Assembly (NCBI GenBank): GCA_016939335.1
Contig: JAFGHC010000027.1
Span: forward strand, 1-60,666
Origin: Candidatus Saganbacteria bacterium
Lineage (GTDB): Bacteria; Margulisbacteria; WOR-1; O2-12-FULL-45-9; XYB2-FULL-48-7
Direction of reading: 5' to 3'
Length of the DNA stretch: 60,666 nt
Shown here: in pieces, positions 1 through 60,666 of the stretch
How positions within the stretch are numbered: position 1 is the first letter of the stretch
Layout of the letters: each line of letters begins with the position of its first letter
Made by a program: the position numbers and the translations under genes
The notes under the pieces: generated by a model
What the model saw: the letters and a program-made list of their open reading frames with translations, nothing else
The model's database searches: none
What the model was told of the DNA's origin: nothing

Positions 1-109
1 TATACTTGCGGAAGTTGCGCCCGGAGGCCAATGCCGGCCGATATCAGCACTGTCTTTCAGGGGGCAATGATGTTCCCGATTTTACCGTTTTTGTTCTATA
101 ATATGGGGG

Positions 110-382
110 ATGAAGCAGAAACGGTGGTCCGGCAGAGTGACCCGCGCAAGCAACGCGCTTGATCTTGAGGGCGGGATCTTTACTTTCCCCGATCCCAAGC
201 GGATCGCCCGCTCGCTCAAGCGCTCGGCGCTGGCAAGCGCCCGCCGCAAAGCCCGCCCTTTCCAGTCGGCCATGTCGATGCTGAATTTCTACATCAACCG
301 GGCGGGCAAGAACCTGCCCAAGAGCCGGCTGGCGATACTCAACAAGGCAAAAGATGAATTAAGGAGGTTGTTCAAGCGATGA
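110..382 (+). CDS. DUF3175-family small basic protein
   Basis: WS..VT..SNALDLE.G.FT..DPKRIARSLKRSA..S.RRKA.PF.SAMSML.FYINRAGKNL matches the DUF3175 pattern as recalled. Confidence 0.8.
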   Translation: MKQKRWSGRVTRASNALDLEGGIFTFPDPKRIARSLKRSALASARRKARPFQSAMSMLNFYINRAGKNLPKSRLAILNKAKDELRRLFKR

Positions 383-765
383 TCGGTAAAATACCGGAAA
401 ACGTCCTGTCCGCCATTCTGGAAACGCTCCCGGTCGAATTCTCGGTGCTGGACGCGGACGACCAGGTGATGGCCTGGAACAAGCATGACACCCGCATCTT
501 TAAGCGGCCCGAGGCGGCGCTCGGCCGCAACGTCCGCCAGTGCCATCCGCCCAAGAGCCTGGACAAGGTGCTGGCGATCATCAACGAGATGAAAGCGGGG
601 AAGCGCGGCAAGGCGCGTTTCTGGATCGACCTGCAAGGCAAGAAAGTGATGATCGAATATTATGCTCTGCGCGACAAGGCGGGGAAATATCTCGGCTGCC
701 TCGAAGCGTCGCAAGATATCACCGAGATCCAGGGGCTGAAGGGCGAGCAAAGACTGCTTGATTGA
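379..765 (+). CDS. Stand-alone PAS domain protein (PAS_10-like)
   Basis: ILETLPVEFSVLDADD, GRNVRQCHPPKS, IEYYALRD..GKYLGCLE.SQDIT; overlaps the upstream stop (ATGA). Confidence 0.8.
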   Translation: MIGKIPENVLSAILETLPVEFSVLDADDQVMAWNKHDTRIFKRPEAALGRNVRQCHPPKSLDKVLAIINEMKAGKRGKARFWIDLQGKKVMIEYYALRDKAGKYLGCLEASQDITEIQGLKGEQRLLD

Positions 766-821
766 TTAGTAATGCGTAACGGTCGCGGACCACGGGTGGC
801 GGCCGACGGGGAGACGGAACT

Positions 822-922
822 AAATTCGAAATCCGAATATCGAAATCCGAAGGAAATGAGATCAAAATTATAAATTCGAATTTCGTGCTTATTTCGAATT
901 TCGTATTTCGAGATTCGGATTT
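822..922. repeat. Inverted tandem 7-mer repeat element (AAATYCG-like / CGRATTT-like units), ORF-less
   Basis: Left arm aaatccgaatatcgaaatccgaa; right arm ttcgtatttcgagattcggattt is its near reverse complement; same family as 55308-55447. Confidence 0.85.
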
Positions 923-930
923 ATGAGCCC

Positions 931-1098
931 CTACATCTTCAAATAAGCCAGCGCCTGATAGATGAGCATCGCGGGCCAGACGAGGGATTTGAGGACGCCG
1001 AGGCAGCCGTTGCCGAACGAGGTCGTGTGCTGAATGTAATAGACCAGCGCGCCGATGAGGCCGAGAACGTAAACCATGCCTCCGCCGCCTTTGTTCAT
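931..1098 (-). CDS. Small two-TM membrane protein (55 aa), missed by the ORF track
   Basis: Hand translation MNKGGGGMVYVLGLIGALVYYIQHTTSFGNGCLGVLKSLVWPAMLIYQALAYLKM*; starts 4 nt after the upstream gene's stop; resembles a widespread small hypothetical family. Confidence 0.75.
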   Translation of the reverse strand: MNKGGGGMVYVLGLIGALVYYIQHTTSFGNGCLGVLKSLVWPAMLIYQALAYLKM

Positions 1099-1102
1099 GC
1101 AA

Positions 1103-1444
1103 TTATTTTCCTGCCGGCTTGTTCGTCTTCAGCTTTTCCCGCCGCTCTTTCCGCTCCTGGCGGACCGCCTGGCGGTGCGCCTGCTTCTTTTTGCGCATTT
1201 CCTGCCGGAAGGCCTTGTTCTCGGCCATCTGTTTCTTACGCTGTCCGGCCCAGGCCTTTTGTTTTTCCGCCCGGCTCTTGCCGGCCAGGCCCTGCTTCAG
1301 CGCGATGTTCTCCTTGCGCTGCTCGAGCCGGTGGGAGCGCACCGCTTGCCGCTGCTCGCGCCGGAAAGCCGCCCGTTCATTCGCCAGCACCGCGAGCGAG
1401 AGCGCCGTCAGGACCAGGAGCGAACCGATCATTATCTTTTTCAT
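1103..1444 (-). CDS. Secreted highly basic coiled-coil hypothetical protein
   Basis: Signal peptide MKKIMIGSLLVLTALSLAVLA, K/R/E/Q-rich helical body, GAGGTG RBS. Confidence 0.7.
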   Translation of the reverse strand: MKKIMIGSLLVLTALSLAVLANERAAFRREQRQAVRSHRLEQRKENIALKQGLAGKSRAEKQKAWAGQRKKQMAENKAFRQEMRKKKQAHRQAVRQERKERREKLKTNKPAGK

Positions 1445-1503
1445 GATCAGTCACCTCTTGGGCTGGAAGTATAGCAGAACGGCCGGGCGCGCCCCGGACG
1501 GCA

Positions 1504-2280
1504 CTACCTTAAAAAAACAAGCGTCCCCCACATTATCATCATCCCGAGAATTATGCCCAGAGAGACGAGATGCTCCTCTCCGTATTTATGGGCGGCGGGC
1601 AGGAGCTCATCAAAACTTATATAGATCATTATCCCGGCGACAAAAGCCAGCATGCCGTTAACCAACCCCGGCGTTAAAAATGGCCAGAGCAGCAGGGCGG
1701 CGGCAACCGCGCCGAGCGGCTCGGTAAGCCCGGAAGCGAATGAATACCAGAAAGCTTTCTTTCTGCTGTTGGTAGCGCAATAGACCGGCAGGGAGACCGA
1801 GATCCCTTCCGGTATATTATGGATGGCGATGGCCGCCGCCAGAATAACGCCGACCCCGATGGAATGAACGGTGCCGACGAACACCGTGACCCCTTCGGCC
1901 ACATTATGGATAGCGATCCCGATCGCCGTCAGCATTCCGGTCCTGGCCAGTTGTTCGGCTTTGCGATCGTTTTTATCGACGGGGAGGCATTCCGCTATAT
2001 ACTCGTGGGGGATCACTACGTCAATCAGAAAAACCAGCAGGATGCCCGCAAGGAATATTATATTGGCCCAGATAAAACCGATCTGGCCGATCGACCGGCC
2101 GAGCAACTCGACAAAGGAGATATAGATCATTACTCCGGCGGAGAGCCCCATACCAAGCGCTAACGTTTTATTGTCATTCTTTTTAATGAGCAGCGACAGC
2201 AGTGCGCCGATGGTGGTCGAGAATCCGGCTAATAATGACAGGCCTATCCCGATTAAAACAATCTCCTTAGGAATCCCCAT
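1504..2280 (-). CDS. zupT: ZIP-family zinc/divalent metal transporter ZupT
   Basis: GLSAGVMIYISF, AIAIHN.AEG / AIAIHNIPEG, GIMIYISFDELLP; start adjusted to MGIPKE. Confidence 0.9.
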   Translation of the reverse strand: MGIPKEIVLIGIGLSLLAGFSTTIGALLSLLIKKNDNKTLALGMGLSAGVMIYISFVELLGRSIGQIGFIWANIIFLAGILLVFLIDVVIPHEYIAECLPVDKNDRKAEQLARTGMLTAIGIAIHNVAEGVTVFVGTVHSIGVGVILAAAIAIHNIPEGISVSLPVYCATNSRKKAFWYSFASGLTEPLGAVAAALLLWPFLTPGLVNGMLAFVAGIMIYISFDELLPAAHKYGEEHLVSLGIILGMMIMWGTLVFLR

Positions 2281-2366
2281 ATTTTTATTATAGCACCCGA
2301 AGACGAACACCGCATGAATGGCGCCGGGTAAAACGGCTTTCGTGTGCTAAAATATTTATAACTTTT

Positions 2367-2413
2367 ATGTTATGTTTAGCCAGCGAAACTTCGTGCGCCC
2401 CACGAATACATCA
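2367..2413 (+). pseudogene. Remnant tsaD 5' end / attL-like site (copy 1)
   Basis: atgttatgtttagccagcgaaacttcgtgcg = MLCLASETSC, versus tsaD start VLVMAIETSC; followed by aatacatca. Confidence 0.65.
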
Positions 2414-2415
2414 CT

Positions 2416-3420
2416 ATGAGCGATAAAAGCCCGATCGCCAGGGTCGTCGCCCATTATCGGGACAGATACCGGGTCAGGAGCGGCCAGAACGAGTTCTGGG
2501 CCGAAGTGACCGGTAAAATGATGTTCACCGCGGCCGGGCCGGCCGATTACCCGCTCGTCGGCGATCTGGTAGAGATAACGGAACTGGAAAGCGATCATGC
2601 CATGATCAGACGGGTCGTGCCGAGAAAAACGCTCTTGCAGCGAAAAGCGTCCGGCAAAATCGCGGCTCAGCCGATCGCCGCCAACATCGATACCGCTTTT
2701 GTCGTTCAGGCGGCCGATCGCGATCATAATTTAAACCGCCTGGACCGTTATCTGGCGATCATCCGGGCCGGCAAGATCGAGCCGGTCATCGTCTTGAACA
2801 AGATCGACCTGGCAGCCGAGGGCCGGCTGGCCGGCATACTCGCGCAGATCGCCGGGCGCCATCAAGATACCACCGTGATCGCCACCAGCGCCGCGGCCGG
2901 CGACGGCCTGAAAGAGTTGCGCGCAAGACTGGAGAGCGGGAAAGTCCACTGTTTTGTCGGTTCTTCCGGCGCGGGCAAATCGTCAATTATCAACAAATTG
3001 CTGGGCAAGGAACTGCTGAAAACAAAAGAGATCAGCCTGTTCACCAAGAAAGGGAAACACACGACCACTCACCGCCAGCTGTTCATCCTCGATAGCGGCG
3101 CCCTGGTCATCGATAATCCGGGGATGAGGGAGATCGGGGTGGCGGACAGCGGCCCCGCCCTGGCCGGCGTTTTCGCTGAGATCGCGGACCTGGCCCGGGA
3201 TTGCCGGTACACCGATTGCGCTCACGATCACGAGCCGGGCTGCGCCATCCTGGCCGCGCTAAAGTCGGGCGCCATCGACCGCGATCAATACCTGAATTAC
3301 CTGAAACTGAAAAAGGAAGCCGATCATTACGCCCTGTCCAGCCTGGAGAAAAAGCAAAAAGACCGCGGCTTAAGCCGCCTGATCAAGAATTACTACAAAC
3401 AAACAAAGAGCGGGCGATAA
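2416..3420 (+). CDS. rsgA: Ribosome small subunit-dependent GTPase A
   Basis: OB-fold start, NKID, GSSGAGKS, GKHTTT, DNPG, C-terminal CRYTDCAH..EPGC zinc site. Confidence 0.95.
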   Translation: MSDKSPIARVVAHYRDRYRVRSGQNEFWAEVTGKMMFTAAGPADYPLVGDLVEITELESDHAMIRRVVPRKTLLQRKASGKIAAQPIAANIDTAFVVQAADRDHNLNRLDRYLAIIRAGKIEPVIVLNKIDLAAEGRLAGILAQIAGRHQDTTVIATSAAAGDGLKELRARLESGKVHCFVGSSGAGKSSIINKLLGKELLKTKEISLFTKKGKHTTTHRQLFILDSGALVIDNPGMREIGVADSGPALAGVFAEIADLARDCRYTDCAHDHEPGCAILAALKSGAIDRDQYLNYLKLKKEADHYALSSLEKKQKDRGLSRLIKNYYKQTKSGR

Positions 3421-3452
3421 TCGTTATCGCTGTGATAAAATGATGATCCAAC

Positions 3453-3500
3453 ATGCTTTGCTTAGCCATCGAAACTTCGTGCGTTCCCCAAACACATCAG
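3453..3500 (+). pseudogene. Remnant tsaD 5' end / attL-like site (copy 2), left border of island
   Basis: atgctttgcttagccatcgaaacttcgtgcg = MLCLAIETSC, then stops after 20 codons; ends in aacacatcag, the reverse complement of ctgatgtgtt at 8820-8829. Confidence 0.75.
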
Positions 3501-3579
3501 GGTAAATTTGGCTAAGGCGCTCAAGGCATCCCCCACCATACTACCTGAAAAAGCATTACGATCTAAATAATCCAATTCG

Positions 3580-4125
3580 CTATATTTTGGATAAACATTC
3601 GTCAAATTGTTCCGACAAAATAACCAAAGAATTATCTGGATGAAAAGTATTTTTCCCTACTCTTTTTAGGTAGCGGAGATACACGCGTTGGCGAAGAAAT
3701 GCGTCTAATAATGTCGCCGAGCGAGCAACAAGCACGCCTATTCTCCCAAGAGCAGAAGCATTTATTAAATCTCCAAGCAGATGTTTTCTACTCCCTGTAT
3801 CTTCAATCTCAATACAAAAAAGGCATCGCGCATTTTCATTAAAGTGCAGGATGCCATCAAACGAAACGCGTTCCTGAATATCACCGACAACATTTTTGTT
3901 ATGTTTATTAATCAAGCTTTCTACAAAACCACGCGTTTTCATGAGAGCTTGCGTGTATTCAGCCTCATATGTCCTTTGGATGGCAAAAGGCCCAACAGCC
4001 AAATCAACAACTGGGGAATATATTTGACGCCCCTCTCCCATAAATGGTCTCCACTGGACCTCCACTTCATTATAAAGCTTTTTCAATCTTTTTTTTGCTT
4101 TTTCCTGATATTCTCTCTCATTCAT
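3580..4125 (-). CDS. Putative PD-(D/E)xK-fold nuclease-like protein
   Basis: P.VDLAV ... CIEIEDTGSRKHLLGD.INAS.LGRIGVLV restriction-endonuclease-like spacing. Confidence 0.5.
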   Translation of the reverse strand: MNEREYQEKAKKRLKKLYNEVEVQWRPFMGEGRQIYSPVVDLAVGPFAIQRTYEAEYTQALMKTRGFVESLINKHNKNVVGDIQERVSFDGILHFNENARCLFCIEIEDTGSRKHLLGDLINASALGRIGVLVARSATLLDAFLRQRVYLRYLKRVGKNTFHPDNSLVILSEQFDECLSKI

Positions 4126-4144
4126 ATATTTCTAATCATCGCGG

Positions 4145-7100
4145 TCATCCTAGCTCAACTGTGGGGTATAATTCTTCTAACAAGCGCTGAATTTCTTTGC
4201 ATAGCCCTCTTTGCATTTCTGTTTTTGGGTTTATTGCCTTATAAGCTTTTACGAGCTCATTCATATAATAGCAATTCACTAAAATCCCTTTCTTTGTCGC
4301 GTCAGATATCATTTTAAGCAAAAAAGAAAATACTGACAAAAAATCATCGAGCGATTGCCCTAATATAATTTGGAAAACATCTTCCTCCGCCCCCCATAAT
4401 TGAGCATTTTGCTTATTTTTGATATGGGAATCGATCTCTATCTTAAATGCCTTCATAAACATATTCTTATATTTAGCATATTTACTTGGGCTTGCTATCT
4501 CAACTTCTATCACTCGATAAATATGCTCATACGCTTCTTTATCATATATATTCACCATGTGTTCAAAATATGGCTCTACCCTCAAAAAGTCATCTGTGGA
4601 TTTCTGTTGATCGTTTTGCGCAAGATTCCAGAATTCCCATGCTAATTGTCCTTTAAAAGGGCTTTCACTTGAGCATAATACCCTCAACTTATCTTTAAAG
4701 GGTTTAGAATTAAATTTTTGATCATCTTCTACAAATTCAGCATAATAGATAAAAAGGAATGCTGCCTTAGCCGCGCCCCTTCTCTCAAAAATAGATAGAA
4801 CTGCAGTCGCGTCATCAACACTCAAATCACGAATAAATGAGAACACATGAATTAGATATTCAATTAAATCGTAAGGCTTGGACAATTTCGCTTCGAATTG
4901 GTCATTTATTTGACGCAAAAGATTAAGCGCATAAAGCTTAATCTCATCCCCGAGGCCAGCCCTATACTCATTTAATTTGCCTCGCCTCCAATAATCAGAT
5001 AAATCAAGGAAAGGCACTAAAGCTTCTTTCCTTATGTATAGATCGGGCTCAGAATATTCTAACTTCTTTGCAAGAACGCCATCTAAGTCCATCAAGATTT
5101 TTATCTTTTCATAGGCATACGCCATCATACTAGGGTCATTCGTCAAAACAAAATACTTTAATAACCAAGCAACATGGGCTCTCACGCCGGAAATTGTGGG
5201 GATAGATTCACCGTTCTTAATTTTTATGTGCTGATTATATCTGTCCTGTTTGTCAGTATCCGGGTCGGGATCATCGATACATAAATCTACAATGTTTTTA
5301 CCCTCATTATAATACTTATTCTTAACCAGCTCTTCGCCCATTATTACTATATTCATTCGTATGTGCGTGCTATTTTTAAATTTACTCCAAAATACATCTT
5401 TATTCTTCAGATATGGCGAAATCATTGCATACGTCTTAACTGGATCAATCTTAGATAATTCCCTTATCGGTGCCGCTAAAAAATCCAAAACCTGCTCGCT
5501 TGGCGCCTCCTTACTTAGCAAGCAATGAACAATCTTCTCCCCACGCACAGCTCCTTCTGCCCAATCTTTTTCTATTAGCCCGGTGATAATCCCACTCTTA
5601 TCCCACACAATATCGCTATTAGATTCGTTTAAATATTTCGCAAAATCAATAGTATTGAATATATCCACTATAAAGCCGGGATCTGTTCCGGGGATTTGTT
5701 CTTTAATAAGCAATTCAAAAGAATCAAAATTATGATTATCATACCTAGCAAAATCTTTTCTTTTGATTAGAGACAAAAAGTATTCTTTTGCCGGCTCATA
5801 CCCTATTTTAATTAATTTAACCAGCACATGTATCGCAAAAAGACTCGTAGGATATCCAGGCTCATATTTACTAGCATCGAGCTTTATAAGCTCAATAATT
5901 CTATTTAATCCATATTGATTTAATTCGCCCTGGCTTAATAAATAAAATACCATCTCTGACGTCTGAGGAAGTCCTTTAATTATTTGCACAATATCTTTTA
6001 GGGCTAAAAAGGCATCCTCTCTTTTTGCGGCGCTAAGCGTATTGTCTGAGATTCTTTCCATCACGATTGGGATTAGCGCCCGATAAAGAAAAACGGGGTT
6101 ATTCCTACTTATACGTTTAAGCAAAATATTCCTTTTAAAGAAAAGCCATGAATTAGCTTTGTTCCCCTCATACATCTCCAAAAATAATGGTTTAAACAAC
6201 AACCTCACTACGCCCTTATCAGAAATTGAATAAGTATTTCCCACTTGCAACCTCCCACCACCAGCCCGCTCATACCCCTTAAATCCTCCGCCATATATGG
6301 CATTAAATTGAGCCGAGATTTTACCAACAACATATTTAAAATTTTTAAAATTTATTTTTAAATTAGAACAAATATAATTTCTAACGAACTTATAAATCAG
6401 AGGGGGAGTTTCAACAACGTTTTCAAAATCATCCGAAGTAAAATCATAGTATTTAAACAAAAAAGCAATAAATTCTCCCACATTTGATGCCCGGCCCAAC
6501 AATGCCTGCATAATTTGAGCAATATGCTCATCTTCCTGCCAATTTTTCTTTTGCCTAGCCCTGCTATTCCTATACTTCCAATCAAAAGGCCTTAGTATTT
6601 CTTTCTTTAAAAATCCTATAATCAATGAATCGTATTCGCCTTTAGCATCTTTACTAACCACTTCTTCTAACATGTCCATAGCGTCATCGTACTCGAATTC
6701 GGAAGAAAACCGCCTATAATTATTGATTAGAAATTTCATGACATAAGAGGGAGACGCCAACCCATTTTTCCATTTTTCCCTTATAATGCGTATTGCAAAA
6801 TGAATATAACATTCTTTAATTAACATCTTTTCCAAAAAGAAGCTCATTTCTTCAATAGTGAAATTAGAACTTTTTAGTTTATCGCTTAGATAAAAGATTA
6901 ATTGTGGCTTCGCACTCAATTGGCTCAAATAGACATGATTATCAAGTTCTCGAAAATTATTCGGGCAATCTAAATAGGACTTTAATGCTATAACCTCATT
7001 CCCCATCTTGATTTTCGGGTCAAATGGCGTTGGAATATTTGACAAATATTGCTCAAATTCCAATAGTTTCGATTTAAATTCGTTATTAGATATAGCGCCC

Positions 7101-7690
7101 CCCGATTTCCCTGTGTTCATTATTTCTTTAAAATATTGGGCGATAATATTATCTTTATCTTTGTCATCATAATAAAAATGATATTTAAAGGTAAAATGTT
7201 CACTTATTCGGGCATGAATCGCTTCTATATTGTTAAACTCAATGATTTCGGTTCTTAATAAAAATGAAATTTCCTGCGGAGTCCAATTCTGCTTAACTAG
7301 CGTTTTAATCCTAGGGTTCTGGCTAAGCAATCCTTCTTTAAACAAATAAGCATAATTTTTTAGATATAGATACACATTCCTTGCCCTCTCGCTCAGTCGC
7401 CTAACAACGATGAAAAACCTGTCCTCAACCCCATACTGCTTGCGCAATTTCTTCGCAATAATATTTTTGATATCACTCAGCCTTAATGGTTTTGCAAACG
7501 ATTTAATCTCATAATCCTCAACAATATCTTTGTATATCAATGTGAAATCACTTCGTCCTGCCGGCTCAATAACAATTTTCTCAAAATCAGATTTTTCGCT
7601 GGCCGCCAACAAATAAAGAAGCGCTATGTCTGCCTGGTCAGAAATCCCAGTAACTGTTGATTGCCCTTTATTTTTCATTTTGCTCGCCAT
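4145..7690 (-). CDS. Large protein: N-terminal Cap4/DUF4297-like endonuclease plus about 950 aa predicted helical region
   Basis: G..DQ..IALLYLL ... IVIE....DF ... YEIK N-terminal motif order; no canonical Walker A seen. Confidence 0.55.
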   Translation of the reverse strand: MASKMKNKGQSTVTGISDQADIALLYLLAASEKSDFEKIVIEPAGRSDFTLIYKDIVEDYEIKSFAKPLRLSDIKNIIAKKLRKQYGVEDRFFIVVRRLSERARNVYLYLKNYAYLFKEGLLSQNPRIKTLVKQNWTPQEISFLLRTEIIEFNNIEAIHARISEHFTFKYHFYYDDKDKDNIIAQYFKEIMNTGKSGGAISNNEFKSKLLEFEQYLSNIPTPFDPKIKMGNEVIALKSYLDCPNNFRELDNHVYLSQLSAKPQLIFYLSDKLKSSNFTIEEMSFFLEKMLIKECYIHFAIRIIREKWKNGLASPSYVMKFLINNYRRFSSEFEYDDAMDMLEEVVSKDAKGEYDSLIIGFLKKEILRPFDWKYRNSRARQKKNWQEDEHIAQIMQALLGRASNVGEFIAFLFKYYDFTSDDFENVVETPPLIYKFVRNYICSNLKINFKNFKYVVGKISAQFNAIYGGGFKGYERAGGGRLQVGNTYSISDKGVVRLLFKPLFLEMYEGNKANSWLFFKRNILLKRISRNNPVFLYRALIPIVMERISDNTLSAAKREDAFLALKDIVQIIKGLPQTSEMVFYLLSQGELNQYGLNRIIELIKLDASKYEPGYPTSLFAIHVLVKLIKIGYEPAKEYFLSLIKRKDFARYDNHNFDSFELLIKEQIPGTDPGFIVDIFNTIDFAKYLNESNSDIVWDKSGIITGLIEKDWAEGAVRGEKIVHCLLSKEAPSEQVLDFLAAPIRELSKIDPVKTYAMISPYLKNKDVFWSKFKNSTHIRMNIVIMGEELVKNKYYNEGKNIVDLCIDDPDPDTDKQDRYNQHIKIKNGESIPTISGVRAHVAWLLKYFVLTNDPSMMAYAYEKIKILMDLDGVLAKKLEYSEPDLYIRKEALVPFLDLSDYWRRGKLNEYRAGLGDEIKLYALNLLRQINDQFEAKLSKPYDLIEYLIHVFSFIRDLSVDDATAVLSIFERRGAAKAAFLFIYYAEFVEDDQKFNSKPFKDKLRVLCSSESPFKGQLAWEFWNLAQNDQQKSTDDFLRVEPYFEHMVNIYDKEAYEHIYRVIEVEIASPSKYAKYKNMFMKAFKIEIDSHIKNKQNAQLWGAEEDVFQIILGQSLDDFLSVFSFLLKMISDATKKGILVNCYYMNELVKAYKAINPKTEMQRGLCKEIQRLLEELYPTVELG

Positions 7691-8229
7691 TTGCGCATAA
7701 CATCCGAAGGCTCATATGTTCGGTTTGCATTTTTTATTGTTTCACGATTACTAATAATACCCATCAATTCCTCTGCATCAATTATTTTTATATAGCTAAA
7801 CTCTTTCTTATTGCTATAAATATATTCGGCGGCACTTTTATTCACTTTTCCTGAAGTAACTATATAAAAACCGTCGAGGTGCACTCCCTCGCTACCCTTA
7901 CTTGATGTTCCAAAATTAAAGCTATGAGAAAATGCCATTTTAATTTGATTTTGAATCGTTATAATGTTGCTGTTTTTATCTGGCTTTCCCTTGCAAACAA
8001 GATCGACACATTTTACTTGCACTCCAAATCTTTTTCGATGACGAAATATATCGGGATTTTCAAACCACACATCTATCCCCATCTCGGCGCTTCCGTGCAT
8101 ATCCTTAACATCTTCTGCAAAAATATAATTTAGAAGTGGAATTATAATCTTCTGACGCAATAAGTCCTCATTTTTGATGGACTTCAATATATCTATATTA
8201 ATAGTATCTAGATTAATGTTTTTCTTCAT
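7675..8229 (-). CDS. Mrr-like restriction endonuclease domain protein
   Basis: E..L...II.PLL, HG.AEMGIDV, GVQVK, YIVTSG, IIDAEEL. Confidence 0.7.
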   Translation of the reverse strand: MKKNINLDTINIDILKSIKNEDLLRQKIIIPLLNYIFAEDVKDMHGSAEMGIDVWFENPDIFRHRKRFGVQVKCVDLVCKGKPDKNSNIITIQNQIKMAFSHSFNFGTSSKGSEGVHLDGFYIVTSGKVNKSAAEYIYSNKKEFSYIKIIDAEELMGIISNRETIKNANRTYEPSDVMRKWRAK

Positions 8230-8560
8230 GCATAAATGCCTTGATTTTCTGCTTCTTTATTTACTTATTCAATCTGCATGATGAATTATTATACCTCTTT
8301 TGCCTGTTTTAATCGCGAATACTTAGATAATATGGCATTCTTGCTATGCTGGTCGTCAGTTTTTCCCTCTTCAGCAGTATTGTTAATAATCGACAAAGCT
8401 ATTTGTATCCCGCCCGTCCTTAAGAGAAGGCAACATTTCTTTTTTAATCTTTCGTTCTTTCGTTAATTTCGCTCCCTAAAGAACAACATCAAGGTTTTTA
8501 TTCAAACCTCTTTATGTTAAAATCACATTCAGTTAACGAATTAAAGGAGGGGGTGTTTCC

Positions 8561-8770
8561 ATGAAAGAATTTGTGGCAATTGAAGATTTAAACGAAGTGT
8601 TTGCTGATTTTAAGAGAAAATTAAATGGATATGTTTTAAGGCGTGCTAAAGAAGAAACTTTAAGGCTATCACCCAATAAAGCCAAGAGAATCATGGCTAA
8701 AGTATTAGATATTTATAAACAAAGAAAGCTAACAAATAAAATTCTTGATGACATCTTAAAATCCTCATAA
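8561..8770 (+). CDS. Small basic hypothetical protein at the island's right end
   Basis: Strong AAGGAGG RBS, 69 aa ORF. Confidence 0.55.
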   Translation: MKEFVAIEDLNEVFADFKRKLNGYVLRRAKEETLRLSPNKAKRIMAKVLDIYKQRKLTNKILDDILKSS

Positions 8771-8824
8771 GAAATTATATTTTGTTCTTTATGTTTTCCG
8801 TAAATATCAAGGAGAACTACTGAT

Positions 8825-9868
8825 GTGTTAGTGATGGCCATCGAAACCTCCTGCGACGAGACCGCCGCCGCCGTCGTGCGCGACGGGCGGGAAGTTCTGT
8901 CCAGCGTCATCTCTTCGCAGACCGAGTTCCACAAAAAGTACGGCGGGATCGTGCCGGAGGTGGCCGCCCGCAAGCATATCGAGGTCATCTCGCCGGTCAT
9001 CAAGGAAGCGATGGAGACGGCAAAAGCCGGCTTCCGCGAACTTGACGCGGTCGCCGTCACCTGCGGCCCCGGGCTGGTCGGCTCGCTCATCGTCGGGCTC
9101 TCCGCCGCCAAAGCGATCGCCTGGTCGATCAACAAGCCCCTCATCGGCGTCAACCATCTTGAGGGACATATCTATGCGAACTTTTTAAATCCCAACCTCA
9201 AACTTCAAACATCCAAACAAAAGGCAAAGGACAATCATCAAAAACCAAATTTCCCTTTTGTTTGCTTGCTGGTTTCCGGCGGTCACACAATGATTATCAA
9301 AGTTAACGGGCACGGAGTCTACCAGACCCTCGGCCGCACGCGCGACGACGCAGCGGGGGAAGCGTTCGACAAAGTGGCGCGGTTCCTCGGTCTCGGCTAC
9401 CCGGGCGGGCCGGTCATCGACCGGCTGGCCAAAGAAGGCAACCCAAAGGCCGTGAAGTTCACCCGCCCCCTCCCCGACGGCTACGACTTCAGCTTCAGCG
9501 GGATCAAGACGGGTGTTGTCAACGTCAAGAGCCGTGACCCGGGACTCACGACCCGGGACATTGTTGCTTCCTTCCAGCAAGCCGTCGTCGATGTCCTGGT
9601 CGATAAAGCTGTCCGCGCCGCGCTGGACCACGGCTGTCAAACAATGACGCTCGCCGGCGGCGTTTCGGCAAATTCATTATTGAGAAGCCAGCTTGAAGCG
9701 CGCGGAGAAGACGCAGGCTTAAAGGTTGTCATCCCGCCCTTCGAATACTGCACCGACAACGCCGCCATGATCGCCAGCGCCGGATTTTATAAATACATCA
9801 ATTCGTCATTCGTCATTCGTCATTCGTCATTATCCCTTGAAGCCGTTGCCAGTTTGCGCCTGGAGTAA
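8825..9868 (+). CDS. tsaD: tRNA N6-adenosine threonylcarbamoyltransferase TsaD
   Basis: AIETSCDET, VPEVAARKH, GPGL.GSL, VNHLEGH, LVSGGHT, DDAAGEAFDK, CTDNAAMI. Confidence 0.97.
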   Translation: MLVMAIETSCDETAAAVVRDGREVLSSVISSQTEFHKKYGGIVPEVAARKHIEVISPVIKEAMETAKAGFRELDAVAVTCGPGLVGSLIVGLSAAKAIAWSINKPLIGVNHLEGHIYANFLNPNLKLQTSKQKAKDNHQKPNFPFVCLLVSGGHTMIIKVNGHGVYQTLGRTRDDAAGEAFDKVARFLGLGYPGGPVIDRLAKEGNPKAVKFTRPLPDGYDFSFSGIKTGVVNVKSRDPGLTTRDIVASFQQAVVDVLVDKAVRAALDHGCQTMTLAGGVSANSLLRSQLEARGEDAGLKVVIPPFEYCTDNAAMIASAGFYKYINSSFVIRHSSLSLEAVASLRLE

Positions 9869-9880
9869 TATAGTAATATA

Positions 9881-10696
9881 ATGGCGGTCATGCTTATGCT
9901 ACTAACTGACCCGTCAGCGGCCGCGGCTTTTGGGTTCATCCTGGCGCTCCTCTGCTTGCTGCCGATCGTCATTCTCGCCTGCCGCAAAAAGCCGGGCGTG
10001 ACGGCCAACAGCCATCTCAAGATAGTCGACCAGGTGGCCCACGAGATCAAAAGCCCGCTGGCGGCGATCATCGGCTACACCAGTTTGCTCAACGCCCGCC
10101 AGCTCGGCCCCCTGGGCGAACAGCAGGCCGAGCCGCTCCAGATCATCGACCACCAGTCGCGGCGCATCCTTGAGATCGTCCAGGACTGCCTCGACCTGAC
10201 CCGGCTGGAAGCGCGGCAGTTGAAGTTCGAGACCAAGCCGGGCAGCCTGGCGGCGGCGGCCGCGCGGGCGCTCGACGAAACCGCCGCCCAGCTTAACGCC
10301 AAACGGGTCACCGTCGACCGCGAGTTCGACCCGCGCACGCCAACGGTGGCGATGAACGAAGAAAAGATCGTCCGCGTTTTCGCCAATCTGATCTCCAACG
10401 CGGTCAAATACTCGCGCGAGGGCGGGCGGATCGCGATCACGCTCGCGCCGCACAGGAACGGCGCGCTGGCCGCGGTCAGGGACGAAGGGCTGGGGATCGC
10501 GCCCGCCGACCTGCCGCATGTCTTTGAACCCTTCTTCAACCCCAACAAAGAGTCGGCCGCCCAGCGGGAGACCGGCATGGGGCTGGCGCTCTGCAAACTG
10601 ATCGTGGAAAAAGGGCACGGCGGGCGGCTGTGGGGAACGTCCGAAGGCCCCGGCCGGGGCGCAACTTTTTCTTTTGCCCTCCCCCGGGCGGCTTGA
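9881..10696 (+). CDS. Sensor histidine kinase (TM-HisKA-HATPase), orphan
   Basis: AHEIKSPL H-box, NLISNAVKY, D.G.GI, FEPF, GMGLALCK. Confidence 0.9.
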   Translation: MAVMLMLLTDPSAAAAFGFILALLCLLPIVILACRKKPGVTANSHLKIVDQVAHEIKSPLAAIIGYTSLLNARQLGPLGEQQAEPLQIIDHQSRRILEIVQDCLDLTRLEARQLKFETKPGSLAAAAARALDETAAQLNAKRVTVDREFDPRTPTVAMNEEKIVRVFANLISNAVKYSREGGRIAITLAPHRNGALAAVRDEGLGIAPADLPHVFEPFFNPNKESAAQRETGMGLALCKLIVEKGHGGRLWGTSEGPGRGATFSFALPRAA

Positions 10697-10708
10697 TATA
10701 ATAACGTC

Positions 10709-10987
10709 ATGCAGATCGACGTCGAACACGTGGCGCGGCTCGCCCGCCTCGGCCTTTCCGACGAGGAAAAAAAGCTGTTCGGCGAACAGCTCGCCGCCAT
10801 CCTCACTTACGCCGACAATCTGAAAAAGCTCAACACCGACGGGGTGCCGCCAACCACCCACGCTATCCCGCTGAAGAACGTCTACCGCGCGGACAAGGCC
10901 GCTCCCTCCCCCGACCTGCCCGCGATCATGGCGGGCGCCCCCGACAAGGCGGACCGGATGTTCCGCGTGCCGAGGATCATCGAATGA
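10709..10987 (+). CDS. gatC: Asp/Glu-tRNA amidotransferase subunit C
   Basis: [17 protein letters not shown]; precedes gatA. Confidence 0.95.
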
Positions 10988-12426
10988 CCGCGCATGAGCT
11001 GGCGGCCCGGCTCGCCGGCCGTAAACTTTCTTCAGCCGAACTCACCCGGTCGTTTTTTGAACGGATCAAGAAGCTCGAGGAGCGGGTCAAAGCTTTTGTG
11101 ACACTGGACGAGACCGGGGCGCTGGCGCAGGCGGCCGAGGCCGACCGCCGCTTAAAGAGCAAAGAGCATGTCACCCCCCTGACCGGCATCCCGATCGCTG
11201 TCAAAGACAATATGTGCACGAAGGGGCTGCGCACCACCTGTTCGTCAAAGATACTGACCGATTACCACCCGCCCTACGACGCCACCGTCGTAGCCAGGCT
11301 GAAGGCGGCCGGGGCGGTCATCATCGGCAAGACCAACCTCGACGAGTTCGCCATGGGCTCGTCGACGGAGAACTCGGCCTTCCAGATCACGCACAATCCC
11401 TGGAATCTCGCCGCGGTGCCGGGCGGCTCCTCGGGCGGCTCGGCGGCGGCGGTGGCGGCGGGGGAAGCGGTCATCGCCCTCGGCTCCGACACCGGCGGCT
11501 CGATCCGCCAGCCGGCCGCTTTCTGCGGCGTGGTCGGGCTCAAGCCGACCTACGGGCGGGTCTCGCGCTACGGGCTGGTCGCCTTCGCTTCGTCGCTCGA
11601 CCAGATCGGCCCGATCACCCGGGACGTGACCGACTGCGCGCTGCTGCTGAATCTCTTGGCCGGCCACGACCCGCTCGATACGACATCGGTCGAGGCGCCG
11701 GTCCCCGACTACCGCCGGGTGCTGGCCGGCGGCATCAAAAAGCTGAAGGTCGGGCTGATCAGCGACCTGATGGGCAACGGGATCGACCGCGAGGTCAAGG
11801 CGGCGGTCAAAAAAGCGGCCGACCTGTTCGCCCGGCTCGGGGCAGAAGTCATTGAGGTCTCGCTCCCGACCTTAGAGTACGCCGTGGCGACTTATTATCT
11901 GATCGCTCCGGCCGAGGCAAGCTCCAATTTAGCGCGCTACGACGGCGTCAAGTTCGGCTACCGGAATAAAGAGGCCAAAGACCTGATCTCGATGTATTAC
12001 AGCACCCGGCGCGAAGGCTTCGGCGCCGAGGTCAAGCGCCGGATCATGCTCGGCACTTACGCCCTCTCGGCCGGCTACTACGACGCATATTACCTGAAAG
12101 CGCTCAAGGTCAGAACGCTGATCAAACGCGACTTCGACCGGGCCTTTGACCGCTGCGACGCGCTCCTCTCGCCGGCCGCGCCGACCGTCGCCTTCAAGAC
12201 CGGCGAGAAGACGGACGACCCCCTCTCGATGTACCTCTCCGACATCGCCACCATCCCGGTCAACCTGGCCGGGCTCCCCGCCCTGTCGCTCCCCTGCGGC
12301 TTCAGCCGGGGCCTGCCGATCGGGCTGCAGATCATTGGCCGGGCATTCGACGAGGAGACTATCCTGCGGGCGGCCTTCACTTACGAGCAGAACACCGAAT
12401 GGCACAAAGCCCAAGCGAATGTTTAA
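10984..12426 (+). CDS. gatA: Asp/Glu-tRNA amidotransferase subunit A
   Basis: Amidase signature [30 protein letters not shown]. Confidence 0.97.
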
Positions 12427-13507
12427 ACCGCTTAAATTAATCCCTTCATTATTTTTTATTTTTTATCTTTTATCTTTTATTTGTTTTTGCCGGGCCGAAA
12501 CGCCGCAAAAATTCCCGCCGGTCTCGGGCACGATCTTCGGCCAGGTCTCGCCGGGGGTCCGCTCGGCCACCGTCAACGGCAAGCCGGTCCGGTTCGACGC
12601 CGACCAGAACTTTACCGCCGCCGTCCGGCTGCGGGCCGGCGAGAAATACCTGACGCTGGTCATCAACTACGACAACCTGCGCATCATCAAGAAATACCTG
12701 ATCCTGCGCAAATCGGCGGTCAGCAACTTCAAGGTCTTCGTCCCCAAGGAAAAGATCGAGAAGTCGATCGCCGCGCTCAAGGCGTCGCGCCAGCTCGCCG
12801 CGCAGCAGCAGGCGGCCCGGCGGCGCGCCCGGCTGAAGGAACTGGCGGAAGAGCAGCGGCTGGCCGCGCTGGCCAAAGCCCATCGCCTGAAAGAGCTGGC
12901 CGCGGCGCGGGAAAAGGCGTGGCTCGACCAGACCGCCTCGCCGAAATTCTTCGCCAATGAATTCCGGGCGAGCGGGGAGGTCGGGGCGCTGCTCGACGAG
13001 ATCAGCGCCGCCGGCTACGGCATCCCTTTCAAAACAAGGGAAAAGTCGCTGGCCAAGCTCAATGAACTCCTGGGCCTGCCCAACTTTTATGATCTGGTCA
13101 TGAAAAAGAACAAATTCGTGCCGCTCACCCCGCTGCTCCGCTCGCTGATCGCCGAGACCGAGGCCTACCGCTACCGCCCTTTCACCCAACTGACGCCGTA
13201 CCAGCGCAAGAAGCTGATGCTGCTCAACCGCCTGCTGATCGAGGCGCTCTTCGCCTCCGCGCCGCGACGCAGCACCTGGCTGGCGGCCCCGCCGATCCCC
13301 ACCTTTACCAAGACCAAGCAGTATCTCTTCGTCTGGGAATTCAGCGAAGGGAAGCTCCTGGCCGTCAAACAAAAACAGGGCAGCTATTCCGCCGATATAT
13401 ATATTCCCGTTTCCAAGAATTGGCTAAACCTGAAAGGCTTGTCGGAAAAAGACCTGCAGGAGCTGATCGAGAAGCCGGTCGCATCCTTTAAAGAGAAAAA
13501 GAAGTAG
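12419..13507 (+). CDS. Exported hypothetical protein between gatA and gatB
   Basis: Start reassigned to MFKPLK (overlaps gatA stop); hydrophobic signal, short Ig-like segment, coiled coil. Confidence 0.65.
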
Positions 13508-13513
13508 CTTATA

Positions 13514-15091
13514 ATGGCAAACATGAAACATGAAACGGTGATCGGGCTGGAGGTCCACGCCCAGCTCCTGACCGAGAGCAAAATGTTCTGCTCCTGCCCG
13601 AACAAATTCGGCGCGCCGCCCAACACCAACATCTGCCCGGTCTGCACCGGCCAGCCCGGTTCGCTCCCCGTGACCAACAAAAAAGCGGTCGAGCTGGCGA
13701 TCAAGACGGCGCTCGCGCTCAACTGCCGGATCGAGCCGAGCTCGGTCTTCGCCCGCAAGCATTACTTCTATCCCGACCTCCCCAAAGACTACCAGATCTC
13801 CCAGTACGAACAGCCGCTGGCCACCGGCGGCTGGCTGGAGATCGAGATCGACGGCCAGGTCAAAAAGATCGGCATCACCCGGGTCCATCTCGAGGAAGAC
13901 GCCGGCAAACTGGTCCACGTCGGGGCCGCCCGGATCATGGGAGCGGAGGAATCGCTGGTCGATTTCAACCGGACCGGGACCCCCCTGATGGAGATCGTCT
14001 CGGAACCCGACCTGCGCTCGCCCCGCGAAGCGGCGGCCTACACCGAAACGCTGGCCAACCTGCTCCGCTACCTCGGCGTCTGCGACGCCAAGATGGAGGA
14101 GGGCTCGCTCCGCTGCGACGCCAATCTCTCGCTCCGGCCGGCCGGGGAAACGAAATTCGGCACCAAGACCGAGGTCAAGAACATGAACTCGTTCCGGGCG
14201 ATCGAGAAAGCGCTGGCCGCCGAAGAGAAAAGGCACGCGGAAGTGCTGGCGGAGGGCGGCCAGGTCGTCCAGGAAACGCGCTTTTTTGACGATGTGACCG
14301 AAACGACCAGCGGCATGCGCGGCAAGGAATTCGCCCACGATTACCGCTACTTCCCCGAACCGGACCTGGTGCCGCTCGAACCGCCGGCCAAATGGACCGA
14401 AGAAATAAAGAACGGCATTGGTGAATTGCCCCGCACGGTGATCGCCCGTTATATGAAAGAATATGAGCTCTCGCGGGAGTGGGCCGACTTCCTTGTCTAT
14501 CATGAGCTGACCGGCTGCCTTGAGGGGGCATTGAAAATTTATAAGACCAAACCTTTTAATTATGCCAGGTGGCTGATAGTCGAGCTCCCTTCCTTTATCG
14601 CGGAGCTCAACAAAGAGGCCGCCGAGAAAAGCAATATCAATAAGGCGAAGAGCGAACTCCCCCATCCATGGGTGATCGAGGACGCGGCTGAAAAAGCGGC
14701 TGAAGATAATTATAAAAAAAACATCGAAGTCTCGGGTAAATCCCTGCCTAAATTGAACCTCACCCCGGCAAAACTCGCGGAGATCGAGAAATTGATCGAC
14801 GGCGGGACGCTAAGCTATAAGATCGCCAAAACCGTCCTGTTTGCCGCCATCAAGACAGGAAAAGAGCTCGCCGCGATCATCGCGCAGCAGGGGCTGACCC
14901 AGATCAGCGATGAGGGGGAGCTCCTGAAAGTCGCGCGGGAAGTCGTCAAGAACAATCCCAGGCAGGCCGAGCAGTACAAGGGGGGCAAAGAAGCGGTGAT
15001 GATGTTCTTTGTCGGCCAGATGATGAAGGCGACCAAAGGGCGGGCCAATCCGGAACTGGCCGCCAAAATGCTGAAGCAGGCGCTCAGCTGA
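13514..15091 (+). CDS. gatB: Asp/Glu-tRNA amidotransferase subunit B
   Basis: [52 protein letters not shown]. Confidence 0.97.
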
Positions 15092-15098
15092 CAAACTT

Positions 15099-15722
15099 AT
15101 GAGCGACATCGTTTATCAGGCGGGCAATTCCCTCTACCTCAACATCACCAACCGGTGCACCAACCAGTGCCCGTTCTGCGTCAGGTATAAAAGCCGGAAG
15201 TTCAACCGGAAACACCTTCTCTGGCTGGAAAAAGAGCCGGCGGCGGAAGAGCTGCTGGCCGCCGGCGGCGATATTTCCAAATACAAGCAGATCGTCTTCT
15301 GCGGCTACGGCGAGCCGACAATTCGGCTGGATATCATTAAGGCTGTCGCAGCCGAATTAAAATCAAAAATAAAAAATAAAAAATCAAAGACCATGGTCCG
15401 CCTGGACACCAACGGCCACGGGAACCTGTTCTGGGGGCGCAATATCCTGCCCGAGCTGAAAGGGCTGATCGATTCCGTTTCGGTCAGCCTGAACGCGGCC
15501 GACGCGGCGACGTACGATAAACTCTGCCATTCGGCTTACGGGCCAGCGGCTTACCCGGCGGTGATCGATTTTATCAAGGAAGCGAAAAAACACATCCCCG
15601 AGGTCGAGGCGTCGATTGTTGACCTGCCGGCGGTCGATAAAAAGAAAGCCCGGGCGCTCGCGGCCGGTTTGGGTGTAAAATTCAGGATCAGGCCGTATTA
15701 CGAGGAGAGTTATGTCAGATAA
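15099..15722 (+). CDS. TatD-associated radical SAM protein
   Basis: LYLNITNRCTNQCPFC (CxxxCxxC), VFCGYGEPT, R.DTNG.GNL, SVSLNA. Confidence 0.85.
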   Translation: MSDIVYQAGNSLYLNITNRCTNQCPFCVRYKSRKFNRKHLLWLEKEPAAEELLAAGGDISKYKQIVFCGYGEPTIRLDIIKAVAAELKSKIKNKKSKTMVRLDTNGHGNLFWGRNILPELKGLIDSVSVSLNAADAATYDKLCHSAYGPAAYPAVIDFIKEAKKHIPEVEASIVDLPAVDKKKARALAAGLGVKFRIRPYYEESYVR

Positions 15723-17043
15723 TTACGATCTCGCGGTCCTGGGCGGCGGACCGGCCGGCTACGCGGCGGCGCTCCGGGGGGCTCAGCTCGGCGCCAGGGT
15801 CTGCCTGATCGAGCAAGAGAAAGTGGGCGGCACCTGCCTGAATCAGGGCTGTATCCCGACCAAAGCGCTGATCGCCTGCACCTCGCTCTATGAGAAAATA
15901 CAGAAAGCGGGAAGTTTCGGCATCACCGCCGGCGCGGCCGCCATCGACCTGGCCAAAGTCATCGAGCGAAAAGACGCTATCGTCTCAAAGATCGTCAAAG
16001 GCCTGCAAAAACTGATCGAGCAGAACAGGATCGAGATCATTCAGGGGGAAGGCAAGATCATCGCCCCGGATAGAATTGAAATAATAAAATCCGACGGTTA
16101 TAAGTTATCAGTTATTGGTCATAAGTTAATAATTGCCACCGGCTCCGCCCCCGCCTCCCTCCCCGGCCTGAACTTCGATCACGACCGCTTCCTCTGCAGC
16201 GACGACGCGCTGGCGCTTAAAGAAACGCCGCGCCAGATCACGATCGTCGGCGGCGGGGTGATCGGCATTCACTTTGCCTCGATCTATAGCGCCCTCGGCG
16301 CCGAAGTCACTATCTATGAAGCGCTGCCGGAGATCCTGCCCGGTATCGACGAAGAAGTCGTCGCACTGATTAAAAGGATCTTGAGCCGGAAGAAAGTCAA
16401 GATCCTCACTAACACTCTGTACGATCCGGCTAAAGCTGATTCCAAGGCCCTGATCTGCGTCGGCCGCACGCCGAAGATCATGGGGTTCGAAGCGCTCGGC
16501 CTAAAAATGGACCGGCGGAGTGTTCGGGTCAACGAAAAGATGGAGACGAGCGTCAAAGGCGTCTCTGCCGCCGGCGACGTCTGCAGCAAAGTGATGCTGG
16601 CCCATGTCGCCTACGAGCAGGGCGTGGCCGCCGCGGAAAACGCGCTGGGCGGCAGCCGGACGTTCAGTTATAACTGTGTGCCGCTCGGCATCTATACCAA
16701 CCCGGAGATCGGCGCGGTCGGGCTGACCGAAAAAGCGGCCCGCGAGCAAGGCTTGAACGTCAGCGTCGGCCGGTTCCCCTTCGGCGCGCTGGGGATCGCG
16801 CAGGCGCTGGGCGAGATCGAGGGCTTCATTAAGGTCGTGGCGGACGAGCAGAAGAAAATATTAGGCGTCCATATCATCGGACCGGAAGCGACCTCGCTGA
16901 TCGGGACGGCTTGCCTCGCGCTCAAGAATAATTTATCGGCCGAACAGCTGGCGGAAACTTTCCAGGCCCACCCCTCTTATCCCGAAGGCCTGCAGGAAGC
17001 GGCGCTGAACATCTTCCGCCGCAGTCTGCATATCCCGAACTGA
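15712..17043 (+). CDS. lpdA: Dihydrolipoyl dehydrogenase
   Basis: GGGPAG, GGTCLNQGCIP redox motif, GGGVIG, HPSYPE. Confidence 0.9.
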   Translation: MSDNYDLAVLGGGPAGYAAALRGAQLGARVCLIEQEKVGGTCLNQGCIPTKALIACTSLYEKIQKAGSFGITAGAAAIDLAKVIERKDAIVSKIVKGLQKLIEQNRIEIIQGEGKIIAPDRIEIIKSDGYKLSVIGHKLIIATGSAPASLPGLNFDHDRFLCSDDALALKETPRQITIVGGGVIGIHFASIYSALGAEVTIYEALPEILPGIDEEVVALIKRILSRKKVKILTNTLYDPAKADSKALICVGRTPKIMGFEALGLKMDRRSVRVNEKMETSVKGVSAAGDVCSKVMLAHVAYEQGVAAAENALGGSRTFSYNCVPLGIYTNPEIGAVGLTEKAAREQGLNVSVGRFPFGALGIAQALGEIEGFIKVVADEQKKILGVHIIGPEATSLIGTACLALKNNLSAEQLAETFQAHPSYPEGLQEAALNIFRRSLHIPN

Positions 17044-17050
17044 AGCCAAC

Positions 17051-18682
17051 TTATTTCTGGATCAGGCTCCGGGCCGTCATGGCGGCCGGTTTTTCCAGCC
17101 CCAGCAGGTCAAGGACGGTCACGCCGATATCGGGGATGATCCCCGTCTCCCTCAACTTCACCTCGCGGCCCAGGACCCAGAACGGCACCGGGTTGAGCGA
17201 ATGCTGGGTGCTGGGGACCGGCGCGTCGTCTTTTTGGAGCAGCATCTCGTCGCAGTTGCCGTGGTCGGCGGTGATGATGAAAACTCCCCCCTTGGCCAGC
17301 CAGGCGGGAACGAGCTTTTCCAGGCAGGCGGAAACGTGGCCGACCGCCGCGATCGCCGCCTGGAGATTGCCGGTGTGGCCGACCATGTCGCCGTTCTGGA
17401 AGTTGTGAACGATAAGGGAATGATCTTTTTCGGCCATGGCTTTGAGCGCGTAGTCGGTTTCAAGGTAGGCGGTCATCTCGGGGACGAGATCGTAGCGTTT
17501 GCCTTCCTCCGTCCGTTGTTTCAGCTCGAGGTCCTGCGCCAGGTGGCGCTCCTCGCCCGGGAAAGGTTCGGCGCGCCGGCCGGAGAACCAGGCGGTGACG
17601 TGGGCGAATTTTTCCGGGCCGGCCAGGCGCAGCTGCTTCAATTTATGGCGCGCGACGATCTCGCCGACCGTTTCGGGAATCTCTTTCTCGGGGAAAGCGG
17701 TCAGACCATGGAGACCGGGATAATACTCGGTCATGGCCACGAAGACGCACGGCTTGATCCTCTCCTGCAAAGCGCTGATCTCGCGATAAACCTGCTCGCC
17801 GATCGGCGCCGTCCCCTGCTTGTAATTAAAATAGCGCTTTTCGCTCTCGCAGAACGCGGCGGTCAGCTGGACCGTCCGGTCCTGGCGGAAGTTCCAGTAG
17901 ACGACCGCGTCGCCCGGCCTGATCCCCTGGTAGCCGCCGATCACCGTCGGCCGGATAAATTCGTCGGTCTGCCCCCGGGCGTAAGAGGCGTTGACCGCCT
18001 CCCGGGCCGAGGCCGCCCCAAACTCCCCTTTGCCGCAGGCGACCGCCCGCAGAGCGATCAGTGTCTTGTCCCAGGCGGTGTCGCGGTCCATGGCCAGCTC
18101 CCGCCCCATGACGGTGCAGATCTTGGCGATCTGCCGCAGGCCGAGCGCGGTGATCTTGTCCTCAAGCATCTTGAGATAAACCTCGCCCGCGGCGGTCGGG
18201 CTGGTGTCGCGGCCATCGGTGAAAAGATGCAGGGCGACTTTTTTCAAGCCGCTCCGCTCGACCAGTTCCAGCAAAGCAAAAGTGTGCTTGAGGCTGCCGT
18301 GGACGGTGCCGCCGTGCCCCTGCAGTATCCCCATCAGGTGCAAGGTCGAATTGTTTTTGCGGCAAGTCTCGACCGCCGCCAGCAGCGCTTCGTTGGCGAA
18401 AAAACCGCCGTCCTTGATCGCCACGTTGATCCGCTCGATCGATTGGTAGACGACCCGGCCGGCCCCCATGTTCAGATGGTTGACCTCGGAGTTCCCCATC
18501 GTTCCCGCCGGCAGGCCGACCGCCAGGCCGGAGCACTCGAGCCGCGCGTAAGGGTGTTTTTCGAAAAGGGAATTAATGAAGGGGGAAAGGCCCGCCTGAC
18601 CGGCGTCGAAGATCGCGTTTTTCTGGTCGTTCTCCCCCACCGCGAAGCCGTCGAGGATACAGAGGTAGACGGGTGTTGTCAT
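17051..18682 (-). CDS. gpmI: 2,3-BPG-independent phosphoglycerate mutase
   Basis: ILDG, GNSEV.H, DGRD, AMDRD, EKFAHVT, DMVGHTG, TADHGN. Confidence 0.95.
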   Translation of the reverse strand: MTTPVYLCILDGFAVGENDQKNAIFDAGQAGLSPFINSLFEKHPYARLECSGLAVGLPAGTMGNSEVNHLNMGAGRVVYQSIERINVAIKDGGFFANEALLAAVETCRKNNSTLHLMGILQGHGGTVHGSLKHTFALLELVERSGLKKVALHLFTDGRDTSPTAAGEVYLKMLEDKITALGLRQIAKICTVMGRELAMDRDTAWDKTLIALRAVACGKGEFGAASAREAVNASYARGQTDEFIRPTVIGGYQGIRPGDAVVYWNFRQDRTVQLTAAFCESEKRYFNYKQGTAPIGEQVYREISALQERIKPCVFVAMTEYYPGLHGLTAFPEKEIPETVGEIVARHKLKQLRLAGPEKFAHVTAWFSGRRAEPFPGEERHLAQDLELKQRTEEGKRYDLVPEMTAYLETDYALKAMAEKDHSLIVHNFQNGDMVGHTGNLQAAIAAVGHVSACLEKLVPAWLAKGGVFIITADHGNCDEMLLQKDDAPVPSTQHSLNPVPFWVLGREVKLRETGIIPDIGVTVLDLLGLEKPAAMTARSLIQK

Positions 18683-18723
18683 AAAGGTATTATACTACAG
18701 CTGTAAAGCGGGTGGGAAACAGA

Positions 18724-18772
18724 ATCCCCACACTGAAGTGTGGGGAATTATACCCCGGACTTTAGTCTGGGG
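18724..18772. repeat. Pair of REP-like palindromes
   Basis: ccccacac-tgaa-gtgtgggg and ccccggac-ttta-gtctgggg. Confidence 0.75.
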
Positions 18773-18789
18773 TGCCAAACATCCTGGGT

Positions 18790-18993
18790 TCAGTTCTCCA
18801 GCAGGTCGTACTTGACCCAGCCGCGTTCGATGATCTTCTTGGTCACGTTGTTCTCGGGCACTTCGTAGATAATGACCGTCTCTTCGGTGTAGAGGTTCAT
18901 CGTTTTGCACTTGGGACATTTGATCTCGACACGGCTTCCGTCCGCGACCTTGGCCAGCAGCCGGTGGCAAAATTTACATCTGAATTCTTTCAT
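18790..18993 (-). CDS. Com-family (phage Mu Com-like) zinc-finger protein
   Basis: EFRC..C.RLLAK....EIKCPKCKTMN. Confidence 0.75.
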   Translation of the reverse strand: MKEFRCKFCHRLLAKVADGSRVEIKCPKCKTMNLYTEETVIIYEVPENNVTKKIIERGWVKYDLLEN

Positions 18994-19009
18994 GGTTATT
19001 TATCACTTC

Positions 19010-19588
19010 CTATTTAGGTTGCCCCAACTGCCTTTCCAGAAAATCCAATGACCAGACATAATCCTTATAATCAACTTCGGCTAACTTACTCAAAAATCTC
19101 AAAGCTAGCTCTCTATCAATTTTCTTAAATTCAAAACTATGAACGATCACGCTCATAAGCTTTTTTCCCAAGGTCTCTTTTTCAACCAGCCTGGCATATG
19201 CTTCAAGCTGTTTGGCATCAAGTACCCCCACATCGGGGAAAGCCACGGCTTGCTCGACCGTCATCCGCCCAATTTTTTCGGGAGTTATCCGTTTCACTTC
19301 TTCGGCGGTCAGCGTCTTTATTACTTCAGGGGTAAGCGCTTCTACCGGAAGATTCTCGATCTGCGCGTTTTTTTGCAGTTTTTTCACGTCAGCCAGCGAT
19401 ATCCCGCCAGCGGCAAAGCGGAAGACCGGGCCGACGCCCGGCAGCTTACCCAGGGTTCCTCTAAGCGGGCCTTCCGCCCCAAACACGGCCCGGGCCGCGC
19501 GGGGATACCCTCTGCGCGCCAAACCAAGCGCCGCTCTTTCCAGGCCCGCCTGCAACCGGAAGCCGACCCGCTCCATTCTTATCGCCAT
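19010..19588 (-). CDS. ORFan behind a sigma28-like promoter, with T-x-E 8-aa repeats
   Basis: GGAGG RBS; LTPEVIKT-LTAEEVKR-ITPEKIGR-MTVEQAVA. Confidence 0.65.
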   Translation of the reverse strand: MAIRMERVGFRLQAGLERAALGLARRGYPRAARAVFGAEGPLRGTLGKLPGVGPVFRFAAGGISLADVKKLQKNAQIENLPVEALTPEVIKTLTAEEVKRITPEKIGRMTVEQAVAFPDVGVLDAKQLEAYARLVEKETLGKKLMSVIVHSFEFKKIDRELALRFLSKLAEVDYKDYVWSLDFLERQLGQPK

Positions 19589-19628
19589 TTTATCTGCCTC
19601 CTAAGTTCATCTTCGCCCCGTCATTTGT

Positions 19629-19655
19629 TTATCGGCCCCCCGTTTGAAAAATTTC
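19629..19655 (-). promoter_or_regulatory. sigma28/FliA-like promoter
   Basis: GAAATTTT-N11-GCCGATAA. Confidence 0.75.
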
Positions 19656-19678
19656 ACTTAATTTGTTAATATAACTAA

Positions 19679-20214
19679 CAACACGTCCGCTAGAAACCTT
19701 TAAGTGACCGGCGGACTACGACACGGTCCGACTGCGCCGGACCTACAACTAACAACTTCCGGAGGCGTTAGCGTGTCCTTCAGATTCCTAGATTTCCCGG
19801 TCTACAAAGAAATCAAAAAATACATTGGAGATGTTTACTCGCTCTCCTCAAATTTCCCCAAAGACGAACAATTTGGCTTAACCAATCAATTGCGCCGGGC
19901 CGCGACCTCGATCGCCCTGAATTTGGCCGAAGGATCGGACCGGGGTTCGGACCAAGACTTTAAACGCTTCATCCAAATGGCCATTGGGTCGGTGAACGAA
20001 ACGGTCGCAGTTTTAGATATTGCTCTTGAAATGGGCTTCATTAGCCAAGAAAATTACGCTATAATAATAAAGAAAGCTGAAAGCATTGTTAAGCAATTAT
20101 CCGGTTTTCGGCAATCTTTAAAAGGCCGTTAGTTGTTAGTTGTAGCGAGGCCGCCGCAGGCGGACGAGCGTGTCGTAAGTTGTCAGTCGTAGTTCGCCGC
20201 AGGCGAACGTGTTG
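19679..20214. mobile_element. IVS-like element: nested inverted repeats enclosing a four-helix-bundle gene
   Basis: Pairs 19743-57/20131-45 (15 bp perfect), 19717-25/20169-77, 19679-86/20207-14, with side hairpins. Confidence 0.7.
19773..20132 (+). CDS. Four helix bundle protein (23S rRNA IVS / TIGR02436-like)
   Basis: F.DFPVY, FPKDEQFGLTNQLRRAATSIALNLAEG, F.RFI.MAIGS..E; GGAGG RBS with GTG start. Confidence 0.92.
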   Translation: MSFRFLDFPVYKEIKKYIGDVYSLSSNFPKDEQFGLTNQLRRAATSIALNLAEGSDRGSDQDFKRFIQMAIGSVNETVAVLDIALEMGFISQENYAIIIKKAESIVKQLSGFRQSLKGR

Positions 20215-20218
20215 ATAC

Positions 20219-20291
20219 GCGGGAGTAGCTCAGTTGGTAGAGCATCACCTTGCCAAGGTGAGGGTCGCCGGTTCGAGCCCGGTCTCCCGCT
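20219..20291 (+). tRNA. tRNA-Gly (GCC), CCA not encoded
   Basis: GCGGGAG acceptor stem, D-arm AGCTCAGTTGGTAGAGC, anticodon loop TTGCCAA, GGTTCGAGCCC T-arm. Confidence 0.97.
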
Positions 20292-20357
20292 TTTAACTTG
20301 TAACTTACGAACTTATAACCAATAACTGAAAGAATAACTGAAAGGGGAAATTTTATT

Positions 20358-21692
20358 ATGGTCAGGTTAGGAGAAGAGTATTTTTTTGTCGGTGAACGGG
20401 CAAAAACAGGAGCACGGATCGAGGCGGTGCACGCCCGCCAGGTCCTCGATTCGCGGGGCAACCCGACCGTTGAGGTTGACGTGGCCCTGAAAGACGGCAC
20501 GCTCGGACGGGCGGCGGTCCCCTCGGGCGCTTCGACCGGCGAGCACGAAGCGCTGGAACTGCGGGACAAGGACGACAAGCGCTACGGCGGAAAGGGAGTC
20601 TATACCGCGGTCAAGAACGTCAATGAAATAATCGCGCCCAAGGTCGTCGGGCTCCCCTCGCACCAGCAGTTGAAGATCGACAACCTGATGCTGGAACTTG
20701 ACGGGACCGAGTTCAAGAGCAAGCTGGGCGCCAACGCGCTGCTCGGCGTCTCTCTCGCGGTCGCCCGGGCGGCTTCAATTTCCTACGGAGTGCCATTATT
20801 TAAGTACATCGGCGGCGATCAGGCCGTCACCCTCCCCGTACCCAACATGAACGTGATGAACGGCGGCGCCCACGCCGGCTGGAACTACGAGCTCCAGGAA
20901 TTCATGATCTCGCCGGCCGGGGCCCAGTCCTACTCCGACGCCTTGCGGATCGGCGCCGAGGTCTATCAGGCCCTGAAAAAGGTACTGAAAGATAAAGGGC
21001 ACCCCACCACCGTCGGCGACGAAGGCGGGTTTGCCCCCAAGCTGACGAAAAACGAGGAAGCGATCCAGGTCATCATCGAAGCGATCGAGCAGGCCGGCTA
21101 TACGCCGGGCCAAGATGTTTATCTCTCGCTTGATCCCGCCTCAAGCGGATTTTACAAAGACGGCAAATACAGCCTGAAGAGCGAAGGCAAAGAGTTTTCG
21201 GCCGGAGAAATGGTCGACATGTATGAGCAATGGGTCGGGAAATACCCAATAATTTCCATCGAGGACGGCCTGGCGGAAGACGACTGGGACGGCTGGAAGA
21301 TCATGACCGAAAGATTGGGGCAAAAGATCCAGCTGGTCGGCGACGATATTTTTGTCACCAACCCGGACTTCCTGAAGAAAGGGATCAAGCAAAAGTGCGG
21401 CAACTCGATCCTGATCAAGCTTAACCAGATCGGGACGCTGTCGGAAACACTCTACACAATGGAAGTCGCCAAAGCGGCCGGCTATACATATATGACCTCG
21501 CACCGGAGCGGCGAGACGGAAGATGCGACGATCGCCGACCTGGCGGTGGCCAGTAACTCCGGCCAGATCAAGACCGGCGCGCCGGCACGGTCGGAGCGGG
21601 TCTGTAAATATAATCAGTTGCTGCGGATCGAAGAAATACTCGGGGCTAAAGCGAAGTATATCGGACTGGCGGGGTTCAACCCGAAAGTCTGA
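20358..21692 (+). CDS. eno: Enolase
   Basis: [48 protein letters not shown]. Confidence 0.98.
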
Positions 21693-22740
21693 CAAGCAAC
21701 CGCAACCTGACCCCGTTCGGGCTGTCCACTTCGAGGCCGGAGTTCGTGGGCGCCAATATTTGCGGCCGGACTTTCCCTTGAAGCGCGCTCCCCTCTCTGG
21801 GCGCCTTCAGCGCCTCTTTTCGCGCTTCCACTTCGCCCTCGAGCCGTGCCAATCGCATTTCGACGACCATCAGTCTTTTGTCCATTCGCCAGGCGGCGCT
21901 TCCTTCCGGCAATTTCCCCTTCTTTCCGGCCAAGCGCTGAAGTTGTTTCCGGGCGGCCCCGATCTCTTTGCCGATCTTGGCCAGATACTTCATGTATTTC
22001 CCCAGATCGCCTTTAACATATCTTCCGCACTTCAGTCTTAAATCGACGTCCTGGATCTCACGCCAAATCACCACATTACTTGAGCGCAGCTGCGCCAGCA
22101 ATGAACGGCTTGTCAGTACTTTTTGGCCGGTCCAGTGGACCATTAGTCCAGTGCTCCCTTCTCTCAGCTTCAAAATACCGCCAGAATGGCGTTCAACCGC
22201 AATAGTTCGGACAATTTCTCCCGGTGATAAGCCAACCAGGGAACGGTCCTGTTCGGCCAGGTCATGCGCCATCCTATTGATTATTCTTATCTGCTCTATG
22301 TCTTTTGCCAGCCCCTTTGCCTTTTGCCCCAGCAACTCTAAACCAAGCTGCAAATCATAACCGCCATTATCTTTAAGCATCTCTCCCGGGGGAATTTCCC
22401 CTTGCCGGATGCCCGATAAAAGCTCGTCTATTTTGGCGCTCATATCATCGACACGTTTGGCAAAAAAATAAAGCTGCCTGCCTGTGAATTTCTCCTGCCC
22501 AAGACGTCCTTCTATCATCACCAGGCTTGTATACATATATGTCAGCAAGACCTGCCCCAGTTGTAAAAAAGTCGGCTGCGCATGCCAGTTGATCGCGCCC
22601 GGCCGGATAATCGGTCCTGTTTGCAGGCGGGGATTTTCCTGGATAATTATCCCCGGCTGTATCCTGGCCCCTGTTCGTATAACTTTGGCTAACGACATGG
22701 ATTTATTATTGATTCCCGGCCCAACTTGTCCGACTGCCAT
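21676..22740 (-). CDS. ORFan behind a sigma28-like promoter, C-terminal coiled coil
   Basis: 354 aa ORF convergent with eno; GAGG RBS; no recognisable family. Confidence 0.65.
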
Positions 22741-22762
22741 TTAAAAAGTTGCCTCAAAATAA

Positions 22763-22789
22763 TTATCTGCCTGGAGAACATTAAATTTC
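22763..22789 (-). promoter_or_regulatory. sigma28/FliA-like promoter
   Basis: GAAATTTA-N11-GCAGATAA. Confidence 0.65.
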
Positions 22790-22902
22790 ACCCAATCCCA
22801 ACTTTTTTCAGATCTTGGGCGTGGAAGCCAAAAGCTGCCGGGCAGAGGGACACCCCGGTTCACCTTTTATCGGTTTAGCTCCAACTATCTGGAAGTTCAC
22901 GG

Positions 22903-23571
22903 CTAACAGAGATGAACAGGGACCGGCGTCCCGGTCGCCGACAAATGCGCGGCGCGATATTGTTCGGCAAAGAGGTCCTTGATCTCGTGCCGGCCGGGAT
23001 TTGCCGGGTCAAGCCGCAGTTCGGGTTCGGCTTTCAGATAGCCAAGGAAATAAGCCAGGTTGGAGACCAGCTGGCGCGGCCCCAGGGGCCCCTCCCGCTC
23101 GTTATAACAGTTCAGATAGATCATTTGCCTCGGCTCATCCATGTGCCGCCATTTCAAAACCGAATGATCGATCAGGGAAAAAGCGAACGGGTGGTTCTCG
23201 GCCCAATCCGCTCCTTCCAGTACACCGTCAACCACAAAACCTCTGACCACCGAACCGTTCTGCCGGTTGTATAGATGCGAGCAAAAGACCAGCGCCCGGC
23301 AAAATCCAGCCAAATCGGCTGACAGTCCTGCCCGATCGATCAATTCCTGCATCTCGACCGGGACCAGCGAAATATCGGTCCTAACAAGAACGCTCTTCTC
23401 TTTCGCCCTAAAACCGGCGCACAGTTCCTGAACGACCTGGAACGAAGGGGCGGAAGTTTCGGTGCCATGTTCAAAACCGAGCAGCGCCCGTTCCACGTGC
23501 GCCTGCCGGCCCAGCCGATAGCGGCCGACGCAGCTGGTCATTAAGCCTAAAGAAAGCGCCCTGAATGCCAT
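22903..23571 (-). CDS. ORFan behind a sigma28-like promoter; degenerate zincin-like C-terminus
   Basis: IYLN ... LAYFLGYL ... HEIKDLFAEQY resembles IYLN..LAHELGH..E.EAD.FA. Confidence 0.55.
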   Translation of the reverse strand: MAFRALSLGLMTSCVGRYRLGRQAHVERALLGFEHGTETSAPSFQVVQELCAGFRAKEKSVLVRTDISLVPVEMQELIDRAGLSADLAGFCRALVFCSHLYNRQNGSVVRGFVVDGVLEGADWAENHPFAFSLIDHSVLKWRHMDEPRQMIYLNCYNEREGPLGPRQLVSNLAYFLGYLKAEPELRLDPANPGRHEIKDLFAEQYRAAHLSATGTPVPVHLC

Positions 23572-23585
23572 GTTAATTCGGGTAT

Positions 23586-23612
23586 CTATCGCCAGAGCCA
23601 GCGGGGAATTTC
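23586..23612 (-). promoter_or_regulatory. sigma28/FliA-like promoter
   Basis: GAAATTCC-N11-GGCGATAG. Confidence 0.6.
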
Positions 23613-23622
23613 AGTTCTGGGA

Positions 23623-24327
23623 TTAGATCCGCAGGGTCGAGGCAAGGAGTTTCTGGGTGTAGGGGTGGCGCGGGGTAGCCAGAACCTCGGCCGGGGGGCC
23701 GAGCTCGACAATCTCCCCTTCCTTCATGACCGCGATCCGGTCGCTCAAATAGCCGATGACTGACAGGTCGTGGGCGATAAAAAGATAGGTCAGCCCGATC
23801 GTCCGCTTCAGCTCTTTTAGCAACATCAATATTTCCGCCTGGACCGAAACGTCAAGCGACGAGACCGGCTCGTCGAGCACGAGGAATTGCGGTCGCGAAG
23901 CGAGGGCGCGGGCGATGCCGACCCGCTGGCGCTCGCCGCCGGAAAGCTCGTGCGGGTAACGCCCGGCGTATCCCTTCGGCAGCCTGACCATTTCCAGCAA
24001 CTCATCGACTTTACTGCCGGTTTTATGAATTTTAATCGGCTCCGCGATCGCTTCACCGACGCGTATTCTCGGGTTAAGCGAGGTCTGCGGGTCCTGGAAA
24101 ACGATCTGGCAATCGCGGCGGAGGTTGTCCAGGCCGTGATAAATGACCGAACCCGAAGTCGGCGCGATCAGCCGCAGGACCAGCCGGGCGAGCGTCGATT
24201 TTCCCGAGCCCGATTCGCCGACCAGGCCGAGCGTTTCGCCCTTAAAGATCCGCAGATCGATCCCGTTGACAGCGGTTAGCGGGCCGAATCTCTTAACGAG
24301 TTTGTTTATTCCGATCAGTTCATTCAC
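23623..24327 (-). CDS. oppF: Oligopeptide ABC transporter ATPase (OppF-like)
   Basis: [29 protein letters not shown]. Confidence 0.88.
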
Positions 24328-25123
24328 GGTTAATTATCCTCAAGGCGTCGAGCAGCTTGCGCGTATAGGAAGATTGCGGGCGGGAAAGGACCGCGGCCAC
24401 CGGGCCGGTCTCGACGACAGAGCCTTTGTTAATGACCAGAACGTCCCTGCAGAACGCCTTCACGATGCCGAAATTATGGGTGATAAAAATGACGGACAGG
24501 TTAAACTCCGCCTGCACCTCTTTTAACAGCTGGATGATCTCCAGCTGGATCGTGGTGTCGAGCGCGGTCGTCGGCTCGTCGGCGATCAGGAGCTGCGGCC
24601 GGCAGGCGAGCGCCATGGCGATCATCACCCGCTGGCGCATCCCGCCGGAAAACTGGTGCGGATAGTCATGGGCCCGCCGCTCCGCTTCCTTGATGTGGAC
24701 CGCCTCGAGCCTTTTGACCGCCGCCGCCCAGGCCGCCGCGCGCCCCAGCCCCTGATGCAACCTGACCGCTTCGGCGATCTGCTCGCCGACCGTAAAAACC
24801 GGGTTGAGCGAAGTGAACGGGTCCTGGAAGATCATCGAGATCTTGGCGCCGCGGACGCGGACCATTTCAGCGTCTGATAATTTAAGCAGGTTTTTGCCGT
24901 CAAAAATTATTTCGCCGGACGTGATCCTCCCGGGCGGCGCGATCAATTTCATGAGCGCCAGGGCGATCGTCGATTTGCCGGAGCCGGACTCGCCCGCGAT
25001 GCCAAGCGTGGCCCCCTTGGCCAGGCTAAAGCTGACGTTAGCGACCGCCTTAACGCCCGGATAAACTACCGATAAATTCCCCACAATTAATTGTGGGGAA
25101 TTTTTTAAATTATTGTCTAACAT
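24320..25123 (-). CDS. oppD: Oligopeptide ABC transporter ATPase (OppD-like)
   Basis: [35 protein letters not shown]; start uncertain. Confidence 0.88.
25074..25103. repeat. Perfect 30-bp palindrome (REP-like family) in the oppD 5' region
   Basis: aaattccccacaattaattgtggggaattt. Confidence 0.8.
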
Positions 25124-25910
25124 CGAGCTTCTCCCTGATCCCTTCGCCGACAAAATAGAGCGAGAGGACGGTAACGAGGATCAGCAGGCCCGGGATGATC
25201 GCCAGCCAGGGGGCGTCGAACATATAAGCCTGGGAGTCCATCAGCATATTCCCCCAGGAGGCCATCGGCGGCTGGACGCCGAGCCCGAGAAAAGAGAGCG
25301 CCGACTCGGTCAGGATCGCCCCCGCCATCCCCAGCGTGCCGGCCACGATGATCGGCGCCTGGGCGTTGGGCAGGATATGGCGGAAGATGATGCGCCGGTC
25401 CGAACAGCCGATGGCGCGGGCCGCCTCGACGTACTGGAGCTCGCGGATACGCAGGAACTCGCCTCTGACCAGGCGGGCCACTCCCATCCAGGAGGTCAGG
25501 CCGATCACCACCATGACGTTATAAATGTTGGGCGTCAGCATCGCCTGGATCGCCAGGATGAGGAAGATCGAAGGGAACGCCAGCATCACGTCGACAAAGC
25601 GCATGATGACAGAATCGAAGAAGCCCCCATAATAGCCGGCCAGCGAACCGAAGAGCGTGCCGATCACGATCGAGATGAGGACGGCGACCAGTCCGACGGA
25701 AAGCGAAACGCGCGCGCCGAAAAGCGCCCGGCTGAAAAGGTCGCGGCCCAGGTCGTCGGTCCCGAAGAAATGGGAAAATGACGGCGGCAGGGTCTGGCTG
25801 GCCACGATCTCGTCAGGGCCATAGGGCGCGAGCAGCGGCGCCGCAGCCGCCAGCAGGACAAAAATCGCCAGGACCGTCAAACCAAAGATCACCAGTTTAT
25901 TCTTTCCCAT
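25110..25910 (-). CDS. oppC: Oligopeptide ABC permease (OppC-like)
   Basis: FGTDDLGRD, YVEAARAIG EAA motif, ESALSFLGLG. Confidence 0.9.
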   Translation of the reverse strand: MGKNKLVIFGLTVLAIFVLLAAAAPLLAPYGPDEIVASQTLPPSFSHFFGTDDLGRDLFSRALFGARVSLSVGLVAVLISIVIGTLFGSLAGYYGGFFDSVIMRFVDVMLAFPSIFLILAIQAMLTPNIYNVMVVIGLTSWMGVARLVRGEFLRIRELQYVEAARAIGCSDRRIIFRHILPNAQAPIIVAGTLGMAGAILTESALSFLGLGVQPPMASWGNMLMDSQAYMFDAPWLAIIPGLLILVTVLSLYFVGEGIREKLDVRQ

Positions 25911-26808
25911 AGCGTATCCTCGGATCGACCAGAGAGTAGCCAAGGTCGGCCAGCAGATTGGCGATCACGATCAGCAAAGCGGAGAACATGACGATCCCCA
26001 TGATCACCGGATAGTCGCGCTGGAAAATGGACTGCACGCCGAGCCGCCCCATCCCCGGCCAGGCGAAGATCGTCTCGATAATAAAGGCGCCGCCGAAAAG
26101 ATCAGGCAAGGAAAGGCCGAGGATCGTCACGATCGGGATGAGCGCGTTGCGCAGGGCGTGTTTAAAAATTACCACTCTCTCGGGCAAGCCCTTCGCCCGG
26201 GCGGCGCGGATAAAATCCTGGCCCAGCACTTCGAGCATCGCCGAACGCTGGTAACGGGTCAGCCCCGCCAGGTTGCCGAGCGTCATGGTGAGGAGCGGCA
26301 GGATCAGGTTGCCAACCGCCGGGAACCAGTGCAGCTTGACCGAAAATAAGAGCATCAGCATCAGTCCGAGCCAAAACGTCGGCATCGCCATGCCGGTGAA
26401 GGAAAGGAAAGTGACTGTATTATCGAACCAGGAGCCTTTTCTGACGGCGGAAATGACACCCACAGGGATAGTTATGAGCAAAGTGATAAGGAACGCCGGG
26501 ACCATGAGCAACAGCGTGACCGGCAAACGCTGGGCAATTTCGTAAATGACCGGCTGGCCGGTCGTGTAGCTCTGGCCGAAATCGAGCAGGCAGGCGTTCT
26601 TGAGCCAGAGGAAATACTGGATGTAAACCGGCTGGTCAAGCCCCCAGTTCGCCCGCACGCGGGCCAGCTCTTCCGGCCGGACGTTGGGGTCGATAAACAA
26701 GGCGGTCGGGTCGCCCGGCGCCAGGTGCATGACGAAGAAGGAGATGAGCGAAATGCCGATCAGGAGGGGAATAAGCTGAAGCAGCCTTTTGATAAAATAC
26801 TTGCGCAC
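25897..26808 (-). CDS. oppB: Oligopeptide ABC permease (OppB-like)
   Basis: APGDP, ARAKGL, HALRNA, ETIFAWPGMG, DPRIR. Confidence 0.9.
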   Translation of the reverse strand: MRKYFIKRLLQLIPLLIGISLISFFVMHLAPGDPTALFIDPNVRPEELARVRANWGLDQPVYIQYFLWLKNACLLDFGQSYTTGQPVIYEIAQRLPVTLLLMVPAFLITLLITIPVGVISAVRKGSWFDNTVTFLSFTGMAMPTFWLGLMLMLLFSVKLHWFPAVGNLILPLLTMTLGNLAGLTRYQRSAMLEVLGQDFIRAARAKGLPERVVIFKHALRNALIPIVTILGLSLPDLFGGAFIIETIFAWPGMGRLGVQSIFQRDYPVIMGIVMFSALLIVIANLLADLGYSLVDPRIRYGKE

Positions 26809-26831
26809 CGGTTCATTTTAGTATATTAACT

Positions 26832-26858
26832 GAAATTTCTCCACTCCGGCGCCGATAA
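26832..26858 (+). promoter_or_regulatory. sigma28/FliA-like promoter
   Basis: GAAATTTC-N11-GCCGATAA, 6 nt before the GTG start. Confidence 0.75.
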
Positions 26859-26864
26859 TTTTGC

Positions 26865-27806
26865 GTGAGCGAGCTAAGTATTCCACCGCTGTCATATTCT
26901 CATGCCGAGCCTGCCGAGCCGCCCGTAAAAAAGACGGGAGCTGGCAGTGAAAGCCAGGTTCCGCAAAAACCGGTGACGGTCCGGCCAAAAGCCAAGGGCC
27001 TGTTGCAGGGGTTTGGATATTTCAATCCCGGCCTCGGTGCAATGTACGGCGCTTCGATCAATGCCTACGAAAACGCCTTAAATCATCCGGCTTACGGCGA
27101 AATGAAAGCCGAATACTCCCCGACCGTGATCACGGATGACAAGCCGGACCTTTCCTCTGTCTTTCATCACTGGTCTTTTTTTGTCGACCTGGGACAATTC
27201 CGCCTCGGGCACGATTTGAGCAATACTGACCAAACGCTGCTGCTGCGCGAAAGCTACCTGACCGACAACTTCTATCTGACCTACAATATCAGGGAATTAA
27301 CGGTCGAAATGACGAAGCAAAACTACGGCTGGCTCAGCCTTTCGCTCTTGAGTTTCGGGGAAAAAGATAACCCGGTCTTTTTCACCCTCTGGCTCGATTA
27401 TGCTCTGGACCGCTACAACTTTACTTTCAAGGGCTCGAGTTATTCATATTATCCCTACCCCACGCCCGAAAAGGACCTCAATTCCGAGGCCCTGCTCGGT
27501 TCGGGCGGCGGCTGGGGGCACCGGATCGCCGCCGACATCGTTCTGACGAGTTCGGAGGGCCGGCCGGGCCGCGGCGAATTCGCCTGGTTCTTATCGCTGC
27601 AAACGGGCTACAACTTCGGCCAGCTGAGCGATGCCGCCAACGGCTGGCGGAGCCGGTTGTCCGCCTGGACCACCGGCATTTCCTTCGGGGTGCAGTTCAA
27701 TCACACCGGCGCGCAGACAAAATATGTGGATTGTCCCGAGCAGGATACTGGTCACGGACCCGACGGCGACTATTGCGATCTGACCAGGGACTATTACGAC
27801 TATTAG
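26865..27806 (+). CDS. ORFan antisense within the opp operon; aromatic beta-strand-rich (beta-barrel-like)
   Basis: Pro/Ser-rich N-terminus without signal peptide; alternating aromatic strands ending ...GISFGVQF plus an acidic tail. Confidence 0.65.
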   Translation: MSELSIPPLSYSHAEPAEPPVKKTGAGSESQVPQKPVTVRPKAKGLLQGFGYFNPGLGAMYGASINAYENALNHPAYGEMKAEYSPTVITDDKPDLSSVFHHWSFFVDLGQFRLGHDLSNTDQTLLLRESYLTDNFYLTYNIRELTVEMTKQNYGWLSLSLLSFGEKDNPVFFTLWLDYALDRYNFTFKGSSYSYYPYPTPEKDLNSEALLGSGGGWGHRIAADIVLTSSEGRPGRGEFAWFLSLQTGYNFGQLSDAANGWRSRLSAWTTGISFGVQFNHTGAQTKYVDCPEQDTGHGPDGDYCDLTRDYYDY

Positions 27807-27817
27807 GCCGCCCGCCC

Positions 27818-29359
27818 CTACTTTCTGATATAAACCTTCTCGAGATGCAGGAACAACCCCGCCGGCCCGGGCTTTGACAAACCACCCACCCGCTCCCCGA
27901 CACCGGTCACGATCTTCGGGTACCAGAGGAAGATATACGGCTGGTCGGCGGCGATCAGGTCCCAGAGCCGCCGGTAGACCGCCCGCCGCCGGTTTCTGGC
28001 AATGGTCGTCCGCCCCTGCTCCAGCAGCTTGTCGGCTGCGGGATTTTTATACTTTACGAAATTAAACCCTTTCGGATACTGGCTGGAGTGCCAGATCGCA
28101 TAAGCGTCGGGATCGAGCCCGAGCGACCAGCCCATGATCACCGCCTCAAAATCTTTGGGATCTTTCGGCGCGTTGACGATCTTGAGCAGGGCCGACCATT
28201 CAAGGACGCGGACATTGACCTTGACGCCGACCTTTTTGTATTGCTGCTGGAGGATGACCGCCGCTTTTTCCCGCTCTTTATTCCCCTGGTTGACGAGAAT
28301 GGTGAACTCGAGATTCTCTTTGCCCGCCTCTTTCAACAGGCGTCTGGCCTTCTCCGGATCGTAATCATATTTCGGCACCCGGTCGGAATACGCCCAGGAG
28401 ACCGGGGCCGACGGGGCGTAGGCCGGTGAAGCGAGTCCCCGGAAGATCAGGCCGACCAGCTGTTTCTTGTCGGTGGCGTAAGCCAGCGCCTGCCGGACGC
28501 GCCGGTCGGCGAACTTGGGATTGGCCAGATTGAAACCAAGGTAAGTGTAGAGCAGCGCGTCATATTCATAAACGTTGACCCCTCTGGCCGCCTTCATCCG
28601 CGTGTAGTCTTTGGGCGGGATGTCGGCCTCGTCGATCTCGCCGGCCTCCAGGGCGACCAGGCGCGAATTCGCGTCCGGGATCTCTTTGTAAACGATCTGT
28701 TTGAGAAGCGGTTTGCCCAAATAGTAGCCGGAATTGCGCTCGACCGTCACGCGGTCGCCGGCGCGCCACTCCTTGAAGATGAACGGCCCGGTGCCGACGG
28801 GGCGGCGGTTAAACCTGGCCCTGTTAATGTCTTTATCGGCCAGCAAATGTTTGGGGATAATGCCGATCCCCGCGTTGATCAGGAACGGAGCGAACGGCTG
28901 CGGCAGGAGCGCCTGGACGGTGTGCCGATCAACGACGCGGAACTCGATCGGCTTGCCGTCGATGATGAAATCGCTCCGGCGGACGGAGTTGACCTTGGGG
29001 TTAAGGATCGAATCAAAAGTGAATTTGACGTCCGCAGCCGTAAATGGAACGCCGTCATGCCACCTGACATTTTTGCGCAGATGGAAAGTCCAGGTTTTGC
29101 CATCCGGAGAAACCGCCCAGCGCTCCGCCAGGTCGGGGACCATCTCCAGCTTTTCGTTAACGGTCACCAGCCCGCTGAAGATCGCGCCTTCGACCGCCGA
29201 GGAAACGCTGTCGGTGGAGAGGATCGGGTTGAGGACGGAGACTTCGCCCCCGAGGCTGAAGCGAAGGGCTCCCTCAGGATCAGGGAGTGACAGGGAGTGG
29301 CAGGGATGAGCAAGGATGAGCAGGGAAAACATTAAAACTATGCTTTTTGCCCTGGACAT
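27818..29359 (-). CDS. oppA: Oligopeptide ABC substrate-binding protein (OppA/AppA-like)
   Basis: PDLAE.W.VS.DGKTWTFHLR....WHDG.PFTA.DV, PVGTGPF, D.RVRQAL; start adjusted to MSRAK. Confidence 0.9.
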   Translation of the reverse strand: MSRAKSIVLMFSLLILAHPCHSLSLPDPEGALRFSLGGEVSVLNPILSTDSVSSAVEGAIFSGLVTVNEKLEMVPDLAERWAVSPDGKTWTFHLRKNVRWHDGVPFTAADVKFTFDSILNPKVNSVRRSDFIIDGKPIEFRVVDRHTVQALLPQPFAPFLINAGIGIIPKHLLADKDINRARFNRRPVGTGPFIFKEWRAGDRVTVERNSGYYLGKPLLKQIVYKEIPDANSRLVALEAGEIDEADIPPKDYTRMKAARGVNVYEYDALLYTYLGFNLANPKFADRRVRQALAYATDKKQLVGLIFRGLASPAYAPSAPVSWAYSDRVPKYDYDPEKARRLLKEAGKENLEFTILVNQGNKEREKAAVILQQQYKKVGVKVNVRVLEWSALLKIVNAPKDPKDFEAVIMGWSLGLDPDAYAIWHSSQYPKGFNFVKYKNPAADKLLEQGRTTIARNRRRAVYRRLWDLIAADQPYIFLWYPKIVTGVGERVGGLSKPGPAGLFLHLEKVYIRK

Positions 29360-29833
29360 ATTAATAGTTTGTTGTCTTGTTCTGAAAATAATCATAATAA
29401 TTGATCCAGGTGCCTGTTTTTTCTTTGGCCCTGAGGGATTGGATCAGCCTTTTCAAAATATAAATAGTTTTGCCGACTAACGAGTCGAGCGCATCAAACT
29501 CCTCTCGGGAAATCAATCTATCATCGAAACAGTCCCTGATGTCACCAAGCAACTCGGCGGCAGAATCATGCGAAATAGAAAGATATGACATGTATTTCTT
29601 GATCGACCCTTTGCCATAACCTTCTTGAATATTTTGTTTGATCGACCTGGCGGCGTCACGCATTTGAGAAACCCTGCGCATTTCTATTTTCGGGAACTTC
29701 GTAGTAATCTCATGAACCATCTTTCTCAATTTATAAGCATTTTGCCAGGCGATCAGCTTTTCGTACCCTTTCCCCTCCACAGTCTTACCCTCCCTGCTAA
29801 TCCCTCCTCATCCCCGTTCCTCCCCGTCACTCC
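29281..29833. mobile_element. IVS-like element: about 45-bp inverted 10-mer tandem arms enclosing a four-helix-bundle gene
   Basis: 29281-29326 (cagggagtga cagggagtgg cagggatgag caaggatgag caggga) versus 29791-29833 (tccctgctaa tccctcctca tccccgttcc tccccgtcac tcc). Confidence 0.75.
29361..29780 (-). CDS. Four helix bundle protein (23S rRNA IVS / TIGR02436-like)
   Basis: YEKLIAWQ.A, FPK.E.R..SQMRDAARSIKQNIQEGY, YLSIS.DS..EL. Confidence 0.9.
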   Translation of the reverse strand: MEGKGYEKLIAWQNAYKLRKMVHEITTKFPKIEMRRVSQMRDAARSIKQNIQEGYGKGSIKKYMSYLSISHDSAAELLGDIRDCFDDRLISREEFDALDSLVGKTIYILKRLIQSLRAKEKTGTWINYYDYFQNKTTNY

Positions 29834-30240
29834 TATAAATTAGTAAGCTCGAGGACTTTCGCGATCCCATTTTTCTTGTAGCCGGTCAGCGCGTAGACCT
29901 GCGTCGCGTCGGTATAATTGTAAATGATCTTCCCCATGACATCGCCGTCGGCATACTCTTGGCCGGTGAACGGGTTCTTGGGCACGGCGGCCATATACCC
30001 TCCTCCCATCAAATAGTTCCGGCAGAGCGATTCGAGCGGGAGATTGTAAGCGATCGGGTAAACATTGTTGTCCATCTGGTAAGCTTCGATCGCCAGCTGG
30101 ACCGTGTGCATGACCCCCTTGACCCCCGCCTCCTTCGCCCGGTCGCGCGCGCCGAGCAGGTTCGGCGCCAGAAAGACCGCCAGCAGCCCGATGATGCCGA
30201 TAACGACCAGGATTTCTACAAGAGTAAAACCTTTTCTCAT
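29833..30240 (-). CDS. Type IV pilin / T2SS pseudopilin (GspG-like)
   Basis: Prepilin motif KG-FTLVEIL followed by a hydrophobic helix. Confidence 0.85.
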   Translation of the reverse strand: MRKGFTLVEILVVIGIIGLLAVFLAPNLLGARDRAKEAGVKGVMHTVQLAIEAYQMDNNVYPIAYNLPLESLCRNYLMGGGYMAAVPKNPFTGQEYADGDVMGKIIYNYTDATQVYALTGYKKNGIAKVLELTNL

Positions 30241-30264
30241 GATCACCTCCGATTATACTCCAAA

Positions 30265-31281
30265 CTACTGCAAACTTGAAACCAGATCCGTGAGCGGCAA
30301 AAACATCGCCAGCACCACCACGCCCACTATCAGGCCAACGCCTAAAGTCATGGCCGGCTCGAGCAGCGCGGTGAAACGCTTGAGCAGCAACTCGCGCTCG
30401 CCCGCCTGAAAAGCGGCCACGCTCAAGAGCAAACGGTCCATCTGGCCGGTGGCTTCTCCCAACTTCAACAACTGCCGAGCCTCGGGCGGCCAGGGGCCGC
30501 CGCGCAAAGCGGCGCTCAAACTCGCCCCGTTCTCGATCTGCCGGGCGGCCGCCTGCAACGCCGCTTTCATCGCCTGGCTATCGAGCGACTCGCCGGTCAC
30601 CCGTAGCGCCTCGAGCAGCGGCGCGCCGCCCTGCAAGAGTGAGCCGAGCGTTCCGCAACTCTGGAGCGTCAGCTCCTGCCGGTAGAGACGGCCGAAAAGC
30701 GGCGTTTTGAGAATAAAGCGCTCCAGCCATAACGGGCGGCGGTTTTTCAAGTTAATAAGCGCTGCCCCGCCAGCAACCGCCGCCAGCAAAAAAACCGGCC
30801 AAAGCGCGGTGAATCCCCCGCTCACCTGAAGAATGAGGCTGGTTATAAGCGGCAGTGACCGGCCGCTCTCGGTCAACAGCGAATTGAGGCCGGGCAGAAC
30901 AAAGACGATCAGCACCAGGACCGACAGCAAACTGATCAGCGTGACAAACGCCGGATAAACGAGTGCCGCGGCCAGTTTGGCATCGAGGTCTGCTTTGACC
31001 GTGTAATCGGCCGCCAGCCGGCCCAGACAACCCTCAAGGTCTCCCGCGTGTTCAGCCGCCTTTAATGCTCCGGCCGCCGGCGGCGGCAACAGTTCGCGCG
31101 CCGCTTCGCTTAAGGGCAAGCCGTGGTTGAGTTTTTCGATCGCCAGGTCCAGCGCCTGGGTGTGTTTTCTGACCGGCGGCAAGCCGCGCGCCACCGACAG
31201 GGCGGCGAGTAACGGCAGGCCGGCGGAGAGCAGCGAGCGAAGGTGCGAACAGAAGTCGGCGGTCTGGCGTTTGTTCAACAT
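30265..31281 (-). CDS. Type II secretion F / PilC family inner-membrane protein
   Basis: L.AGLPL..AL, AE.AGDL, LVYP, GE.TG.MD, LLEP two-domain repeat. Confidence 0.88.
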   Translation of the reverse strand: MLNKRQTADFCSHLRSLLSAGLPLLAALSVARGLPPVRKHTQALDLAIEKLNHGLPLSEAARELLPPPAAGALKAAEHAGDLEGCLGRLAADYTVKADLDAKLAAALVYPAFVTLISLLSVLVLIVFVLPGLNSLLTESGRSLPLITSLILQVSGGFTALWPVFLLAAVAGGAALINLKNRRPLWLERFILKTPLFGRLYRQELTLQSCGTLGSLLQGGAPLLEALRVTGESLDSQAMKAALQAAARQIENGASLSAALRGGPWPPEARQLLKLGEATGQMDRLLLSVAAFQAGERELLLKRFTALLEPAMTLGVGLIVGVVVLAMFLPLTDLVSSLQ

Positions 31282-31287
31282 GAATGA

Positions 31288-31824
31288 CTATTTAAAAATC
31301 ATCTGTTTCAACAGCTCGATCATCTCATTGATGATTTTCTTAACTCTTGCGATTTCGCCCGCTTTGATCTTATCTTTTTGAAAAAGATGCATAATAGCGC
31401 GTGAATGCGTGGATAGTTTGTTCATCACAGCTGGGCTTTTTAGAATCATTTGCCTATTTTTACCCATTATTTCTTCCAAAATCGTAAAAGCCCGCATGAT
31501 TTGAATTGAACGTTGAATGGCGACCGGAGATCTTAGAACAACTGATACCATATTGGCGCCGTTACGCGTGAAAACATAGGGCAGATACCGGCGGCCACCC
31601 CAACTTGAGGTCGCAATTTGCGACCTCAAGAATTTATATTCAGGCCCCGTTAATTGGAACATAAAATCAGCTGGAAATCTTTCGGAGTTCCGCTTAACTC
31701 TTTCCACCAGTTTTTTCGTGGGAATACAATATATTTTGGCTAAGTCAACGTCCAAGATCACTCTCTGTCCTCTTATTTCAATTATCATCGACTGTATCTC
31801 CCTCGTTTCAACAATATCTGACAT
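31288..31824 (-). CDS. ORF6N (KilA-N-like) domain DNA-binding protein
   Basis: IRGQRVILD.DLA.IY, VKRN.ERFP.DFMFQLT, GGRRYLPYVFT..GA.M.S.VLRS. Confidence 0.88.
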   Translation of the reverse strand: MSDIVETREIQSMIIEIRGQRVILDVDLAKIYCIPTKKLVERVKRNSERFPADFMFQLTGPEYKFLRSQIATSSWGGRRYLPYVFTRNGANMVSVVLRSPVAIQRSIQIMRAFTILEEIMGKNRQMILKSPAVMNKLSTHSRAIMHLFQKDKIKAGEIARVKKIINEMIELLKQMIFK

Positions 31825-31976
31825 GATTTCCCTCCCAGAAGTCTCATTTAGCGACTTCTGAATTGAGGGAAGCAATTTTATTGCCAGAAAGAAGAGAAAT
31901 TTTGTAGCTGTTTTTTTATGATAAAATCGGGGAAAACAGAAAAAGCAAGATTTCTGGACCGGCGGGATTTCGTCAG

Positions 31977-33473
31977 TTACTTTTGAATTCGGGGGAAAAG
32001 CGGCGCCCCTTTGACGACTTTCTCGCCGCTGAGGTTAATCTGGGCCTTGATTTTTTCCGCGGTTTCGGGCATGAATGGAGCGATCAGCGCCGTGACCAGC
32101 GTGAGAACCTCGACCAGGTTAACCAGCACCAGCGCCAACCGCTCTTTCTCTCCGTTCTTGGCCAGCGTCCAGGGCGCCTGTTTTTCAATGTAAACGTTGG
32201 CCCGGGAGATCAGCGTCCAGATCGCCGTCAGGGCGTCCGAAAACGCCAACTCATCCATATATTTATCGACCAGCCCAGGGGTCTCTTTGATCAGGCCGAT
32301 CAATTCCCGGCTCAAATCGTCCATGACCGCGGATTTCGGACTTGGAACTTGTGACTCGCAGTATTTCTCCACCATCGTCAGCGTCCGGCTCAAGAGGTTC
32401 CCCAGATCATTGGCCAGATCAGCATTATACCGGTTGATGAAAGAATTCATGGAAAAGTCGCCGTCAACGCCGAACGGCACTTCGCGCAGGATGAAATAGC
32501 GGACGGCGTCGACCCCGTACTCCGCGCTCAAGGCGAGCGGATCGACCACGTTGCCGCGGCTCTTGCTCATTTTTGCCCCTTCGACCGTCCACCAGCCGTG
32601 CCCGAAAATTTTTTTCGGCAAAGGCAGCCCCAGCGCCAGCAGCAGGCAAGGCCAGGTCACGGCGTGGAAACGGACGATCTCCTTCCCCATCAGATGGACG
32701 TCGGCCGGCCAGAACTTGCGGAAGAGGCCGTCATCGGCGCTCAAATAACCGAGGGCGGAAACGTAGTTGATCAGCGCGTCGAACCAGACGTAGACGACAT
32801 GGCGCGGGTCCTCGGGCACGACGATCCCCCAGGGAAAAGCGGTGCGCGTGACCGAAAGGTCTTTCAGCCCCTGTTTGACGAACTGAACAATCTCGTTGCG
32901 GCGCGGCTCGGGCCGGATAAAATCTGGGTTGGCCTCGATGTGCCGCAGCAGCGGTTCCTGGTATTTGGAAAGCCGGAAGTAGTAGGTCTCTTCGCGCAGC
33001 CGGTCGGCCGGCCGGCCGCAGTCGGGGCAGAGCCGGCGCTCCTCCATGTCCTCGGCCAGGTCGGACTCGTTCCAATAAGTTTCGCAGGGGACGCAGTACC
33101 ACCCCTCGTATTCGCCCTTGTAGATATCGCCCTGTCTGAGCAGCCGGCCGAAGATCTTCTGGACGGCCGTTTCGTGCTTCCGGTCGGTGGTGCGGATGAA
33201 GTCGTCATAGCTGATGCCCAGTTTGTCCCAGGCGTCCCGGAAGCGGACGACTATCTTATCGACATATTCCTGAGGCGACAGGTTGTTTTGTTCGGCCGCT
33301 TTCCAGACCTTCTGGCCGTGCTCGTCAGTGCCGGTGAGAAAATGGACGTCGCAGCCCGCCGCCCGCTTGTGGCGCGCCAGCACGTCGGCGGCGATCGTCG
33401 TGTAGGCGTGGCCGAGATGCGGCACGTCGTTGACGTAATAAAGGGGGGTCGTCAGGTAAAACTTTTCCTTCAT
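31977..33473 (-). CDS. metG: Methionine--tRNA ligase (short form, no C-terminal dimerisation domain)
   Basis: YYVN..PHLGH, GTDEHG, YVWFDAL, KMSKS, LFPRI. Confidence 0.97.
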   Translation of the reverse strand: MKEKFYLTTPLYYVNDVPHLGHAYTTIAADVLARHKRAAGCDVHFLTGTDEHGQKVWKAAEQNNLSPQEYVDKIVVRFRDAWDKLGISYDDFIRTTDRKHETAVQKIFGRLLRQGDIYKGEYEGWYCVPCETYWNESDLAEDMEERRLCPDCGRPADRLREETYYFRLSKYQEPLLRHIEANPDFIRPEPRRNEIVQFVKQGLKDLSVTRTAFPWGIVVPEDPRHVVYVWFDALINYVSALGYLSADDGLFRKFWPADVHLMGKEIVRFHAVTWPCLLLALGLPLPKKIFGHGWWTVEGAKMSKSRGNVVDPLALSAEYGVDAVRYFILREVPFGVDGDFSMNSFINRYNADLANDLGNLLSRTLTMVEKYCESQVPSPKSAVMDDLSRELIGLIKETPGLVDKYMDELAFSDALTAIWTLISRANVYIEKQAPWTLAKNGEKERLALVLVNLVEVLTLVTALIAPFMPETAEKIKAQINLSGEKVVKGAPLFPRIQK

Positions 33474-33505
33474 AATGTCATTATAAGCTTTTTTGGAAAT
33501 AAAGT

Positions 33506-33532
33506 GAAATTTTCCGCCACCCCGCCCGATAT
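33506..33532 (+). promoter_or_regulatory. sigma28/FliA-like promoter
   Basis: GAAATTTT-N11-CCCGATAT. Confidence 0.7.
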
Positions 33533-33594
33533 ATACCTGGCAGTATAAGTGCGATCAATTTATGGTCCAACAAACTATAAGGGGGTGAAAATAA

Positions 33595-34269
33595 ATGACA
33601 TACGTAAGCGCACTAATTCCATCCTTAACTCTGGCCGCCGGGCTGAATAAAAAGGGAGAGGGCTCATCGGTCAAAGCGATCGCCGGCGAGGTCGTAAAGA
33701 TACTGGAGAACGACGGCACTGACAACGCCTCTGTTAAAGCGGCTGATTATCTTAAAGGGCAAACAACCAGCGCCGAGAAACAGGGGAAAGTACTGGAAGA
33801 GGTCAGGAAAGCCCTGATCGCTACCGGTGAATATGACAATAACTCCATCAACACTGTCATTGGCGATATTCGCAATCGGCTCCGCTCTGCTTCGGCGCCA
33901 AAAGCGGAGGAAGTAAGACCGGCGGCGGCCGCCGCCAGCGGAGAGCTTAAGGGCGAGATCGTCAGCATCACCAAGACCGGCTCGTTCGGCGGCGACGGAT
34001 CGCCGCAGGTGAACATCAAGGTCAAGATCGAGAACCTGCCGGCAGGCGCTCACACCTTGAGCGGTTTCCTTCGGACCAATAAAGATTGGCCGGCGGGCGG
34101 CTGCACCACCGGCGGCAAGAGCTCCGGGACGTTCACTTTCCAGGCGTACCTCCATCCGGGCAATCAGTCGAGCCCGTTCTATATCGAGGTTGCCGATAAA
34201 TACGGCAAAAAGCTCGGCCGGATCCCTGAAGGGGATTACGACACTCTGAAAGTTCGTTTCCCGAGGTAG
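33595..34269 (+). CDS. ORFan sharing its N-terminal leader and C-terminal beta domain with the downstream GH9
   Basis: Pairwise similarity seen by eye (see findings). Confidence 0.75.
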   Translation: MTYVSALIPSLTLAAGLNKKGEGSSVKAIAGEVVKILENDGTDNASVKAADYLKGQTTSAEKQGKVLEEVRKALIATGEYDNNSINTVIGDIRNRLRSASAPKAEEVRPAAAAASGELKGEIVSITKTGSFGGDGSPQVNIKVKIENLPAGAHTLSGFLRTNKDWPAGGCTTGGKSSGTFTFQAYLHPGNQSSPFYIEVADKYGKKLGRIPEGDYDTLKVRFPR

Positions 34270-34282
34270 CATCATAATTAGA

Positions 34283-34306
34283 GGAGGGAGACATCGGTCT
34301 CCCTCC
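34283..34306. terminator. Intergenic 10-bp hairpin (terminator or mRNA-stability stem)
   Basis: ggagggagac-atcg-gtctccctcc; no long U-tract. Confidence 0.45.
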
Positions 34307-34331
34307 CTTATCACAGGAATGACCGTAATTT

Positions 34332-36527
34332 ATGACCTTGGCAATTTCCGATACTACCAGCGCCCTGTTGCTGGCTTATCATTTAGAAAAAAAAGATAGT
34401 TCGTCGGCTTCTTCTCCCCCCGGTGAAGAAGGGGCGCATCTGGTCAGAAAAGCTTCCCCCTCTGCCCCGGCGGAAGGGACGCACCTTGTTAGGAAAACCG
34501 CCTCCTCTGCCCCGTCGGACGTCGACATTCTGGTCAATCAGGCCTTTTATCTCCCCGGCTACTCCAAGGTCGCGCTGGTCCGCGCCAATAGCGAAATCGC
34601 GGCCGGCAAATTCAAACTTACCGAAACCAGCAGCAATAAAACCGTTCACGAAGGCGCGCTAAAAAGATATGGAACATATGCCCGCTGGGGCAATGAGTTT
34701 TATTACTTCGCTGATTTTTCTTCACTCAACAAAGAAGGAACGTATAAATTAACGGCCGAATGGCCGGGGCATCAGGCCTCCGCTGCTGTTGTCATCAAAA
34801 AATCGGAATTGAGCCGCGCGACAGGCAATGCGGCCGGGTTTTTTTATTTTCAGCGCTGCGGCGCGGCGATTCCCGGCTGGCACGGGCCCTGCCATACCAA
34901 TGATCCAGAGGGGACGGCCGGCGGCTGGCACGACGCGGGAGATTATAATAAATACATTTACACCCAGTGGCAGCCGGCTTGGGCGCTTCTCGATCTTTAC
35001 CAGAAAACAAAGGACCGGAAATATCTGGCCGAAGCTAAATGGGGAGAGGATTTTTTGGCCAAAATGGTCAGGCCCGACGGGAGCATGTGGAGCGCCGTCT
35101 TCGGCGGCTGGGACTGGACCAGGCCGGAACAGGGCAATACCAGGGAGCTGACGTCAGCTCAATGGGGCGACCCGACCTGGGCAGTAGCGGCCAACAGCGC
35201 GACTTTCGCTAAGATGGCCGCTTATACTTCCGGCACGGAGCACGAGAAGTTCCTCCGCCTGGCCAAACAGACCAACCAGTATTTCCGTCAGCATTTCCGG
35301 TTCGGGCACATCCCGCGCGGCGAAGACCTTCAGGGGCTCGGCGGAATCGTCCTCAGCGACCTTTTGCTCCACGAACAGACAGGCGACGGCTCATATTTGG
35401 CCGACGCCGAAAAGAACGTCCGCCTGATCCTGGCGCACCAGGACCGGCGCGGCTTCTTCTTTACCGACAGCAACAGGCAAGAACCTTTCTGGGACGACTA
35501 CATGACCTATTTCTTTGTCGAGGCGCTCGGCGATTACGCCCGCCGTTTCCCGCGCCGCGAGCTGACCGGCCAGATCAAGGCCGCCCTGCGCAACCTGGCC
35601 GATAACCAGTTGAAATTCCTCTCCTCCCGCACTCCTTTCCGCCAGATGCAAATGCTCGACCCTCTCGACCAGCACCCGCCGAACGGCGAGGTTTTTGAGA
35701 ACTTTTTCGACAAGAAGATCGAAGGCTGGATCCGCGGGGCCAATAGCTACTACCTGTCGTCGGCCAACGCGGCGATGATCGCCTATTCCCTGCTCGGCAA
35801 GCCGGAGTACAAGGAGATCGCCATTAACCAGCTGAACTGGGTGCTCGGGGTCAATCCTTATGGCATTTCTTTCATGGAGGGGAGCTGCGTCAGGTGCACT
35901 AAGAACGGTCATCACCGTTATGACACTTTACCCGGGCACGCCAATGGGATTGTGCCGGGCGGGATCACCAACGGTCTGGCCAGCAACAACGGAGAAGATT
36001 ATTTTTACGACGCTCTGGGCAAGACCTGGGCGAGCAATGAGACCTGGCTGCCGCATAACGCCTGGTTCATCATGCTCGGCTTAAAACTTTCCGCTTATCT
36101 TGATGAGGCGGCCGCCGCTTCCAGCCTGACCGTCAACAGTGATAGCGCCAACGCTGAAAAAAAACCGCCGGCCGCCCCGGAACCGGTCGTGATCAGCGCT
36201 TCCGGCCTTCTCCCCAACATCACTTTCCAGTCGGTAGTCAGGAATGGAACGCTCAAAGAGAACGGCGATTCGATCGGCGTTGATATCAGGTTCCGGTTCA
36301 CCAACATTCCTCCGGCGGTCGTTTCTCTCAAGGGAAATATATATACCAGCGGCATCTGGCCGCAGGGAGAAGTTAAGGTCGAACGGGGGAAAAGCGACTA
36401 TATTTTCAAGGCCTTCCTGTACAAATTGAACCGTTTCAGCGGTTTTTTTATCCAGGGTTTCGACCGGACAGGAAAAAGAATCTTTCAAAGCGATTCATTC
36501 CCGATCGAACTACCTCCCAAGAAATAA
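34332..36527 (+). CDS. Glycoside hydrolase family 9 with N-terminal Ig-like (CelD_N-type) domain
   Basis: VNQ.FY.P..SKVA, FFYFQRCG, GGWHDAGDYNKY, LNWVLG.NP, HHR, NE..L..NA; catalytic D/D/E present. Confidence 0.88.
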   Translation: MTLAISDTTSALLLAYHLEKKDSSSASSPPGEEGAHLVRKASPSAPAEGTHLVRKTASSAPSDVDILVNQAFYLPGYSKVALVRANSEIAAGKFKLTETSSNKTVHEGALKRYGTYARWGNEFYYFADFSSLNKEGTYKLTAEWPGHQASAAVVIKKSELSRATGNAAGFFYFQRCGAAIPGWHGPCHTNDPEGTAGGWHDAGDYNKYIYTQWQPAWALLDLYQKTKDRKYLAEAKWGEDFLAKMVRPDGSMWSAVFGGWDWTRPEQGNTRELTSAQWGDPTWAVAANSATFAKMAAYTSGTEHEKFLRLAKQTNQYFRQHFRFGHIPRGEDLQGLGGIVLSDLLLHEQTGDGSYLADAEKNVRLILAHQDRRGFFFTDSNRQEPFWDDYMTYFFVEALGDYARRFPRRELTGQIKAALRNLADNQLKFLSSRTPFRQMQMLDPLDQHPPNGEVFENFFDKKIEGWIRGANSYYLSSANAAMIAYSLLGKPEYKEIAINQLNWVLGVNPYGISFMEGSCVRCTKNGHHRYDTLPGHANGIVPGGITNGLASNNGEDYFYDALGKTWASNETWLPHNAWFIMLGLKLSAYLDEAAAASSLTVNSDSANAEKKPPAAPEPVVISASGLLPNITFQSVVRNGTLKENGDSIGVDIRFRFTNIPPAVVSLKGNIYTSGIWPQGEVKVERGKSDYIFKAFLYKLNRFSGFFIQGFDRTGKRIFQSDSFPIELPPKK

Positions 36528-36530
36528 GCT

Positions 36531-36620
36531 CTACTCCCCGACCGGGAACAGGATCCTGATCTCCGCCATGTTGGAAAGAACGCTGTTCAGCTTCTTCGGC
36601 ACCTCGCCGGTCAGATAATA
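36531..36620 (-). pseudogene. Diverged duplicate of the 3' end of gene 39239-40396
   Basis: YYLTGEVPKKLNSVLSNMAEIRILFPVGE* versus YYLTGGVPEKLNNALSNVAEIRILFPVNP* (22/29 identical). Confidence 0.85.
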
Positions 36621-36634
36621 GGGTTCGAATGGGT

Positions 36635-36661
36635 GAAATTTTTCCCGTTTTTTCACGATAA
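36635..36661 (+). promoter_or_regulatory. sigma28/FliA-like promoter
   Basis: GAAATTTT-N11-CACGATAA. Confidence 0.7.
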
Positions 36662-36684
36662 ATATACGTGGAGATCATTATCAA

Positions 36685-38676
36685 ATGACCGGTCGTATCA
36701 GTACATCTTTAGAAAAAGCTCGGGCGACAGGCCGTTCTCTAACTCGCTACGCCCGGCGGCTTTTATTGCCTTTAGGCATAGCGGCCGGCCTGGCCGGCCT
36801 TGGAACAGTCGCTACGCTCGCCAAATTCACCAAAGACGAATCGTTTAAAGGGGCAGTGTATCACCCATATGTTCCCGAAGTCCGGCCATTGATCAAAAAC
36901 GTTCTCCCTCTCCCGGAAACATTGAGCAAGCTAACCGCCCAGGGCGCTCTCTCGGAAAGCGATCTTTACAACCTGGCCGACAGAGCTCATCAGCAACTAT
37001 ATGAAATGAGAGATAAAACCGGGAGGCTCACGAACGATGACGCTGACAGTCTCGTCAAAATCGCGCGCGCCATCGATCAAGCCAATACGCAACATCTTGA
37101 CGCGGACAATCAATGGCTGGCAGTTATTACGCGGATTAAAATCGCAGAGACGCTATTTTTATCATTAAAGGGAGAGAGCTTTTATTCGCCAAAGTGCGGA
37201 CCTTATATCGATCTTGCCATGGATATCGCTTCACAAAATTATGGGCGGCTTGCCGCCTTCCCGCGTTCGGCAGAAATTTTAGGGCTTAAAAGAATAGATG
37301 ATCCGCGACTGATCCCGGTTATAATCAATGACATCCTTTATGCGGCGCTCCATCTGTCCGAGACGCGTCCCTTGCCTATTTGCGAAAAAGAAGGAAACTC
37401 CCCCGACCGGTTCGGGCAATTTGACGAATATGTCAGGGGTATAATTTTCCGGGGTGACGGAGGGGCCGACATGACCTTGGAAGAACAAAAGGATATCGCG
37501 CTCACTTATCTCGAACAAAGAATGAGGAACGGCTATTGGTACAAGGGGAAAGCCCAGGCGGCTAACCGTTATTATCAAGAACTGGTCGGGGGCCGCCTGG
37601 TCCGCATCGACATAGAAAACCTGAAGATAGTCTCCACGGCGCGCAAGGCGTTGCGCAAAAAAGTTCCGCTTTTTAAGGAAAGCTGCGCGGCACACGAGTG
37701 CCCCCCGACCCTGCTGGCGACCATCGCGCTTTATAATAATTTATTTAAGGCGCGCTTCCCTGTCTATCGGGTAGCTGACGGGCTTAGTATCTTTTCCTCA
37801 TCTACGTCAGAAGCTTCCCTGGCCTCAAAAGCGGCAAAATGGGCGCGGGGAAAATGGAGCGAACCACTTAAAGGCATTGCCTTTCAAGACCGGTTTACAG
37901 ACTTTATATCGGGAGTGTTCCTGGGCGCCTGCGGGACAACGGGCCTGATGCAAGTTCGCGCCTGCCCTCTTCAGTTTCAACACATAAAGAATATTAGAGA
38001 AGATGACTTATGGGGGAGATTGGCCGCACCTGCCGATGACTGGTCCAACCAGCGAATAAATTATGCTTTATATTTTAAGGATAAATATTCGATCGAAGCC
38101 GGGGCCGCGCTTTGGGGACAGATGCTCAAGAGACTGGAACAAATTGAACTGGCCGGGCAGCCGCAGTCAGTCAGCCTGCCTAAAATGGCTCATTTCAAAA
38201 ACGGAAATTGGCGGCTAAATTATTCTCCCGACCAATCTTTCTTCGGTCCGGACTTCTTTTCGTCATTATTTGAGGCCACCTACGGAAGGTTTCATTCTGG
38301 AGAATATCTCTATTCCGGCTTAATCGACCCCCCTAAGGCCGACGTTCCCGCCTATGCAACAGATTACATAGATCCGGCGACATATTTGTTCAACGTATAT
38401 TTTTTGCCCAATGCCCGCCCTTTTTCCGCGCTCCATCGCGTTATTCTTCAATCAGGTCTCTTCCGGGCAGGTAAAGGGCTTTTTGTGGGCCTAACTCGAA
38501 TTAATCAATTGGAACAATTGGACAAGGCTCTTTTATCCGGCGACGAGTACCTAGCCAAGGCGGCCGAAAGAACTATTTGCGCAATAAGCGCGGATGCTTC
38601 TCACCCGCAATTCAAGGAAAAAGCGATTGCCATAAGAGAGAATAGGAATTTAGCTTGTAATTTTTCAATAGAATGA
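36685..38676 (+). CDS. ORFan with an N-terminal TM helix and a degenerate lytic transglycosylase (SLT)-like segment
   Basis: PPTLLATIALYNN ... TTGLMQV ... SIEAGAALW motif order; the catalytic ES position is replaced. Confidence 0.6.
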   Translation: MTGRISTSLEKARATGRSLTRYARRLLLPLGIAAGLAGLGTVATLAKFTKDESFKGAVYHPYVPEVRPLIKNVLPLPETLSKLTAQGALSESDLYNLADRAHQQLYEMRDKTGRLTNDDADSLVKIARAIDQANTQHLDADNQWLAVITRIKIAETLFLSLKGESFYSPKCGPYIDLAMDIASQNYGRLAAFPRSAEILGLKRIDDPRLIPVIINDILYAALHLSETRPLPICEKEGNSPDRFGQFDEYVRGIIFRGDGGADMTLEEQKDIALTYLEQRMRNGYWYKGKAQAANRYYQELVGGRLVRIDIENLKIVSTARKALRKKVPLFKESCAAHECPPTLLATIALYNNLFKARFPVYRVADGLSIFSSSTSEASLASKAAKWARGKWSEPLKGIAFQDRFTDFISGVFLGACGTTGLMQVRACPLQFQHIKNIREDDLWGRLAAPADDWSNQRINYALYFKDKYSIEAGAALWGQMLKRLEQIELAGQPQSVSLPKMAHFKNGNWRLNYSPDQSFFGPDFFSSLFEATYGRFHSGEYLYSGLIDPPKADVPAYATDYIDPATYLFNVYFLPNARPFSALHRVILQSGLFRAGKGLFVGLTRINQLEQLDKALLSGDEYLAKAAERTICAISADASHPQFKEKAIAIRENRNLACNFSIE

Positions 38677-38784
38677 ACCGTACGACCAATTTACTTTGCC
38701 AGATCAAACCGGTCAAGCGGCTTTTTGGCCGTTGGCCGCTGAGCGGAAACAGCGTCACAATCTCGAATACGTCGGCAATAAAGT

Positions 38785-38811
38785 GAAATTTGCCGGGCGC
38801 GGAGAGGATAT
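38785..38811 (+). promoter_or_regulatory. sigma28/FliA-like promoter (weaker -10)
   Basis: GAAATTTG-N11-GAGGATAT. Confidence 0.5.
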
Positions 38812-38846
38812 ATAATCAGCCTGCGTCAAGTTGAAAGGAGCAGCTC

Positions 38847-39224
38847 ATGTCCGATTCGCTCGCCGGCCCCGTGCCGGCCAAGGTCCCGGTCTACCGCCTG
38901 GTCCCCGCCGAGCAAAGAAAAAGAAAGCGGGGGAACGAAAAGGAGCGGCTCGGCACGGCCAGCGCCATGATCAAGGTCTATTCGCACGACGTGCTGGCCG
39001 CCGCGGAAGAAGGCCGCAAGACCAGGCTGCTCTGCCAGATCACCGCTACGGTCCCAAGCAAAACGGGCCGGTCCGCCGATCAGGTCGAGGAGGTATTCGA
39101 CCTGGATCACCGCGAAGCCGCCCCCTACATAAAAGCTTCGACGACCTTCCCGGACACCTGCAGTATCTATACGCTGATAATCAAACGGCCGGCCGATCCC
39201 CGCAATATAAATTTCCTGAAATAG
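38847..39224 (+). CDS. ORFan (125 aa)
   Basis: AAGGAG RBS; convergent with the gene at 39239. Confidence 0.6.
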   Translation: MSDSLAGPVPAKVPVYRLVPAEQRKRKRGNEKERLGTASAMIKVYSHDVLAAAEEGRKTRLLCQITATVPSKTGRSADQVEEVFDLDHREAAPYIKASTTFPDTCSIYTLIIKRPADPRNINFLK

Positions 39225-39238
39225 CCCGGCTCGCCAAG

Positions 39239-40396
39239 CTACGGGTTAACCGGAAACAGGATCCTGATCTCCGCCACGTTGGAGAGCGCGTTATTCAGCT
39301 TCTCCGGGACCCCGCCGGTCAAATAATAGTCGGGAAATTCGCAAACCGGCAGCGGCCGCCACCGGCCGGACGGATCGTCCTTCAGCTTGACGTCCACCAG
39401 GAAACGGTCGAGCAAACGCGCCTCCCAATCGTCCTTAAAGAGATCGGCCGCCAGGTAATCGGGTTTGATGAACGCGCGGAAGAGCGGCGCCCGCCCCTCG
39501 AGCGACGGTTCGCCGTCGAGCGGGGCGACGACCAGCCACTGCGGCGCACCGTAAGCGTATTTAAGGGCGGCCGCGTGACCGGCGGGGATGATCTGGAAGC
39601 CGCCCAGGCTGCCGAGCGGCGAAGTGGAAACGTCGAGCACCCCCGCGTGATTGGCCCTGACCCGGCCGGCCGAAGCGTATTTGCTCCCCTCGAACCGCCC
39701 GATCCCCCGCGCGGGAAAAACGACGCTGCCGACCTCCCTGGTCTCGCCGTTGAAATATGCGACGACGACCCGGCCGCCGGCCCGGTTCTCGATCTCGATC
39801 TCTCTGGGATAATCGACCGGGACCTCAACGATGAGGTAGATCCTGTCCTCGGGCCAGGGGACGTAACCGGGCGGGACCGGCTGATAAACGTAACCGGCGC
39901 GGTGGACCATTACCCGGTTGCCGACCAGCGGCGCGTACTCGCCGCCGAAGATCCCCGTGCCGGCCGGAATATCGGTGTAGATCGAAGCGTCGGCGCTGAA
40001 ATATGACCGGTAATCACGGGGCGGGCTGTAAAACTCCTTCGGCAGCAGGCTGAAAATGACCGCGCGCCCGTCGGCCTCGGTCGAGGTCTTCAGGTGGATG
40101 GCGTTGACCGCCGTGGCGGCCACCTGGCCGTCGGGCACCCAGCGGGCCGCGGCGTAGCCGTGCGGATTGGTCTGGACCGTCGGAGCGACGACCTTGCCCA
40201 ACCGCTGCCAATTCTTGCCGCGGTCGGCGCTGACCTCGACCGTTCCGCCGGCCTGGTTCCAGACCTTGATCCGGTAGATCTCCTTGAGCTTGAGAACGGG
40301 CGCAGCTTCCGGACTGGCAGCTTCGGGTGTAACTTGAGCCAAACAGACAGCCGAAAGCAGACAGCCGAAAGCAGACAGCAGGAGAAGTCGCCGCAT
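39239..40396 (-). CDS. Exported hypothetical protein with an internal N/C duplication
   Basis: Signal peptide; repeated I...N.AGG.V.V ... G.V..P units; GRVRANH.GV.DVSTSP.G..GGFQIIP. Confidence 0.75.
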   Translation of the reverse strand: MRRLLLLSAFGCLLSAVCLAQVTPEAASPEAAPVLKLKEIYRIKVWNQAGGTVEVSADRGKNWQRLGKVVAPTVQTNPHGYAAARWVPDGQVAATAVNAIHLKTSTEADGRAVIFSLLPKEFYSPPRDYRSYFSADASIYTDIPAGTGIFGGEYAPLVGNRVMVHRAGYVYQPVPPGYVPWPEDRIYLIVEVPVDYPREIEIENRAGGRVVVAYFNGETREVGSVVFPARGIGRFEGSKYASAGRVRANHAGVLDVSTSPLGSLGGFQIIPAGHAAALKYAYGAPQWLVVAPLDGEPSLEGRAPLFRAFIKPDYLAADLFKDDWEARLLDRFLVDVKLKDDPSGRWRPLPVCEFPDYYLTGGVPEKLNNALSNVAEIRILFPVNP

Positions 40397-41880
40397 CAGG
40401 CGTTGAGGAACTCGATCAGGGTCCGCACCGGCACCCCAGTCGCCCCCTCGGGAAGATAGCCGCGACCCTTGTCGAGAAAAGCGGTCCCGGCGATGTCGAG
40501 ATGCGCCCAGGGTGTGTCACCGACAAACTTGGCAAGGAAAGCGGCGCCGCTGGAAGGGGAAGCTTTGCCGGTCCCCGAAGTGTTCTTTAAATCAGCCACC
40601 TTGCTCTTAAGCGCTTCCTTATACTCATCATAAAGCGGCAGCTGCCACATCCGCTGGCCGCAGCGGTTGCCGGTCTTGATGATCTCGTCCAGCAACACCT
40701 GGTCGTTCCCCATGATCCCGGTGGCGGCGTCGCCCAGCGCCGTGCTGCAGCCGCCGGTCAGCGTCGCCACGTCGATGATCCTGGTGGCGCCATGCTTTTT
40801 GGCGTAAGTTATCGCGTCAGCCAGGATCAGCCTGCCCTCGGCATCGGTGTTGGTGATCTCGATCGTGCAGCCGGAGAGCGAATCGATCACGTCACCCGGC
40901 TTGCTCGCGTGGCCGGAGGGCATGTTCTCGGTCAGCGGAATGATCCCGAGGACGTTCTTCTTCGGCTTGAGGTCGGCCAGCAGGCTCATCACGCCCAGCA
41001 CCGCCGCCGCCCCCGCCATGTCGGACTTCATCTCTTCCATATTTTTTGACGGCTTGAGCGAGATGCCGCCCGAGTCAAAGGTGATCCCTTTGCCGATCAG
41101 GGCGAGCTTTTCTTTGGCGCCCGGTTTGCCGCGATATTCCAGGGTCACGAAGCGCGGCGGCTGATCGGATCCTTTGGCCACCGACCAGAGCGCTCCCATC
41201 CCCGCCGCCTTCGGGTCAAGCGACGCGAACTTCAAACCGTTGATCTTCGCGATACGCTGCGCCAGTTGGGCAAAAGCGGCCGGCGTCATCCGGTTGGACG
41301 GTTCGTTAACCAGGTCGCGCGCGTGGTTTTCCGCTTCGGCGATGATCAGGCCAAGCCTGGCGCCGCGGGTAAAAGCCCCGATCTTTTTCGCGTCTTTGTC
41401 GATGAGGACCAATTGACCGACCTTGAACTCGGGAGCTTCCTTTTCTTTGGCGTAGCCGGTAAATTCGTAAAGCCCGAGGACCGAGCCCTCGACCACGGCT
41501 TTGGCCGCCGCTTCGGGAACGAGACAATCGCAGCCGGAACCGAGGACGATCGAAGCGACCGTTCTGGCTTTCGTTTCCTTCGCCCGTTTGATAATCGCGG
41601 CCGCGGCGGCCCGCACCGCTTCGAGGTCCAGCTTATCCCGCCGGCCGAGACCGGCGACCGCGACCTTGCCGGCTTTCCCGTCACCGCAATGGATAACGGT
41701 CGTGGCCGCCAGTTTGCCGGTGATCTCGCCGTCACGCATCAGCCGAGAGATCAAACCGTTCAACTCTTTATCGGCGGCGGCCGCCGCGCCCGACGGCCTC
41801 TTTTCGCCCTCGAAGACGCCGACCGCCAGCAGGTCGCACTGACAGCCGGCTAACGATCTATGCTCGACGCTTATCTTCAT
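40396..41880 (-). CDS. pepA: Leucyl aminopeptidase (M17)
   Basis: GKGITFDSGG, MKSDMAG, NTDAEGRL, WAHLDIAG. Confidence 0.95.
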   Translation of the reverse strand: MKISVEHRSLAGCQCDLLAVGVFEGEKRPSGAAAAADKELNGLISRLMRDGEITGKLAATTVIHCGDGKAGKVAVAGLGRRDKLDLEAVRAAAAAIIKRAKETKARTVASIVLGSGCDCLVPEAAAKAVVEGSVLGLYEFTGYAKEKEAPEFKVGQLVLIDKDAKKIGAFTRGARLGLIIAEAENHARDLVNEPSNRMTPAAFAQLAQRIAKINGLKFASLDPKAAGMGALWSVAKGSDQPPRFVTLEYRGKPGAKEKLALIGKGITFDSGGISLKPSKNMEEMKSDMAGAAAVLGVMSLLADLKPKKNVLGIIPLTENMPSGHASKPGDVIDSLSGCTIEITNTDAEGRLILADAITYAKKHGATRIIDVATLTGGCSTALGDAATGIMGNDQVLLDEIIKTGNRCGQRMWQLPLYDEYKEALKSKVADLKNTSGTGKASPSSGAAFLAKFVGDTPWAHLDIAGTAFLDKGRGYLPEGATGVPVRTLIEFLNA

Positions 41881-42438
41881 CTAGAACTTGACCTTGGGCG
41901 CCTCTTTGGCTCCCTGGGCCGCCTCGAAAAAAGTTTTCTCCCGGTCAAAGCCGAACAGGCCGACCAGGGTGACCGTCGGAAAACTCCTGGCCGTCGTGTT
42001 ATAGCTCCGGACCGCGTCGTTATACCTCATCCGGGAAACGGCGATCCGGTTCTCGGTGCCGGCCAGCTCGTCCTGCAGGGCGCGGAAATTTTCCGAAGCG
42101 CGCAGCTGCGGATAGTTCTCGGCCACGGCGATCAGCCGGCCGAGAAAACCTTCCATTTCGTTGGCCGCTTTGACCTTTTCGGAGCCGTTCCGGGCGCCGG
42201 CCCAGGCCGAGCGCGCCGCCGCAACGTTCTCGAACAGCGTTTTCTCGTGCCGGGCGTACCCTTTGACCGTCGCGACCAGGTTGGGGACCAGATCATAGCG
42301 CCGCTGGAGCTGCGTCTCCACCTGACCCCAGTTCTGCTTGACCTCCTGGTCTTTGCCGACCAGGCCGTTATAAATACCGACTGTCCAGAAACCGAGCAAT
42401 AAGACGACTACCAGGATGCCGATTAACCACTTAGACAT
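41881..42438 (-). CDS. lemA: LemA family protein
   Basis: QRRYDLVPNLV..VKGY, ENYPQL, ENRIAV.R.RYN. Confidence 0.93.
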   Translation of the reverse strand: MSKWLIGILVVVLLLGFWTVGIYNGLVGKDQEVKQNWGQVETQLQRRYDLVPNLVATVKGYARHEKTLFENVAAARSAWAGARNGSEKVKAANEMEGFLGRLIAVAENYPQLRASENFRALQDELAGTENRIAVSRMRYNDAVRSYNTTARSFPTVTLVGLFGFDREKTFFEAAQGAKEAPKVKF

Positions 42439-42454
42439 AGAAAACCCTCCTTTT

Positions 42455-42568
42455 AATGACGAATTACGAATGTCGAATTACGAATTATTGTGTCCGCCTC
42501 TGGCGGACTTTAATTAATGTGCCGAAGGCACACCTTCATTCGTCATTCGTAATTAGTAATTCGTAATT
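42455..42568. repeat. Inverted tandem 7-mer element (AATKACG / CGTMATT) with internal hairpins, ORF-less
   Basis: Arms aatgacgaattacgaatgtcgaattacgaatt and cattcgtcattcgtaattagtaattcgtaatt; loop contains gtccgcc-tct-ggcggac and tgtgcc-gaa-ggcaca. Confidence 0.85.
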
Positions 42569-43432
42569 CTACCAGGACCTCCCCGCTCCCCCGCCCCCGC
42601 TGCTGCCGCCGCCAAAGCCGCCGAAGCCGCCTCCGCCGCCGCCAAAACCTCCGCCGCTGAACGACCCGCCGATCCAACCGCCCCAGCCGCCGCGAAAAAA
42701 TCGTAAATATGATACCATAAATCCGAGCACCGCTCCAAGCGCGGCGCCGCCCGGCCCGCCGAGAAAGAACCCGAAGAGCGCGCCGATGAGCGCGCCGGCT
42801 ATGCCGGCCAGCAGACCGTGCAAGAAGATCGTGAAGACCGCAATGATCAGCACCGCGGCCGAGATGACCGCGTCATTTGACCCCCAGTCATCCCGGCTTG
42901 TTTTTCGGGCCGGCCGGTACTGCTCGCCCATTTCCTGCTTGGCGCCGGCCGCGATCTGTTCGCTCAAAGCGGCCGCCACATTATAAAGCCCTTCGCCGAA
43001 TTGCCCCGCCTTGAAATAAGGAATGCCGAATTTGTCGAGGATCGCGCCGGCTTTGGCGTCGTTGATCACCCCTTCGAGCCCGTAGCCGACCTCGATCTCG
43101 ATCCGCCGCTCGTCTTTGGCCAGCAGGATGAGCAGGCCGTTGTCTTTCCCTTTCTGGCCGGGGCGCCACTGCTCGAACAGTCTGACCGCGTAGGTCTTGG
43201 GATCAAGCGGCTCAACCGACTTGACGATCGCCACCGCCAGCTGCGCCGAAGTCTTCTCCGCCAGTTCGCGGCAGAGCCCTTCGAGTTTGGCTTCGGCCTG
43301 GGCGTCAAGCAGGCCGGCGTAATCGTTGACAAAGCCGGTGGGACGGGGAAAAACTGGTTCAGCCGCCGGCACCGCGGCAACCAGCAAAAAAGCGGCCGAT
43401 AAAGCGGTAACTAGTCTCAATAATGGCTTCAT
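42569..43432 (-). CDS. TPM domain (YgcG-like) membrane protein
   Basis: VNDYAGLL, GKDNGLL, IEVGYGLEG, Gly-rich C-tail GGGGAGRSW. Confidence 0.9.
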   Translation of the reverse strand: MKPLLRLVTALSAAFLLVAAVPAAEPVFPRPTGFVNDYAGLLDAQAEAKLEGLCRELAEKTSAQLAVAIVKSVEPLDPKTYAVRLFEQWRPGQKGKDNGLLILLAKDERRIEIEVGYGLEGVINDAKAGAILDKFGIPYFKAGQFGEGLYNVAAALSEQIAAGAKQEMGEQYRPARKTSRDDWGSNDAVISAAVLIIAVFTIFLHGLLAGIAGALIGALFGFFLGGPGGAALGAVLGFMVSYLRFFRGGWGGWIGGSFSGGGFGGGGGGFGGFGGGSSGGGGAGRSW

Positions 43433-43461
43433 CTTGTTTTTTACTTCTAACTTATTACTTT

Positions 43462-43884
43462 TTACTTAAAAAAGATCGCCAGTTCGCGGTCAGCCGCCTC
43501 GGGCGAGTCGGAGCCGTGGACCAGGTTCTTGATGATCCCGTCCTCGTTGATGACCGCCGCTTCCTTGAGGTCGCCGCGGACGGTGCCGCGCTCGGCCGCC
43601 AGCGGGTCGGTGTCGCCCATCAGCCGGCGCAGGGCGGCGATCGCCCCCTCGCCGCTGACCAGGCAGGCGACCACCGGGCCGGAGGTGATGAACTTGATGA
43701 GGCCGGGGTAGAATTTCTTGCCGAGATGGGGCCGGTAGAGCTCGGCCGCCTGGGCGGGGGTCAGGACCAGCTGTTTTTTCTCTGCGACCGCCAGGCCGGC
43801 GCCGCTCACTCTCTTTAAGATCGTTTCCGCCAAGCCGCGGGCCACCCCGTCAGGCTTTATCATGAAGAAGGTTTTTTCTCGCAC
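43462..43884 (-). CDS. ndk: Nucleoside diphosphate kinase
   Basis: MIKPDGV, SGPVVA, GTVRGD, NLVHGSDS. Confidence 0.95.
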   Translation of the reverse strand: MREKTFFMIKPDGVARGLAETILKRVSGAGLAVAEKKQLVLTPAQAAELYRPHLGKKFYPGLIKFITSGPVVACLVSGEGAIAALRRLMGDTDPLAAERGTVRGDLKEAAVINEDGIIKNLVHGSDSPEAADRELAIFFK

Positions 43885-45244
43885 GCTTGATCTCCTCTCT
43901 CACCCGCACCGCGGCCGTGCCGCCCGGCAGATCGCGGCTGGCGATGCTGCTTTCGGCCGAGAGGATGCGCGTGACATCATAGGTGAAGACGGGCGAGAAC
44001 TGCTTGAGCTGCGTGAGCGAGAGGTATTCCAGCTGCATGTTCGATTCCTCGCAGTAGGCGACGATCTTGCCGACGATCGCGTGGGCCTCGCGGAACGGCA
44101 CCCCCTGCCGCACTAAATAATAGGCCAGGTCGGTCGCCGTCAGGTAGCCCTTGCGGGCGGCGGCGGTCATCACCTCGCAGTTAAAACTGGCGCCGGCCAG
44201 CATCTCGCAATAGATCGAGAGGACCCGGCGGACCGTGTCGGCGGTGTCAAAGAGCGGCTCCTTGTCCTCCTGCAGGTCGCGGTTGTAGGCGAGCGGCAGC
44301 CCCTTGAGCATGGTCAGCAGCCCGAGCAGATGGCCGAAGACCCGCCCCGTTTTGCCGCGGGAAAGCTCGGCCACGTCGGGATTTTTTTTCTGCGGCATGA
44401 TCGAGGAGCCGGTGGTGTAGCGGTCGGAGAGCTCGACGAAATCGAATTCGTAGGTCGACCAGATGACCAGTTCCTCCGAGAGGCGCGAAATGTGCGTCAG
44501 GAGGAGCGCCCCGGCCGCGACGAATTCGACGATAAAATCGCGGTCGGAGACGGCGTCCAGGCTGTTGCGCGAGACGCGCGAGAAGCCAAGCTCCTTGGCG
44601 AGCGCGTCGCGGTCGATCGGAAAGCCGGCGCCGGCCAGCGCCCCCGAACCGAGCGTCAGGCAATCGGCCGCCCGCCCGGCCGCCAGGAAGCGCTCCTTGT
44701 CGCGCTGGAGCATCTCGTAATAGGCCATCAGGTGGTGCGAGAGCAGGACCGGCTGCGCCCGCTGCAGGTGGGTGTAGCCGGGCATCACCACCTTGAGGTG
44801 CTTCTCGGCCAGGTCGACGATGACCGTCTGCAGCTTATTGATCAGCAGGACGATCTCGGTCGTTTCGTACTTGACGTACATGCGGGCGTCGGTCACCACC
44901 TGGTCGTTGCGGCTGCGGCCGGAATGGAGCTTTTTGCCGACCTCGCCGATCCGCTCGATCAGGAGGGTCTCGATGTTCATGTGGATGTCTTCCAGCTCGG
45001 GCCGCAGCGGCAGCCGGCCGCTTTCGATCCCTTTCATGATCTCTTCCAGCGCCCTGATGATCTTTTTCGCTTCGGCGGCGGAGAGGATGTGCGGCTTGAC
45101 CAGCGCCCGCGCGTAGGCGATGCTCTGAACGATATCCTGCTTGTAAAGGCGGCGGTCGTAGGCGACCGAACTGCTGAATTCTTCCGCCGACTTCGCCAGC
45201 GGCTCGCGGAACCGCCCCCCCCACGCCTTTTTGTTGACTGCCAT
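43850..45244 (-). CDS. argH: Argininosuccinate lyase
   Basis: WGGRF, GRSRNDQ, MPGYTHLQRAQP, GSSIMPQKKNPD. Confidence 0.97.
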   Translation of the reverse strand: MAVNKKAWGGRFREPLAKSAEEFSSSVAYDRRLYKQDIVQSIAYARALVKPHILSAAEAKKIIRALEEIMKGIESGRLPLRPELEDIHMNIETLLIERIGEVGKKLHSGRSRNDQVVTDARMYVKYETTEIVLLINKLQTVIVDLAEKHLKVVMPGYTHLQRAQPVLLSHHLMAYYEMLQRDKERFLAAGRAADCLTLGSGALAGAGFPIDRDALAKELGFSRVSRNSLDAVSDRDFIVEFVAAGALLLTHISRLSEELVIWSTYEFDFVELSDRYTTGSSIMPQKKNPDVAELSRGKTGRVFGHLLGLLTMLKGLPLAYNRDLQEDKEPLFDTADTVRRVLSIYCEMLAGASFNCEVMTAAARKGYLTATDLAYYLVRQGVPFREAHAIVGKIVAYCEESNMQLEYLSLTQLKQFSPVFTYDVTRILSAESSIASRDLPGGTAAVRVREEIKRARKNLLHDKA

Positions 45245-45248
45245 TTTT

Positions 45249-46454
45249 TTACCTTCCCTTCCTCAATAACGCGGCAACCTTGAGCGGCAGGCCGAAAAGG
45301 TTGATAAAGCCCTCGGCGTCCTTCTGGTTATAAACTGACTCCTTTTCAAAGCTGGCCAGGTCGGGCCGGTAAAGCGAGCGCGCCGCGCGCCGGCCGACGA
45401 CGCCGCAGCTCCCCTTGAAAAGCTTGAGGCGGACGGTGCCGCTGACATTTTTCTGCGTCCGGCCGATGAAAGCGTCGAGCGCCTCCTTGAGCGGCGTGAA
45501 CCACTGGCCGTTATAGACCAGTTCGGCGTATTTCTGGGCGAGCTGCTGTTTGAAGTGCATCGTGTCGCGGTCGAGCGTCAGCGTTTCCAGCGCCTGGTGC
45601 GCGGCGTAGAGGACGGTGCCGCCCGGCGTCTCGTAAACGCCGCGCGACTTGATGCCGACCAGCCGGTTCTCGACGATATCGACCCGGCCGACCCCGTGGC
45701 GCCCGGCGATCCGGTTGAGCGTCTGGATCAGCTTAACCGGAGTTAACCGCTTGCCGCTCACGGCTACCGGCTTGCCGCTGACAAACTCTATCTCAACGTA
45801 CTCGGGCCGGTTGGGCGCTTTTTCCGGCGGGTTCGTCAGCAGGAACATTTCTTCTTGCGGCTCGAACCAGGGGTCCTCCAGGACGCCCCCTTCGTAGCTG
45901 ATATGCCAGAGGTTCCGGTCGGAGGAATACGGTCTCTTCCGGGTGACGGGGACCGGGATATTGTGCCGCTCGGCGTACTCGATCTCTTCCTCGCGGCCGC
46001 CGAGCTCCCACTCACGCCAGGGGGCGATGATCTTGAGCTCCGGCGCCAGCGCCTTGAAGGCAAGCTCGAAGCGGACCTGGTCGTTCCCCTTGCCGGTCGC
46101 GCCGTGAGCCACGGCGTCGGCCTTCTCTTTTTTGGCGATCTCCACCTGCCGCTGGGCGATCAGCGGCCGGGCGACCGACGTCCCCAAGAGGTACTGGTTC
46201 TCATAGACCGCGCCCGCCTTGAGCATCGGGAAAACGAAGTCGCGGGCGAATTCCTCTTTCAGGTCCTCGAGATAAACTTTCGACGCTCCCGTCTTGAGCG
46301 CTTTCGCCCTTAAGTTCTTCAGTTCCTCCGCCTGCCCGACATCCGCCGCATAGGCGATGACCTCGCAGCCGTAATTGTCCTTCAGCCACTTGATCATGAT
46401 GGAAGTGTCGAGCCCGCCGGAATACGCCAGGACCACTTTTTTGATCTTGCTCAT
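45249..46454 (-). CDS. argG: Argininosuccinate synthase
   Basis: [36 protein letters not shown]. Confidence 0.97.
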
Positions 46455-46463
46455 GGTTGCTCC

Positions 46464-47417
46464 TTAACGGTTTTCCAGATAGAGTGCCAGCTGTTTATCG
46501 CCGAGCAGTTTGACCAGGATCGCCTTCTGGACGTGGAGGCGGTTCTCCGCCTGGTCGAACACGACCGAATTCGGCCCGTCGATCACCTGGTCGGTGACTT
46601 CTTCGCCGCGGTGGGCGGGGAGGCAGTGCATGAAGATGTAATCGGGTTTGGCCAGACCGACCAGGGCTGAATTGATCTGAAAATCCCTGAATTCGGCTTT
46701 CCGCTTTCGGCTTTCGGCTTCCTGCCCCATCGAGGTCCAGACGTCGGTATAGATGACGTCGGCGCCCTGCGCGGCAATGACCGGATCATTAAGGATATCG
46801 ATCTCAATGCCCGCCTTCCTGGCATCGGCAAAGGCCTGGTCGACGATCTTTTCGTTGGGTTCGTAACCCCTGGGGGTGGCGACCGTCAAATTGATGCCAA
46901 CCTTGGCGGAAGCCGACATCAGCGAGTGGCAGACATTGTTGCCGTCGCCGATATAAGCCATTTTCAGGCCTTTCAGGTCGCGCCCTTTTTTTTCGATCAC
47001 CGTAAAAACGTCGGCCAGCGCCTGGCAGGGATGAAGGAGGTCGGAGAGCGCGTTGATCACCGGCACGCTGGCGTATTTGGCCAGTTCGCTGACCTTATCA
47101 TGGGCAAAAGTGCGGATGAGGATGGCGTCGGCAAAGCGGGAGAGCGTCCGCGCCACGTCGCCGACCGACTCCCGGGTGCCGAGGCCGATCGCCTCCTGGT
47201 CGAGGTTGATCGCCAGCCCCCCGAGCTGCCACATGCCGACCTCAAAAGAGACCCGGGTGCGCGTGCTCGGTTTTTCGAAGATCATCGCCAGCGACTTGGC
47301 CCAGAGGTACTCGTGTTTGACCTTGTTCTTCTGCTTATCCTTCAGGTCGGCGGCCAGGTTCAGTATTTCCTCAACCTGGCGGGCGGACAGATCGTGGATT
47401 GATATGAAGTCCTTCAT
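46464..47417 (-). CDS. argF: Ornithine carbamoyltransferase
   Basis: FEKPSTRTR, HPCQALAD, SMGQE, FMHCLP; start adjusted to MKDF. Confidence 0.96.
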   Translation of the reverse strand: MKDFISIHDLSARQVEEILNLAADLKDKQKNKVKHEYLWAKSLAMIFEKPSTRTRVSFEVGMWQLGGLAINLDQEAIGLGTRESVGDVARTLSRFADAILIRTFAHDKVSELAKYASVPVINALSDLLHPCQALADVFTVIEKKGRDLKGLKMAYIGDGNNVCHSLMSASAKVGINLTVATPRGYEPNEKIVDQAFADARKAGIEIDILNDPVIAAQGADVIYTDVWTSMGQEAESRKRKAEFRDFQINSALVGLAKPDYIFMHCLPAHRGEEVTDQVIDGPNSVVFDQAENRLHVQKAILVKLLGDKQLALYLENR

Positions 47418-47465
47418 GATCAGGACTATAATATAGCACAAAGAGGGGAAAAAGACAAAGCAGGG

Positions 47466-60666: not shown

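Follow-up and report, generated by a model that had tools for sequence, protein, structure and literature searches.

A probable decayed integrative island at the 5' end of tsaD in a Candidatus Saganbacteria genome and its recombinase-bearing relatives

The window, i.e., the whole stretch of 60,666 nucleotides that was analysed (contig JAFGHC010000027.1 of a Candidatus Saganbacteria genome), contains the start of tsaD three times, at 2367, 3453 and 8825, with no further copy elsewhere in the genome. The last of these (F) opens the working gene, and the first two (R1 and R2) are remnants. The features of the region are the following, with positions counted along the window:

2345..2414, + strand: R1, the outermost junction (sequence, repeat search, junction alignment), with its ATG at 2367 and GAAAC at 2385-2389
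2416..3420, + strand: rsgA, RsgA GTPase, 334 aa (Pfam RsgA_GTPase, E 4e-50)
3433..3516, + strand: R2, attL-type junction of the AT-rich island (sequence, repeat search, arm shared with other genomes), with its ATG at 3453 and GAAAC at 3471-3475
3476..8842, no strand: AT-rich, probably inserted island, with no recombinase gene (GC, repeat spacing, Pfam)
3580..4125, - strand: cargo ORF, 181 aa, no family match
4145..7690, - strand: cargo ORF, 1181 aa, rare conserved family, predicted model
7675..8229, - strand: cargo ORF, 184 aa, weak Mrr_cat match
8515..8770, + strand: TGTTAAAAT at 8515-8523 and a 69-aa ORF at 8561-8770 (sequence, ORF list)
8809..8847, + strand: attR-type junction (sequence, inverted-repeat test, likeness to a relative by eye), with F starting at GTG 8825 and GAAAC at 8843-8847
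8825..9868, + strand: working tsaD, 347 aa (Pfam TsaD, E 7e-97), the sole full tsaD in the genome

A repeat search recovered R1 and R2 as a 47-nt direct repeat of 81% identity at a spacing of 1086 nt, and a 19-nt core in all three copies, at spacings of 1086 and 5372 nt. The degenerate core GCCAKCGAAACYTCSTGCG occurs three times in the 1.53-Mb genome, always at the tsaD locus, and its reversed control does not occur at all. By inspection, an extended -10-like motif lies upstream of each remnant (TGCTAAAAT at 2345-2353 in R1, TGATAAAAT at 3433-3441 in R2), followed by an ATG with five tsaD-start codons (2367-2384 in R1; MLCLAI, 3453-3470, in R2) and then by the GAAAC core, which belongs to the IETSC-coding stretch, presumably the ASKHA phosphate-1 motif. 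After cgaaacttcgtgcg, both remnants continue with 7 nt and then aatacatca or aacacatca, so that the sequence agrees with an earlier note that had described the three copies, the extended -10 motifs and this identically spaced motif.

Beyond the core, R2 carries an element arm, TTCGTGCG-N6-AAACACATCAG (3476-3500), with a conserved tail to ggcTAA that ends at 3516, and arms of this type recur in the genomes G006 and G030 and in metagenome junctions. The corresponding arm of R1 is decayed, with GAATACATCAC at +15..+25 (2404-2414) retaining 8/11 matches to the consensus. At the other end of the AT-rich block, the tsaD-side arm of the element consists of the RBS AAGGAGA (8809-8815) and CTGATGTGTT (8820-8829), followed by the GTG start with five replacement codons (VLVMAI) and the core. 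R2 and F have GCCATCGAAAC in common, with host-type sequence on the outer sides (left of R2, right of F) and element-type sequence on the inner sides.

CTGATGTGTT is the exact reverse complement of 3491-3500, as had been noted of ctgatgtgtt, although it overlaps the GTG start and does not merely lie upstream of it. The two segments form a 10-nt perfect inverted repeat, centred on GAAAC and spanning 53 nt, and inverted runs of at least 10 nt at offsets of +/-2 around the core were found in ~0.02% of 20,000 random 32-nt pairs drawn from the window (p ~2e-4). The att sites of large serine recombinases (LSRs) are about 50 bp long and have imperfect dyad symmetry around a central crossover dinucleotide. 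The proposed att site of ~53 bp with 10-bp inverted repeats stands in the window, but the perfect repeat is peculiar to this copy; in G006 the dyad symmetry is weak (14/31 positions, p ~0.09), so that this feature is only partly conserved.

The island measures 5,372 bp (5.37 kb) from core to core, between the second tsaD-start copy and the working gene, and its GC content of 31-41% over about 3500-8800, against 55-68% on both flanks, changes at edges that coincide exactly with the tsaD-start copies. The 181-, 1181- and 184-aa proteins of the cargo gave no match at thresholds in Pfam, PADLOC and NCBIfam, except for a weak similarity of the 184-aa ORF, which overlaps the start of the 1181-aa ORF by 16 nt, to the restriction-endonuclease-like Mrr_cat (E 0.008, 16.7 bits, below the cut-off of 21). 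The 1181-aa protein belongs to a family with 19 homologues and is predicted (AlphaFold, pLDDT 86.2) to have an N-terminal alpha/beta domain followed by a long alpha-solenoid; structure comparison of this model returned generic HEAT/ARM solenoids only, at TM 0.3 or less. Its Atlas clusters are all 'hypothetical', apart from a 0.81 lead to a Cap4 nuclease, which was not relied on.

The 69-aa ORF is co-directional with tsaD and had no family in Pfam, PADLOC or NCBIfam, with a PADLOC ZorD match (E 0.008) at chance level; no similarity was found to the 134-aa ORF at the same end in G006. The TGTTAAAAT region is likely an element-borne promoter that now feeds tsaD. The extended -10 motif TGnTAnAAT was found at 10/25 junctions and 8/21 working starts, against a background of 1%, and a generic sigma-70 and terminator scan of 2200-9000 (16 sites vs 18.4 in shuffles) is uninformative on such motifs, because extended -10 promoters are outside its model.

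The arrangement is not confined to the window. In a survey of 146 representative genomes of the phylum, the junction pattern was found in 9 of the 31 genomes of the order, as opposed to 0 of the 115 others, with no control matches, and extra tsaD-start copies were present in 7/20 relatives with upstream DNA examined. Among 34 metagenome contigs that matched the pattern, 12 had a tsaD-start context (the other 22 being chance matches), and no match was obtained on viral contigs. The cargo at the tsaD locus of the order includes toxin-antitoxin pairs, a restriction-modification system, a reverse transcriptase with Avd and the 1181-aa protein. A complete genome of the same family but another lineage (G004) has a tsaD start and no junction anywhere, and is thus a candidate for the unoccupied site.

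The window itself holds two tandem units which share att repeats. The outer one consists of rsgA, of housekeeping type and not remarked on in the earlier note, which has host-like GC and fills the entire 1086-bp R1-R2 unit, and therefore occupies a cassette position; its architecture is that of the AT-rich island, with a more decayed arm. The gene is present in 16/31 genomes of the order, and a tsaD-like core was found beside it only in G000, G006 and G012 among the relatives checked. A simple inversion as the source of its orientation was rejected, given that R1 and R2 are direct and not inverted repeats, and the unit may have been stacked there at an earlier time, or it may be a neighbouring gene that was captured. 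It could also be argued that the tsaD promoter and leader were duplicated locally, with no integration involved, and that the copies R1 and R2 were recruited to drive rsgA and its neighbours, considering the extended -10-like motif directly upstream of both copies, the end of R1 only 1 nt before the rsgA start, where it could serve as promoter or leader, and the host GC of the gene. Both copies, however, run into non-tsaD sequence that matches the recombinase-adjacent arm of other genomes, and the arrangement recurs with unrelated cargo in at least 9 genomes and 12 metagenome contigs, which makes this explanation highly improbable, and it is already contradicted for R2.

Across genomes and metagenomes, 25 distinct junctions share the consensus ATG..GCcaTc/GAAAC/aTCGTGCGa.CcacAAACACATCAG, and some contigs carry arrays of up to four small recombinase-less cassettes, with identical cassettes in differing orders between contigs. 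For example, L089 contains 4 junctions within 6 kb; in L075 and L092 there are 2 arm-bearing junctions each plus a further tsaD-start core without the arm, and in G030 at least 4 junctions. L075 and L089 share one cassette at 99.9% identity over 1402 nt and a second at 98.8% over 1028 nt, with different order and neighbours, and the homology stops at the core; families f1 and f2, whose tsaD bodies are ~72% identical, have an MNT/HEPN cassette in common at 91% identity. Copies of one cassette have left neighbours that differ up to the base before GAAAC, and after it the working genes keep host-type codons where the junctions carry (A/T)TCGTGCG. These comparisons bracket the crossover to GAAAC.

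A recombinase is tied to the same site in relatives of the window. In G006, a 510-aa protein with Resolvase, Recombinase and Zn_ribbon_recom domains adjoins a junction whose right-hand arm has AAACACATCAG at 15-25 nt after GAAAC, i.e., with the 14-nt spacing of R2, and whose tsaD-side arm (RBS, 9 nt, GTG) resembles that of the window in layout and sequence, by eye. The metagenome contigs L085 and L096 have homologues in the same placement, 71-72% identical to this LSR. For all three recombinases found, the junction bears the same AAACACATCAG arm as R2, with the stop codon at exactly 42 nt past the G of the core. The closest solved structure is that of SPbeta SprA/YokA (9dxh, E 4e-20), and the NCBIfam scores of the G006 protein for CcrB (126 bits) and CcrC (96 bits) are so far below the cut-offs of 900 that it is not a Ccr orthologue. 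Its close homologues are limited to G006 itself among the 146 representative genomes; the other LSRs in the order are ~30% identical and do not lie at tsaD.

On the other hand, no serine-recombinase domain was found by Pfam in the window island, nor in its 94.9%-complete genome, and the island is therefore either immobile or dependent on help in trans. Given that relatives possess a recombinase, the window copy is a derivative and not an autonomous member. The earlier note had proposed repeated site-specific integration at the tsaD start, with the recombinase lost or acting in trans, and had suggested looking for recombinases beside tsaD and for variable cargo upstream of it in related genomes, as points on which the idea could fail; both searches succeeded, and the missing recombinase fits the second part of the proposal.

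Homologous recombination of the RecA type, or else illegitimate recombination (e.g., after natural transformation), might also insert and shuffle cargo through the conserved 45-60-bp tsaD-start repeats, with the recombinase as a mere passenger. Most arrays are indeed without a recombinase, and G002 and G005 have longer remnants (45 and 17 codons) that lack the element arm, so that a second process also duplicates the tsaD start. The 6-nt spacer (+9..+14) and the core-adjacent codons at -15..-4 differ in patches between near-identical copies of one cassette, which resembles gene conversion and is not predicted by a single fixed crossover. Nevertheless, one fixed architecture with one GAAAC breakpoint holds across the 25 junctions, the AAACACATCAG arm is conserved across two families despite being non-tsaD sequence, the recombinase genes keep their fixed distance from the core in 3/3 cases, and the core of the window is surrounded by the 10-nt inverted repeat, all of which leaves this process an unlikely source of the arrays.

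Small, promoter-bearing, recombinase-less cassettes in permuted order could also have been assembled in trans, by a tyrosine recombinase or some integron-like system that uses the repeats as attC-like sites, and the genome of the window has 4 Phage_integrase matches, on other contigs. Yet a Pfam scan of 69 ORFs around the junctions found no tyrosine recombinase beside any of those examined, the LSR is the only recombinase positioned at junctions, and a junction consists of a coding core and one conserved arm, with no attC-like imperfect hairpin, so that we give this origin hardly any credence.

The block 3476-8842 is thus best read as a decayed integrative island of an LSR element family that targets tsaD codons 6-10 (IETSC), a reading which we hold to be probable. 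The att site of the element would recombine with the tsaD start inside the 5-nt core, leaving behind the host promoter, six codons and the GA of the seventh, fused to the recombinase-side arm as R2, while the other arm would contribute five new codons behind an RBS and a GTG start (VLVMAIE/TSCDET...), by which TsaD stays whole. The recombinase gene, which normally runs on the reverse strand and stops 42 nt from the core, would later have been deleted, leaving the three-gene cargo operon and the small ORF. The anatomy of the junctions, their recurrence, their link to an LSR in relatives and the permutation of cassettes between contigs are observations; we infer the exact dinucleotide of the crossover, catalysis by a G006-type LSR, the order of these events and mobilisation in trans. 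The evidence supports the first codons of tsaD as a docking site for successive serine-recombinase elements, each of which brings a new gene start, and the window copy as a fossil, with its recombinase lost, of a recurring and apparently undescribed island variant.

Canonical LSRs recombine attP with attB only, which does not account for stacking at a site that an earlier element has already rebuilt. One doubtful but possible solution is that a serine recombinase uses the tsaD start of this order as a genuine platform for cassettes, in the manner of an integron. A rare helper element that bears the LSR may then excise small recombinase-less units and re-insert them in trans, and the mobile units could include host-type genes such as rsgA. 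As every unit provides tsaD with a start codon and with a promoter or RBS, its retention would be tied to tsaD expression, and as the supplied codons must encode the TsaD N-terminus, each insertion would rebuild a usable target, which would explain serial stacking at the gene-proximal end.

If the island does belong to an LSR element family, the IETSC-coding DNA at the very start of an essential gene represents a new natural serine integrase target, with a defined core, an element arm and a candidate enzyme, the G006 LSR. It also exposes a design constraint, given that an element which enters a gene at its 5' end has to bring expression signals as well as a start codon and N-terminal codons, under which tiny recombinase-less cassettes still stack. 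In this order, the tsaD locus marks the accumulation of accessory and defence-like genes, and the core plus AAACACATCAG provides a simple sequence handle for locating such genes in metagenomes.

Our literature searches on tsaD attB, on the old enzyme name with integration and on Saganbacteria recombinases returned nothing relevant among the papers listed, and no report was found that links tsaD, a serine recombinase and integration. As regards the LSR elements in general, the dyad att site and the short core shared by attL and attR are both present, and an own recombinase is absent from the window and present in G006, L085 and L096. Integron arrays likewise consist of ordered, small, mostly single-gene, recombinase-less cassettes at one platform, permuted between genomes, but here neither an IntI tyrosine recombinase nor attC hairpins define the system, the associated recombinase is an LSR, and the promoter-like motif and start codon that every cassette has of its own serve the downstream essential gene and not the cassette gene.

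Other elements integrate at the 5' ends of genes, and with its insertion SXT gives prfC a new promoter and 5' end. The SXT/R391 and dusA systems differ from the present one in their tyrosine recombinases and in being large self-transmissible elements or prophages, and to our knowledge they do not form stacks of small recombinase-less cassettes. PMC2791158 describes SXT/R391 integrative conjugative elements, which enter prfC at its 5' end, and dusA-specific integrases (PMC4482086) are a further system for comparison.

SCC elements at rlmH (orfX), with CcrAB/CcrC, likewise involve insertion by an LSR into one end of a conserved housekeeping gene and tandem stacks bounded by repeated att sites, with some units devoid of a recombinase; passages of PMC11470126 describe recombinase-less SCC/SCCmec units with defence and accessory genes, mobilisable in trans by Ccr. 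The tandem units are shared with the tsaD islands, but the rlmH target and a Ccr-type recombinase are not, the G006 protein matching the CcrB/CcrC models of NCBIfam far below their cut-offs. SCC targets the 3' end of rlmH, whereas here it is the 5' end of tsaD, codons 6-10, and each unit must therefore bring a start codon and N-terminal codons, along with an RBS or promoter. In the tsaD arrays, cassettes are also much smaller (0.7-1.4 kb vs 24-68 kb), and the host is an uncultured Saganbacteria-like order, unlike the staphylococcal hosts of SCC.

Finally, the ssrA-GIs of Dehalococcoides, with the serine recombinase DsiB, form tandem islands that have direct repeats of a gene end as their boundaries, and McMurdie et al. 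2011 (PMC3146451) report an integration module on the reverse strand directly beside attL, with an LSR of ~540 aa, a small PinR-like serine recombinase and a large primase-like protein, which many of the islands lack. Its counterpart in G006 comprises the 510-aa LSR beside attL, an 826-aa Toprim protein and a 179-aa resolvase, and is absent from the window island; the likeness to DsiB is one of module layout by description. The ssrA-GIs target the 3' end of the tmRNA gene and not a 5' coding sequence such as that of tsaD, so that, unlike the tsaD islands, they need no replacement of a promoter or N-terminus. SCC at rlmH and the Dehalococcoides ssrA islands are, in sum, the closest known systems, and the difference lies in the target, in the present case an essential protein gene entered at its 5' end.

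Three copies of the start of tsaD lie in the window, together with the genes that separate them:

Features around the tsaD-start copies of the window
1504-2310, minus strand: ZIP-family transporter gene
2367 (ATG), plus strand: R1, the first tsaD-start copy
2416-3420, between R1 and R2: rsgA
3453 (ATG), plus strand: R2, the second tsaD-start copy
3476-8842, from the R2 core to the working tsaD core: AT-rich block (the island) with four ORFs, three on the minus strand (181, 1181 and 184 aa) and one on the plus strand (69 aa)
8825 (GTG): working tsaD, 347 aa, Pfam TsaD E 7e-97

A repeat search of the window paired R1 with R2 (direct repeat of 47 nt, 81% identity) and recovered three copies of a 19-nt core, the degenerate form of which has three matches in the 1.53-Mb assembly, all of them at this locus (reversed control, 0). 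The GC content drops from 55-68% to 31-41% across approximately 3500-8800, and 3491-3500 matches, base for base, the reverse complement of CTGATGTGTT (8820-8829), an inverted run of a length that about 0.02% of randomly drawn segment pairs reached. Every detail of the three starts and the inverted repeat described in the earlier note stood up to these checks, with the one refinement that the left inverted repeat does not simply precede the GTG start, but overlaps it. Near its 3' end (9802-9829, plus strand), tsaD also contains a 7-nt unit, ttcgtca, four times in tandem, which encodes SSFVIRHSS.

All 31 genomes of the order to which the window belongs have tsaD, and the comparison of the upstream DNA in 20 of these revealed additional tsaD-start copies in seven (G002, G003, G005, G006, G015, G020, and G030), i.e., the relatives do have variable cargo ahead of tsaD, while no extra start was found with the patterns used in the other 13, several of whose contigs end near the gene. 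G004 offers a candidate unoccupied tsaD start. In G006, a minus-strand rsgA is followed, after 37 nt, by a tsaD-start copy in which GAAAC (the core) precedes 14 nt and then AAACACATCAG, a motif of the conserved non-tsaD arm of the element, with both motif and spacing identical to those of R2. Directly past AAACACATCAG lies the stop codon of a 510-aa reverse-strand ORF with Resolvase, Recombinase, and Zn_ribbon_recom domains, a large serine recombinase (LSR) for which the SPbeta serine integrase SprA/YokA is the closest relative of solved structure. Beyond this gene, a 14-kb low-GC element, carrying a primase-like Toprim protein and a small resolvase as well as a restriction-modification set (NgoFVII-type nuclease, C5 methylase, and Vsr), leads to the working tsaD, where the arm on the tsaD side (AAGGAGAA, 9 nt, GTG) appears, by eye, similar to that of the window in both layout and sequence.

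The exact core and arm pattern was found in three genome contigs (one being G016:C58) and 34 metagenome contigs, in 12 of which a tsaD start lies on the left side of the match; viral contigs gave no match. The other 22 metagenome matches lie in unrelated contexts, and were discarded as chance hits, the pattern being one of 18 bases in this collection. Two of the 12 contigs (L085 and L096) encode recombinases 71-72% identical to that of G006 (tblastn), and in all three elements the distance from the G of GAAAC to the recombinase stop that follows is exactly 42 nt. A recombinase adjoining duplicated tsaD-start DNA was thus encountered when searched for, and the LSR at 42 nt from the core, together with the junctions in the relatives, supports the proposal that integration at the tsaD start occurs by site-specific recombination.

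When up to two mismatches are allowed, the pattern is found in nine of the 146 genomes of the phylum, all within the window's order (9/31 vs 0/115 outside; control, 0), and the G006-type recombinase in only one of the 146. The window's genome (94.9% complete) has neither this recombinase nor any Resolvase or Recombinase domain whatsoever, which fits the suggestion of the earlier note that the recombinase has been lost or acts in trans; the window's copy is a recombinase-less fossil of the tsaD-start element family.

Where copies of one cassette (the DNA between successive tsaD-start junctions) have differing left neighbours, the sequences differ up to the base preceding GAAAC, and from the base following it the working genes retain host-type codons (CTCCTGCGAC...), where the junctions instead have (A/T)TCGTGCG. 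In the window, the third A of GAAAC marks the centre of the inverted repeat, and the dyad symmetry around the core is weak in G006. As far as its sequence indicates, the site fits a serine-integrase attachment site with its central dinucleotide somewhere in GAAAC. In the window, the element would have integrated at the tsaD start, leaving the codons MLCLAI(E) behind as R2 along with the host promoter, and bringing an RBS and GTG-VLVMAI(E) for tsaD, probably together with a promoter, for which TGTTAAAAT (8515-8523), ahead of the 69-aa ORF, is the candidate, with the recombinase gene presumably being lost later.

Canonical serine integrases are not known to act on a rebuilt site, which leaves the stacking of junctions in need of an explanation; it is possible that the site remains target-like given that its first seven codons must still encode the TsaD N-terminus. 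The 6-nt spacer (+9 to +14) and the codons at -15 to -4 from the core differ sharply among cassette copies which are otherwise 97-99% identical (L069, L075, and L089), and one spacer is common to three of the four junctions of L089, which hints at either local homogenisation or a second exchange point. The tsaD remnants of G002 and G005 are longer and have no arm, and another process therefore also acts at the tsaD start. The G005 island (L027) spans about 7.8 kb between two such remnants, of 17 codons and without the recombinase arm, and contains an ISL3 transposase, two phosphatidylserine-decarboxylase-like genes, a pyruvoyl arginine decarboxylase, and an asparaginase.

Arrays of junctions are found in L089 (four within 6 kb), in L075 and L092 (two arm-bearing junctions each, plus one further tsaD-start core with no arm), and in G030, with at least four ahead of tsaD. 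Each unit opens with the conserved arm, and ends with an ATG, GTG, or TTG 18 nt before GAAAC at 19 of the 25 distinct junctions. Ten of these 25, and 8 of the 21 starts of working tsaD genes, also have an extended -10-like TGnTAnAAT, which 1% of random windows contain. The units behave as independent modules: a unit with a 375-aa ORF (99.9% identity) and a zeta-toxin unit (98.8%) are shared by L075 and L089 in a different order and with different neighbours, the homology stopping at the core, and G005 (family f1) and G020 (family f2), with tsaD bodies approximately 72% identical, share an MNT/HEPN unit at 91% identity.

The cargo, based on the ORFs around the junctions, consists mostly of toxin-antitoxin pairs, Fic, reverse transcriptase with bAvd, decarboxylases, and transporters. 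Given that the homology of the arm extends some 70 nt beyond the core, i.e., approximately nine codons into the 3' end of the recombinase, the recombinase-less units may derive from recombinase-bearing ones through internal deletion. To the right of the L068 (G026:C33) junction, an RVT_1 reverse transcriptase and a bAvd-like protein directly adjoin, which suggests that the cargo there includes a diversity-generating retroelement.

The 1181-aa cargo protein of the window (4145-7690, minus strand) has 19 homologues of about 1180 aa, with 25-50% identity, among 5.8 billion proteins, and is a member of a rare conserved family, with no match in Pfam, PADLOC, or NCBIfam. Its structure, predicted with confidence (pLDDT 86.2), begins with a small alpha/beta domain at the N-terminus and continues as a long alpha-solenoid; a structure search returned only generic HEAT/ARM proteins. 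The ORF is flanked by those of 184 aa (weak Mrr_cat) and 181 aa, and may encode a new defence-type protein.

The unit between R1 and R2 contains rsgA, and the R1 arm, which is decayed (8/11 in the motif), ends 1 nt ahead of the rsgA start. The window type of rsgA is present in 16 of the 31 order genomes (11 of the 16 high-quality ones) and missing from several relatives of high tsaD identity (G002, G005, and G011), an unusual distribution for a GTPase of ribosome assembly. Among the order genomes, rsgA is close to tsaD in G000, G006, and G012 alone, and the metagenome contig L082 is a further case: there, a 125-bp solo junction remnant (3470-3595), absent from the syntenic spot in G006, has an EamA-like gene on one side and the 3' end of a minus-strand rsgA on the other. 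In view of this remnant and of R1, rsgA fills the place of a cassette in two settings, with the opposite orientation in each, and the odds that the unit represents a captured gene or old stacking are about even.

Among the closest systems to the tsaD arrays are the SCC elements at rlmH, whose account in PMC11470126 includes tandem recombinase-less defence cassettes moved by CcrAB. The ssrA islands of Dehalococcoides (PMC3146451) are another of these systems, and the G006 element matches their module, in which the genes of an LSR, of a small serine recombinase, and of a primase-like protein lie on the reverse strand beside attL. Also close, through integration at the 5' end of a gene, is the case described for SXT at prfC (PMC2791158), which uses a tyrosine recombinase, whereas the tsaD-start elements are associated with an LSR, and for the dusA integrases (PMC4482086), which also differ in being tyrosine recombinases. 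No description of tsaD serving as an attachment site came up in the literature searches, and the tsaD-start family is a known kind of serine-recombinase island, in which the novelty is tsaD as the target.

Follow-up and report, generated by a model that had tools for sequence, protein, structure and literature searches.

A candidate NTPase-free sensor-nuclease gene pair in an AT-rich island of a Candidatus Saganbacteria genome

The conserved unit in this region is a tightly coupled pair of genes, consisting of a gene for a protein of 1181 residues (B) and a small gene directly upstream of it, which encodes an Mrr-like protein in some lineages and a Schlafen/AlbA_2 protein in others. With a probability of roughly 0.62, the pair represents a new family of NTPase-free sensor-nuclease anti-phage defence, built in the same way as DSR2. 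Since no Pfam, PADLOC or NCBIfam model matches the proteins, we read the defence label from predicted folds and from the neighbouring genes.

The pair lies in an AT-rich island, the only GC trough of its kind in the window (the whole 60.7-kb stretch of DNA that was analysed). With a GC content of 0.355, compared with about 0.58 around it (0.561 in the left flank and 0.595 in the right), the island has a foreign base composition. The features referred to below are:

2416-3420: rsgA, left neighbour of the island
3425..8820, no strand: AT-rich island, with rsgA on one side and tsaD on the other
3465..3483, plus strand: left copy of a 19-nt direct repeat, 17/19 identical, reading AIETSC and resembling the start of tsaD
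3580-4125, minus strand: gene C, 181 aa
4145-7690, minus strand: gene B, 1181 aa
4145..7015, minus strand: B residues 226-1181, all-helical alpha-solenoid in the model, ARM/HEAT-like from about residue 665, proposed sensor or scaffold
7016..7690, minus strand: B residues 1-225, Cap4-type nuclease domain by structure model, with invariant D48, E61 and K63
7675-8229, minus strand: gene A, 184 aa, upstream partner of B
8561..8770, plus strand: ORF of 69 aa within the island, divergent from A, with a strong AAGGAGG ribosome-binding site
8825-9868: tsaD, right neighbour of the island
8837..8855, plus strand: right copy of the direct repeat, within the 5' end of tsaD

The coordinates that the earlier note had given for three co-oriented AT-rich ORFs proved exact, including the 16-nt overlap of A and B (7675-7690); B and C are separated by 19 nt, and the GC contents of A, B and C are 0.337, 0.354 and 0.394. 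All three are real genes: beyond its own record, 21 full-length relatives of B share 39-50% identity with it, and profile searches place A in a family of 21 clusters, the window's own included, and C in one of 156. The remaining content of the island is two short ORFs without a family match, and the 69-aa ORF has neither a Pfam match nor a homologue among the flank proteins compared. None of the three proteins has a match above cut-off in Pfam, PADLOC v2.0 or NCBIfam, PADLOC being one of the checks that the note had proposed. Its observation that methyltransferase, cyclase and Walker A motif are missing likewise holds, in that these libraries assign A, B and C to none of the methyltransferase, cyclase or NTPase families and the pattern [GA]xxxxGK[ST] is absent from all three and from all 22 rows of the B alignment. 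Comparing the single sequences and the profiles A1-A4 with PDB sequences gave no meaningful match, Pfam and PADLOC reveal no SAVED, helicase or SMC-like partner gene among the island ORFs, and a full-text search of the accessible literature, limited to a set of chosen terms, found no description of the A-B pair.

The N-terminus of B is a Cap4-type nuclease as judged from its predicted fold, a link that is structural only. The domain model of residues 1-225 has a pLDDT of 82.8 and a pTM of 0.80, and was compared with 48,161 chains by VIA. The best match is AbCap4 (6vm6_A, Z 16.3, rmsd 4.8, 198 residues aligned), followed by HamA (8zue_A, Z 13.5), LmuA (9ux8_C, Z 13.0), Avs3 (8dgc_A, Z 11.4 over model residues 4-211), EcCap4 (7yib_A, Z 11.2) and the Salmonella LmuA (9hqx_A, Z 9.2). 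These six are the only rows with Z ≥ 8 and every one of them is a defence effector nuclease, while the first matches outside the defence nucleases are MspJI (Z 7.0) and AspBHI (Z 6.2). Foldseek matches the domain to Cap4 6wam_B with E 1.1e-7. The catalytic-type residues D48, E61 and K63 are invariant in 22/22 close relatives and in two relatives at 21% identity, and G9, Q10, G15 and Q19 are likewise invariant down to 21% identity. At the sequence level the Pfam Cap4_nuclease model does not match B even at E values up to 1, a search of PDB sequences with a profile of the domain retrieves no Cap4 chain, and Pfam gives no SIR2 match in B. The Cap4-like nuclease proposed in the earlier note is therefore borne out by the fold match and not by a Pfam match.

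The remaining approximately 950 residues of B are modelled as an ARM/HEAT-like solenoid without an NTPase. The model of the full protein has a pLDDT of 84.3, and past residue 201 DSSP assigns only helices and two 3-residue strands, and beyond residue 225 there is neither a P-loop nor a parallel-sheet domain. Over residues ~665-1176 importin-alpha and designed ARM proteins are matched with Z values of 11-13.4, and the top Foldseek rows for the whole model are karyopherins, CAND1 and condensin, with Avs3 at rank 2; condensin HEAT subunits and FANCD2/FANCI are also among the solenoid matches, and DSR2 chains are absent among the structural matches listed. Because helical repeats give high scores against many unrelated solenoids, we propose the role of sensor from the architecture. 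Within the solenoid, the invariant motifs are DFTSDD (416-421), GYE (472-474) and DDPDPxT (806-812). For its long helical region without an NTPase, the earlier note had named two structural outcomes that would speak against its proposal, the lack of a nuclease fold or the presence of a STAND NTPase; the model contains the nuclease fold and no P-loop sheet. An Avs identity for B was considered and rejected, as the NTPase is absent.

Gene A is predicted from its sequence to be a small Mrr-type PD-(D/E)xK nuclease with no DNA-binding domain beside the catalytic one. The Pfam family Mrr_cat is matched by 7/11 members of the A family (best E 9.5e-7), and the Mrr likeness noted earlier holds at this level even though the window's own protein reaches only 16.7 bits (E 0.0082) against a cut-off of 21 bits. 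Four residues are invariant in the family alignment (A2), namely D53, E57, Q71 and K73, and the catalytic-type motif is D...QxK. Full-length Mrr carries an N-terminal winged-helix DNA-binding domain; A, at 184 aa and with no further Pfam match, shows no such domain.

The pairing is conserved across loci. Directly upstream of B we find an A-type partner in 14/22 loci and a Schlafen/AlbA_2 partner in 6/22, the latter with AlbA_2 matches at E 1e-16 to 2e-22, and partner and B either overlap, by up to 16 nt, or are separated by up to 13 nt. Consistent with this, the A family is about as rare as the B family (21 versus 22 clusters). The exceptions are one locus in which B has no partner (L020) and one with only an HTH gene upstream (L013), so that a partner is not obligatory. 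Mrr-like and AlbA_2 partners are interleaved along the B tree, where the B of the window, which has an Mrr-like partner, is sister to a B with an AlbA_2 partner (L017) within a 100/100 clade. Two distant relatives of B at ~21% identity (E 1e-31 to 1e-36) retain the same arrangement, one with an A-like partner (G103; hhalign 97%, E 9e-11) and the other with an AlbA_2 partner (G110; E 7e-16). The neighbourhood check proposed in the earlier note thus comes out in favour of the pair, for which a partner is mostly retained and R-M neighbours recur, but not in favour of C, which is not kept.

Elsewhere the pair adjoins restriction-modification (R-M) genes. In 9/22 loci (above the Pfam cut-off; L002, L004-L007, L009, L012, L016 and L018), corresponding to 5/15 lineages, the gene immediately upstream is a type I hsdS, and this occurs with either partner type. 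On the same strand, the pair starts 3 to 57 nt beyond the end of hsdS or overlaps it, and in L002 the gene order is hsdR-hsdM-hsdS-A-B. Other neighbours are TdeIII and NotI R-M genes, McrBC, a type ISP enzyme, DUF499/Ymh, a BrxB-like gene and HEPN/MNT pairs.

Such close linkage could mean that the pair is a back-up that guards type I R-M, the solenoid watching the R-M complex or binding anti-restriction proteins and the nucleases firing when restriction is blocked; PrrC in the EcoprrI locus is a parallel. The spacing to hsdS in the nine loci and the gene order of L002 would both fit such a guard. However, in the window's own genome, which is 94.9% complete, Methylase_S and N6_Mtase have no match, i.e., hsdS and hsdM were not detected, and at other loci the adjoining R-M genes are of type II or type ISP, or are missing. 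Dependence on a type I enzyme is thus not general, and we consider this explanation improbable.

A second alternative is that the pair senses nucleic acid rather than protein: the solenoid would clamp modified or unusual phage DNA, and the Mrr-type subunit would cut the target directly, as in type IV-like restriction. This would account for the Mrr-like nature of A, for the modification-dependent enzymes MspJI and AspBHI as the next matches of the nuclease domain, for the DNA-binding condensin subunits and FANCD2/FANCI among the matches of the solenoid, and for the R-M and McrBC genes that adjoin the pairs. On the other hand, Pfam finds no known modified-base reader domain in A or B, and the partner can be exchanged for Schlafen/AlbA_2, a family that elsewhere cuts tRNA (PMC13056530). 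A shared upstream sensor fits this exchange better than a DNA-specific enzyme does, and we regard sensing of nucleic acid as unlikely, if the least unlikely of the alternatives weighed here.

The claim of the earlier note that is not supported is that three tandem nucleases form one operon. Gene C may possibly be a PD-(D/E)xK-like nuclease: P38, D41, E106, E108, K114 and H115 are invariant in its family, and D41, E106, E108 and K114 fit the catalytic D...E/D-x-K of the fold. An Atlas lead points the same way (0.91 to a cluster automatically named 'Restriction endonuclease family protein' and 0.80 to NmeDI_C), while Pfam, PADLOC, NCBIfam and the PDB give no match for C and profile comparison shows no relation to A. 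That A, B and C together make up a three-nuclease system in this organism would agree with their common orientation, with the 19 nt between B and C, with their similarly low GC, and with the finding of no terminator-like site between B and C. However, no C homologue lies beside B in any of the 22 related loci or, by the ORF lists, in the two distant ones. Furthermore, the C family is far larger than those of A and B and also occurs alone, for example on one Bacillus plasmid without any B; within the phylum C is present in 1/146 genomes, namely the window's own. A joint system is accordingly a poor candidate, and the distribution indicates that C is a separate cargo gene of the same island, outside the conserved pair.

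The island itself carries no transposase, integrase, terminal inverted repeats or tRNA, and in the rest of the window no other defence genes adjoining it were found. A transposon or prophage reading was dropped, as integrase, transposase and tRNA are all absent at the island. The island nevertheless lies, with its direct repeat, at an apparent insertion hot spot, and nucleases with large scaffolds also have roles in repair and mobile elements. Both points would suit a role outside immunity, with the pair acting as a selfish module for addiction or mobility, or as a DNA-repair factor that the island carries. The same lack of transposase, integrase and terminal inverted repeats stands against such a module, as does the single copy present in the window's genome. 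A set of 2.9 million viral contigs contains no relative of B or C, and C was not found in phage records. B is spread sporadically and not lineage-wide (3/146 genomes in the window's phylum, 1/401 sampled in the phylum of the genome with L002, and 2 in the genome_contigs species set), and its neighbours are R-M genes, not repair genes. We therefore consider a role other than immunity very unlikely, the least probable of the readings weighed.

Among known systems, the closest in build to the proposed sensor-nuclease pair is DSR2, in which a SIR2 enzyme is joined to a HEAT-repeat domain that binds the phage tail tube protein (PMC11263360). DSR2 is a long chain, some 1000 residues in length, in which, as in the model of B, an enzyme at the N-terminus is followed by a helical/HEAT region and an NTPase is absent; in DSR2 that C-terminal region binds a phage protein (PMC11263360, PMC11850899). 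It differs in that the effector is a SIR2 NADase rather than a nuclease and that one gene makes up the system, while B is coupled to a further small gene for a nuclease. The two share no sequence match or listed structural match, and the likeness is one of architecture, not demonstrated kinship. This qualifies the statement in the earlier note that the genes match no recognised system: no Pfam, PADLOC or NCBIfam model fits them, but their build is that of DSR2.

The other comparisons concern parts of the pair. Avs3, too, opens with a Cap4-type nuclease and continues into a large helical region, its sensor, but in Avs a STAND NTPase lies between effector and sensor, and neither a Walker A motif (0/22) nor a P-loop sheet is found in B. 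The Cap4 of CBASS shares the nuclease fold and the D...ExK motif, but it senses nucleotides through a SAVED domain and operates together with a CD-NTase cyclase, both absent here. Lamassu LmuA and Hachiman HamA have the same nuclease fold, and the literature on them describes effectors restrained by a larger partner until triggered; those partners are the SMC-like ATPase LmuB and the helicase HamB, and no such gene lies in the island. Mrr resembles A in its catalytic domain and D...QxK motif, but A has no room for a DNA-binding domain and is tied to B, not free-standing. Finally, bacterial Schlafen (pSlfn) shares the AlbA_2 domain with the partner of B in 6/22 loci and in G110. PMC13056530 describes the bacterial Schlafen nucleases as antiviral tRNases that are fused to a variety of sensors, whereas here the presumed sensor would be a separate protein with a nuclease of its own; a text search of that paper found no mention of HEAT, solenoid, Cap4, operon or type I restriction.

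The pair also belongs to a wider superfamily. A profile search with B recovers at least 401 clusters at 50% identity, and judged by these sequences the N-terminus varies: among the best 150 representatives the nuclease region is present in 91, absent in 37 and replaced by other N-termini in 8. Of the 37 without a nuclease, 24 are 907-1020 aa long and 23 of these 24 begin with Met at the domain boundary. No Pfam or PADLOC model matches the conserved part in 26 scanned members, and for 25 diverse members an HTH on P0306 is the sole match above the cut-offs; below them, HEAT is matched on P0266 and Cnd1 on P0299. When seven proteins with other N-termini were re-scanned at loose thresholds, no domain could be named for that end, and hhalign of A2 or A4 against the single proteins P0266, P0242 and P0256 gave probabilities below 1%. 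By eye, D...ExK or QxK strings can be seen in some of the other N-termini.

If the pair is indeed a sensor-nuclease defence, B would act as a single-chain sensor-effector. The solenoid would probably bind a phage-derived trigger, most likely a protein, and binding would change the assembly state of B, upon which the Cap4-type nuclease would cut DNA. Other effectors of this type (Cap4, Avs3, LmuA and HamA) are silent until assembled or released. The small upstream gene, presumably co-translated with B, would supply a second, interchangeable nuclease (Mrr here, Schlafen/AlbA_2 in other lineages), which B probably holds or activates. Physical binding of A and B would be one form of this; the predicted complex of A with residues 372-1181, that part of B only, scored 0.01 (mark 0.32), an outcome that weighs neither for nor against binding.

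A broader proposal, which we put forward tentatively and at rather less than even odds, is that B is the founding member of a large and so far unnamed class of bacterial and archaeal pattern-recognition receptors that are NTPase-free. The solenoid of these receptors would sense a phage protein and simultaneously fire both its own Cap4-type DNase and a swappable partner, either a DNA-cutting Mrr or a Schlafen that by analogy cuts tRNA, and the pair would often be appended to R-M operons as a second-line defence.

If the pair protects against phages, it would add a new family to bacterial immunity, and the NTPase-free design of effector plus helical-repeat sensor, of which DSR2 has been the main example so far, would extend to Cap4-type nucleases. 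The exchange of Mrr and Schlafen on closely related B proteins would then be a natural experiment in which one sensor drives different effectors. The family is also tractable, since it comprises two genes, its catalytic residues are clear, and some 400 diverse representatives are on hand. As the pair often sits right behind type I hsdS, a link of restriction enzymes to second-line defences can be put to the test.

The genes lie in an AT-rich island at about nt 3425–8820, the sole GC trough of this kind across the window, with sharp edges (GC 0.355 against 0.561 on the left and 0.595 on the right). All three minus-strand ORFs of the earlier note were found there, at the same positions:

2416–3420: rsgA, flanking the island
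3465–3483 and 8837–8855: direct repeat of 19 nt (17/19 identical), one copy per island edge
3580–4125, minus strand: gene C, ORF of 181 aa
4145–7690, minus strand: gene B, ORF of 1181 aa
7675–8229, minus strand: gene A, ORF of 184 aa
8561–8770, plus strand: ORF of 69 aa within the island, divergent from gene A, with a strong AAGGAGG ribosome-binding site
8825–9868: tsaD, flanking the island

Genes A and B overlap by 16 nt, and 19 nt separate B from C. On the right, the repeat coincides with the 5' end of tsaD; its left counterpart likewise translates as AIETSC. The 69-aa ORF matched nothing in Pfam and none of the flank proteins compared with it, and a search of the island for tRNA, integrase and transposase found none. 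A genome of the same family as the window genome (G002, extracted as locus L025) carries an extra copy of tsaD codons 3–47, 80% identical, ~1 kb before the intact tsaD (L025 coordinates 347–481 and 1501–2550, respectively). Given this partial copy and the repeat of the tsaD start that bounds the window island, the tsaD 5' end looks like an insertion hot spot. The two small ORFs between the G002 copies (184 and 138 aa) look by eye like a nucleotidyltransferase/HEPN-type pair.

None of A, B and C has a match above cut-off in Pfam, NCBIfam or PADLOC v2.0, and none has a PDB sequence match. The relatives of B are 21 full-length proteins (1132–1191 aa, 39–50% identity), one shorter 996-aa cluster and its own record; all are unnamed and without a Pfam domain. 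Their alignment, A1, is conserved at the N-terminus (GQxTFTGISDQADIALLYLL ... D48-F-T-L ... E61-x-K63) and contains several invariant motifs beyond it. The AlphaFold2 model of B built from A1 (mean pLDDT 84.3) opens with an alpha-beta-beta-beta-alpha-beta core, and beyond residue 201 DSSP assigns only helices and two 3-residue strands. In structural alignment with VIA-align the top match of the whole model is Cap4 (6vm6_F, Z 15.4, model residues 4–216), followed by HamA, LmuA and Avs3 over the same residues. When residues 1–225 were refolded alone (pLDDT 82.8, pTM 0.80) and compared with 48,161 chains without Foldseek, six rows in total reached Z of at least 8: AbCap4 (6vm6_A, 16.3), HamA (8zue_A, 13.5), LmuA (9ux8_C, 13.0), Avs3 (8dgc_A, 11.4), EcCap4 (7yib_A, 11.2) and Salmonella LmuA (9hqx_A, 9.2). 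The next row is MspJI (4f0p_A, 7.0). Foldseek agrees (6wam_B, E 1.1e-7), and the Pfam Cap4 model has no sequence match in B. The call of a Cap4-like nuclease plus a long helical region therefore holds for the predicted fold. Residues ~665–1176 align with importin-alpha and designed armadillo proteins at Z 11–13.4, scores that are common for helical repeats. Because the Walker A string occurs in 0/22 aligned B proteins and no P-loop-type sheet is seen in the model, the absence of an NTPase also stands. A Gly-rich loop at residues 472–491 (window ~6218–6277, minus strand), GYExxGxG...G.YSI.D, is conserved family-wide and may have a functional or interface role; residues 476–486 have pLDDT <50 in the model despite this conservation.

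The Mrr-like call for gene A is borne out at the level of its family. Pfam Mrr_cat matches 7 of the 11 proteins in the A-family profile, A2 (best E 9.5e-7), the window's own copy scoring 16.7 bits, below the 21-bit threshold, and D53, E57 and Q71-x-K73 are invariant in A2. From these sequence features, A is a bare Mrr-type catalytic domain. With 21 clusters, its family is about as rare as that of B. Gene C belongs to a distinct and larger family (156 clusters in varied bacteria, 42–68% identity among the 120 matches listed) with invariant P38, D41, E106, E108, K114 and H115; neither Pfam nor the PDB yields a match for it, and its profile shows no relation to that of A. In the Atlas, a cluster with the automatic name 'Restriction endonuclease family protein' (0.91) and NmeDI_C (0.80) are leads that make C a candidate nuclease. 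C is present in 1/146 genomes of the window's phylum, the window's own. Its sole plasmid homologue (L033, NZ_CP007513.1 543736–544356, 43% identity, annotated as a hypothetical protein) lies in a defence-like neighbourhood without any B, beside an AAA ATPase with an HNH endonuclease, a DUF6602 protein, a type I restriction fragment and a NucS-domain gene.

The conserved unit has two genes and not the three originally proposed. We compared 22 related B loci, two from genome contigs (Planctomycetia and Thermodesulfovibrionia assemblies) and 20 from metagenome contigs; a scan of viral contigs found none. By tblastn, a homologue of A (44–55% identity) lies directly upstream of B in 14/22, and a homologue of C is found in 0/22. 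Six of the remaining eight loci have instead a 273–278-aa Schlafen AlbA_2 protein (E 6e-17 to 2e-22), the six being related to one another at 33–71% identity. All AlbA_2 pairs overlap by 4–8 nt, and the measured A–B pairs range from a 16-nt overlap to a 13-nt gap. In L013, B is preceded by a 76-aa HTH gene alone. In L020 B has no partner, yet it is nearly identical to the B of L019, which has an AlbA_2 gene, so B can stand alone; both loci have the same NotI restriction-modification genes downstream of B, and L020 has thioredoxin/DsbD genes upstream. In the near-identical metagenome loci L004 (2744–3325) and L005 (693–1274) the A gene is split into ORFs of 107 and 82 aa, and in L011 (1263–1937) B is frameshifted after ~45 codons; gene decay or assembly errors could explain both.

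Counting B genes as one lineage at 90% identity across their first 120 residues, the 22 loci and the window form 15 lineages, eight with A, six with AlbA_2 and one with neither. The partner types interleave on a maximum-likelihood tree built from the 16 complete B sequences (L009, L011, L014, L015, L016, L018 and L022, partial or frameshifted, were excluded): the window, with its Mrr partner, is sister to L017 (AlbA_2), in a 100/100 clade with L002 (Mrr). B is sporadic, occurring in 3/146 genomes of the window's phylum if two distant relatives are counted (best pieces E 1e-31 to 1e-36, ORFs of 1208–1209 aa), and in 1/401 genomes sampled from the phylum of the L002 genome. The distant B in G103 has, 3 nt upstream, a 190-aa protein aligning to the A profile (hhalign 97%, E 9e-11), and that in G110 is preceded by a 269-aa AlbA_2 protein (E 7e-16) with a 4-nt overlap. 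With 21% identity to the window's nuclease domain, those of both relatives keep G9, Q10, G15, Q19, D48, E61 and K63. Since these relatives retain both partner types, the sequence comparisons indicate that the pairing is older than the close B family.

When 1.84 billion representatives were searched with a profile, 401 B-superfamily proteins came up at E ≤1e-3, 334 at 1e-10 and 195 at 1e-30. The best 150 of the 401 were classified by hmmsearch: 91 match over the entire profile, 37 lack the N-terminal part, eight have N-termini of 260–340 residues without a profile match, and 14 are fragments. Of the 37, 24 are 907–1020 aa long, and 23 of these start with Met at profile positions 226–365, on or just past the domain boundary. 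With so many members beginning past the nuclease boundary, and one fragment, of 184 aa, consisting of the nuclease domain alone, there is a hint of split forms. The solenoid-only members fall among P0243–P0304; P0261 is the separate nuclease form, and P0306 has an additional N-terminal HTH_3, capH-like in PADLOC. Pfam and PADLOC left 25 diverse members unnamed, except for an HTH on one. The Atlas clusters nearest B are unnamed 1178–1209-aa proteins; Cap4_nuclease is a lead there at 0.81.

The neighbourhoods are rich in restriction-modification genes. In 9/22 loci (L002, L004–L007, L009, L012, L016 and L018), representing 5/15 lineages and both partner types, the gene immediately before the pair on the same strand is a type I specificity gene (Methylase_S, above the Pfam cut-off); L003 has a fragment slightly below the cut-off, and the order in L002 is hsdR-hsdM-hsdS-A-B. 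That the pair is a back-up to type I restriction is a live alternative; in the window's genome (1.53 Mb, 94.9% complete) Methylase_S and N6_Mtase had no match, and no further defence gene adjoins the island. Other neighbours are:

L001: TdeIII restriction enzyme and two methylases
L004, L007: HEPN and nucleotidyltransferase pairs
L008: DUF499 and Hypoth_Ymh
L012: McrBC
L013, G110: integrases
L017: T5orf172/ResIII
L019, L020: NotI enzyme and D12 methylase
L021: BrxB-like gene
G103: type ISP enzyme

By effector fold, the nearest to B are Cap4, LmuA, HamA and Avs3, and the nearest analogue of the pair by function is DSR2. The pair lacks the SAVED domain and cyclase that accompany the CBASS Cap4 effector, the STAND NTPase of Avs, the SMC partner of Lamassu, the helicase of Hachiman and the SIR2 domain of DSR2, and therefore belongs to none of them. 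Full-text literature searches turned up no account of the pair, and the scan against defence models covered PADLOC v2.0. The claim that it matches no known system stands for these families, but its architecture has a precedent in DSR2. Overall the earlier note is partly supported: its observation, its two main fold calls and the lack of an NTPase stand, but the third gene is not part of the unit, and the architecture has a known precedent.

The nuclease domains of A and B keep their catalytic motifs intact and conserved, B adds a solenoid of ~950 residues, and B is tightly and anciently coupled to one of two interchangeable small partners, with a foreign, patchy distribution. PDB titles and abstracts place Cap4-type effectors in Avs3, Lamassu and Hachiman, and PMC11263360 describes DSR2, which lacks an NTPase, as a SIR2 enzyme whose attached HEAT-repeat domain recognises phage tail tube protein. 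By analogy with these we infer that B would be a sensor-effector: its solenoid would bind a phage-derived trigger, binding would alter the assembly state of B, and this would activate the Cap4-type nuclease and, via contact, also switch on the partner nuclease. A nucleic acid trigger is a live alternative. Because bacterial Schlafen nucleases are described as antiviral tRNases coupled to varied sensors (PMC13056530), an effector role for the AlbA_2 partner is plausible, which suggests that the partner slot is an effector slot. We rate the pair as a candidate modular sensor-nuclease defence system, assembled in part from known effector domains, with an unnamed solenoid at its centre.

Follow-up and report, generated by a model that had tools for sequence, protein, structure and literature searches.

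A genome-wide population of heptanucleotide tracts

The 7-nt-periodic stretches listed for the window, i.e., the whole 60,666-nt stretch of DNA analyzed, were shown to be members of a genome-wide population of approximately 300 stretches in which one heptanucleotide is repeated about 4-5 times. They belong to the class of heptameric simple-sequence repeats (SSRs) known from cyanobacteria, Xanthomonas, Beggiatoaceae and Bacteroidota, here in a new form that is heavily embedded in coding sequence. Using our own detector at a threshold of at least 16 of 21 lag-7 matches, 309 period-7 tracts were identified in the 1.53-Mb genome; the same detector yielded 9, 26, 24, 2 and 5 tracts at control periods of 5, 8, 10, 11 and 13, respectively. 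By TRF, the genome contained 430 period-7 arrays, compared with 80 of period 6, 112 of period 8, and 53-72 period-7 arrays in five 5th-order Markov simulations. The initial annotation had proposed a comparison with codon-shuffled genes: 119 tracts lie within the interiors of 850 confident coding sequences (1.0 Mb, from our own crude ORF and codon-usage calls), whereas ten shuffles of codon order left only 0-2 and ten local shuffles 0-4. At the detection threshold some tracts may be chance hits, with 2-26 tracts at the control periods as against 309; as the source of the period-7 excess, chance is excluded. For all 10 stretches named at the outset, self-identity was greatest at lag 7 or 14; at a threshold of at least 15 of 21 matches our detector passed seven of them and failed 9187-9250, 9524-9558 and 20295-20343.

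Tract length has a mode of 31 nt, or ~4.4 units, with 183 of the 309 tracts measuring 30-34 nt and only 29 exceeding 34 nt; the canonical units number 127. About half of the copies lie within ORFs, while tract density per base is ~5-fold higher in non-coding than in coding DNA, with 1.77, 1.25 and 0.27 tracts per kb of convergent, co-directional and divergent spacer, respectively. Coding and intergenic tracts share units, as had been proposed. Their description as repeat arms did not hold, however, as the 24 inverted pairs cover only 48 of the 309 tracts and are mostly intergenic, whereas tracts in coding sequences are solitary.

Because 7 is coprime to 3, successive heptamers of a tract fall in each of the three reading frames, and the tract is translated into a 10-11-residue, 7-aa-periodic peptide, e.g., NSSFVIRHSS, KSKVKSQ, SRVAGRG or FEIRNSK, or LFFIFYL in signal peptides. 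The tracts are indeed translated in frame, and the peptides, which are lineage-specific, belong to conserved enzymes, where they lie in loops or tails or in the core of the signal peptide. The host ORFs are genuine genes: Pfam recognized 45 of 49 sampled ORFs, including those for IleRS (6 tracts), ValRS, DnaE, MutL, HisF and TruB, and 44 of 65 sampled tracts lie inside one single Pfam domain match.

Tracts in tsaD

The first of three tracts in tsaD (NPNLKLQTSKQKAKDNHQKPN; 9187-9250, plus strand) is weakly 7-periodic (lag-7 identity 0.58) and probably represents two decayed tracts. It forms a 14+2-residue insertion relative to T. maritima TsaD (6nak), at a site of variable length in 19 relatives, many of which have heptamer units of their own, and in an AF2 model it is predicted to be coil, with pLDDT <50 at residues 125-138. 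The second tract (SRDPGLTTRD; 9524-9558, plus strand; lag 7/14 identity 0.61/0.62) aligned gap-free with QREKGYKVED of 6nak and in the model (pLDDT >90) runs from the last part of helix 225-237 through a loop into the helix that begins at 243. Relatives carry ~4-unit tracts at this site with differing units, i.e., GGTACCA x4, GCGACCC x4, CTCACAC x4, CATCGTC, CGATTCA and ATACCCC. The third tract, (ATTCGTC)x4.4 encoding NSSFVIRHSS (9801-9831, plus strand; TRF 100% matches, score 62; lag-7 identity 1.00), adds 4 aa relative to Paenibacillus and Gloeobacterales outgroups and is predicted to be C-terminal coil (pLDDT 66-78). The ATTCGTC unit family is found at this site also in L002, L007, L018 and L025, i.e., in two families of the order, yet the tract is 100% perfect in the present genome; L003 has another unit there, CGACCCG. 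In the relative G012, CGTCCYT occurs at all three tsaD sites, yet in only 3 of the 41 tracts of its 400-kb sample. The model and the signal-peptide orthologues described below agree with the original placement of the tracts in variable loops, tails and signal-peptide cores.

Tracts in other coding sequences

Pfam matches bore out the named genes as TsaD, radical SAM, a pyridine-nucleotide disulfide oxidoreductase (lpdA-like) and MetRS. The radical SAM tract (KSKIKNKKSK, unit AAAATMA; 15356-15389, plus strand; lag-7 0.78) is spanned by the Pfam Radical_SAM match at residues 14-180; at this site the G006 orthologue has an ATRDPRP tract (lag-7 0.85) and is 4 aa shorter. The lpdA-like tract (GYKLSVIGHKL; 16096-16127, plus strand; lag 7/14 0.68/0.72) has the unit GTTATMA, which is related to the reverse of TAACTGA. 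It showed zero length difference from dihydrolipoyl dehydrogenase 6uzi and aligned ungapped with 10 of 15 relatives, the other five being 5 aa shorter. The metG tract (ESQVPSPKS; 32331-32356, minus strand; lag-7 0.74) aligned with DGELPAYQG of S. aureus MetRS (7wpi) at +1 residue, and relatives have other 7-aa-periodic peptides at this site (SQIPNPKSQ, GQAPRVKGQ, SQHPTSNIQ). We also detected, by TRF (46692-46720) and our own detector, an (AGCCGAA)-type x4 tract absent from the initial annotation, in an ornithine/aspartate carbamoyltransferase (MGQEAESRKRKAEFR; 46686-46731, minus strand), where it makes up residues 239-250 within the Pfam OTCace match at 157-310.

Two tracts form signal-peptide cores. 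In the ORF starting at 12419, (TTATTTT)x4.9 encodes the hydrophobic core (12446-12484, plus strand; TRF and translation; lag-7 0.84); of 31 genomes searched, 30 encode this conserved protein, and its orthologues have ordinary non-periodic signal peptides except in G005 and G011, which have an ATTTGTC tract there. In ORF 39239-40396, a 14-nt (2x7) repeat makes up the core LLLSAFGCLLSAVCL (40343-40380, minus strand; TRF period 14, 100% matches; lag 7/14 0.71/0.92). Of the 31 genomes, 29 encode this likewise conserved protein, with similar periodic cores in G009 and G005 and non-periodic cores in the rest.

Intergenic elements

The element at 42455-42572 is an inverted pair (sequence, TRF; gap 43 nt) in which an AATGACG-type arm is followed by two GC hairpins (GTCCGCC-TCT-GGCGGAC and GTGCC-GAAG-GCAC) and a CGTCATT-type arm. 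Its unit is the reverse complement of ATTCGTC, in agreement with the reported sharing of that unit with tsaD. The element lies between two co-directional minus-strand genes, and some inverted pairs elsewhere in non-coding DNA also flank GC hairpins. Further pairs were found at 55308-55451 (inverted, AAATCCG-type 55308-55340 and TTCGAAT-type 55414-55451; TRF and our detector at at least 15 of 21) and at 822-922 (AAATCCG x4.3 at 822-851 and ATTTCGA x4.6 at 891-922; TRF), the latter probably non-coding because the covering ORF 719-1102 (minus strand) has no Pfam match. TTACTTM x4 lies between two co-directional minus-strand genes at 43438-43467 (TRF; lag 7/14 0.78/0.81).

Upstream of tRNA-Gly (20219-20291), GTTAGTT x2.3 is followed by two GC hairpins (20128-20215; TRF, sequence), including GGCCGCCGCAGGCGGAC at 20149-20165. 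Downstream, AACTTRT x3 precedes (AATAACTGAAAG)x2, which contains TAACTGA (20295-20343; TRF period 12 at 20321-20344); the overall lag-7 identity of 0.50 reflects its composite make-up, one half having period 7 and the other period 12. This tract had been taken as nearly the reverse complement of the lpdA tract. The two have two 11-mers in common in reverse complement and are of the same unit family, but the order is permuted and there is no straight reverse complement. An Rfam search of the intergenic elements gave no match.

Length change relative to orthologues

Net length difference was zero in 29 of 72 tract-by-orthologue comparisons and within +/-2 aa in 42 of 72, the related genomes being non-independent data points. 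Where the orthologous segment was non-periodic (34 comparisons), zero net change was found in 11 and a gain of at least 7 aa in six. Relative to solved outgroup structures, the difference was 0 at tsaD site 2, lpdA and TruB site 2, +1 aa at metG and TruB site 1, +7 aa at HisF and +16 aa at tsaD site 1. In IleRS, SRVTGHESRV (+2 aa) stands in place of the ancestral IGDKRKDM, which 11 of 17 relatives retain. These alignments suggest that the tracts mostly overwrite existing loops instead of lengthening them. Zero length difference from the tract-poor G004 could instead reflect substitutional decay of ancestral tracts in that genome; only the outgroup-structure comparisons (five near-neutral sites) are free of this objection.

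Shared sites and turnover of units

Members of the order have tract sites in common. The units vary from genome to genome, but a given genome reuses its own units. Site 750 of IleRS has a ~4-unit tract in 13 of 18 genomes, with units nearly all different, and in G002 CAGGTAC occurs at three sites in two genes. Of 29 copies of the AATGACG family, 20 have the same start phase, four units plus AAT, and a non-periodic right flank, AAT(G/T)AAGG, which is found in coding copies too. Tract nucleotide identity was 0.67 (flanks 0.69; n=22) where the orthologue was periodic and 0.39 (flanks 0.68; n=14) where it was not. The background frequency of same-unit pairs, 10.5%, was exceeded among tracts 250-1000 nt apart (21%) and 1-3 kb apart (16%). 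Within one family, with the relatives sampled at 400 kb each, tract load ranged 17-fold, from 20.2 to 1.2 per 100 kb, and G004 does without tracts.

Comparison with known systems

The cyanobacterial STRR were reportedly described by Mazel and colleagues in 1990, and the Rickettsia palindromic elements (RPEs) by Ogata and colleagues in 2000. As far as the available text of the reports goes, our tracts share with heptameric SSRs (PMC4692102; SPADE survey, Mori et al., 2018, PMC6344855) tandem 7-nt units in strong excess over other periods, a favored copy number of around four, the occurrence of tandemly inverted pairs, and non-coding enrichment in which aligned and convergent spacers are favored and divergent ones depleted. 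Rehm et al. (2015, PMC4692102) describe the four-unit preference for GGGNATC repeats in Xanthomonas and Nostoc; the "long SSR" of Mrazek et al. (2007) is cited here as summarized in the available text of PMC4679880. In our genome, however, the four-unit preference is found also in AT-rich, non-G-rich units, which rules out G-quadruplex formation as its cause; more than 100 units occur, as against one; and about half of the tracts are translated in conserved enzymes, whereas the known repeats are, in the available text, under-represented in coding regions, with coding copies set aside.

The TAACTGA repeats of Beggiatoaceae, Cyanobacteria and Bacteroidetes (MacGregor, 2015, PMC4679880, available text) are likewise heptamer direct repeats, there of 2-6 units, with the same orientation rule (stop codons in every frame of one strand, LSVISYQ from the other) and some ORF-internal copies, few in that case. 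Units of this type occur here in lpdA (KLSVIGH), at 20321-20344 and in G000:C29 (VISYKLSVISY). According to the same text, 11 BOGUAY ORFs have "reverse" repeats, the majority of which fall within hypothetical proteins or at the ends of proteins, and most BOGUAY repeats lie just upstream of start codons; here, in contrast, the domain matches that enclose 44 of the 65 sampled tracts are catalytic domains of housekeeping enzymes, and 3' spacers are favored.

With RPEs (PMC10969869, available text), to which the initial annotation had likened them, the tracts share small repeated DNA, in frame in unrelated housekeeping genes, encoding a fold-compatible, lineage-specific peptide. RPEs, however, are palindromic, measure ~150 bp and add 30-50 residues according to that text, whereas the tracts are non-palindromic direct repeats of ~31 nt that for the most part take the place of existing sequence and leave the net length nearly or fully unchanged. 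The likeness is thus only partly right: tsaD tract 1 (+14+2 aa) and HisF (+7 aa) are true insertions, but the gap-free alignment named as counter-evidence was found at metG, lpdA and tsaD site 2, because these differ from solved outgroup structures by 0 or +1 residue.

Two Y1 (RAYT/IS200-like) transposase genes recall the REP/REPIN-RAYT system (Bertels and Rainey, 2011, PMC3116915). A link to the tracts was not borne out, as these genes are flanked by another hairpin family and neither has a tract within 1.5 kb. One of them is flanked by hairpins of the family CCCCACA-N6-TGTGGGG, none of whose 54 copies lies within 60 nt of a heptamer tract; the hairpin/transposase system is separate. Phase-variable heptanucleotide repeats, such as those of neuO in E. 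coli K1, also place 7-nt units inside an ORF, where only some copy numbers keep the frame; in the available text (PMC13001214), contingency repeats of this type are located close to the 5' end of surface-related genes that are dispensable, and their copy number varies. The tracts here are mid-gene in essential enzymes at a fixed ~4.4 units, and a one-unit change would be lethal.

Origin of the tracts

We see an even chance that a copy or conversion process overwrites pre-existing sequence with a ~31-nt 7-periodic patch, followed by concerted evolution and selective filtering. The patch would usually change length by zero or few codons net, with full insertion only sometimes. Concerted evolution would homogenize the units of each tract as well as different tracts in the same genome, so that a site would persist across the order while its unit changes from genome to genome. 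Purifying selection would discard the stop-containing orientation, frame-breaking copies and copies at structurally non-permissive places, so that surviving tracts look frame-preserving. The encoded peptides would most likely be tolerated passengers, not adaptations.

Insertion of an RPE- or MITE-like mobile element, with in-frame, stop-free loop copies surviving and later loop deletions trimming them, is unlikely. It would suit the unit families with fixed phase, fixed copy number and conserved flank, the composite inverted-arm elements with hairpin cores, and the gains at tsaD site 1 (+16 aa) and in ValRS and an aminotransferase (+11 to +16 aa versus relatives); other small palindromes do lie in frame in relatives, such as CCTGCCTGCCGGCAGGCAGG, which lies inside the tract of IleRS, and hairpins of the CGCGACGTTTAGTCGCAG type, which are found both in IleRS and in signal peptides. 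Yet the zero change in 11 of 34 non-periodic comparisons, the 0 or +1 in five of seven outgroup-structure comparisons, and unit switches at zero net length (e.g., ProRS MSRVAGRGPLVE versus APGTRGQVPGTQ) argue against it, as do the lack of inverted repeats in coding tracts, a length far under the ~150 bp of RPEs (PMC10969869, available text), the different repeat family flanking the Y1 transposases, and the unit-family alignments, in which no target-site duplication was evident. More doubtful still is purely local slipped-strand conversion, i.e., 7-nt misalignment with mismatch correction that keeps length and involves no inter-locus dispersal. Mrazek et al. (2007, per the available text of PMC4679880) proposed slippage of heptanucleotides in connection with the footprint of the polymerase, and a local origin fits length-neutral tracts on ancestral loops that keep some ancestral residues (VP in metG; PEIRNSEFGIRF versus KEIEGSEFAVPF; LKSRVAGRGSRVK versus LKERAKASGAKVV), the 127 canonical units, and different units at one site between genomes, many linked by single substitutions. 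Against it stand identical units that recur at 18-29 loci, in phase with one another and bordered by a common non-periodic flank, genome-specific unit repertoires reused across genes, and the sharp 31-nt mode, where slippage alone predicts a decaying tail; the 0.39 identity to non-periodic orthologues leans the same way.

A selected function, in which the tracts would be sites for a heptamer-reading protein or for antisense-RNA pairing in a post-transcriptional network, with coding copies kept as mRNA regulators, strikes us as improbable. The constant ~4.5 units (31.5 bp, by our own arithmetic ~3 helical turns), the periodicity conserved at orthologous sites across the order and the bias to transcribed 3' spacers would fit, and regulatory roles are proposed for TAACTGA repeats (PMC4679880) and Nostoc heptamers (bioRxiv 10.1101/2022.06.06.494920) in the available text of those sources; but more than 100 different units sit poorly with one sequence-specific reader, load varies 17-fold in one family with G004 doing without tracts, and Rfam was empty at the intergenic elements. 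The probability of an artefact (chance periodicity, compositional bias or metagenome-assembly error) is vanishingly small, and for the population as a whole this reading is already refuted. The weakest three listed tracts (9187-9250, 9524-9558 and 20295-20343) are statistically insufficient alone, but period-7 tracts outnumber those in shuffles and at control periods 10- to 100-fold, the same sites bear tracts, always in frame, in independently assembled genomes of 20+ genera, and 98% of the sampled words of window positions 8800-17100 recur in an independent contig set, which may be the source sample itself.

For the overwriting patch with concerted evolution, donors, polarity and mechanism are only inferred, because the closest relative is ~77% identical in protein and no event was caught. 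Conversion between tracts of unrelated units is without obvious homology to act on, which counts against such a patch, and we know of no bacterial enzymology for a length-neutral ectopic one. In its favor, the phase, copy number and shared flank of the AATGACG family point to dispersal of defined copies, and concerted maintenance is suggested by the perfect tract at tsaD site 3 and by tract identity equal to that of the flanks where the orthologue is periodic. The excess of same-unit pairs at 250-1000 nt and 1-3 kb is consistent with local copying.

Heptamer-periodic tracts in the genome and in coding sequences

The genome under study (G000) comprises 1.53 Mb at 58% G+C in 42 contigs, of which the window is contig 1. 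The initial annotation had listed ten heptamer-periodic tracts. We measured their self-identity over lags 3-15 and, in agreement with that description, the maximum fell at lag 7 or 14 in 10/10 cases. By TRF, the tract at 9801-9831 was shown to be a perfect (ATTCGTC)x4.4 array, and those at 12446-84, 15356-89, 16096-127, 32331-56, 40343-80 and 43438-67 displayed self-identities of 0.68-0.92. Taken singly, the tracts at 9187-9250 (0.58), 9524-58 (0.61) and 20295-343 (0.50; half period 7, half period 12) were weak.

Genome-wide, TRF reported 430 arrays of period 7, as well as 80 of period 6, 112 of period 8 and 99 of period 14, whereas five 5th-order Markov simulations yielded 53-72 period-7 arrays. 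Using our own detector, which counts lag-p matches over 21 comparisons, a threshold of at least 18/21 gave 160 tracts at period 7, 77 at period 14 and 0-9 at each remaining period from 4 to 15. At a threshold of at least 16/21, 309 tracts were detected at period 7 (about 10-25 of them chance matches, judged from control periods), compared with 9, 26, 24, 2 and 5 at periods 5, 8, 10, 11 and 13. The signal within coding sequences was compared with codon shuffles in 850 codon-usage-supported CDSs with a minimum length of 200 codons, and was clearly above them. After removal of 30 and 15 codons, the interiors of these CDSs (1.0 Mb) contained 119 tracts, against 0-2 in ten whole-gene shuffles and 0-4 when codons were shuffled ten times inside windows of 15. 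Even periods compatible with the reading frame gave fewer tracts than period 7, namely 40, 47 and 47 at periods 6, 9 and 12.

The tracts draw on 127 canonical units, the commonest being AATGACG, AAAAGTC, AAATTCG and ACCCGCG, with a mean unit G+C of ~0.37-0.42 against 58% for the genome. Median copy number was 4.4. Refined length had its mode at 31 nt, with 183/309 tracts measuring 30-34 nt and only 29 exceeding 34 nt; the detector cuts off the short end of this distribution. In the AATGACG family, 20/29 copies have a common starting phase, consist of four units plus AAT and have the non-periodic flank AAT(G/T)AAGG; copies of this form include ones within TruB and an IspE-like kinase, which shows that defined copies of the family are dispersed. 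Aligned copies from four families showed no repeated flank, although target-site duplications of 2-3 nt could hide in the periodic sequence. Inverted neighbours with one common unit amount to only 24 pairs (48 tracts), mostly in intergenic DNA and mostly with gaps of 28-83 nt; the core of one such pair, the element at 42455-42572, holds two GC hairpins.

Location and host proteins

Our own gene calls, which are crude, comprise 1387 ORFs at 91% coverage. They place 121 tracts inside CDSs, 36 within 30 codons of a longest-ORF start, 4 near a stop, 69 across an ORF end and 79 in intergenic DNA. On these calls, density was 0.588 per kb outside CDSs compared with 0.115 per kb inside, and convergent, co-directional and divergent spacers held 1.77, 1.25 and 0.27 tracts per kb, respectively. 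Rfam at the gathering threshold identified nothing in the window except tRNA-Gly. Intergenic units showed no strong bias in translatability, with 42, 26 and 11 of the 79 translatable on one, both and neither strand (random expectation 0.44, 0.35 and 0.21). Units with stops on both strands accounted for 1/121 CDS-internal tracts as compared with 11/79 intergenic ones.

Pfam searches confirmed the assigned identities of the hosts in the window, i.e., TsaD, MetRS, a radical SAM protein and a flavoprotein disulphide oxidoreductase of the lpdA-like kind. Of the 98 ORFs that hold internal tracts we sampled every second one (49 ORFs, 65 tracts), and 45 of the 49 had a Pfam domain match. The hosts included ornithine carbamoyltransferase (46464-47441 in the window) and the aminoacyl-tRNA synthetases ArgRS, ValRS, IleRS, LeuRS, ProRS and CysRS as well as DnaE, TruA, TruB, TGT, MutL, PriA, Mur ligases, chorismate synthase, HisF, an aconitase-family protein, homoserine dehydrogenase, a MetH-like protein, ArgJ, ProC, Lnt, ETF, NadC, IspD, an IspE-like protein and PurD. 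IleRS alone contains six tracts. Of the 65 tracts, 44 were set five residues or more within one Pfam match, as called from best-stretch coordinates rather than residue alignments; 14 were interdomain or at a domain edge, three were peripheral and four were in ORFs with no Pfam match. Contingency loci, where the repeat occupies the promoter or 5' coding end of a gene that is dispensable and mostly surface-related, are a poor description of the tracts, given that 44/65 are embedded in the domains of proteins such as aminoacyl-tRNA synthetases, DnaE, MutL and HisF.

At the peptide level the tracts have a period of seven residues, and KSKVKSQ, NSSFVIRHSS, SRVAGRG, FEIRNSK, MTNDECR, ATRDSRP and LSVISYK each recur in different proteins, with NSSFVIRHSS found in at least eight. 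An AlphaFold2 model of TsaD built on a 31-sequence alignment (mean pLDDT 89.5) predicts a coil at residues 125-138 with pLDDT <50 for tract 1 (9187-9250), a helix-loop-helix junction with pLDDT >90 for tract 2 (9524-9558) and a C-terminal coil with pLDDT 66-78 for tract 3 (9801-9831). The two tracts assigned to signal peptides (12446-84 and 40343-80) held up as such, as both proteins are conserved in the order and have an N-terminal signal peptide in every orthologue examined. In both, the tract supplies the hydrophobic core in G000, while the cores of most orthologues are non-periodic and of similar length.

Replacement is commoner than full insertion

The host proteins were compared with solved structures of outgroup proteins and with orthologues from relatives. 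Compared with structure 6nak, TsaD has 14+2 inserted residues at tract 1 and an ungapped alignment at tract 2; tract 3 adds four residues relative to two outgroup bacteria. The metG tract adds one residue relative to 7wpi and the lpdA tract none relative to 6uzi. Compared with 1k8w, the first TruB tract adds one residue and the second none, and the HisF tract adds seven residues, i.e., three units, relative to 4evz.

Within the family, tracts of at least eight residues (five shorter ones were dropped) gave 72 tract-by-orthologue pairs from 400-kb samples of three genomes, the relatives compared being kin. Of these pairs, 29 did not differ in net length and 42 differed by no more than +/-2; the difference was +3 to +6 in 15, +7 or more in seven and -3 or less in eight. 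Where the orthologous segment was non-7-periodic (34 pairs), the difference was exactly 0 in 11 and +7 or more in six. Full insertions are therefore a minority, and replacement of ~10 residues with little or no net change is the commonest outcome. Equal length relative to G004, a tract-poor genome of the same family, could alternatively reflect decay of a tract by substitution in that genome, an objection that the comparisons with outgroup structures escape. The IleRS loop IGDKRKDM provides a further example: it is kept in 11/17 relatives spanning both families, while G000 has SRVTGHESRV instead (+2) and its near relatives have other tracts at that position.

Persistent sites with changing units

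Alignments of 15-19 relatives per gene revealed tracts in equivalent loops throughout the order. The unit at tsaD site 2 differs between genomes, with GGTACCA, GCGACCC and CTCACAC each repeated four times and CATCGTC, CGATTCA, ATACCCC and AGGACTC also represented. The site-3 ATTCGTC tract of tsaD is common to two families, yet it is 100% perfect in G000. IleRS site 750 has a tract of ~4 units in 13/18 genomes, with nearly all units different; at IleRS site 279, an AAATYCG tract (KFEIRNPKSEINSK) is retained in 14/17 relatives. At ungapped sites where both genomes are periodic, nucleotide identity was 0.67 in the tract and 0.69 in the flanks (n=22), whereas it fell to 0.39, near random, against 0.68 in the flanks where the orthologue is non-periodic (n=14).

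Within a genome, units also recur between sites: one relative (G002) has CAGGTAC at one tsaD site (2) and two IleRS sites (103 and 750), another (G012) has CGTCCYT at all three tsaD sites, though this unit makes up just 3/41 tracts in its sample, and GCGACCC, the commonest unit of a third (G006), is also at two of its tsaD sites. In G000, units were shared by 13/62 tract pairs 250-1000 nt apart and by 20/124 at 1-3 kb, compared with 0.105 of random pairs. Unit spectra of four genomes overlapped by 0-0.22, and their tract loads were 20.2 (G000), 10.2, 4.0 and 1.2 (G004) per 100 kb, relatives being represented by 400-kb samples. A density of 21 per 100 kb for the relatives, obtained from their tsaD, lpdA and metG loci, was discarded as biased by hot-spot genes. 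In the first 400 kb of G004, a complete 1.67-Mb genome, there were five tracts compared with seven for control period 8, i.e., background, and a 1.5-unit remnant (ATTAATTCGTCATTC) is still present at its tsaD site 3, which points to tracts having been lost or having decayed there.

In-frame tracts of the CCAAACT type (PQLQTPNPKLQTPNSKLQT) were also observed in tsaD of Sediminibacterium/Chitinophagaceae (Bacteroidota; loci L056:1689-1773, L052:1691-1719 and L071:532-573), in a loop that differs from the Saganbacteria sites. At many Bacteroidota loci, tracts lie directly past the tsaD stop.

Relation to known repeats and possible mechanisms

Heptameric repeats are over-represented in bacteria (Mrazek 2007, as summarised in PMC4679880), and tandem heptamers have been called the most abundant prokaryotic intergenic periodic repeat, with no clue to their origin or function (PMC6344855). 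For the unit GGGNATC, Rehm et al. described a four-unit preference, which they ascribed to G-quadruplexes, as well as inverted pairs, a non-coding bias and a spacer preference (PMC4692102). Our tracts share with heptameric SSRs (STRRs) the period-7 excess, the preference for about four units (Rehm 2015), the non-coding bias and a location favoured between aligned or convergent ORFs and rare between divergent ones. Unlike the GGGNATC case, however, the four-unit length also holds here for units incapable of forming quadruplexes, so that length is independent of G-quadruplex potential. For TAACTGA, MacGregor reported a rule relating orientation to stops, as well as 'reverse' repeats in 11 ORFs, most of them in a peripheral position or in hypothetical proteins (PMC4679880). 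The TAACTGA/TCAGTTA unit of that family (MacGregor 2015) applies to a small minority of our tracts only, its canonical form AACTGAT occurring in 4/309, with examples at 20321-20344 and in lpdA. In the portions of the literature available to us we found nothing closer to in-frame heptamer tracts in housekeeping genes than MacGregor 2015, no report of tracts as a regular part of housekeeping-enzyme interiors, and none of predominantly length-neutral replacement or of order-wide sites with genome-specific units.

Any mechanism is constrained by the four-unit length with its independence of G-quadruplex potential, by the zero-net-length replacement made by many copies, by the persistence of sites at the level of the order and by the genome-specific units. 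A copy or conversion process would write periodic patches of ~31 nt and homogenise them within and between tracts, and selection would filter the patches for an open frame, a stop-free orientation and permissive structure. We tentatively suggest, as a possibility on which we would not yet rely, that a previously undescribed process of this kind overwrites DNA at recurrent sites with 7-periodic patches of ~31 nt, in a length-neutral manner and from a genome-specific unit repertoire that is kept homogeneous, in this lineage and perhaps also in other heptamer-rich bacteria. If so, the repeats would spread by replacement, not insertion, and essential proteins would have their surface loops and signal-peptide cores continually rewritten.

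Three rivals to copying-over were considered. The tracts may have arrived by transposition like that of Rickettsia palindromic elements (RPEs), with later trimming, an analogy drawn in the initial annotation. As in RPEs and MITEs, there is a shared family sequence (the 29 copies of the AATGACG family) and an encoded peptide (NSSFVIRHSS). The analogy did not extend to full-length addition to the host gene, given the length differences against non-periodic orthologues and outgroup structures, or to palindromy and terminal inverted repeats, as inverted pairs are few and CDS tracts are single direct-repeat blocks. Compared with RPEs (PMC10969869), the outcome is alike and the anatomy unlike.

Slipped-strand conversion could also have generated the tracts by a purely local route. 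Finally, the tracts might be selected binding or pairing sites.

With more than 100 copies pinned inside alignable, essential proteins, the tracts constitute a natural experiment: comparison with orthologues and solved structures reveals where copies were gained or lost, how their length changed and how units turned over. They show, too, that many enzymes accept arbitrary, frame-scrambled segments of 10-11 residues at certain defined positions. The tracts also inflate apparent loop divergence in marker genes such as tsaD, ileS, valS and metG, which are used for phylogeny and MAG quality checks.

Transposases, hairpins and other features

G000 has two Y1 transposase genes (PF01797) and one reverse-transcriptase gene (PF00078, RVT_1; a 281-aa ORF at contig 41, G000:C41:11341-11922). 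No link between these genes and the tracts emerged, as no tract lies within 1.5 kb of them; the Y1 flanks carry other hairpins. The arrangement of REP/REPIN-RAYT systems, in which repeats flank the RAYT gene, is accordingly not that of the heptamer tracts. A REP-like family, CCCCACA-N6-TGTGGGG, has 54 genome copies, 42 of them intergenic, with window copies at 18726-18745 and 25079-25098; it flanks one Y1 (RAYT/IS200-like) transposase gene, G000:C41:26277-26624, on both sides (region 26190-26700). These hairpins were rejected as partners of the tracts, as 0/54 are near one.

In two relatives from different families (loci L257 and L255 of G008 and G024), the conserved IleRS AAATYCG tract, at a site homologous to residues 279-289 of the G000 protein, contains an in-frame insertion of the GC palindrome CCTGCCTGCCGGCAGGCAGG (ETCLPAGRS or PACRSGRS); G000 has 18 near-copies of this palindrome, nine of them in ORFs. 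Hairpins of the CGCGACGTTTAGTCGCAG and CGCGAAGTTCATTCGCAG type are inserted in frame at IleRS site 750 of relatives (L253, L256) and in the signal peptides of orthologues of the 12419 ORF (L264, L265, L269); hairpins resembling these also lie on either side of the second Y1 transposase gene in G000 (C11:34350-34480 and 34833-34930). A CTGCGA...TCGCAG hairpin sought by a loose pattern was set aside, its matches being mostly due to chance (43; 34 in CDSs of unrelated sequence).

Within the window, the region 3580-8229, with a 1181-aa ORF at 4145-7690(-) and its neighbours, fell below the threshold of the codon-usage model, was added in a length-based second pass and may be of atypical composition. 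A CCG-rich run of period 3/9 at 42578-42643, at the 3' end of a TPM-domain gene (42569-43432(-)), encodes a Gly-rich C-terminal tail and adjoins the inverted-arm element. Finally, a 45-nt tandem repeat at 34428-34519 (two copies, 78% matches) lies inside a 731-aa ORF at 34332-36527.

Follow-up and report, generated by a model that had tools for sequence, protein, structure and literature searches.

In a Candidatus Saganbacteria genome, a gene of the PF05635/TIGR02436 family is enclosed by inverted arrays of heptanucleotide repeats, and gene and arrays together lie between the predicted promoter of a tRNA-Gly gene and the tRNA itself. The window analyzed here is the whole 60,666-nt stretch of DNA (contig JAFGHC010000027.1), in which the gene and its arms form a cassette of ~540 nt (about 19674-20214) between the -10 box of the tRNA-Gly promoter and the mature 5′ end of the tRNA. 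We lean toward the view that this is an intervening sequence (IVS)-type gene cassette outside rRNA, which enters or leaves a site as a whole and is on the same transcript as the tRNA.

The PF05635 ORF and its arms

The features of the cassette and its immediate surroundings are listed below.

19644-19672, + strand: sigma-70-type promoter, TTGAAA-17 nt-TAATAT with TG before the -10 element, from a consensus scan
19679-19686, + strand: 5′ strand of the outer stem, pairing with 20207-20214 (I4) and also present in the RNAfold structure
19685-19716, + strand: side hairpin B5, GTCCGC...GCGGAC, with CACG and CTAC at its borders, -8.6 kcal/mol
19717-19725, + strand: 5′ strand of the middle stem, pairing with 20169-20177 (I10), recovered in the RNAfold structure as well
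19725-19743, + strand: side hairpin A5, a CACG-hairpin-CTAC module
19743-19762, + strand: 5′ strand of the inner stem, CAACTAA heptads (direct repeats D1), pairing with 20126-20145 (I1)
19761-19765, + strand: Shine-Dalgarno-like GGAGG, 7 nt 5′ of the GTG start, read from the sequence
19773-20132, + strand: PF05635/TIGR02436 four-helix-bundle ORF, 119 aa, GTG start, stop codon at 20130-20132
20126-20145, + strand: 3′ strand of the inner stem, GTTAGTT heptads, period 7, 2.3 copies (I1)
20146-20168, + strand: side hairpin A3, a GTAG-CGA-hairpin-GAG-CGTG module, -8.3 kcal/mol
20169-20177, + strand: 3′ strand of the middle stem (I10)
20178-20191, + strand: degenerate heptads AGTTGTC AGTCGTA (D2, I2, I15), with an alternative pairing to the tRNA trailer in the fold
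20192-20208, + strand: side hairpin B3, GTTCGC-CGCAG-GCGAAC, -6.6 kcal/mol
20207-20214, + strand: 3′ strand of the outer stem (I4)
20219-20291, + strand: tRNA-Gly(GCC), found by ARAGORN; Rfam RF00005, 69.2 bits
20294-20345, + strand: tRNA trailer, AACTTNN-type heptads and a 12-nt tandem repeat containing TAACTGA (D1, D8, I15)

PF05635/TIGR02436 is known mainly as the family of the ORFs found in rRNA IVSs and as a relative of Avd. The original prediction assigned the ORF to this family, and both profiles matched it far above their cut-offs (PF05635, 23S_rRNA_IVP: E 1.4e-31, 109.3 bits, cut-off 33.8; TIGR02436: E 4.3e-31, 107.4 bits, cut-off 24). The AlphaFold model (pLDDT 96) has four helices in an up-down four-helix bundle, with TM scores of 0.93 to XCC0516 (2GSC), 0.85-0.88 to BT_0352 (2RLD) and 0.85 to bAvd (4DWL), so that the structural kinship with bAvd that had been claimed is also seen in the predicted model. 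The 2GSC and 2RLD structures contain five chains each. The GGAGG at 19761-19765 may serve as the ribosome-binding site of the ORF. In comparison with the orthologue of a related genome (G005), the third codon position held 47 of the 66 differences, and 41 codons differed only synonymously as compared to 16 that changed the amino acid; judging from these substitutions, the ORF is evolving under purifying selection.

As described in the accessible part of a recent study, Avd is a basic pentamer that binds a stem-loop RNA encoded beside its own gene (bioRxiv 10.1101/2023.10.23.563531). The cassette has the four-helix-bundle fold in common with bAvd, but it contains neither a reverse transcriptase (RT) nor template/variable repeats. 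The fold, together with weak matches to PF22296 and NF033474, could point to a remnant or orphan Avd accessory gene of a diversity-generating retroelement. We rejected this explanation as highly improbable: the match to the Avd model fell far under the cut-off (NF033474, 21.5 bits against 80), the genome yielded a single RT-like match, a 265-aa group-II-intron-like fragment on contig C41 that has no PF05635 gene beside it, and no template/variable repeat pair was seen in the repeat search.

The ORF had been described as bracketed by three nested complementary pairs with interspersed side hairpins, the structure ending 4 nt before the tRNA. All three pairs were found. The inner stem has a perfect 15-bp core (19743-19757/20131-20145) and extends to 20 nt at 90% (19743-19762/20126-20145), and the stop codon of the ORF is the first triplet of its 3′ arm. 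The side hairpins at 19685-19716, 19725-19743 and 20192-20208 were recovered along with a further one at 20146-20168, and the arm ends at 20214, with the ARAGORN start of tRNA-Gly(GCC) at 20219. The B5 module is also present in an ORF-less copy at a tRNA-Met leader, and the stems of A3 differ between orthologous modules. The fold of 19670-20220, which had been proposed as a check, was more stable than those of 100 shuffled sequences (-183.5 kcal/mol versus -154.2 ± 6.8; z = -4.3), none of which was as good.

Arm similarity was scored by aligning the upstream flank locally with the reverse-complemented downstream flank. The score was 21.5 at this locus, while 1000 random 315-bp intervals of the same genome gave a mean of 9.3, a 99th percentile of 13.5, which served as the threshold, and a maximum of 15.5. 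Together, the shuffled folds and the random intervals ruled out a chance origin of the arm complementarity. In an alignment of eight side-hairpin modules, both sides had changed in 4 of 7 pairs and 96.4% of the cells paired, as compared to 75.1% in shuffles, a percentage that is inflated because the modules had been selected for folding; the covariation score was matched by 0 of 500 shuffles. With lengths of 15, 9 and 8 bp, the stems are short, and they are also interrupted, which counts against the IVS-type reading. An Rfam search returned the tRNA as its sole match.

The tRNA-Gly leader with and without the cassette

A sequence nearly identical to that at 19644-19672 lies 38-93 nt 5′ of tRNA-Gly in relatives that are free of the cassette and 575 nt 5′ of it here; by this sequence comparison, it is the conserved tRNA-Gly promoter. 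No terminator-like site was found in a scan between the promoter and tRNA-Gly. In 13 related genomes of the same family, tRNA-Gly(GCC) is found just upstream of eno. Only one of these (G005, protein 85% identical) has a PF05635 gene within 1.5 kb upstream. In the other 12, the tRNA and the promoter are the same and the leader is 9-64 nt long, without such a stem. Thus, the comparison with related genomes that had been proposed did reveal empty sites. In the Eno tree, two filled genomes (G000 and G005) and an empty one (G007) form one clade (support 86/88). The best reading of these sites is that the cassette was gained or lost as one unit at the tRNA-Gly leader. Its presence or absence between genomes and its varied tRNA contexts suggest that it may be mobile. 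No target-site duplication was visible between filled and empty sites in these diverged genomes, no transposase was present in or beside the cassette among the window ORFs, and no empty-site joint skipping the cassette was found in the DNA contigs of the source sample, which drop rare variants.

Similar cassettes occur at other tRNA genes. The subtype comprises 12 distinct loci, whose proteins are 59-85% identical and which have the heptads and modules in common; for metagenomes, a search gave 80 loci, of which the closest six were examined. Co-oriented tRNA genes directly adjoin 11 of the 12 cassettes, in at least 7 different tRNA contexts. As read from these neighborhoods, the home of the subtype is the tRNA leaders and tRNA-operon spacers of Margulisbacteria/Saganbacteria-type bacteria. 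The ORF-less copy in the tRNA-Met leader of the same genome (C17:9016-9183) has a fold z of -7.2. More generally, hairpin scores above 13.5 were modestly enriched in leaders, with 6 of 42 tRNA/tmRNA genes as compared to 12 of 297 long ORFs. The position between tRNA promoter and tRNA, the heptad arms, the tRNA-linked subtype and the ORF-less copies all go beyond the original prediction.

Leader-trailer stems flank rRNAs, and by analogy the heptad stems could be host structures for processing or regulating tRNA and other operons, with the ORF merely sitting inside. The tRNA trailer is complementary to the 3′ arm of the cassette, and in a fold of 20126-20350 the two pair around the tRNA and enclose it (-82.1 kcal/mol, z = -2.9). 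In addition, heptad periodicity of at least 0.75 was found upstream of 8 of 42 tRNA/tmRNA genes versus 8 of 297 long ORFs, and two reports, in the parts available, propose a regulatory role for heptamer repeats upstream of genes in Beggiatoaceae and Nostoc (PMC4679880; 10.1101/2022.06.06.494920). However, the same promoter and tRNA-Gly do without the stem in 12 of 13 relatives, the arms follow the ORF family to non-tRNA sites in many phyla, and the arm unit co-varies with the protein (see below). We consider the host-structure explanation unlikely.

Inverted arms across the PF05635 family

The present 1.5-Mb genome contains 14 PF05635 copies, and matches occur in 39 of the 41 genomes of this class. 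The original prediction had asked whether flanks of family members show an excess of inverted complementarity, and such an excess was evident in every set of loci scored. Arm scores exceeded 13.5 in 11 of the 14 copies, as compared to 1% of 1000 control intervals, and in a 12th copy the arms lie further out. Among relatives (40 genomes), 40 of 60 loci, which were the best-scoring 60 of ~220 matches, exceeded this threshold, as compared to 22 of 1000 mismatched pairs; a locus with two in-frame stops (G015:C34) was left out. Across many phyla, the count was 35 of 69 (80 loci less 11 dropped for short flanks) as compared to 9 of 1000. Plasmid loci carried arms in 5 of 8 cases by score and 7 of 8 by eye, the carriers including Nostoc, Trichormus, Picosynechococcus, Anabaena, Azospirillum and Riemerella. 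Cultured, non-pathogenic carriers are Nostoc punctiforme PCC 73102 with NPUN_RS35280 on pNPUN02, Trichormus variabilis ATCC 29413 with AVA_RS28115 on plasmid C, and Picosynechococcus PCC 7003 with AWQ21_RS15215 between cmr2 and cmr3. Scores were below threshold for two or three of the 14 copies in this genome and for roughly half of those from other phyla, a point against the IVS-type reading. The local-alignment score was used in place of RNAduplex energies of 150-nt flanks, in which GC-rich coding flanks produce a large background, so that loci and random intervals were not separated.

The arms are inverted arrays of ~7-nt tandem repeats flanking PF05635 genes, including those of cultured cyanobacteria, and their repeat unit tracks protein identity. 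At least three arm 8-mers were common to 27 of 39 between-genome pairs at ≥70% protein identity and to 20 of 54 at 55-70%, as compared to 2 of 558 at 40-55% and 12 of 1489 below 40%. In many phyla, armed genes are also found away from tRNAs, at sites such as those between cas6 and cas4 and between cmr2 and cmr3. Genome-wide, we counted 120 inverted pairs with a score of at least 17, of which 8 enclose a PF05635 ORF and 96 have loops of ≤150 nt; arms were periodic at 7, 8 or 14 nt in 43 of these 96. For several paralogues, the repeat unit is common to 15-19 other genomic loci, and for 6 of the 14 the arms recur at 0-1 other loci of the genome. Counts per arm were made by blastn in place of single-linkage clustering on shared 10-mers, which fused 106 of 126 items into one cluster because the hairpins are composite. 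The best reading of these sequences is a cross-phylum class of PF05635 genes between inverted short-tandem-repeat arrays, with ORF-less hairpins scattered in the genome.

These observations would also suit an element whose arms act as DNA, a possibility to which we give limited credence. On this explanation, we would be dealing with a foldback or REPIN-like element whose inverted heptad arrays form single-strand hairpins or cruciforms that the cognate PF05635 paralogue recognizes; the short ORF-less hairpins would be non-autonomous copies, and transcription with the tRNA would be incidental. The many short-loop periodic hairpins among the 120 pairs, the units present at 15-19 other loci, the link between arm unit and protein, and the presence or absence at the tRNA-Gly site all favor it. 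Furthermore, 49 of 51 hairpins begin with the A-rich arm, an order that looks the same from either strand, and two flavobacterial loci (L140 and L135) have the cassette on opposite sides of the same neighboring gene. Against it, no nuclease or recombinase motif is known in the protein, its relatives with solved structures are RNA/RT-binding scaffolds, and neither the missing target-site duplication nor the 6 paralogue arms with few or no other loci fits well. Moreover, of 54 callable upstream neighbors, 46 are on the same strand as the ORF, and so are all adjacent tRNAs, which fits a dependence on read-through transcription.

RNA-level and DNA-level readings of the arms

Two further observations bear on the level at which the arms act. 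Among arm mismatches, 199 were G·U-compatible on the sense strand versus 183 on the antisense strand (p = 0.44), and 594 were transversions; in the absence of a sense G·U bias, selection for sense-strand RNA pairing of the arms is not visible. In addition, a sigma-54-like sequence, TGGCA-N6-TTGCT, was found 64-154 nt upstream of 5 of the 14 paralogues, out of 21 such sites genome-wide. In at least one copy (C28), this putative promoter, at -64, is inside the loop, the 5′ arm being at -217 to -172. Transcripts initiated at this site would not include the 5′ arm. Both results count toward the DNA-level explanation, and they leave room for a DNA-level role of the arms. Thus, the earlier claim of an IVS-like RNA element outside rRNA held in part: the ORF-in-stem architecture, the arms and the empty sites speak for it, whereas the lack of G·U bias and the sigma-54-like promoters speak against it. 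The cassette was covered in the contigs of one DNA run only. In two metatranscriptomes of the same study, the RNA contigs were tRNA-like or eno-like stretches of other organisms, and these blanks at the cassette are neutral with regard to its expression or excision.

In the IVS-type reading that we prefer, the element would comprise a PF05635 ORF preceded by a ribosome-binding site of its own and, on either side, arms that are part of the element, namely inverted AACTAAC/GTTAGTT heptads and paired GC-rich side hairpins (CACG-hairpin-CTAC on the 5′ side, GTAG-hairpin-CGTG on the 3′ side). The tRNA promoter would give rise to one RNA with the 5′ arm, the ORF, the 3′ arm and the tRNA, in which the arms would fold into a branched stem. 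RNase P would free the tRNA, and RNase III, whose gene (rnc) is present in the genome, would probably cut the long stem. Because of these two cuts, the host RNA would be unharmed and the ORF would be released as a stem-closed mRNA. The protein, a pentamer like Avd, would probably bind its own arms. If the arrangement of an ORF between inverted arrays of its own repeat is general, tRNA leaders and spacers join rRNA as homes of IVS-type elements, and PF05635 genes inside cas and other operons, which have been scored as 'associated', would be accounted for.

In the accessible part of a report on Coxiella, ORF-bearing IVSs have an S23p/PF05635 ORF in the loop of a terminal-inverted-repeat stem, and the IVS of Coxiella spans 444 nt, contains an S23p ORF, is closed by a 28-bp terminal stem and is cut by RNase III in the middle of that stem (PMC4990558). 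Within the bounds of these partial sources, the cassette resembles the 23S rRNA IVSs of Coxiella burnetii and Leptospira in the family of the ORF in the loop, the element size (430-540 nt), the complementary termini that close a stem, the location in a stable-RNA unit where normal maturation can remove the element, the existence of ORF-less and ORF-bearing forms, and the sporadic distribution (PMC4990558; for CPR rRNA insertions, bioRxiv 10.1101/2024.02.27.582315). In contrast, the cassette occupies a tRNA 5′ leader (its relatives, tRNA-operon spacers) and not an rRNA helix, and its arms are heptad arrays with four-way-junction-like side hairpins instead of a single 28-bp stem. The ORF found here is under purifying selection, whereas that of Coxiella is reported, in the same accessible part, to be decaying (PMC4990558), and RNase III cleavage, described for the Coxiella IVS, is a prediction for the cassette. 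A resident IVS in the organism's own 23S rRNA was also looked for, and no LSU/23S rRNA gene is present in the assembly.

Other repeat systems offer partial parallels. In REP/REPIN-RAYT systems, a single-copy gene lies between inverted short repeats that recur as small genomic hairpins, and the RAYT gene subfamilies each have a different repeat sequence. Similarly, the PF05635 gene is flanked by its own dispersed repeat, inverted, with a unit that varies with the protein. However, the protein is not a Y1 (HUH) transposase, its only matches being PF05635 and bAvd-like and without a known catalytic motif, and the repeats are tandem heptads and not a single palindrome. As in MITEs or terminal-inverted-repeat transposons, there are several copies, including non-coding ones, with presence or absence between genomes. 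The Correia elements of Neisseria are transcribed MITE hairpins cut by RNase III, and eukaryotic Foldback elements have inverted termini of tandem sub-repeats and mostly non-coding copies. The cassette is like the former as a short inverted-repeat element that is probably co-transcribed with host genes, and like the latter in having arms of tandem sub-repeats and mostly non-coding copies, by analogy only; there is no transposase here.

To our knowledge, the very common PF05635/TIGR02436 family has been without an assigned function for some thirty years, and the heptamer repeats known from cyanobacteria and giant sulfur bacteria have been orphans for just as long. If it is a general rule that an ORF lies between inverted arrays of its own short repeat, in a unit that moves or is lost as a whole and is lodged in processed transcripts, these two puzzles merge into a single testable question, namely whether each protein binds the repeat that flanks its gene and whether it does so in RNA or in DNA. 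We tentatively propose that the heptamer repeats of bacteria may have their long-sought partners in the PF05635 'IVS proteins', each paralogue recognizing its own ~7-nt unit in a self-propagating or self-maintaining system, although we think this less than likely. The gene would lie between inverted arrays of its own unit, as in REPIN/RAYT systems without a known transposase, ORF-less heptad hairpins would be seeded through the genome, and lodging would be preferred in processed transcripts, such as rRNA helices, tRNA leaders and spacers, and operon spacers like that between cas6 and cas4. If true, rRNA IVSs, STRR/TAACTGA-type repeats (in cyanobacteria, Beggiatoaceae and Bacteroidetes) and the tRNA-flanking heptads seen here would have one origin.

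The STRR sequences of cyanobacteria are heptamer direct repeats. Our literature search, mostly of open-access sources, returned no account of PF05635 genes flanked by inverted tandem repeats, none of comparable cassettes next to tRNA genes, and none that links PF05635 to heptamer repeats. PMC4679880 contains none of the terms 'four helix', 'S23' and 'intervening sequence'. In the available portions of two reports, TAACTGA repeats are described from Beggiatoaceae, cyanobacteria and Bacteroidetes (PMC4679880) and heptamer repeats from Nostoc (10.1101/2022.06.06.494920). To that extent, the published repeats are direct and without a known partner, whereas those described here are inverted pairs around a PF05635 gene. 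They are alike in being tandem 7-nt units, intergenic and just upstream of genes, in cyanobacteria and Bacteroidetes, and TAACTGA itself is present in the tRNA trailer of the window (20321-20344) and in the arms of relatives.

Anatomy of the tRNA-linked cassette

The original prediction placed a gene of a four-helix-bundle family inside three nested complementary pairs, with side hairpins between them, in a structure ending 4 nt before a tRNA gene. Each of these elements was found at its predicted position, the hairpins on both sides.

19644-19672: sigma-70-type promoter (TTGAAA-17-TAATAT, with TG)
19679-19686 / 20207-20214: outer stem, complementary pair
19685-19716 and 19725-19743: 5'-side local hairpins between the nested stems
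19717-19725 / 20169-20177: middle stem, complementary pair
19743-19757 / 20131-20145: inner stem, 15 bp perfect (as 19743-19762 / 20126-20145, 20 nt at 90%)
19773 (GTG) to 20130-20132 (stop): ORF, 119 aa
20146-20168 and 20192-20208: 3'-side local hairpins between the nested stems
20219 (start): tRNA-Gly(GCC), 4 nt past the last complementary pair

The nested structure is not a product of chance; the flank-to-flank alignment scored 21.5, as compared to a maximum of 15.5 among 1000 control intervals from the same genome (G000), and the fold of 19670-20220, suggested earlier as a check, was more stable than those of shuffled sequences (z = -4.3). The ORF clearly belongs to PF05635 and TIGR02436 by profile match, and its protein was modeled as a four-helix bundle (pLDDT 96) resembling XCC0516 (2GSC, TM 0.93), BT_0352 (2RLD, TM 0.85-0.88) and, in line with the proposed kinship, bAvd (4DWL, TM 0.85). 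Comparison with the orthologue of the related genome G005 indicates purifying selection on the ORF, with 47 of 66 nucleotide differences at third positions, 41 codons differing synonymously and 16 changing the residue.

The tRNA-Gly site and the tRNA-associated subtype

A tRNA-Gly gene immediately 5' of eno was kept in 13 related genomes of the same family, and in 12 of these no PF05635 gene was present within 1.5 kb upstream of it, which provides the empty sites that the suggested comparison was to look for. In related genomes, nearly the same promoter sequence precedes tRNA-Gly(GCC) by 38-93 nt and is followed directly by the tRNA and then by eno; in four of the 12 empty relatives, the leader is 53-64 nt long and contains small GC hairpins only. 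Of the 13, G005 alone had an orthologous cassette (protein 85% identical), and in the Eno tree it forms one clade (86/88), without internal resolution, with G000 and the empty genome G007. This distribution of filled and empty sites indicates that ~540 nt, arms and ORF together, came or went as one piece in the interval from the -10 box to the tRNA's mature 5' end, with the promoter and tRNA-Gly kept intact. The reading of the heptad stems as processing stems of the host is weaker, since 12 of the 13 relatives manage without one.

The order of promoter, cassette and tRNA suggests that the cassette is transcribed from the tRNA promoter, and no terminator-like site was found between this promoter and tRNA-Gly. 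The tRNA trailer (20294-20345) is built from degenerate heptads resembling those of the 5' arm, and when the 5' arm was left out of the fold, the 3' arm paired with this trailer and enclosed the tRNA (z = -2.9). Just before the eno start, 20321-20344 is a perfect 12-nt tandem repeat (AATAACTGAAAG twice) containing TAACTGA, which the available part of PMC4679880 describes as an abundant pre-start-codon heptamer repeat in Beggiatoaceae and cyanobacteria. Separately, a Com-like zinc-ribbon ORF of 67 aa (PF10122, E 1.7e-9) was seen at 18790-18993 (-), and in two relatives (loci L020 and L043) a gene of this kind appears to adjoin the promoter of tRNA-Gly.

Twelve distinct cassettes of the window type were found, with proteins 59-85% identical, common AACTAAC/AACTGAC heptads and the same side-hairpin brackets (CACG-hairpin-CTAC in the 5' arm, GTAG-hairpin-CGTG in the 3' arm). 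All but one (11/12) directly adjoin same-strand tRNA genes.

Contexts of the subtype
promoter / cassette / Gly(GCC)
Gly(GCC) / cassette / Pro
Leu / cassette / Gly(TCC)
Gly(CCC) / cassette / Val
Gly(CCC) / cassette / Cys
Gly(TCC) / cassette / Lys
promoter / cassette / Asp (L197, a metagenome contig; the Asp copy is the tRNA 5' half only)

Because these loci come from related lineages (nearest records: Margulisbacteria, Saganbacteria and candidate division WOR-1) and some have neighbours in common, they do not represent 12 independent events. At L197:1330-1700, a second copy of the promoter and of the 5' 42 nt of tRNA-Asp stands beside the cassette, with an intact promoter and tRNA-Asp ~240 nt downstream of the partial copy, an arrangement suggestive of a rearrangement at an insertion into a tRNA leader. 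Several subtype loci also have ORF-less hairpins with the same arms beside neighbouring tRNAs, and in G000 such a hairpin, its 5' arm near-identical to that of the window, fills the tRNA-Met leader (contig C17:9016-9183; fold z = -7.2). The covariation check was positive for the side hairpin, in which both sides had changed in 4 of 7 pairs among 8 aligned modules and 0 of 500 shuffles reached the score; the paired percentage is inflated, as these modules were selected for folding.

The cassette as a probable IVS-type element

Among documented systems, the ORF-bearing intervening sequence (IVS) of 23S rRNA comes closest. According to the available part of PMC4990558, the Coxiella IVS is 444 nt long, contains an S23p ORF, and has terminal inverted repeats forming a 28-bp stem that is cut at its middle by RNase III. 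By this analogy, the window element is most likely a cassette of the IVS type that resides in a processed transcript of a different kind. The arms would fold the cassette RNA after transcription from the tRNA promoter, and RNase P, probably together with RNase III (the gene for which is present in G000), would separate it from the tRNA, which would spare the host RNA and free the ORF within a stem-closed RNA. Avd, a solved relative of the window protein, binds stem-loop RNA adjoining its own gene, as stated in the accessible portion of the source, and it is thus a reasonable guess that the window protein binds its own arms.

Among arm mismatches, there was no sense-strand G·U excess (199 vs 183, with 594 transversions). 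Of the 21 sigma-54-like sites in G000 (TGGCA-N6-TTGCT, or TTGCW), five precede PF05635 genes by 64-154 nt, one for each of five genes (L010-L014, at C36:23256, C29:23771, C8:3361, C28:13379 and C11:60), inside the cassette loop for at least one copy, and rpoN is present. Both observations weigh against an RNA-only role. A DNA-level explanation, in which the cassette is a foldback or REPIN-like element and the protein binds its cognate repeat, is for these reasons still a serious rival, if an unlikely one in our estimate. For the predicted IVS-like element outside rRNA, anatomy, empty sites and flank complementarity are in favor; the missing G·U excess and the in-loop sigma-54-like site speak against the RNA-only part. 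In full-text literature (few subscription journals, no supplements), we found neither PF05635 cassettes at tRNA genes nor a link between PF05635 and inverted heptad arrays.

Inverted heptad arms across the PF05635 family

Heptamer direct repeats are described from cyanobacteria, Beggiatoaceae and Bacteroidetes, without a known partner or spread mechanism in the parts of the two sources available (PMC4679880; bioRxiv 10.1101/2022.06.06.494920), and PMC4679880 nowhere uses 'four helix', 'S23' or 'intervening sequence'. If it holds, a family-wide rule that PF05635 genes lie within inverted heptad arrays would be of wider interest. Using our own alignment score and thresholds for all comparative counts, we found the expected excess of inverted tandem repeats in family flanks in G000, 40 relatives, other phyla and plasmids. 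G000 (1.53 Mb; 42 contigs, 94.9% complete, with two copies at contig ends) has 14 PF05635 matches, of which 11 had flank scores above the control 99th percentile and 8 exceeded the control maximum; a twelfth has arms farther out, and one is at the end of a contig. Their arms are arrays of ~7-8-nt units that vary by copy. Arms were present at 40 of the 60 top-scoring loci (picked by HMM score) from 40 genomes that are related and hence not independent, as compared to 22 of 1000 mismatched flank pairs, and at 35 of 69 loci from Bacteroidota, Gemmatimonadota, Planctomycetota, Bdellovibrionota, Saccharibacteria, Verrucomicrobiota and others, as compared to 9 of 1000 controls. Plasmid loci of cultured bacteria (Nostoc, Trichormus, Picosynechococcus, Anabaena, Pseudanabaena, Azospirillum, Riemerella) were above threshold in 5 of 8 cases, and 7 of 8 had arms by eye. 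The arm unit follows the protein, arm 8-mers being common to 27 of 39 cross-genome pairs at ≥70% protein identity vs 2 of 558 at 40-55%. By a crude open-frame call, neighbours were on the same strand in 46 of 54 cases upstream and 38 of 56 downstream, the usual bacterial baseline also being well above one half. The window has a second cassette:

29284-29833 (-): PF05635 cassette, ORF match 29454-29762, arm score 23.0
~29790-29833 (-): its 5' arm, and ~29284-29327 (-): its 3' arm, GGAGTGAC/GGGATGAG-type units

In three cyanobacterial plasmids (L189, L190, L191), four-helix-bundle cassettes are wedged into CRISPR-Cas operons, between cas6 and cas4 or cmr2 and cmr3, the ~35-nt spacers to the neighbours being the arms, which may explain the CRISPR-associated scoring of the family in surveys. 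Consistent with this, 23S_rRNA_IVP genes in cas loci appear in the available part of an earlier report (PMC3936711). Two Flavobacteriaceae cassettes with 78% identity (L140 and L135) share a neighbouring gene and flank it on opposite sides, a single case that fits movement or local rearrangement.

G000 contains 120 inverted pairs scoring ≥17, of which 8 enclose a PF05635 ORF and 96 have loops of ≤150 nt, 43 of the latter with arms periodic at 7, 8 or 14 nt. Arms of some paralogues recur at 15-19 other loci, and those of 6 of the 14 at none or one. Three ORF-less heptad hairpins of the window (829-922, 42455-42568 and 55306-55449; loops 36-80 nt) have AAATCCGAA- and AATGACGAA-type arms common to PF05635 cassettes on other contigs. 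Heptad arrays also end a few nucleotides before many stable-RNA genes (tRNA, tmRNA), for example at C13:2794, C13:2987, C23:11157, C29:21905, C34:123935 and C38:31860, and upstream lag-7/8 identity reached ≥0.75 for 8 of 42 tRNA/tmRNA genes vs 8 of 297 long ORFs. Heptad hairpins are strongly polar: 49 of the 51 in G000 begin with the A-rich arm, as do 33 of 39 in relatives (33:6), and the bias is weaker in other phyla (21:12); this polarity is identical read from either strand.

A 265-aa group-II-intron-like RT fragment, scoring under the model cut-off, was seen at C41:11116-11913 (L185:2617-3414), near an ORF with a weak HepT-toxin-like match (L185:4900-5256); no PF05635 link was found for either. 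Two further palindromic repeat families, unrelated to the heptads, occur on many contigs of G000 (for example at C35:25418-25837 and C20:35075-35202), one comprising small palindromes of CCCCACACT-AAGTGTGGGG type and the other ~60-nt elements with CTCTCCCAGAGGGAGAGGG at the end.

Follow-up and report, generated by a model that had tools for sequence, protein, structure and literature searches.

The PF05635 protein family is very widespread in bacteria, and it is not known to have a role apart from that of the Avd protein of diversity-generating retroelements (DGRs). In REP/RAYT systems, also called REPIN systems, a small gene is flanked on both sides by a short palindromic repeat in opposite orientations, a repeat that is also dispersed without a gene, and the type of repeat is specific to the gene clade; the genes (RAYTs) are IS200/IS605-type Y1 transposases. 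These systems were reportedly described by Nunvar et al. in 2010 and by Bertels and Rainey in 2011. In helix 45 of its 23S rRNA, Coxiella burnetii carries an intervening sequence (IVS) whose 28-bp terminal stem is cleaved by RNase III; the loop contains an S23p open reading frame (ORF) preceded by tandem heptamers, and the ORF is reported there as decayed (PMC4990558). Convergent pairs of G-rich heptamer repeats occur in Xanthomonas (PMC4692102).

The locus compared here with these systems lies in the window, the whole 60,666-nt stretch of a Candidatus Saganbacteria contig (JAFGHC010000027.1) that was analysed. It holds a gene for a four-helix-bundle (4HB) protein enclosed by inverted arms of tandem repeats, within a string of genes that includes one for a family-5 solute-binding protein (SBP, OppA-like). 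We consider it rather probable that this is an IVS-like cassette, in which a 4HB gene travels with its cognate arms in a gspF–pilin–SBP string and the 3′ arm has been co-opted as coding sequence. The features, with arms named on the gene strand, are as follows.

30265 to 31281, minus strand: GspF/PilC-like platform gene, upstream and in the same orientation, named from tblastn synteny only
29833 to 30246, minus strand: pilin gene (GspG-like pseudopilin or type IV pilin), whose stop codon abuts the 5′ arm
29791 to 29833, minus strand: 5′ arm, rich in G, composed of some four units of 10 nt (GGGGA/CAGGGA type)
29361 to 29780, minus strand: 4HB gene (PF05635/TIGR02436), 139 aa, GTG start at 29780, TAA stop at 29361-29363
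29281 to 29326, minus strand: 3′ arm, C-rich, TCCCTGNNNN units, translated as SBP residues 12-26 (SLLILAHPCHSLSLP)
27818 to 29359, minus strand: SBP gene (OppA/DppA-like, SBP_bac_5), ATG at 29359, with orthologues in 40 of the 41 genomes searched
19704 to 20195, plus strand: the window's other 4HB cassette (19679 element, L003), ORF end at 20132, arms at about 19740-19762 and 20126-20195, of different sequence

The cassette lies precisely at the junction between pilin stop codon and SBP gene. Its arms, at 29284-29326 and 29791-29833, are 43 nt each, 81% complementary and spaced 464 nt apart, and they enclose the 139-aa PF05635 gene, in agreement with the original prediction of reverse-complementary arms of about 45 bp built of 10-mers around an ORF. 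Tandem Repeats Finder resolves the 29281-29326 array at period 10 with 4.6 copies, and the 29791-29833 arm as two period-10 arrays of 2.4 copies (29791-29814) and 2.3 copies (29811-29833). The prediction had also placed one arm at the pilin stop codon and the other within the OppA N-terminus; the 5′ arm does begin at the final base of that codon (TAG, 29833-29835), and the 3′ arm is translated in the SBP as listed above. The 5′ arm holds Shine-Dalgarno-like runs (GGAGG/GGGAGGG) upstream of the 4HB start and is kept in orthologous cassettes. In alignment the GTG at 29780 corresponds to the ATG in the G009 orthologue, while the SBP ATG sits 1 nt past the 4HB stop codon. The flank inverted-repeat score of 27 exceeds the maximum of 23 reached in 3000 controls placed at random in this genome with identical geometry, and in the predicted RNA fold the arms are paired in both the minimum-free-energy and centroid structures (−190.6 kcal/mol, z = −5.44, 0 of 100 shuffles as good). 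A promoter and terminator scan gave no pattern on the gene strand of the cassette, a permissive Rfam search of 18,500-31,500 returned one tRNA only and no rRNA, and PADLOC assigned neither 4HB gene of the window to a defence-system family.

The 4HB protein passes the curated cut-offs of both PF05635 (E 2.6e-21, 76.3 bits against 33.8) and TIGR02436 (E 5.7e-20, 71.6 bits against 24). A Pfam search found PF05635 as its sole family, with no nuclease or recombinase domain, and residues 5-82 match PDB 2GSC chain A (phmmer, E 1.9e-8), consistent with homology to a solved pentameric four-helix bundle. It belongs to a four-helix-bundle family homologous to Avd and to the pentameric XCC0516 structure 2GSC, and PF05635 is reported to resemble Avd (PMC10053308). 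The genome, moreover, has one RVT_1 gene. That the protein is an Avd-type accessory factor of a DGR, acting as partner of a reverse transcriptase, is nevertheless hardly credible. No reverse transcriptase is adjacent to this 4HB gene, and the only one of this genome lies on a contig (C41) with no 4HB gene. Of the 41 genomes, 12 yielded a reverse transcriptase and 39 a 4HB protein, the 4HB copies far outnumber the reverse transcriptases, and three genomes with 10-15 4HB copies each (G007, G031 and G040) gave no reverse transcriptase match.

The resemblance to the 23S rRNA IVSs extends over several features. The protein family is the same (S23p/PF05635), an ORF lies in the loop of a long inverted-repeat stem (a predicted one in the cassette), short tandem repeats lie ahead of the ORF and the element size is about 430-550 nt; in the predicted fold of the cassette, as in the IVSs, the terminal complements pair around the ORF. 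In contrast to the IVSs, the window cassette lies between genes for a pilin and an SBP rather than in helix 25 or 45, and both of its arms consist entirely of 10-nt units, one of them translated within a host protein. The genome assembly contains no LSU rRNA. Whereas the Coxiella ORF is reported as decayed, the 4HB ORF of this cassette is under purifying selection (see below). The Xanthomonas heptamer pairs likewise combine tandem short units, inverted pairing and a conserved intergenic position, but their unit is 7 rather than 10 nt, and the portion of PMC4692102 available mentions no enclosed 4HB/S23p gene. In the main texts of the literature searched, we found no description of 4HB/S23p genes with tandem-unit arms outside rRNA; the orthologous 4HB cassette, the arm-encoded signal peptide, the arms that track a protein tree and the 10-mers inside housekeeping genes appear to be new.

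The 3′ arm has consequences for the neighbouring protein. From its ATG the SBP begins MSRAKSIVLMFSLLILAHPCHSLSLPDPEG, which by eye divides into MSRAK, then SIVLMFSLLILA, then HPCHSLSLP, a pattern shared by the six arm-bearing orthologues; this N-terminus is a putative Sec-type signal peptide, derived in part from the arm. A comparison of OppA N-termini and junctions with those of relatives, which the original prediction had called for, places the arm array in 6 of 38 orthologous junctions, spanning three taxonomic families, with 31 junctions devoid of it and one carrying a decayed remnant. Every SBP at the six array-bearing junctions has a basic N-region ahead of a hydrophobic stretch. At junctions lacking the array, eight genes start at an ATG located within the 3′ end of the pilin gene and the others have a start of their own, mostly with a lipoprotein-type signal. 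The comparison shows that the 3′ arm, together with the ATG one base past the 4HB stop codon, gives the SBP a different predicted N-terminal signal peptide than in relatives without the cassette. On the SBP tree the cassette states are scattered and require 5 changes. AU tests, on groups named once the tree had been seen, did not reject a single clade of the cassette-derived junctions (p = 0.22), nor one of the 8 compact junctions of overlap type (p = 0.19). For annotators, this means that start codons and N-termini beside such cassettes are liable to be remodelled, one orthologous SBP having three signal-peptide solutions; the recruitment of part of a neighbouring protein from one arm would make a clean natural case of repeat DNA turned signal peptide.

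An arm can be absorbed into coding sequence, as had been proposed, in this SBP and at the five other junctions; in addition, all 6 housekeeping ORFs examined in this genome carry arrays of the same 10-mer family in frame. The expectation that oppA orthologues with no neighbouring 4HB gene would be free of the array stood at the compact junctions, none of the 27 having one, and failed marginally at two others, of which G036 carries an array and G003 a decayed copy. Both of these junctions hold other inserted genes, and their arrays look like remnants.

The cassette is orthologous at the pilin–SBP junction in at least five relatives belonging to several genera. The gspF–pilin–SBP order is syntenic in relatives, and the junctions of G009, G007, G008 and G040 carry the same 4HB gene (60-83% identity) with CAGGGA-type arms; in a fifth Margulisiibacteriota record (L095) the junction has the 4HB gene at 74% identity, with arms not detected (score 9). 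Relative to its G009 orthologue the 4HB gene has a dN/dS of 0.117 (dS 0.80), and for that genome pair the SBP gene has 0.104; in the comparison of G000 with G040, dN is 0.226 for the 4HB gene and 0.262 for the SBP gene. As judged from these substitution rates, the 4HB protein is shown to evolve under purifying selection. Such cassettes can apparently persist in line within operons for long periods.

The same architecture recurs with different repeats, another claim of the original prediction that was confirmed: of the 14 PF05635 genes in this genome, 12 are flanked by inverted arms, and each of these has a unit of its own. A flank inverted-repeat score of at least 18 was reached by 35 of 52 4HB copies in the class and by 24 of 29 further loci of other phyla, and genomes of 1.1-2.0 Mb hold up to 15 PF05635 copies. 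The 19679 element has a similar layout and, as had been noted, arms of unrelated sequence; its 4HB protein is 28% identical to that of 29361-29780 over 75 aa. From such differences it had been concluded that the architecture alone is conserved and that each element generates or diversifies its own repeats. The two cassettes of the window, with no arm sequence in common, the roughly one dozen different units among the 14 copies of this genome, and the freedom of 4 of 10 unit positions to vary between copies all agree with that view, yet we judge it improbable, and the comparisons contradict it. Orthologues across three taxonomic families keep their units, and pairs of 4HB proteins that are 55-76% identical to each other, with flanks that are not homologous, have units in common. 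Arm similarity grows with protein identity (Spearman 0.25, 0 of 500 permutations as high). The phylogeny of 4HB proteins, the second comparison that had been suggested, spoke against generation per element as well: unit length changes 7 times on the tree, whereas shuffling gave a mean of 22 and in none of 200 shuffles so low a number, and all 23 period-10 cassettes fall inside one 28-row clade (support 100) drawn from many phyla and unrelated sites. Nearly all members of this cross-phylum clade have 10-nt-unit arms, G-rich upstream and C-rich downstream. Since orthologues keep the CAGGGA-type 10-mer, related 4HB proteins share units and unit length tracks the tree, the arms are inherited along with the gene; the units follow the 4HB protein tree in both length and sequence, and the making of arms anew for each element is not supported. 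Unit length as a trait of protein clades points to specific recognition between protein and repeat.

Arrays are not confined to 4HB genes. This genome contains 437 tandem-unit arrays, most often 28-36 nt long, and 44 of them have an inverted partner within 1.5 kb; 31 of these 44 pairs have gene-free loops of less than 100 nt. It could be that 4HB genes, being small, merely sit in or insert into hairpin-rich intergenic spacers, and the gene-free pairs, like the occurrence of arrays in many contexts, genes included, would suit such a coincidence. We regard this as very improbable. Six of the seven inverted pairs with loops of 300-800 nt enclose a 4HB gene, 10 of the 14 4HB genes of this genome lie above the 99th percentile of random placements for the flank inverted-repeat score, and protein clade and arm type remain linked across phyla and at unrelated sites.

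If the locus is an IVS-like cassette, as we favour, its action would lie at the RNA level. The cassette would be co-transcribed with its neighbours, and in the RNA its arms could close a stem of about 43 bp, by analogy with the ORF-bearing 23S rRNA IVSs cut by RNase III; the rnc gene for this enzyme is present in the genome. Ribosomes terminating at the pilin stop codon, initiating at the 4HB gene or translating the SBP signal peptide may keep the stem open, so that its formation and cleavage would be conditional and not constitutive. Constitutive excision by RNase III is hard to reconcile with the locus, because a cut in the stem would part the SBP start codon from the body of a gene that is under purifying selection. 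No public RNA run was listed as carrying the locus, and the two RNA runs of the associated study contained almost none of its sequence words. Among transition mismatches of the arms, sense-strand G·U modestly outnumbered A·C, by 93 to 64 in the class set (p = 0.025; 17 cassettes vs 5) and, not significantly, by 83 to 63 in the cross-phylum set (p = 0.12); the cassettes are not independent. In four genomes the within-genome pairing scores of the arms (26, 26, 21 and 29) were not clearly above the cross-genome scores (mean about 20, maximum 30), and compensatory co-evolution of the arms is therefore not demonstrated. The 4HB protein belongs to the pentameric Avd/S23p-like family, and we infer that its own repeat units are probably what it recognises; this would explain why unit length and sequence track the protein tree.

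A wider reading, which we offer tentatively and which may well be wrong, takes 4HB proteins in general as clade-tuned, repeat-specific nucleic-acid binders and the gene with its arms as a widespread selfish or regulatory cassette that has no enzyme. Gene-less hairpins and solo arrays would then be derivatives of cassettes that seed translatable repeat tracts in host genes, new signal peptides among them. If true, this would unite the uncharacterised 4HB family, the surplus of tandem repeats of 7-10 nt in bacterial genomes, which lacks an explanation, and the way in which the 23S rRNA IVSs arose.

The dispersed repeats also bring the REP/RAYT systems into consideration. In partial likeness to them, a gene, here encoding a 4HB protein, lies between inverted repeats of a dispersed family, and repeat type and gene clade are linked, with only a loose co-occurrence across genomes of arrays and cognate 4HB genes; unlike in those systems, the protein has no catalytic domain and the repeats are tandem units of 7-10 nt. 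The locus could accordingly be a DNA mobile element whose arms are hairpin recombination sites, with the 4HB protein as cognate factor and the gene-less arrays as non-autonomous derivatives, a possibility that we think doubtful. Related gene-plus-arm units stand at non-homologous sites in different phyla, the same pilin stop codon directly precedes three unrelated 4HB cassettes (the CAGGGA type and those of G001 and G031), and the adjacent gspF–pilin junction carries cassettes in five relatives. The number of arrays and inverted pairs given above fits such dispersal, as do 7 further loci of the CAGGGA family in this genome, where the arm family is present also without any 4HB gene; this presence of the arm family apart from the gene counts against the cassette reading. 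On the other hand, the 4HB protein is a helical bundle of about 120-140 aa with neither a nuclease or recombinase domain nor a Y1 transposase, the cassette appears vertically inherited at the pilin–SBP site, and comparison of filled with compact junctions revealed no visible target-site duplication despite the inverted arms. The abundant unit families AATGACG, AAATTCG, AAATAAC and AACTTCC do match arms of resident 4HB genes, but roughly at the level expected by size-biased chance. AATGACG arrays track close L009-type 4HB genes only loosely in the 41 genomes, being found in 8 of 12 genomes with a 4HB protein of at least 50% identity and in 11 of 28 without one.

An X1 contig in which 29317 is joined to 29791, arm to arm, with 32 other nucleotides between them was considered as an excised form and rejected; at 85% likeness it is read as a gene-less hairpin of the same arm family. 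By eye, the G-rich arm of the window cassette fits a G-quadruplex motif.

The cassette between the pilin gene and the gene for a family-5 solute-binding protein (SBP, OppA/DppA-like) consists of a four-helix-bundle (4HB) gene enclosed by two inverted arms built of 10-nt units.

Features of the cassette and of the other 4HB cassette in the window
29284-29326, minus strand: arm 1, C-rich on the gene strand, 43 nt, period 10
29361-29780, minus strand: 4HB ORF, 139 aa, enclosed by both arms; PF05635/TIGR02436
29791-29833, minus strand: arm 2, G-rich on the gene strand, 43 nt, period 10
19704-20291: stretch with the other 4HB cassette (19679 element), which ends ~25 nt before a tRNA gene at 20219-20291 (Rfam, 69.2 bits)

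On the gene strand, the pilin stop codon (TAG, 29835-29833) is followed by the G-rich arm, the 4HB gene (GTG start at 29780), its TAA, a single base, the SBP start codon (ATG, 29359), the C-rich arm and the mature SBP. The arms are 81% complementary with 464 nt between them, and residues 12-26 of the SBP_bac_5 protein (SLLILAHPCHSLSLP) are the translated C-rich arm. By family-model match the enclosed ORF is a clear member of PF05635/TIGR02436 (‘23S rRNA intervening-sequence protein’, 4HB), and it also matches the sequence of the solved XCC0516 protein 2GSC. The inverted-repeat score of the flanks is 27, compared with a maximum of 23 in 3000 random placements of identical geometry in the same genome, and in the computed RNA fold of the whole unit the arms pair in the minimum-free-energy structure and in the centroid structure alike (z = -5.44; 0/100 shuffles equal). 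Because both the random-placement and the shuffled-fold controls are exceeded, a chance origin of the arms is excluded. The coordinates, the period of 10 and the reading of the arm within SBP bear out the original prediction of paired arms around an ORF, set between the pilin stop and the SBP N-terminus. Its view of the 19679 element as alike in architecture and unrelated in repeat also holds, as the layouts agree, the arms differ and the 4HB proteins are 28% identical. The 19679 element arms contain an internal GC-rich palindrome and ACAACTAAC-type units; in two relatives (G024 and G032), related arms accompany 4HB genes that are 64-68% identical and lie at unrelated sites.

The studied locus is an intervening-sequence (IVS)-type cassette outside rRNA. 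The published precedent for its build is the ORF-bearing 23S rRNA IVS; in the Coxiella example (PMC4990558), RNase III cuts a terminal stem of 28 bp whose loop carries an S23p ORF with tandem heptamers upstream. The cassette, in contrast, stands outside rRNA, and our literature search found no paper describing a 4HB gene with tandem-unit inverted arms in such a setting. The window's genome (G000; 1.53 Mb, 42 contigs) carries 14 PF05635 genes, 12 of which have inverted flanking arms of short tandem units, a distinct unit each, and 10 of which score above the 99th percentile of random placements at fixed geometry. Across the class, PF05635 is present in 39/41 genomes (214 matches), and arms scoring at least 18 flank 35 of the 52 matching ORFs with usable flanks, several others being marginally lower. 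To this architecture the studied locus adds a conserved arm-derived signal peptide, evidence that arm type goes with the protein clade and is passed on together with the gene, and a pilin-SBP junction that acts as an insertion hot spot. The 4HB is unlikely to be the Avd protein of a diversity-generating retroelement, as reverse transcriptases were found in 12/41 genomes versus 39/41 for 4HB, and the sole one in G000 is located elsewhere with no 4HB beside it. That only RVT_1 match (L092, C41:9500-13500), an ORF of 265 aa containing a YMDD motif, adjoins a 280-aa ORF; the locus may be a diversity-generating retroelement.

A search of the 41 class genomes found SBP orthologues in 40, and the synteny gspF-pilin-SBP is conserved among relatives, allowing 38 orthologous junctions to be compared.

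States of the orthologous pilin-SBP junction
10-mer C-rich array within the SBP N-terminus (scoring 21 or more in alignment with the own arm, and 0.6 or more in period-10 self-match): 6/38
Decayed array copy (G003): 1/38
Compact, SBP start codon within the pilin 3′ end (M..RK..SLLICSLL... type): 8/38
Compact, SBP with its own start: 19/38 (17 with a lipoprotein-type L-x-G-C signal, 2 with other N-termini)
Other inserts, without array: 4/38 (2 are unrelated 4HB cassettes)

This comparison, named beforehand as a check, finds the array in six junctions and a decayed copy in one; it is absent from all 31 compact or other-insert junctions (scores 5-11). Five of the six array-bearing junctions keep a related 4HB, namely G000 itself and G009, G007, G040 and G008 (83, 79, 72 and 60% identical to G000), and the sixth, G036, has another gene in its place; G040 and G036 belong to taxonomic families other than that of the window. 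One more Margulisiibacteriota record also places a 4HB between pilin and SBP. The junction states therefore define three signal-peptide solutions for one orthologous SBP, of which the predicted arm-encoded peptide is a long-lived one. In the variants of G040, G007 and G008, the interval from the 4HB to the 3′ arm holds inserted genes or additional hairpins with the studied cassette's type of unit. In eight relatives (L016-L018, L021, L023, L024, L031, L041) the SBP apparently starts at an ATG in the last ~15 pilin codons, in another frame; the overlap would then amount to ~45 nt, with the N-region of the signal peptide encoded in the pilin C-terminus. An open overlap frame is still found inside the pilin 3′ end of G000 and G009 (MGSRKSSSLLIY..., MAFRKYSSSLTC...), and the overlap-type peptides run on with S-L-L, like the arm-encoded peptide. 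We infer that a single in-frame deletion could convert the cassette form to the overlap form.

Between G000 and G009, dN, dS and dN/dS are 0.094, 0.80 and 0.117 for the 4HB and 0.119, 1.14 and 0.104 for SBP; dN between G000 and G040 is 0.226 and 0.262, respectively. The 4HB therefore evolves as a constrained host gene with a divergence similar to that of its neighbours, a pattern that fits vertical descent of the cassette at this site. On the SBP tree the cassette state is scattered (5 changes), and AU tests on groups chosen post hoc from that tree do not reject a single clade for cassette-derived (p = 0.22) or overlap-type junctions (p = 0.19).

The pilin-SBP junction is an insertion hot spot. 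The unrelated 4HB cassettes of G001 and G031 start immediately past the same pilin stop. The adjoining gspF/pilin junction holds 4HB cassettes in five relatives (L017 in G011, L022 in G009, L027 in G017, L029 in G022, L038 in G026), those of G017 and G026 being members of the 10-mer clade, and the short gspF-pilin-SBP string is thus a repeated landing place. Between the gspF-like gene of the window and the next gene downstream lies a gene (31288-31875) with an ORF6N domain (E 5.9e-30), which is frequent in regulators of phages and mobile elements. That next gene, a 498-aa ORF (31977-33473), resembles a class I aminoacyl-tRNA synthetase by the look of its translation.

Arms had been expected to be generated or diversified per element; units shared at non-homologous sites and a period that follows the 4HB tree contradict this. 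Pairs of 4HB proteins with 55-76% identity share arm units in different genomes without detectable flank homology (for example AAGGnnTC 8-mers, TAAGCTnn-type units and the ACAACTAAC-type units of the 19679 element). Arm similarity among 809 4HB pairs located at different sites is 0.16 where the proteins share <35% identity and climbs to 0.49 where they share at least 65%; the Spearman correlation of 0.25 is matched by 0/500 label permutations. When 185,579 species genomes were scanned with the studied 4HB as query, 33 loci were obtained. By record titles, 28 of them are in other phyla (WOR-3, Omnitrophota, Patescibacteria groups, Planctomycetia, Gammaproteobacteria and others), and at none of these 28 does a pilin, SBP or gspF gene lie nearby. 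After removal of four repeats of class relatives, arms score at least 18 at 24/29 loci, with the G-rich arm upstream in 23/24. Where protein identity is 43% or more (22 loci), the best period is 10 in both arms at 19 loci and 10 + 9 at the other three; at both loci of 28-29% identity it is 7. In a tree of 59 4HB proteins, the check named beforehand for arm unit and clade, all 23 period-10 cassettes fall inside one 28-row clade (support 100), which is richly sampled because the studied 4HB was the query, period having no role in sampling; period labels change 7 times, compared with a shuffled mean of 22.0 (0/200 shuffles as low). Therefore, unit length and sequence are heritable per protein clade without re-invention per element, which suggests that the 4HB may specifically recognize its arm units.

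Arms also occur without genes and inside genes. G000 contains 437 tandem arrays (at least 3 units and 24 nt), including 321 heptamers, and array lengths peak sharply at 28-36 nt (4-5 units) instead of following a decaying distribution; the commonest unit families are AATGACG (29 arrays), AAATTCG (28), AAAAGTC (20) and AAATAAC (19). An inverted partner lies within 1.5 kb of 44 arrays. The loop is <100 nt and without a gene in 31/44 pairs; where it measures 300-800 nt (7 pairs), 6 pairs surround a 4HB gene. The CAGGGA-type 10-mer family of the studied arms has 7 further loci, and all six examined (L082-L087; C2:32248, C4:84583, C18:20094, C25:14859, C25:24223, C34:113176) are CAGGGA/TCCCTG arrays or whole hairpins in frame within long ORFs whose Pfam domains are clear, namely radical SAM, UvrD/PD-(D/E)XK helicase-nuclease, Mur-ligase/FolC-like, valyl-tRNA synthetase, Macro and MnmG/GidA. 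The solo arm in the Macro gene is almost identical in sequence to the SBP arm. Absorption of arms into coding sequence, as had been proposed, is therefore common in G000, in these housekeeping loci as in the SBP signal peptide. Inverted arrays bracket two larger ORFs of 347 and 355 aa (L089, C13:35800-37080; L090, C32:100-1450), whose N-termini are array-encoded (KIRNPKSEIRNNFEIRN... and PFVLPFVPPF...). A metagenome contig (run X1, depth 20.3) has both arm types with merely 32 unrelated letters between them, and other X1 contigs align to one arm alone, at 4-5 differences; both patterns fit gene-less copies of the CAGGGA-type family elsewhere in the community or genome.

A DNA-level mobile system resembling REP/RAYT is a serious rival, favoured by the spread over unrelated sites and phyla, three unrelated 4HB cassettes at one pilin-SBP junction and the dispersed gene-less arms. 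However, the 4HB lacks a catalytic domain, the junction shows no visible target duplication, and the profile of arrays versus 4HB across genomes is loose. At the RNA level, the arms would be able to close a long stem around the 4HB gene, judging from the computed fold. Because a pattern scan of the gene strand of the cassette found no promoter or terminator, the cassette is probably transcribed together with its neighbours, and G000 has an RNase III gene. Among arm transition mismatches, with cassettes that are not independent, sense-strand G.U outnumbers A.C both in the class set (93 to 64; p = 0.025; 17 cassettes versus 5) and in the cross-phylum set (83 to 63; p = 0.12), a weak hint that the arms pair in sense RNA. 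Constitutive excision is disfavoured because a cut stem would leave the body of SBP without its start codon, although purifying selection acts on SBP. A conditional stem is favoured instead, which would form only when ribosomes are absent from the pilin stop, the 4HB start and the SBP signal-peptide codons. The Shine-Dalgarno-like runs of the 4HB start sit in the G-rich arm, and the spacing between the 4HB stop and the SBP start (TAA-T-ATG in G000, TAAATG in G009) suggests that SBP may be translationally coupled to the 4HB.
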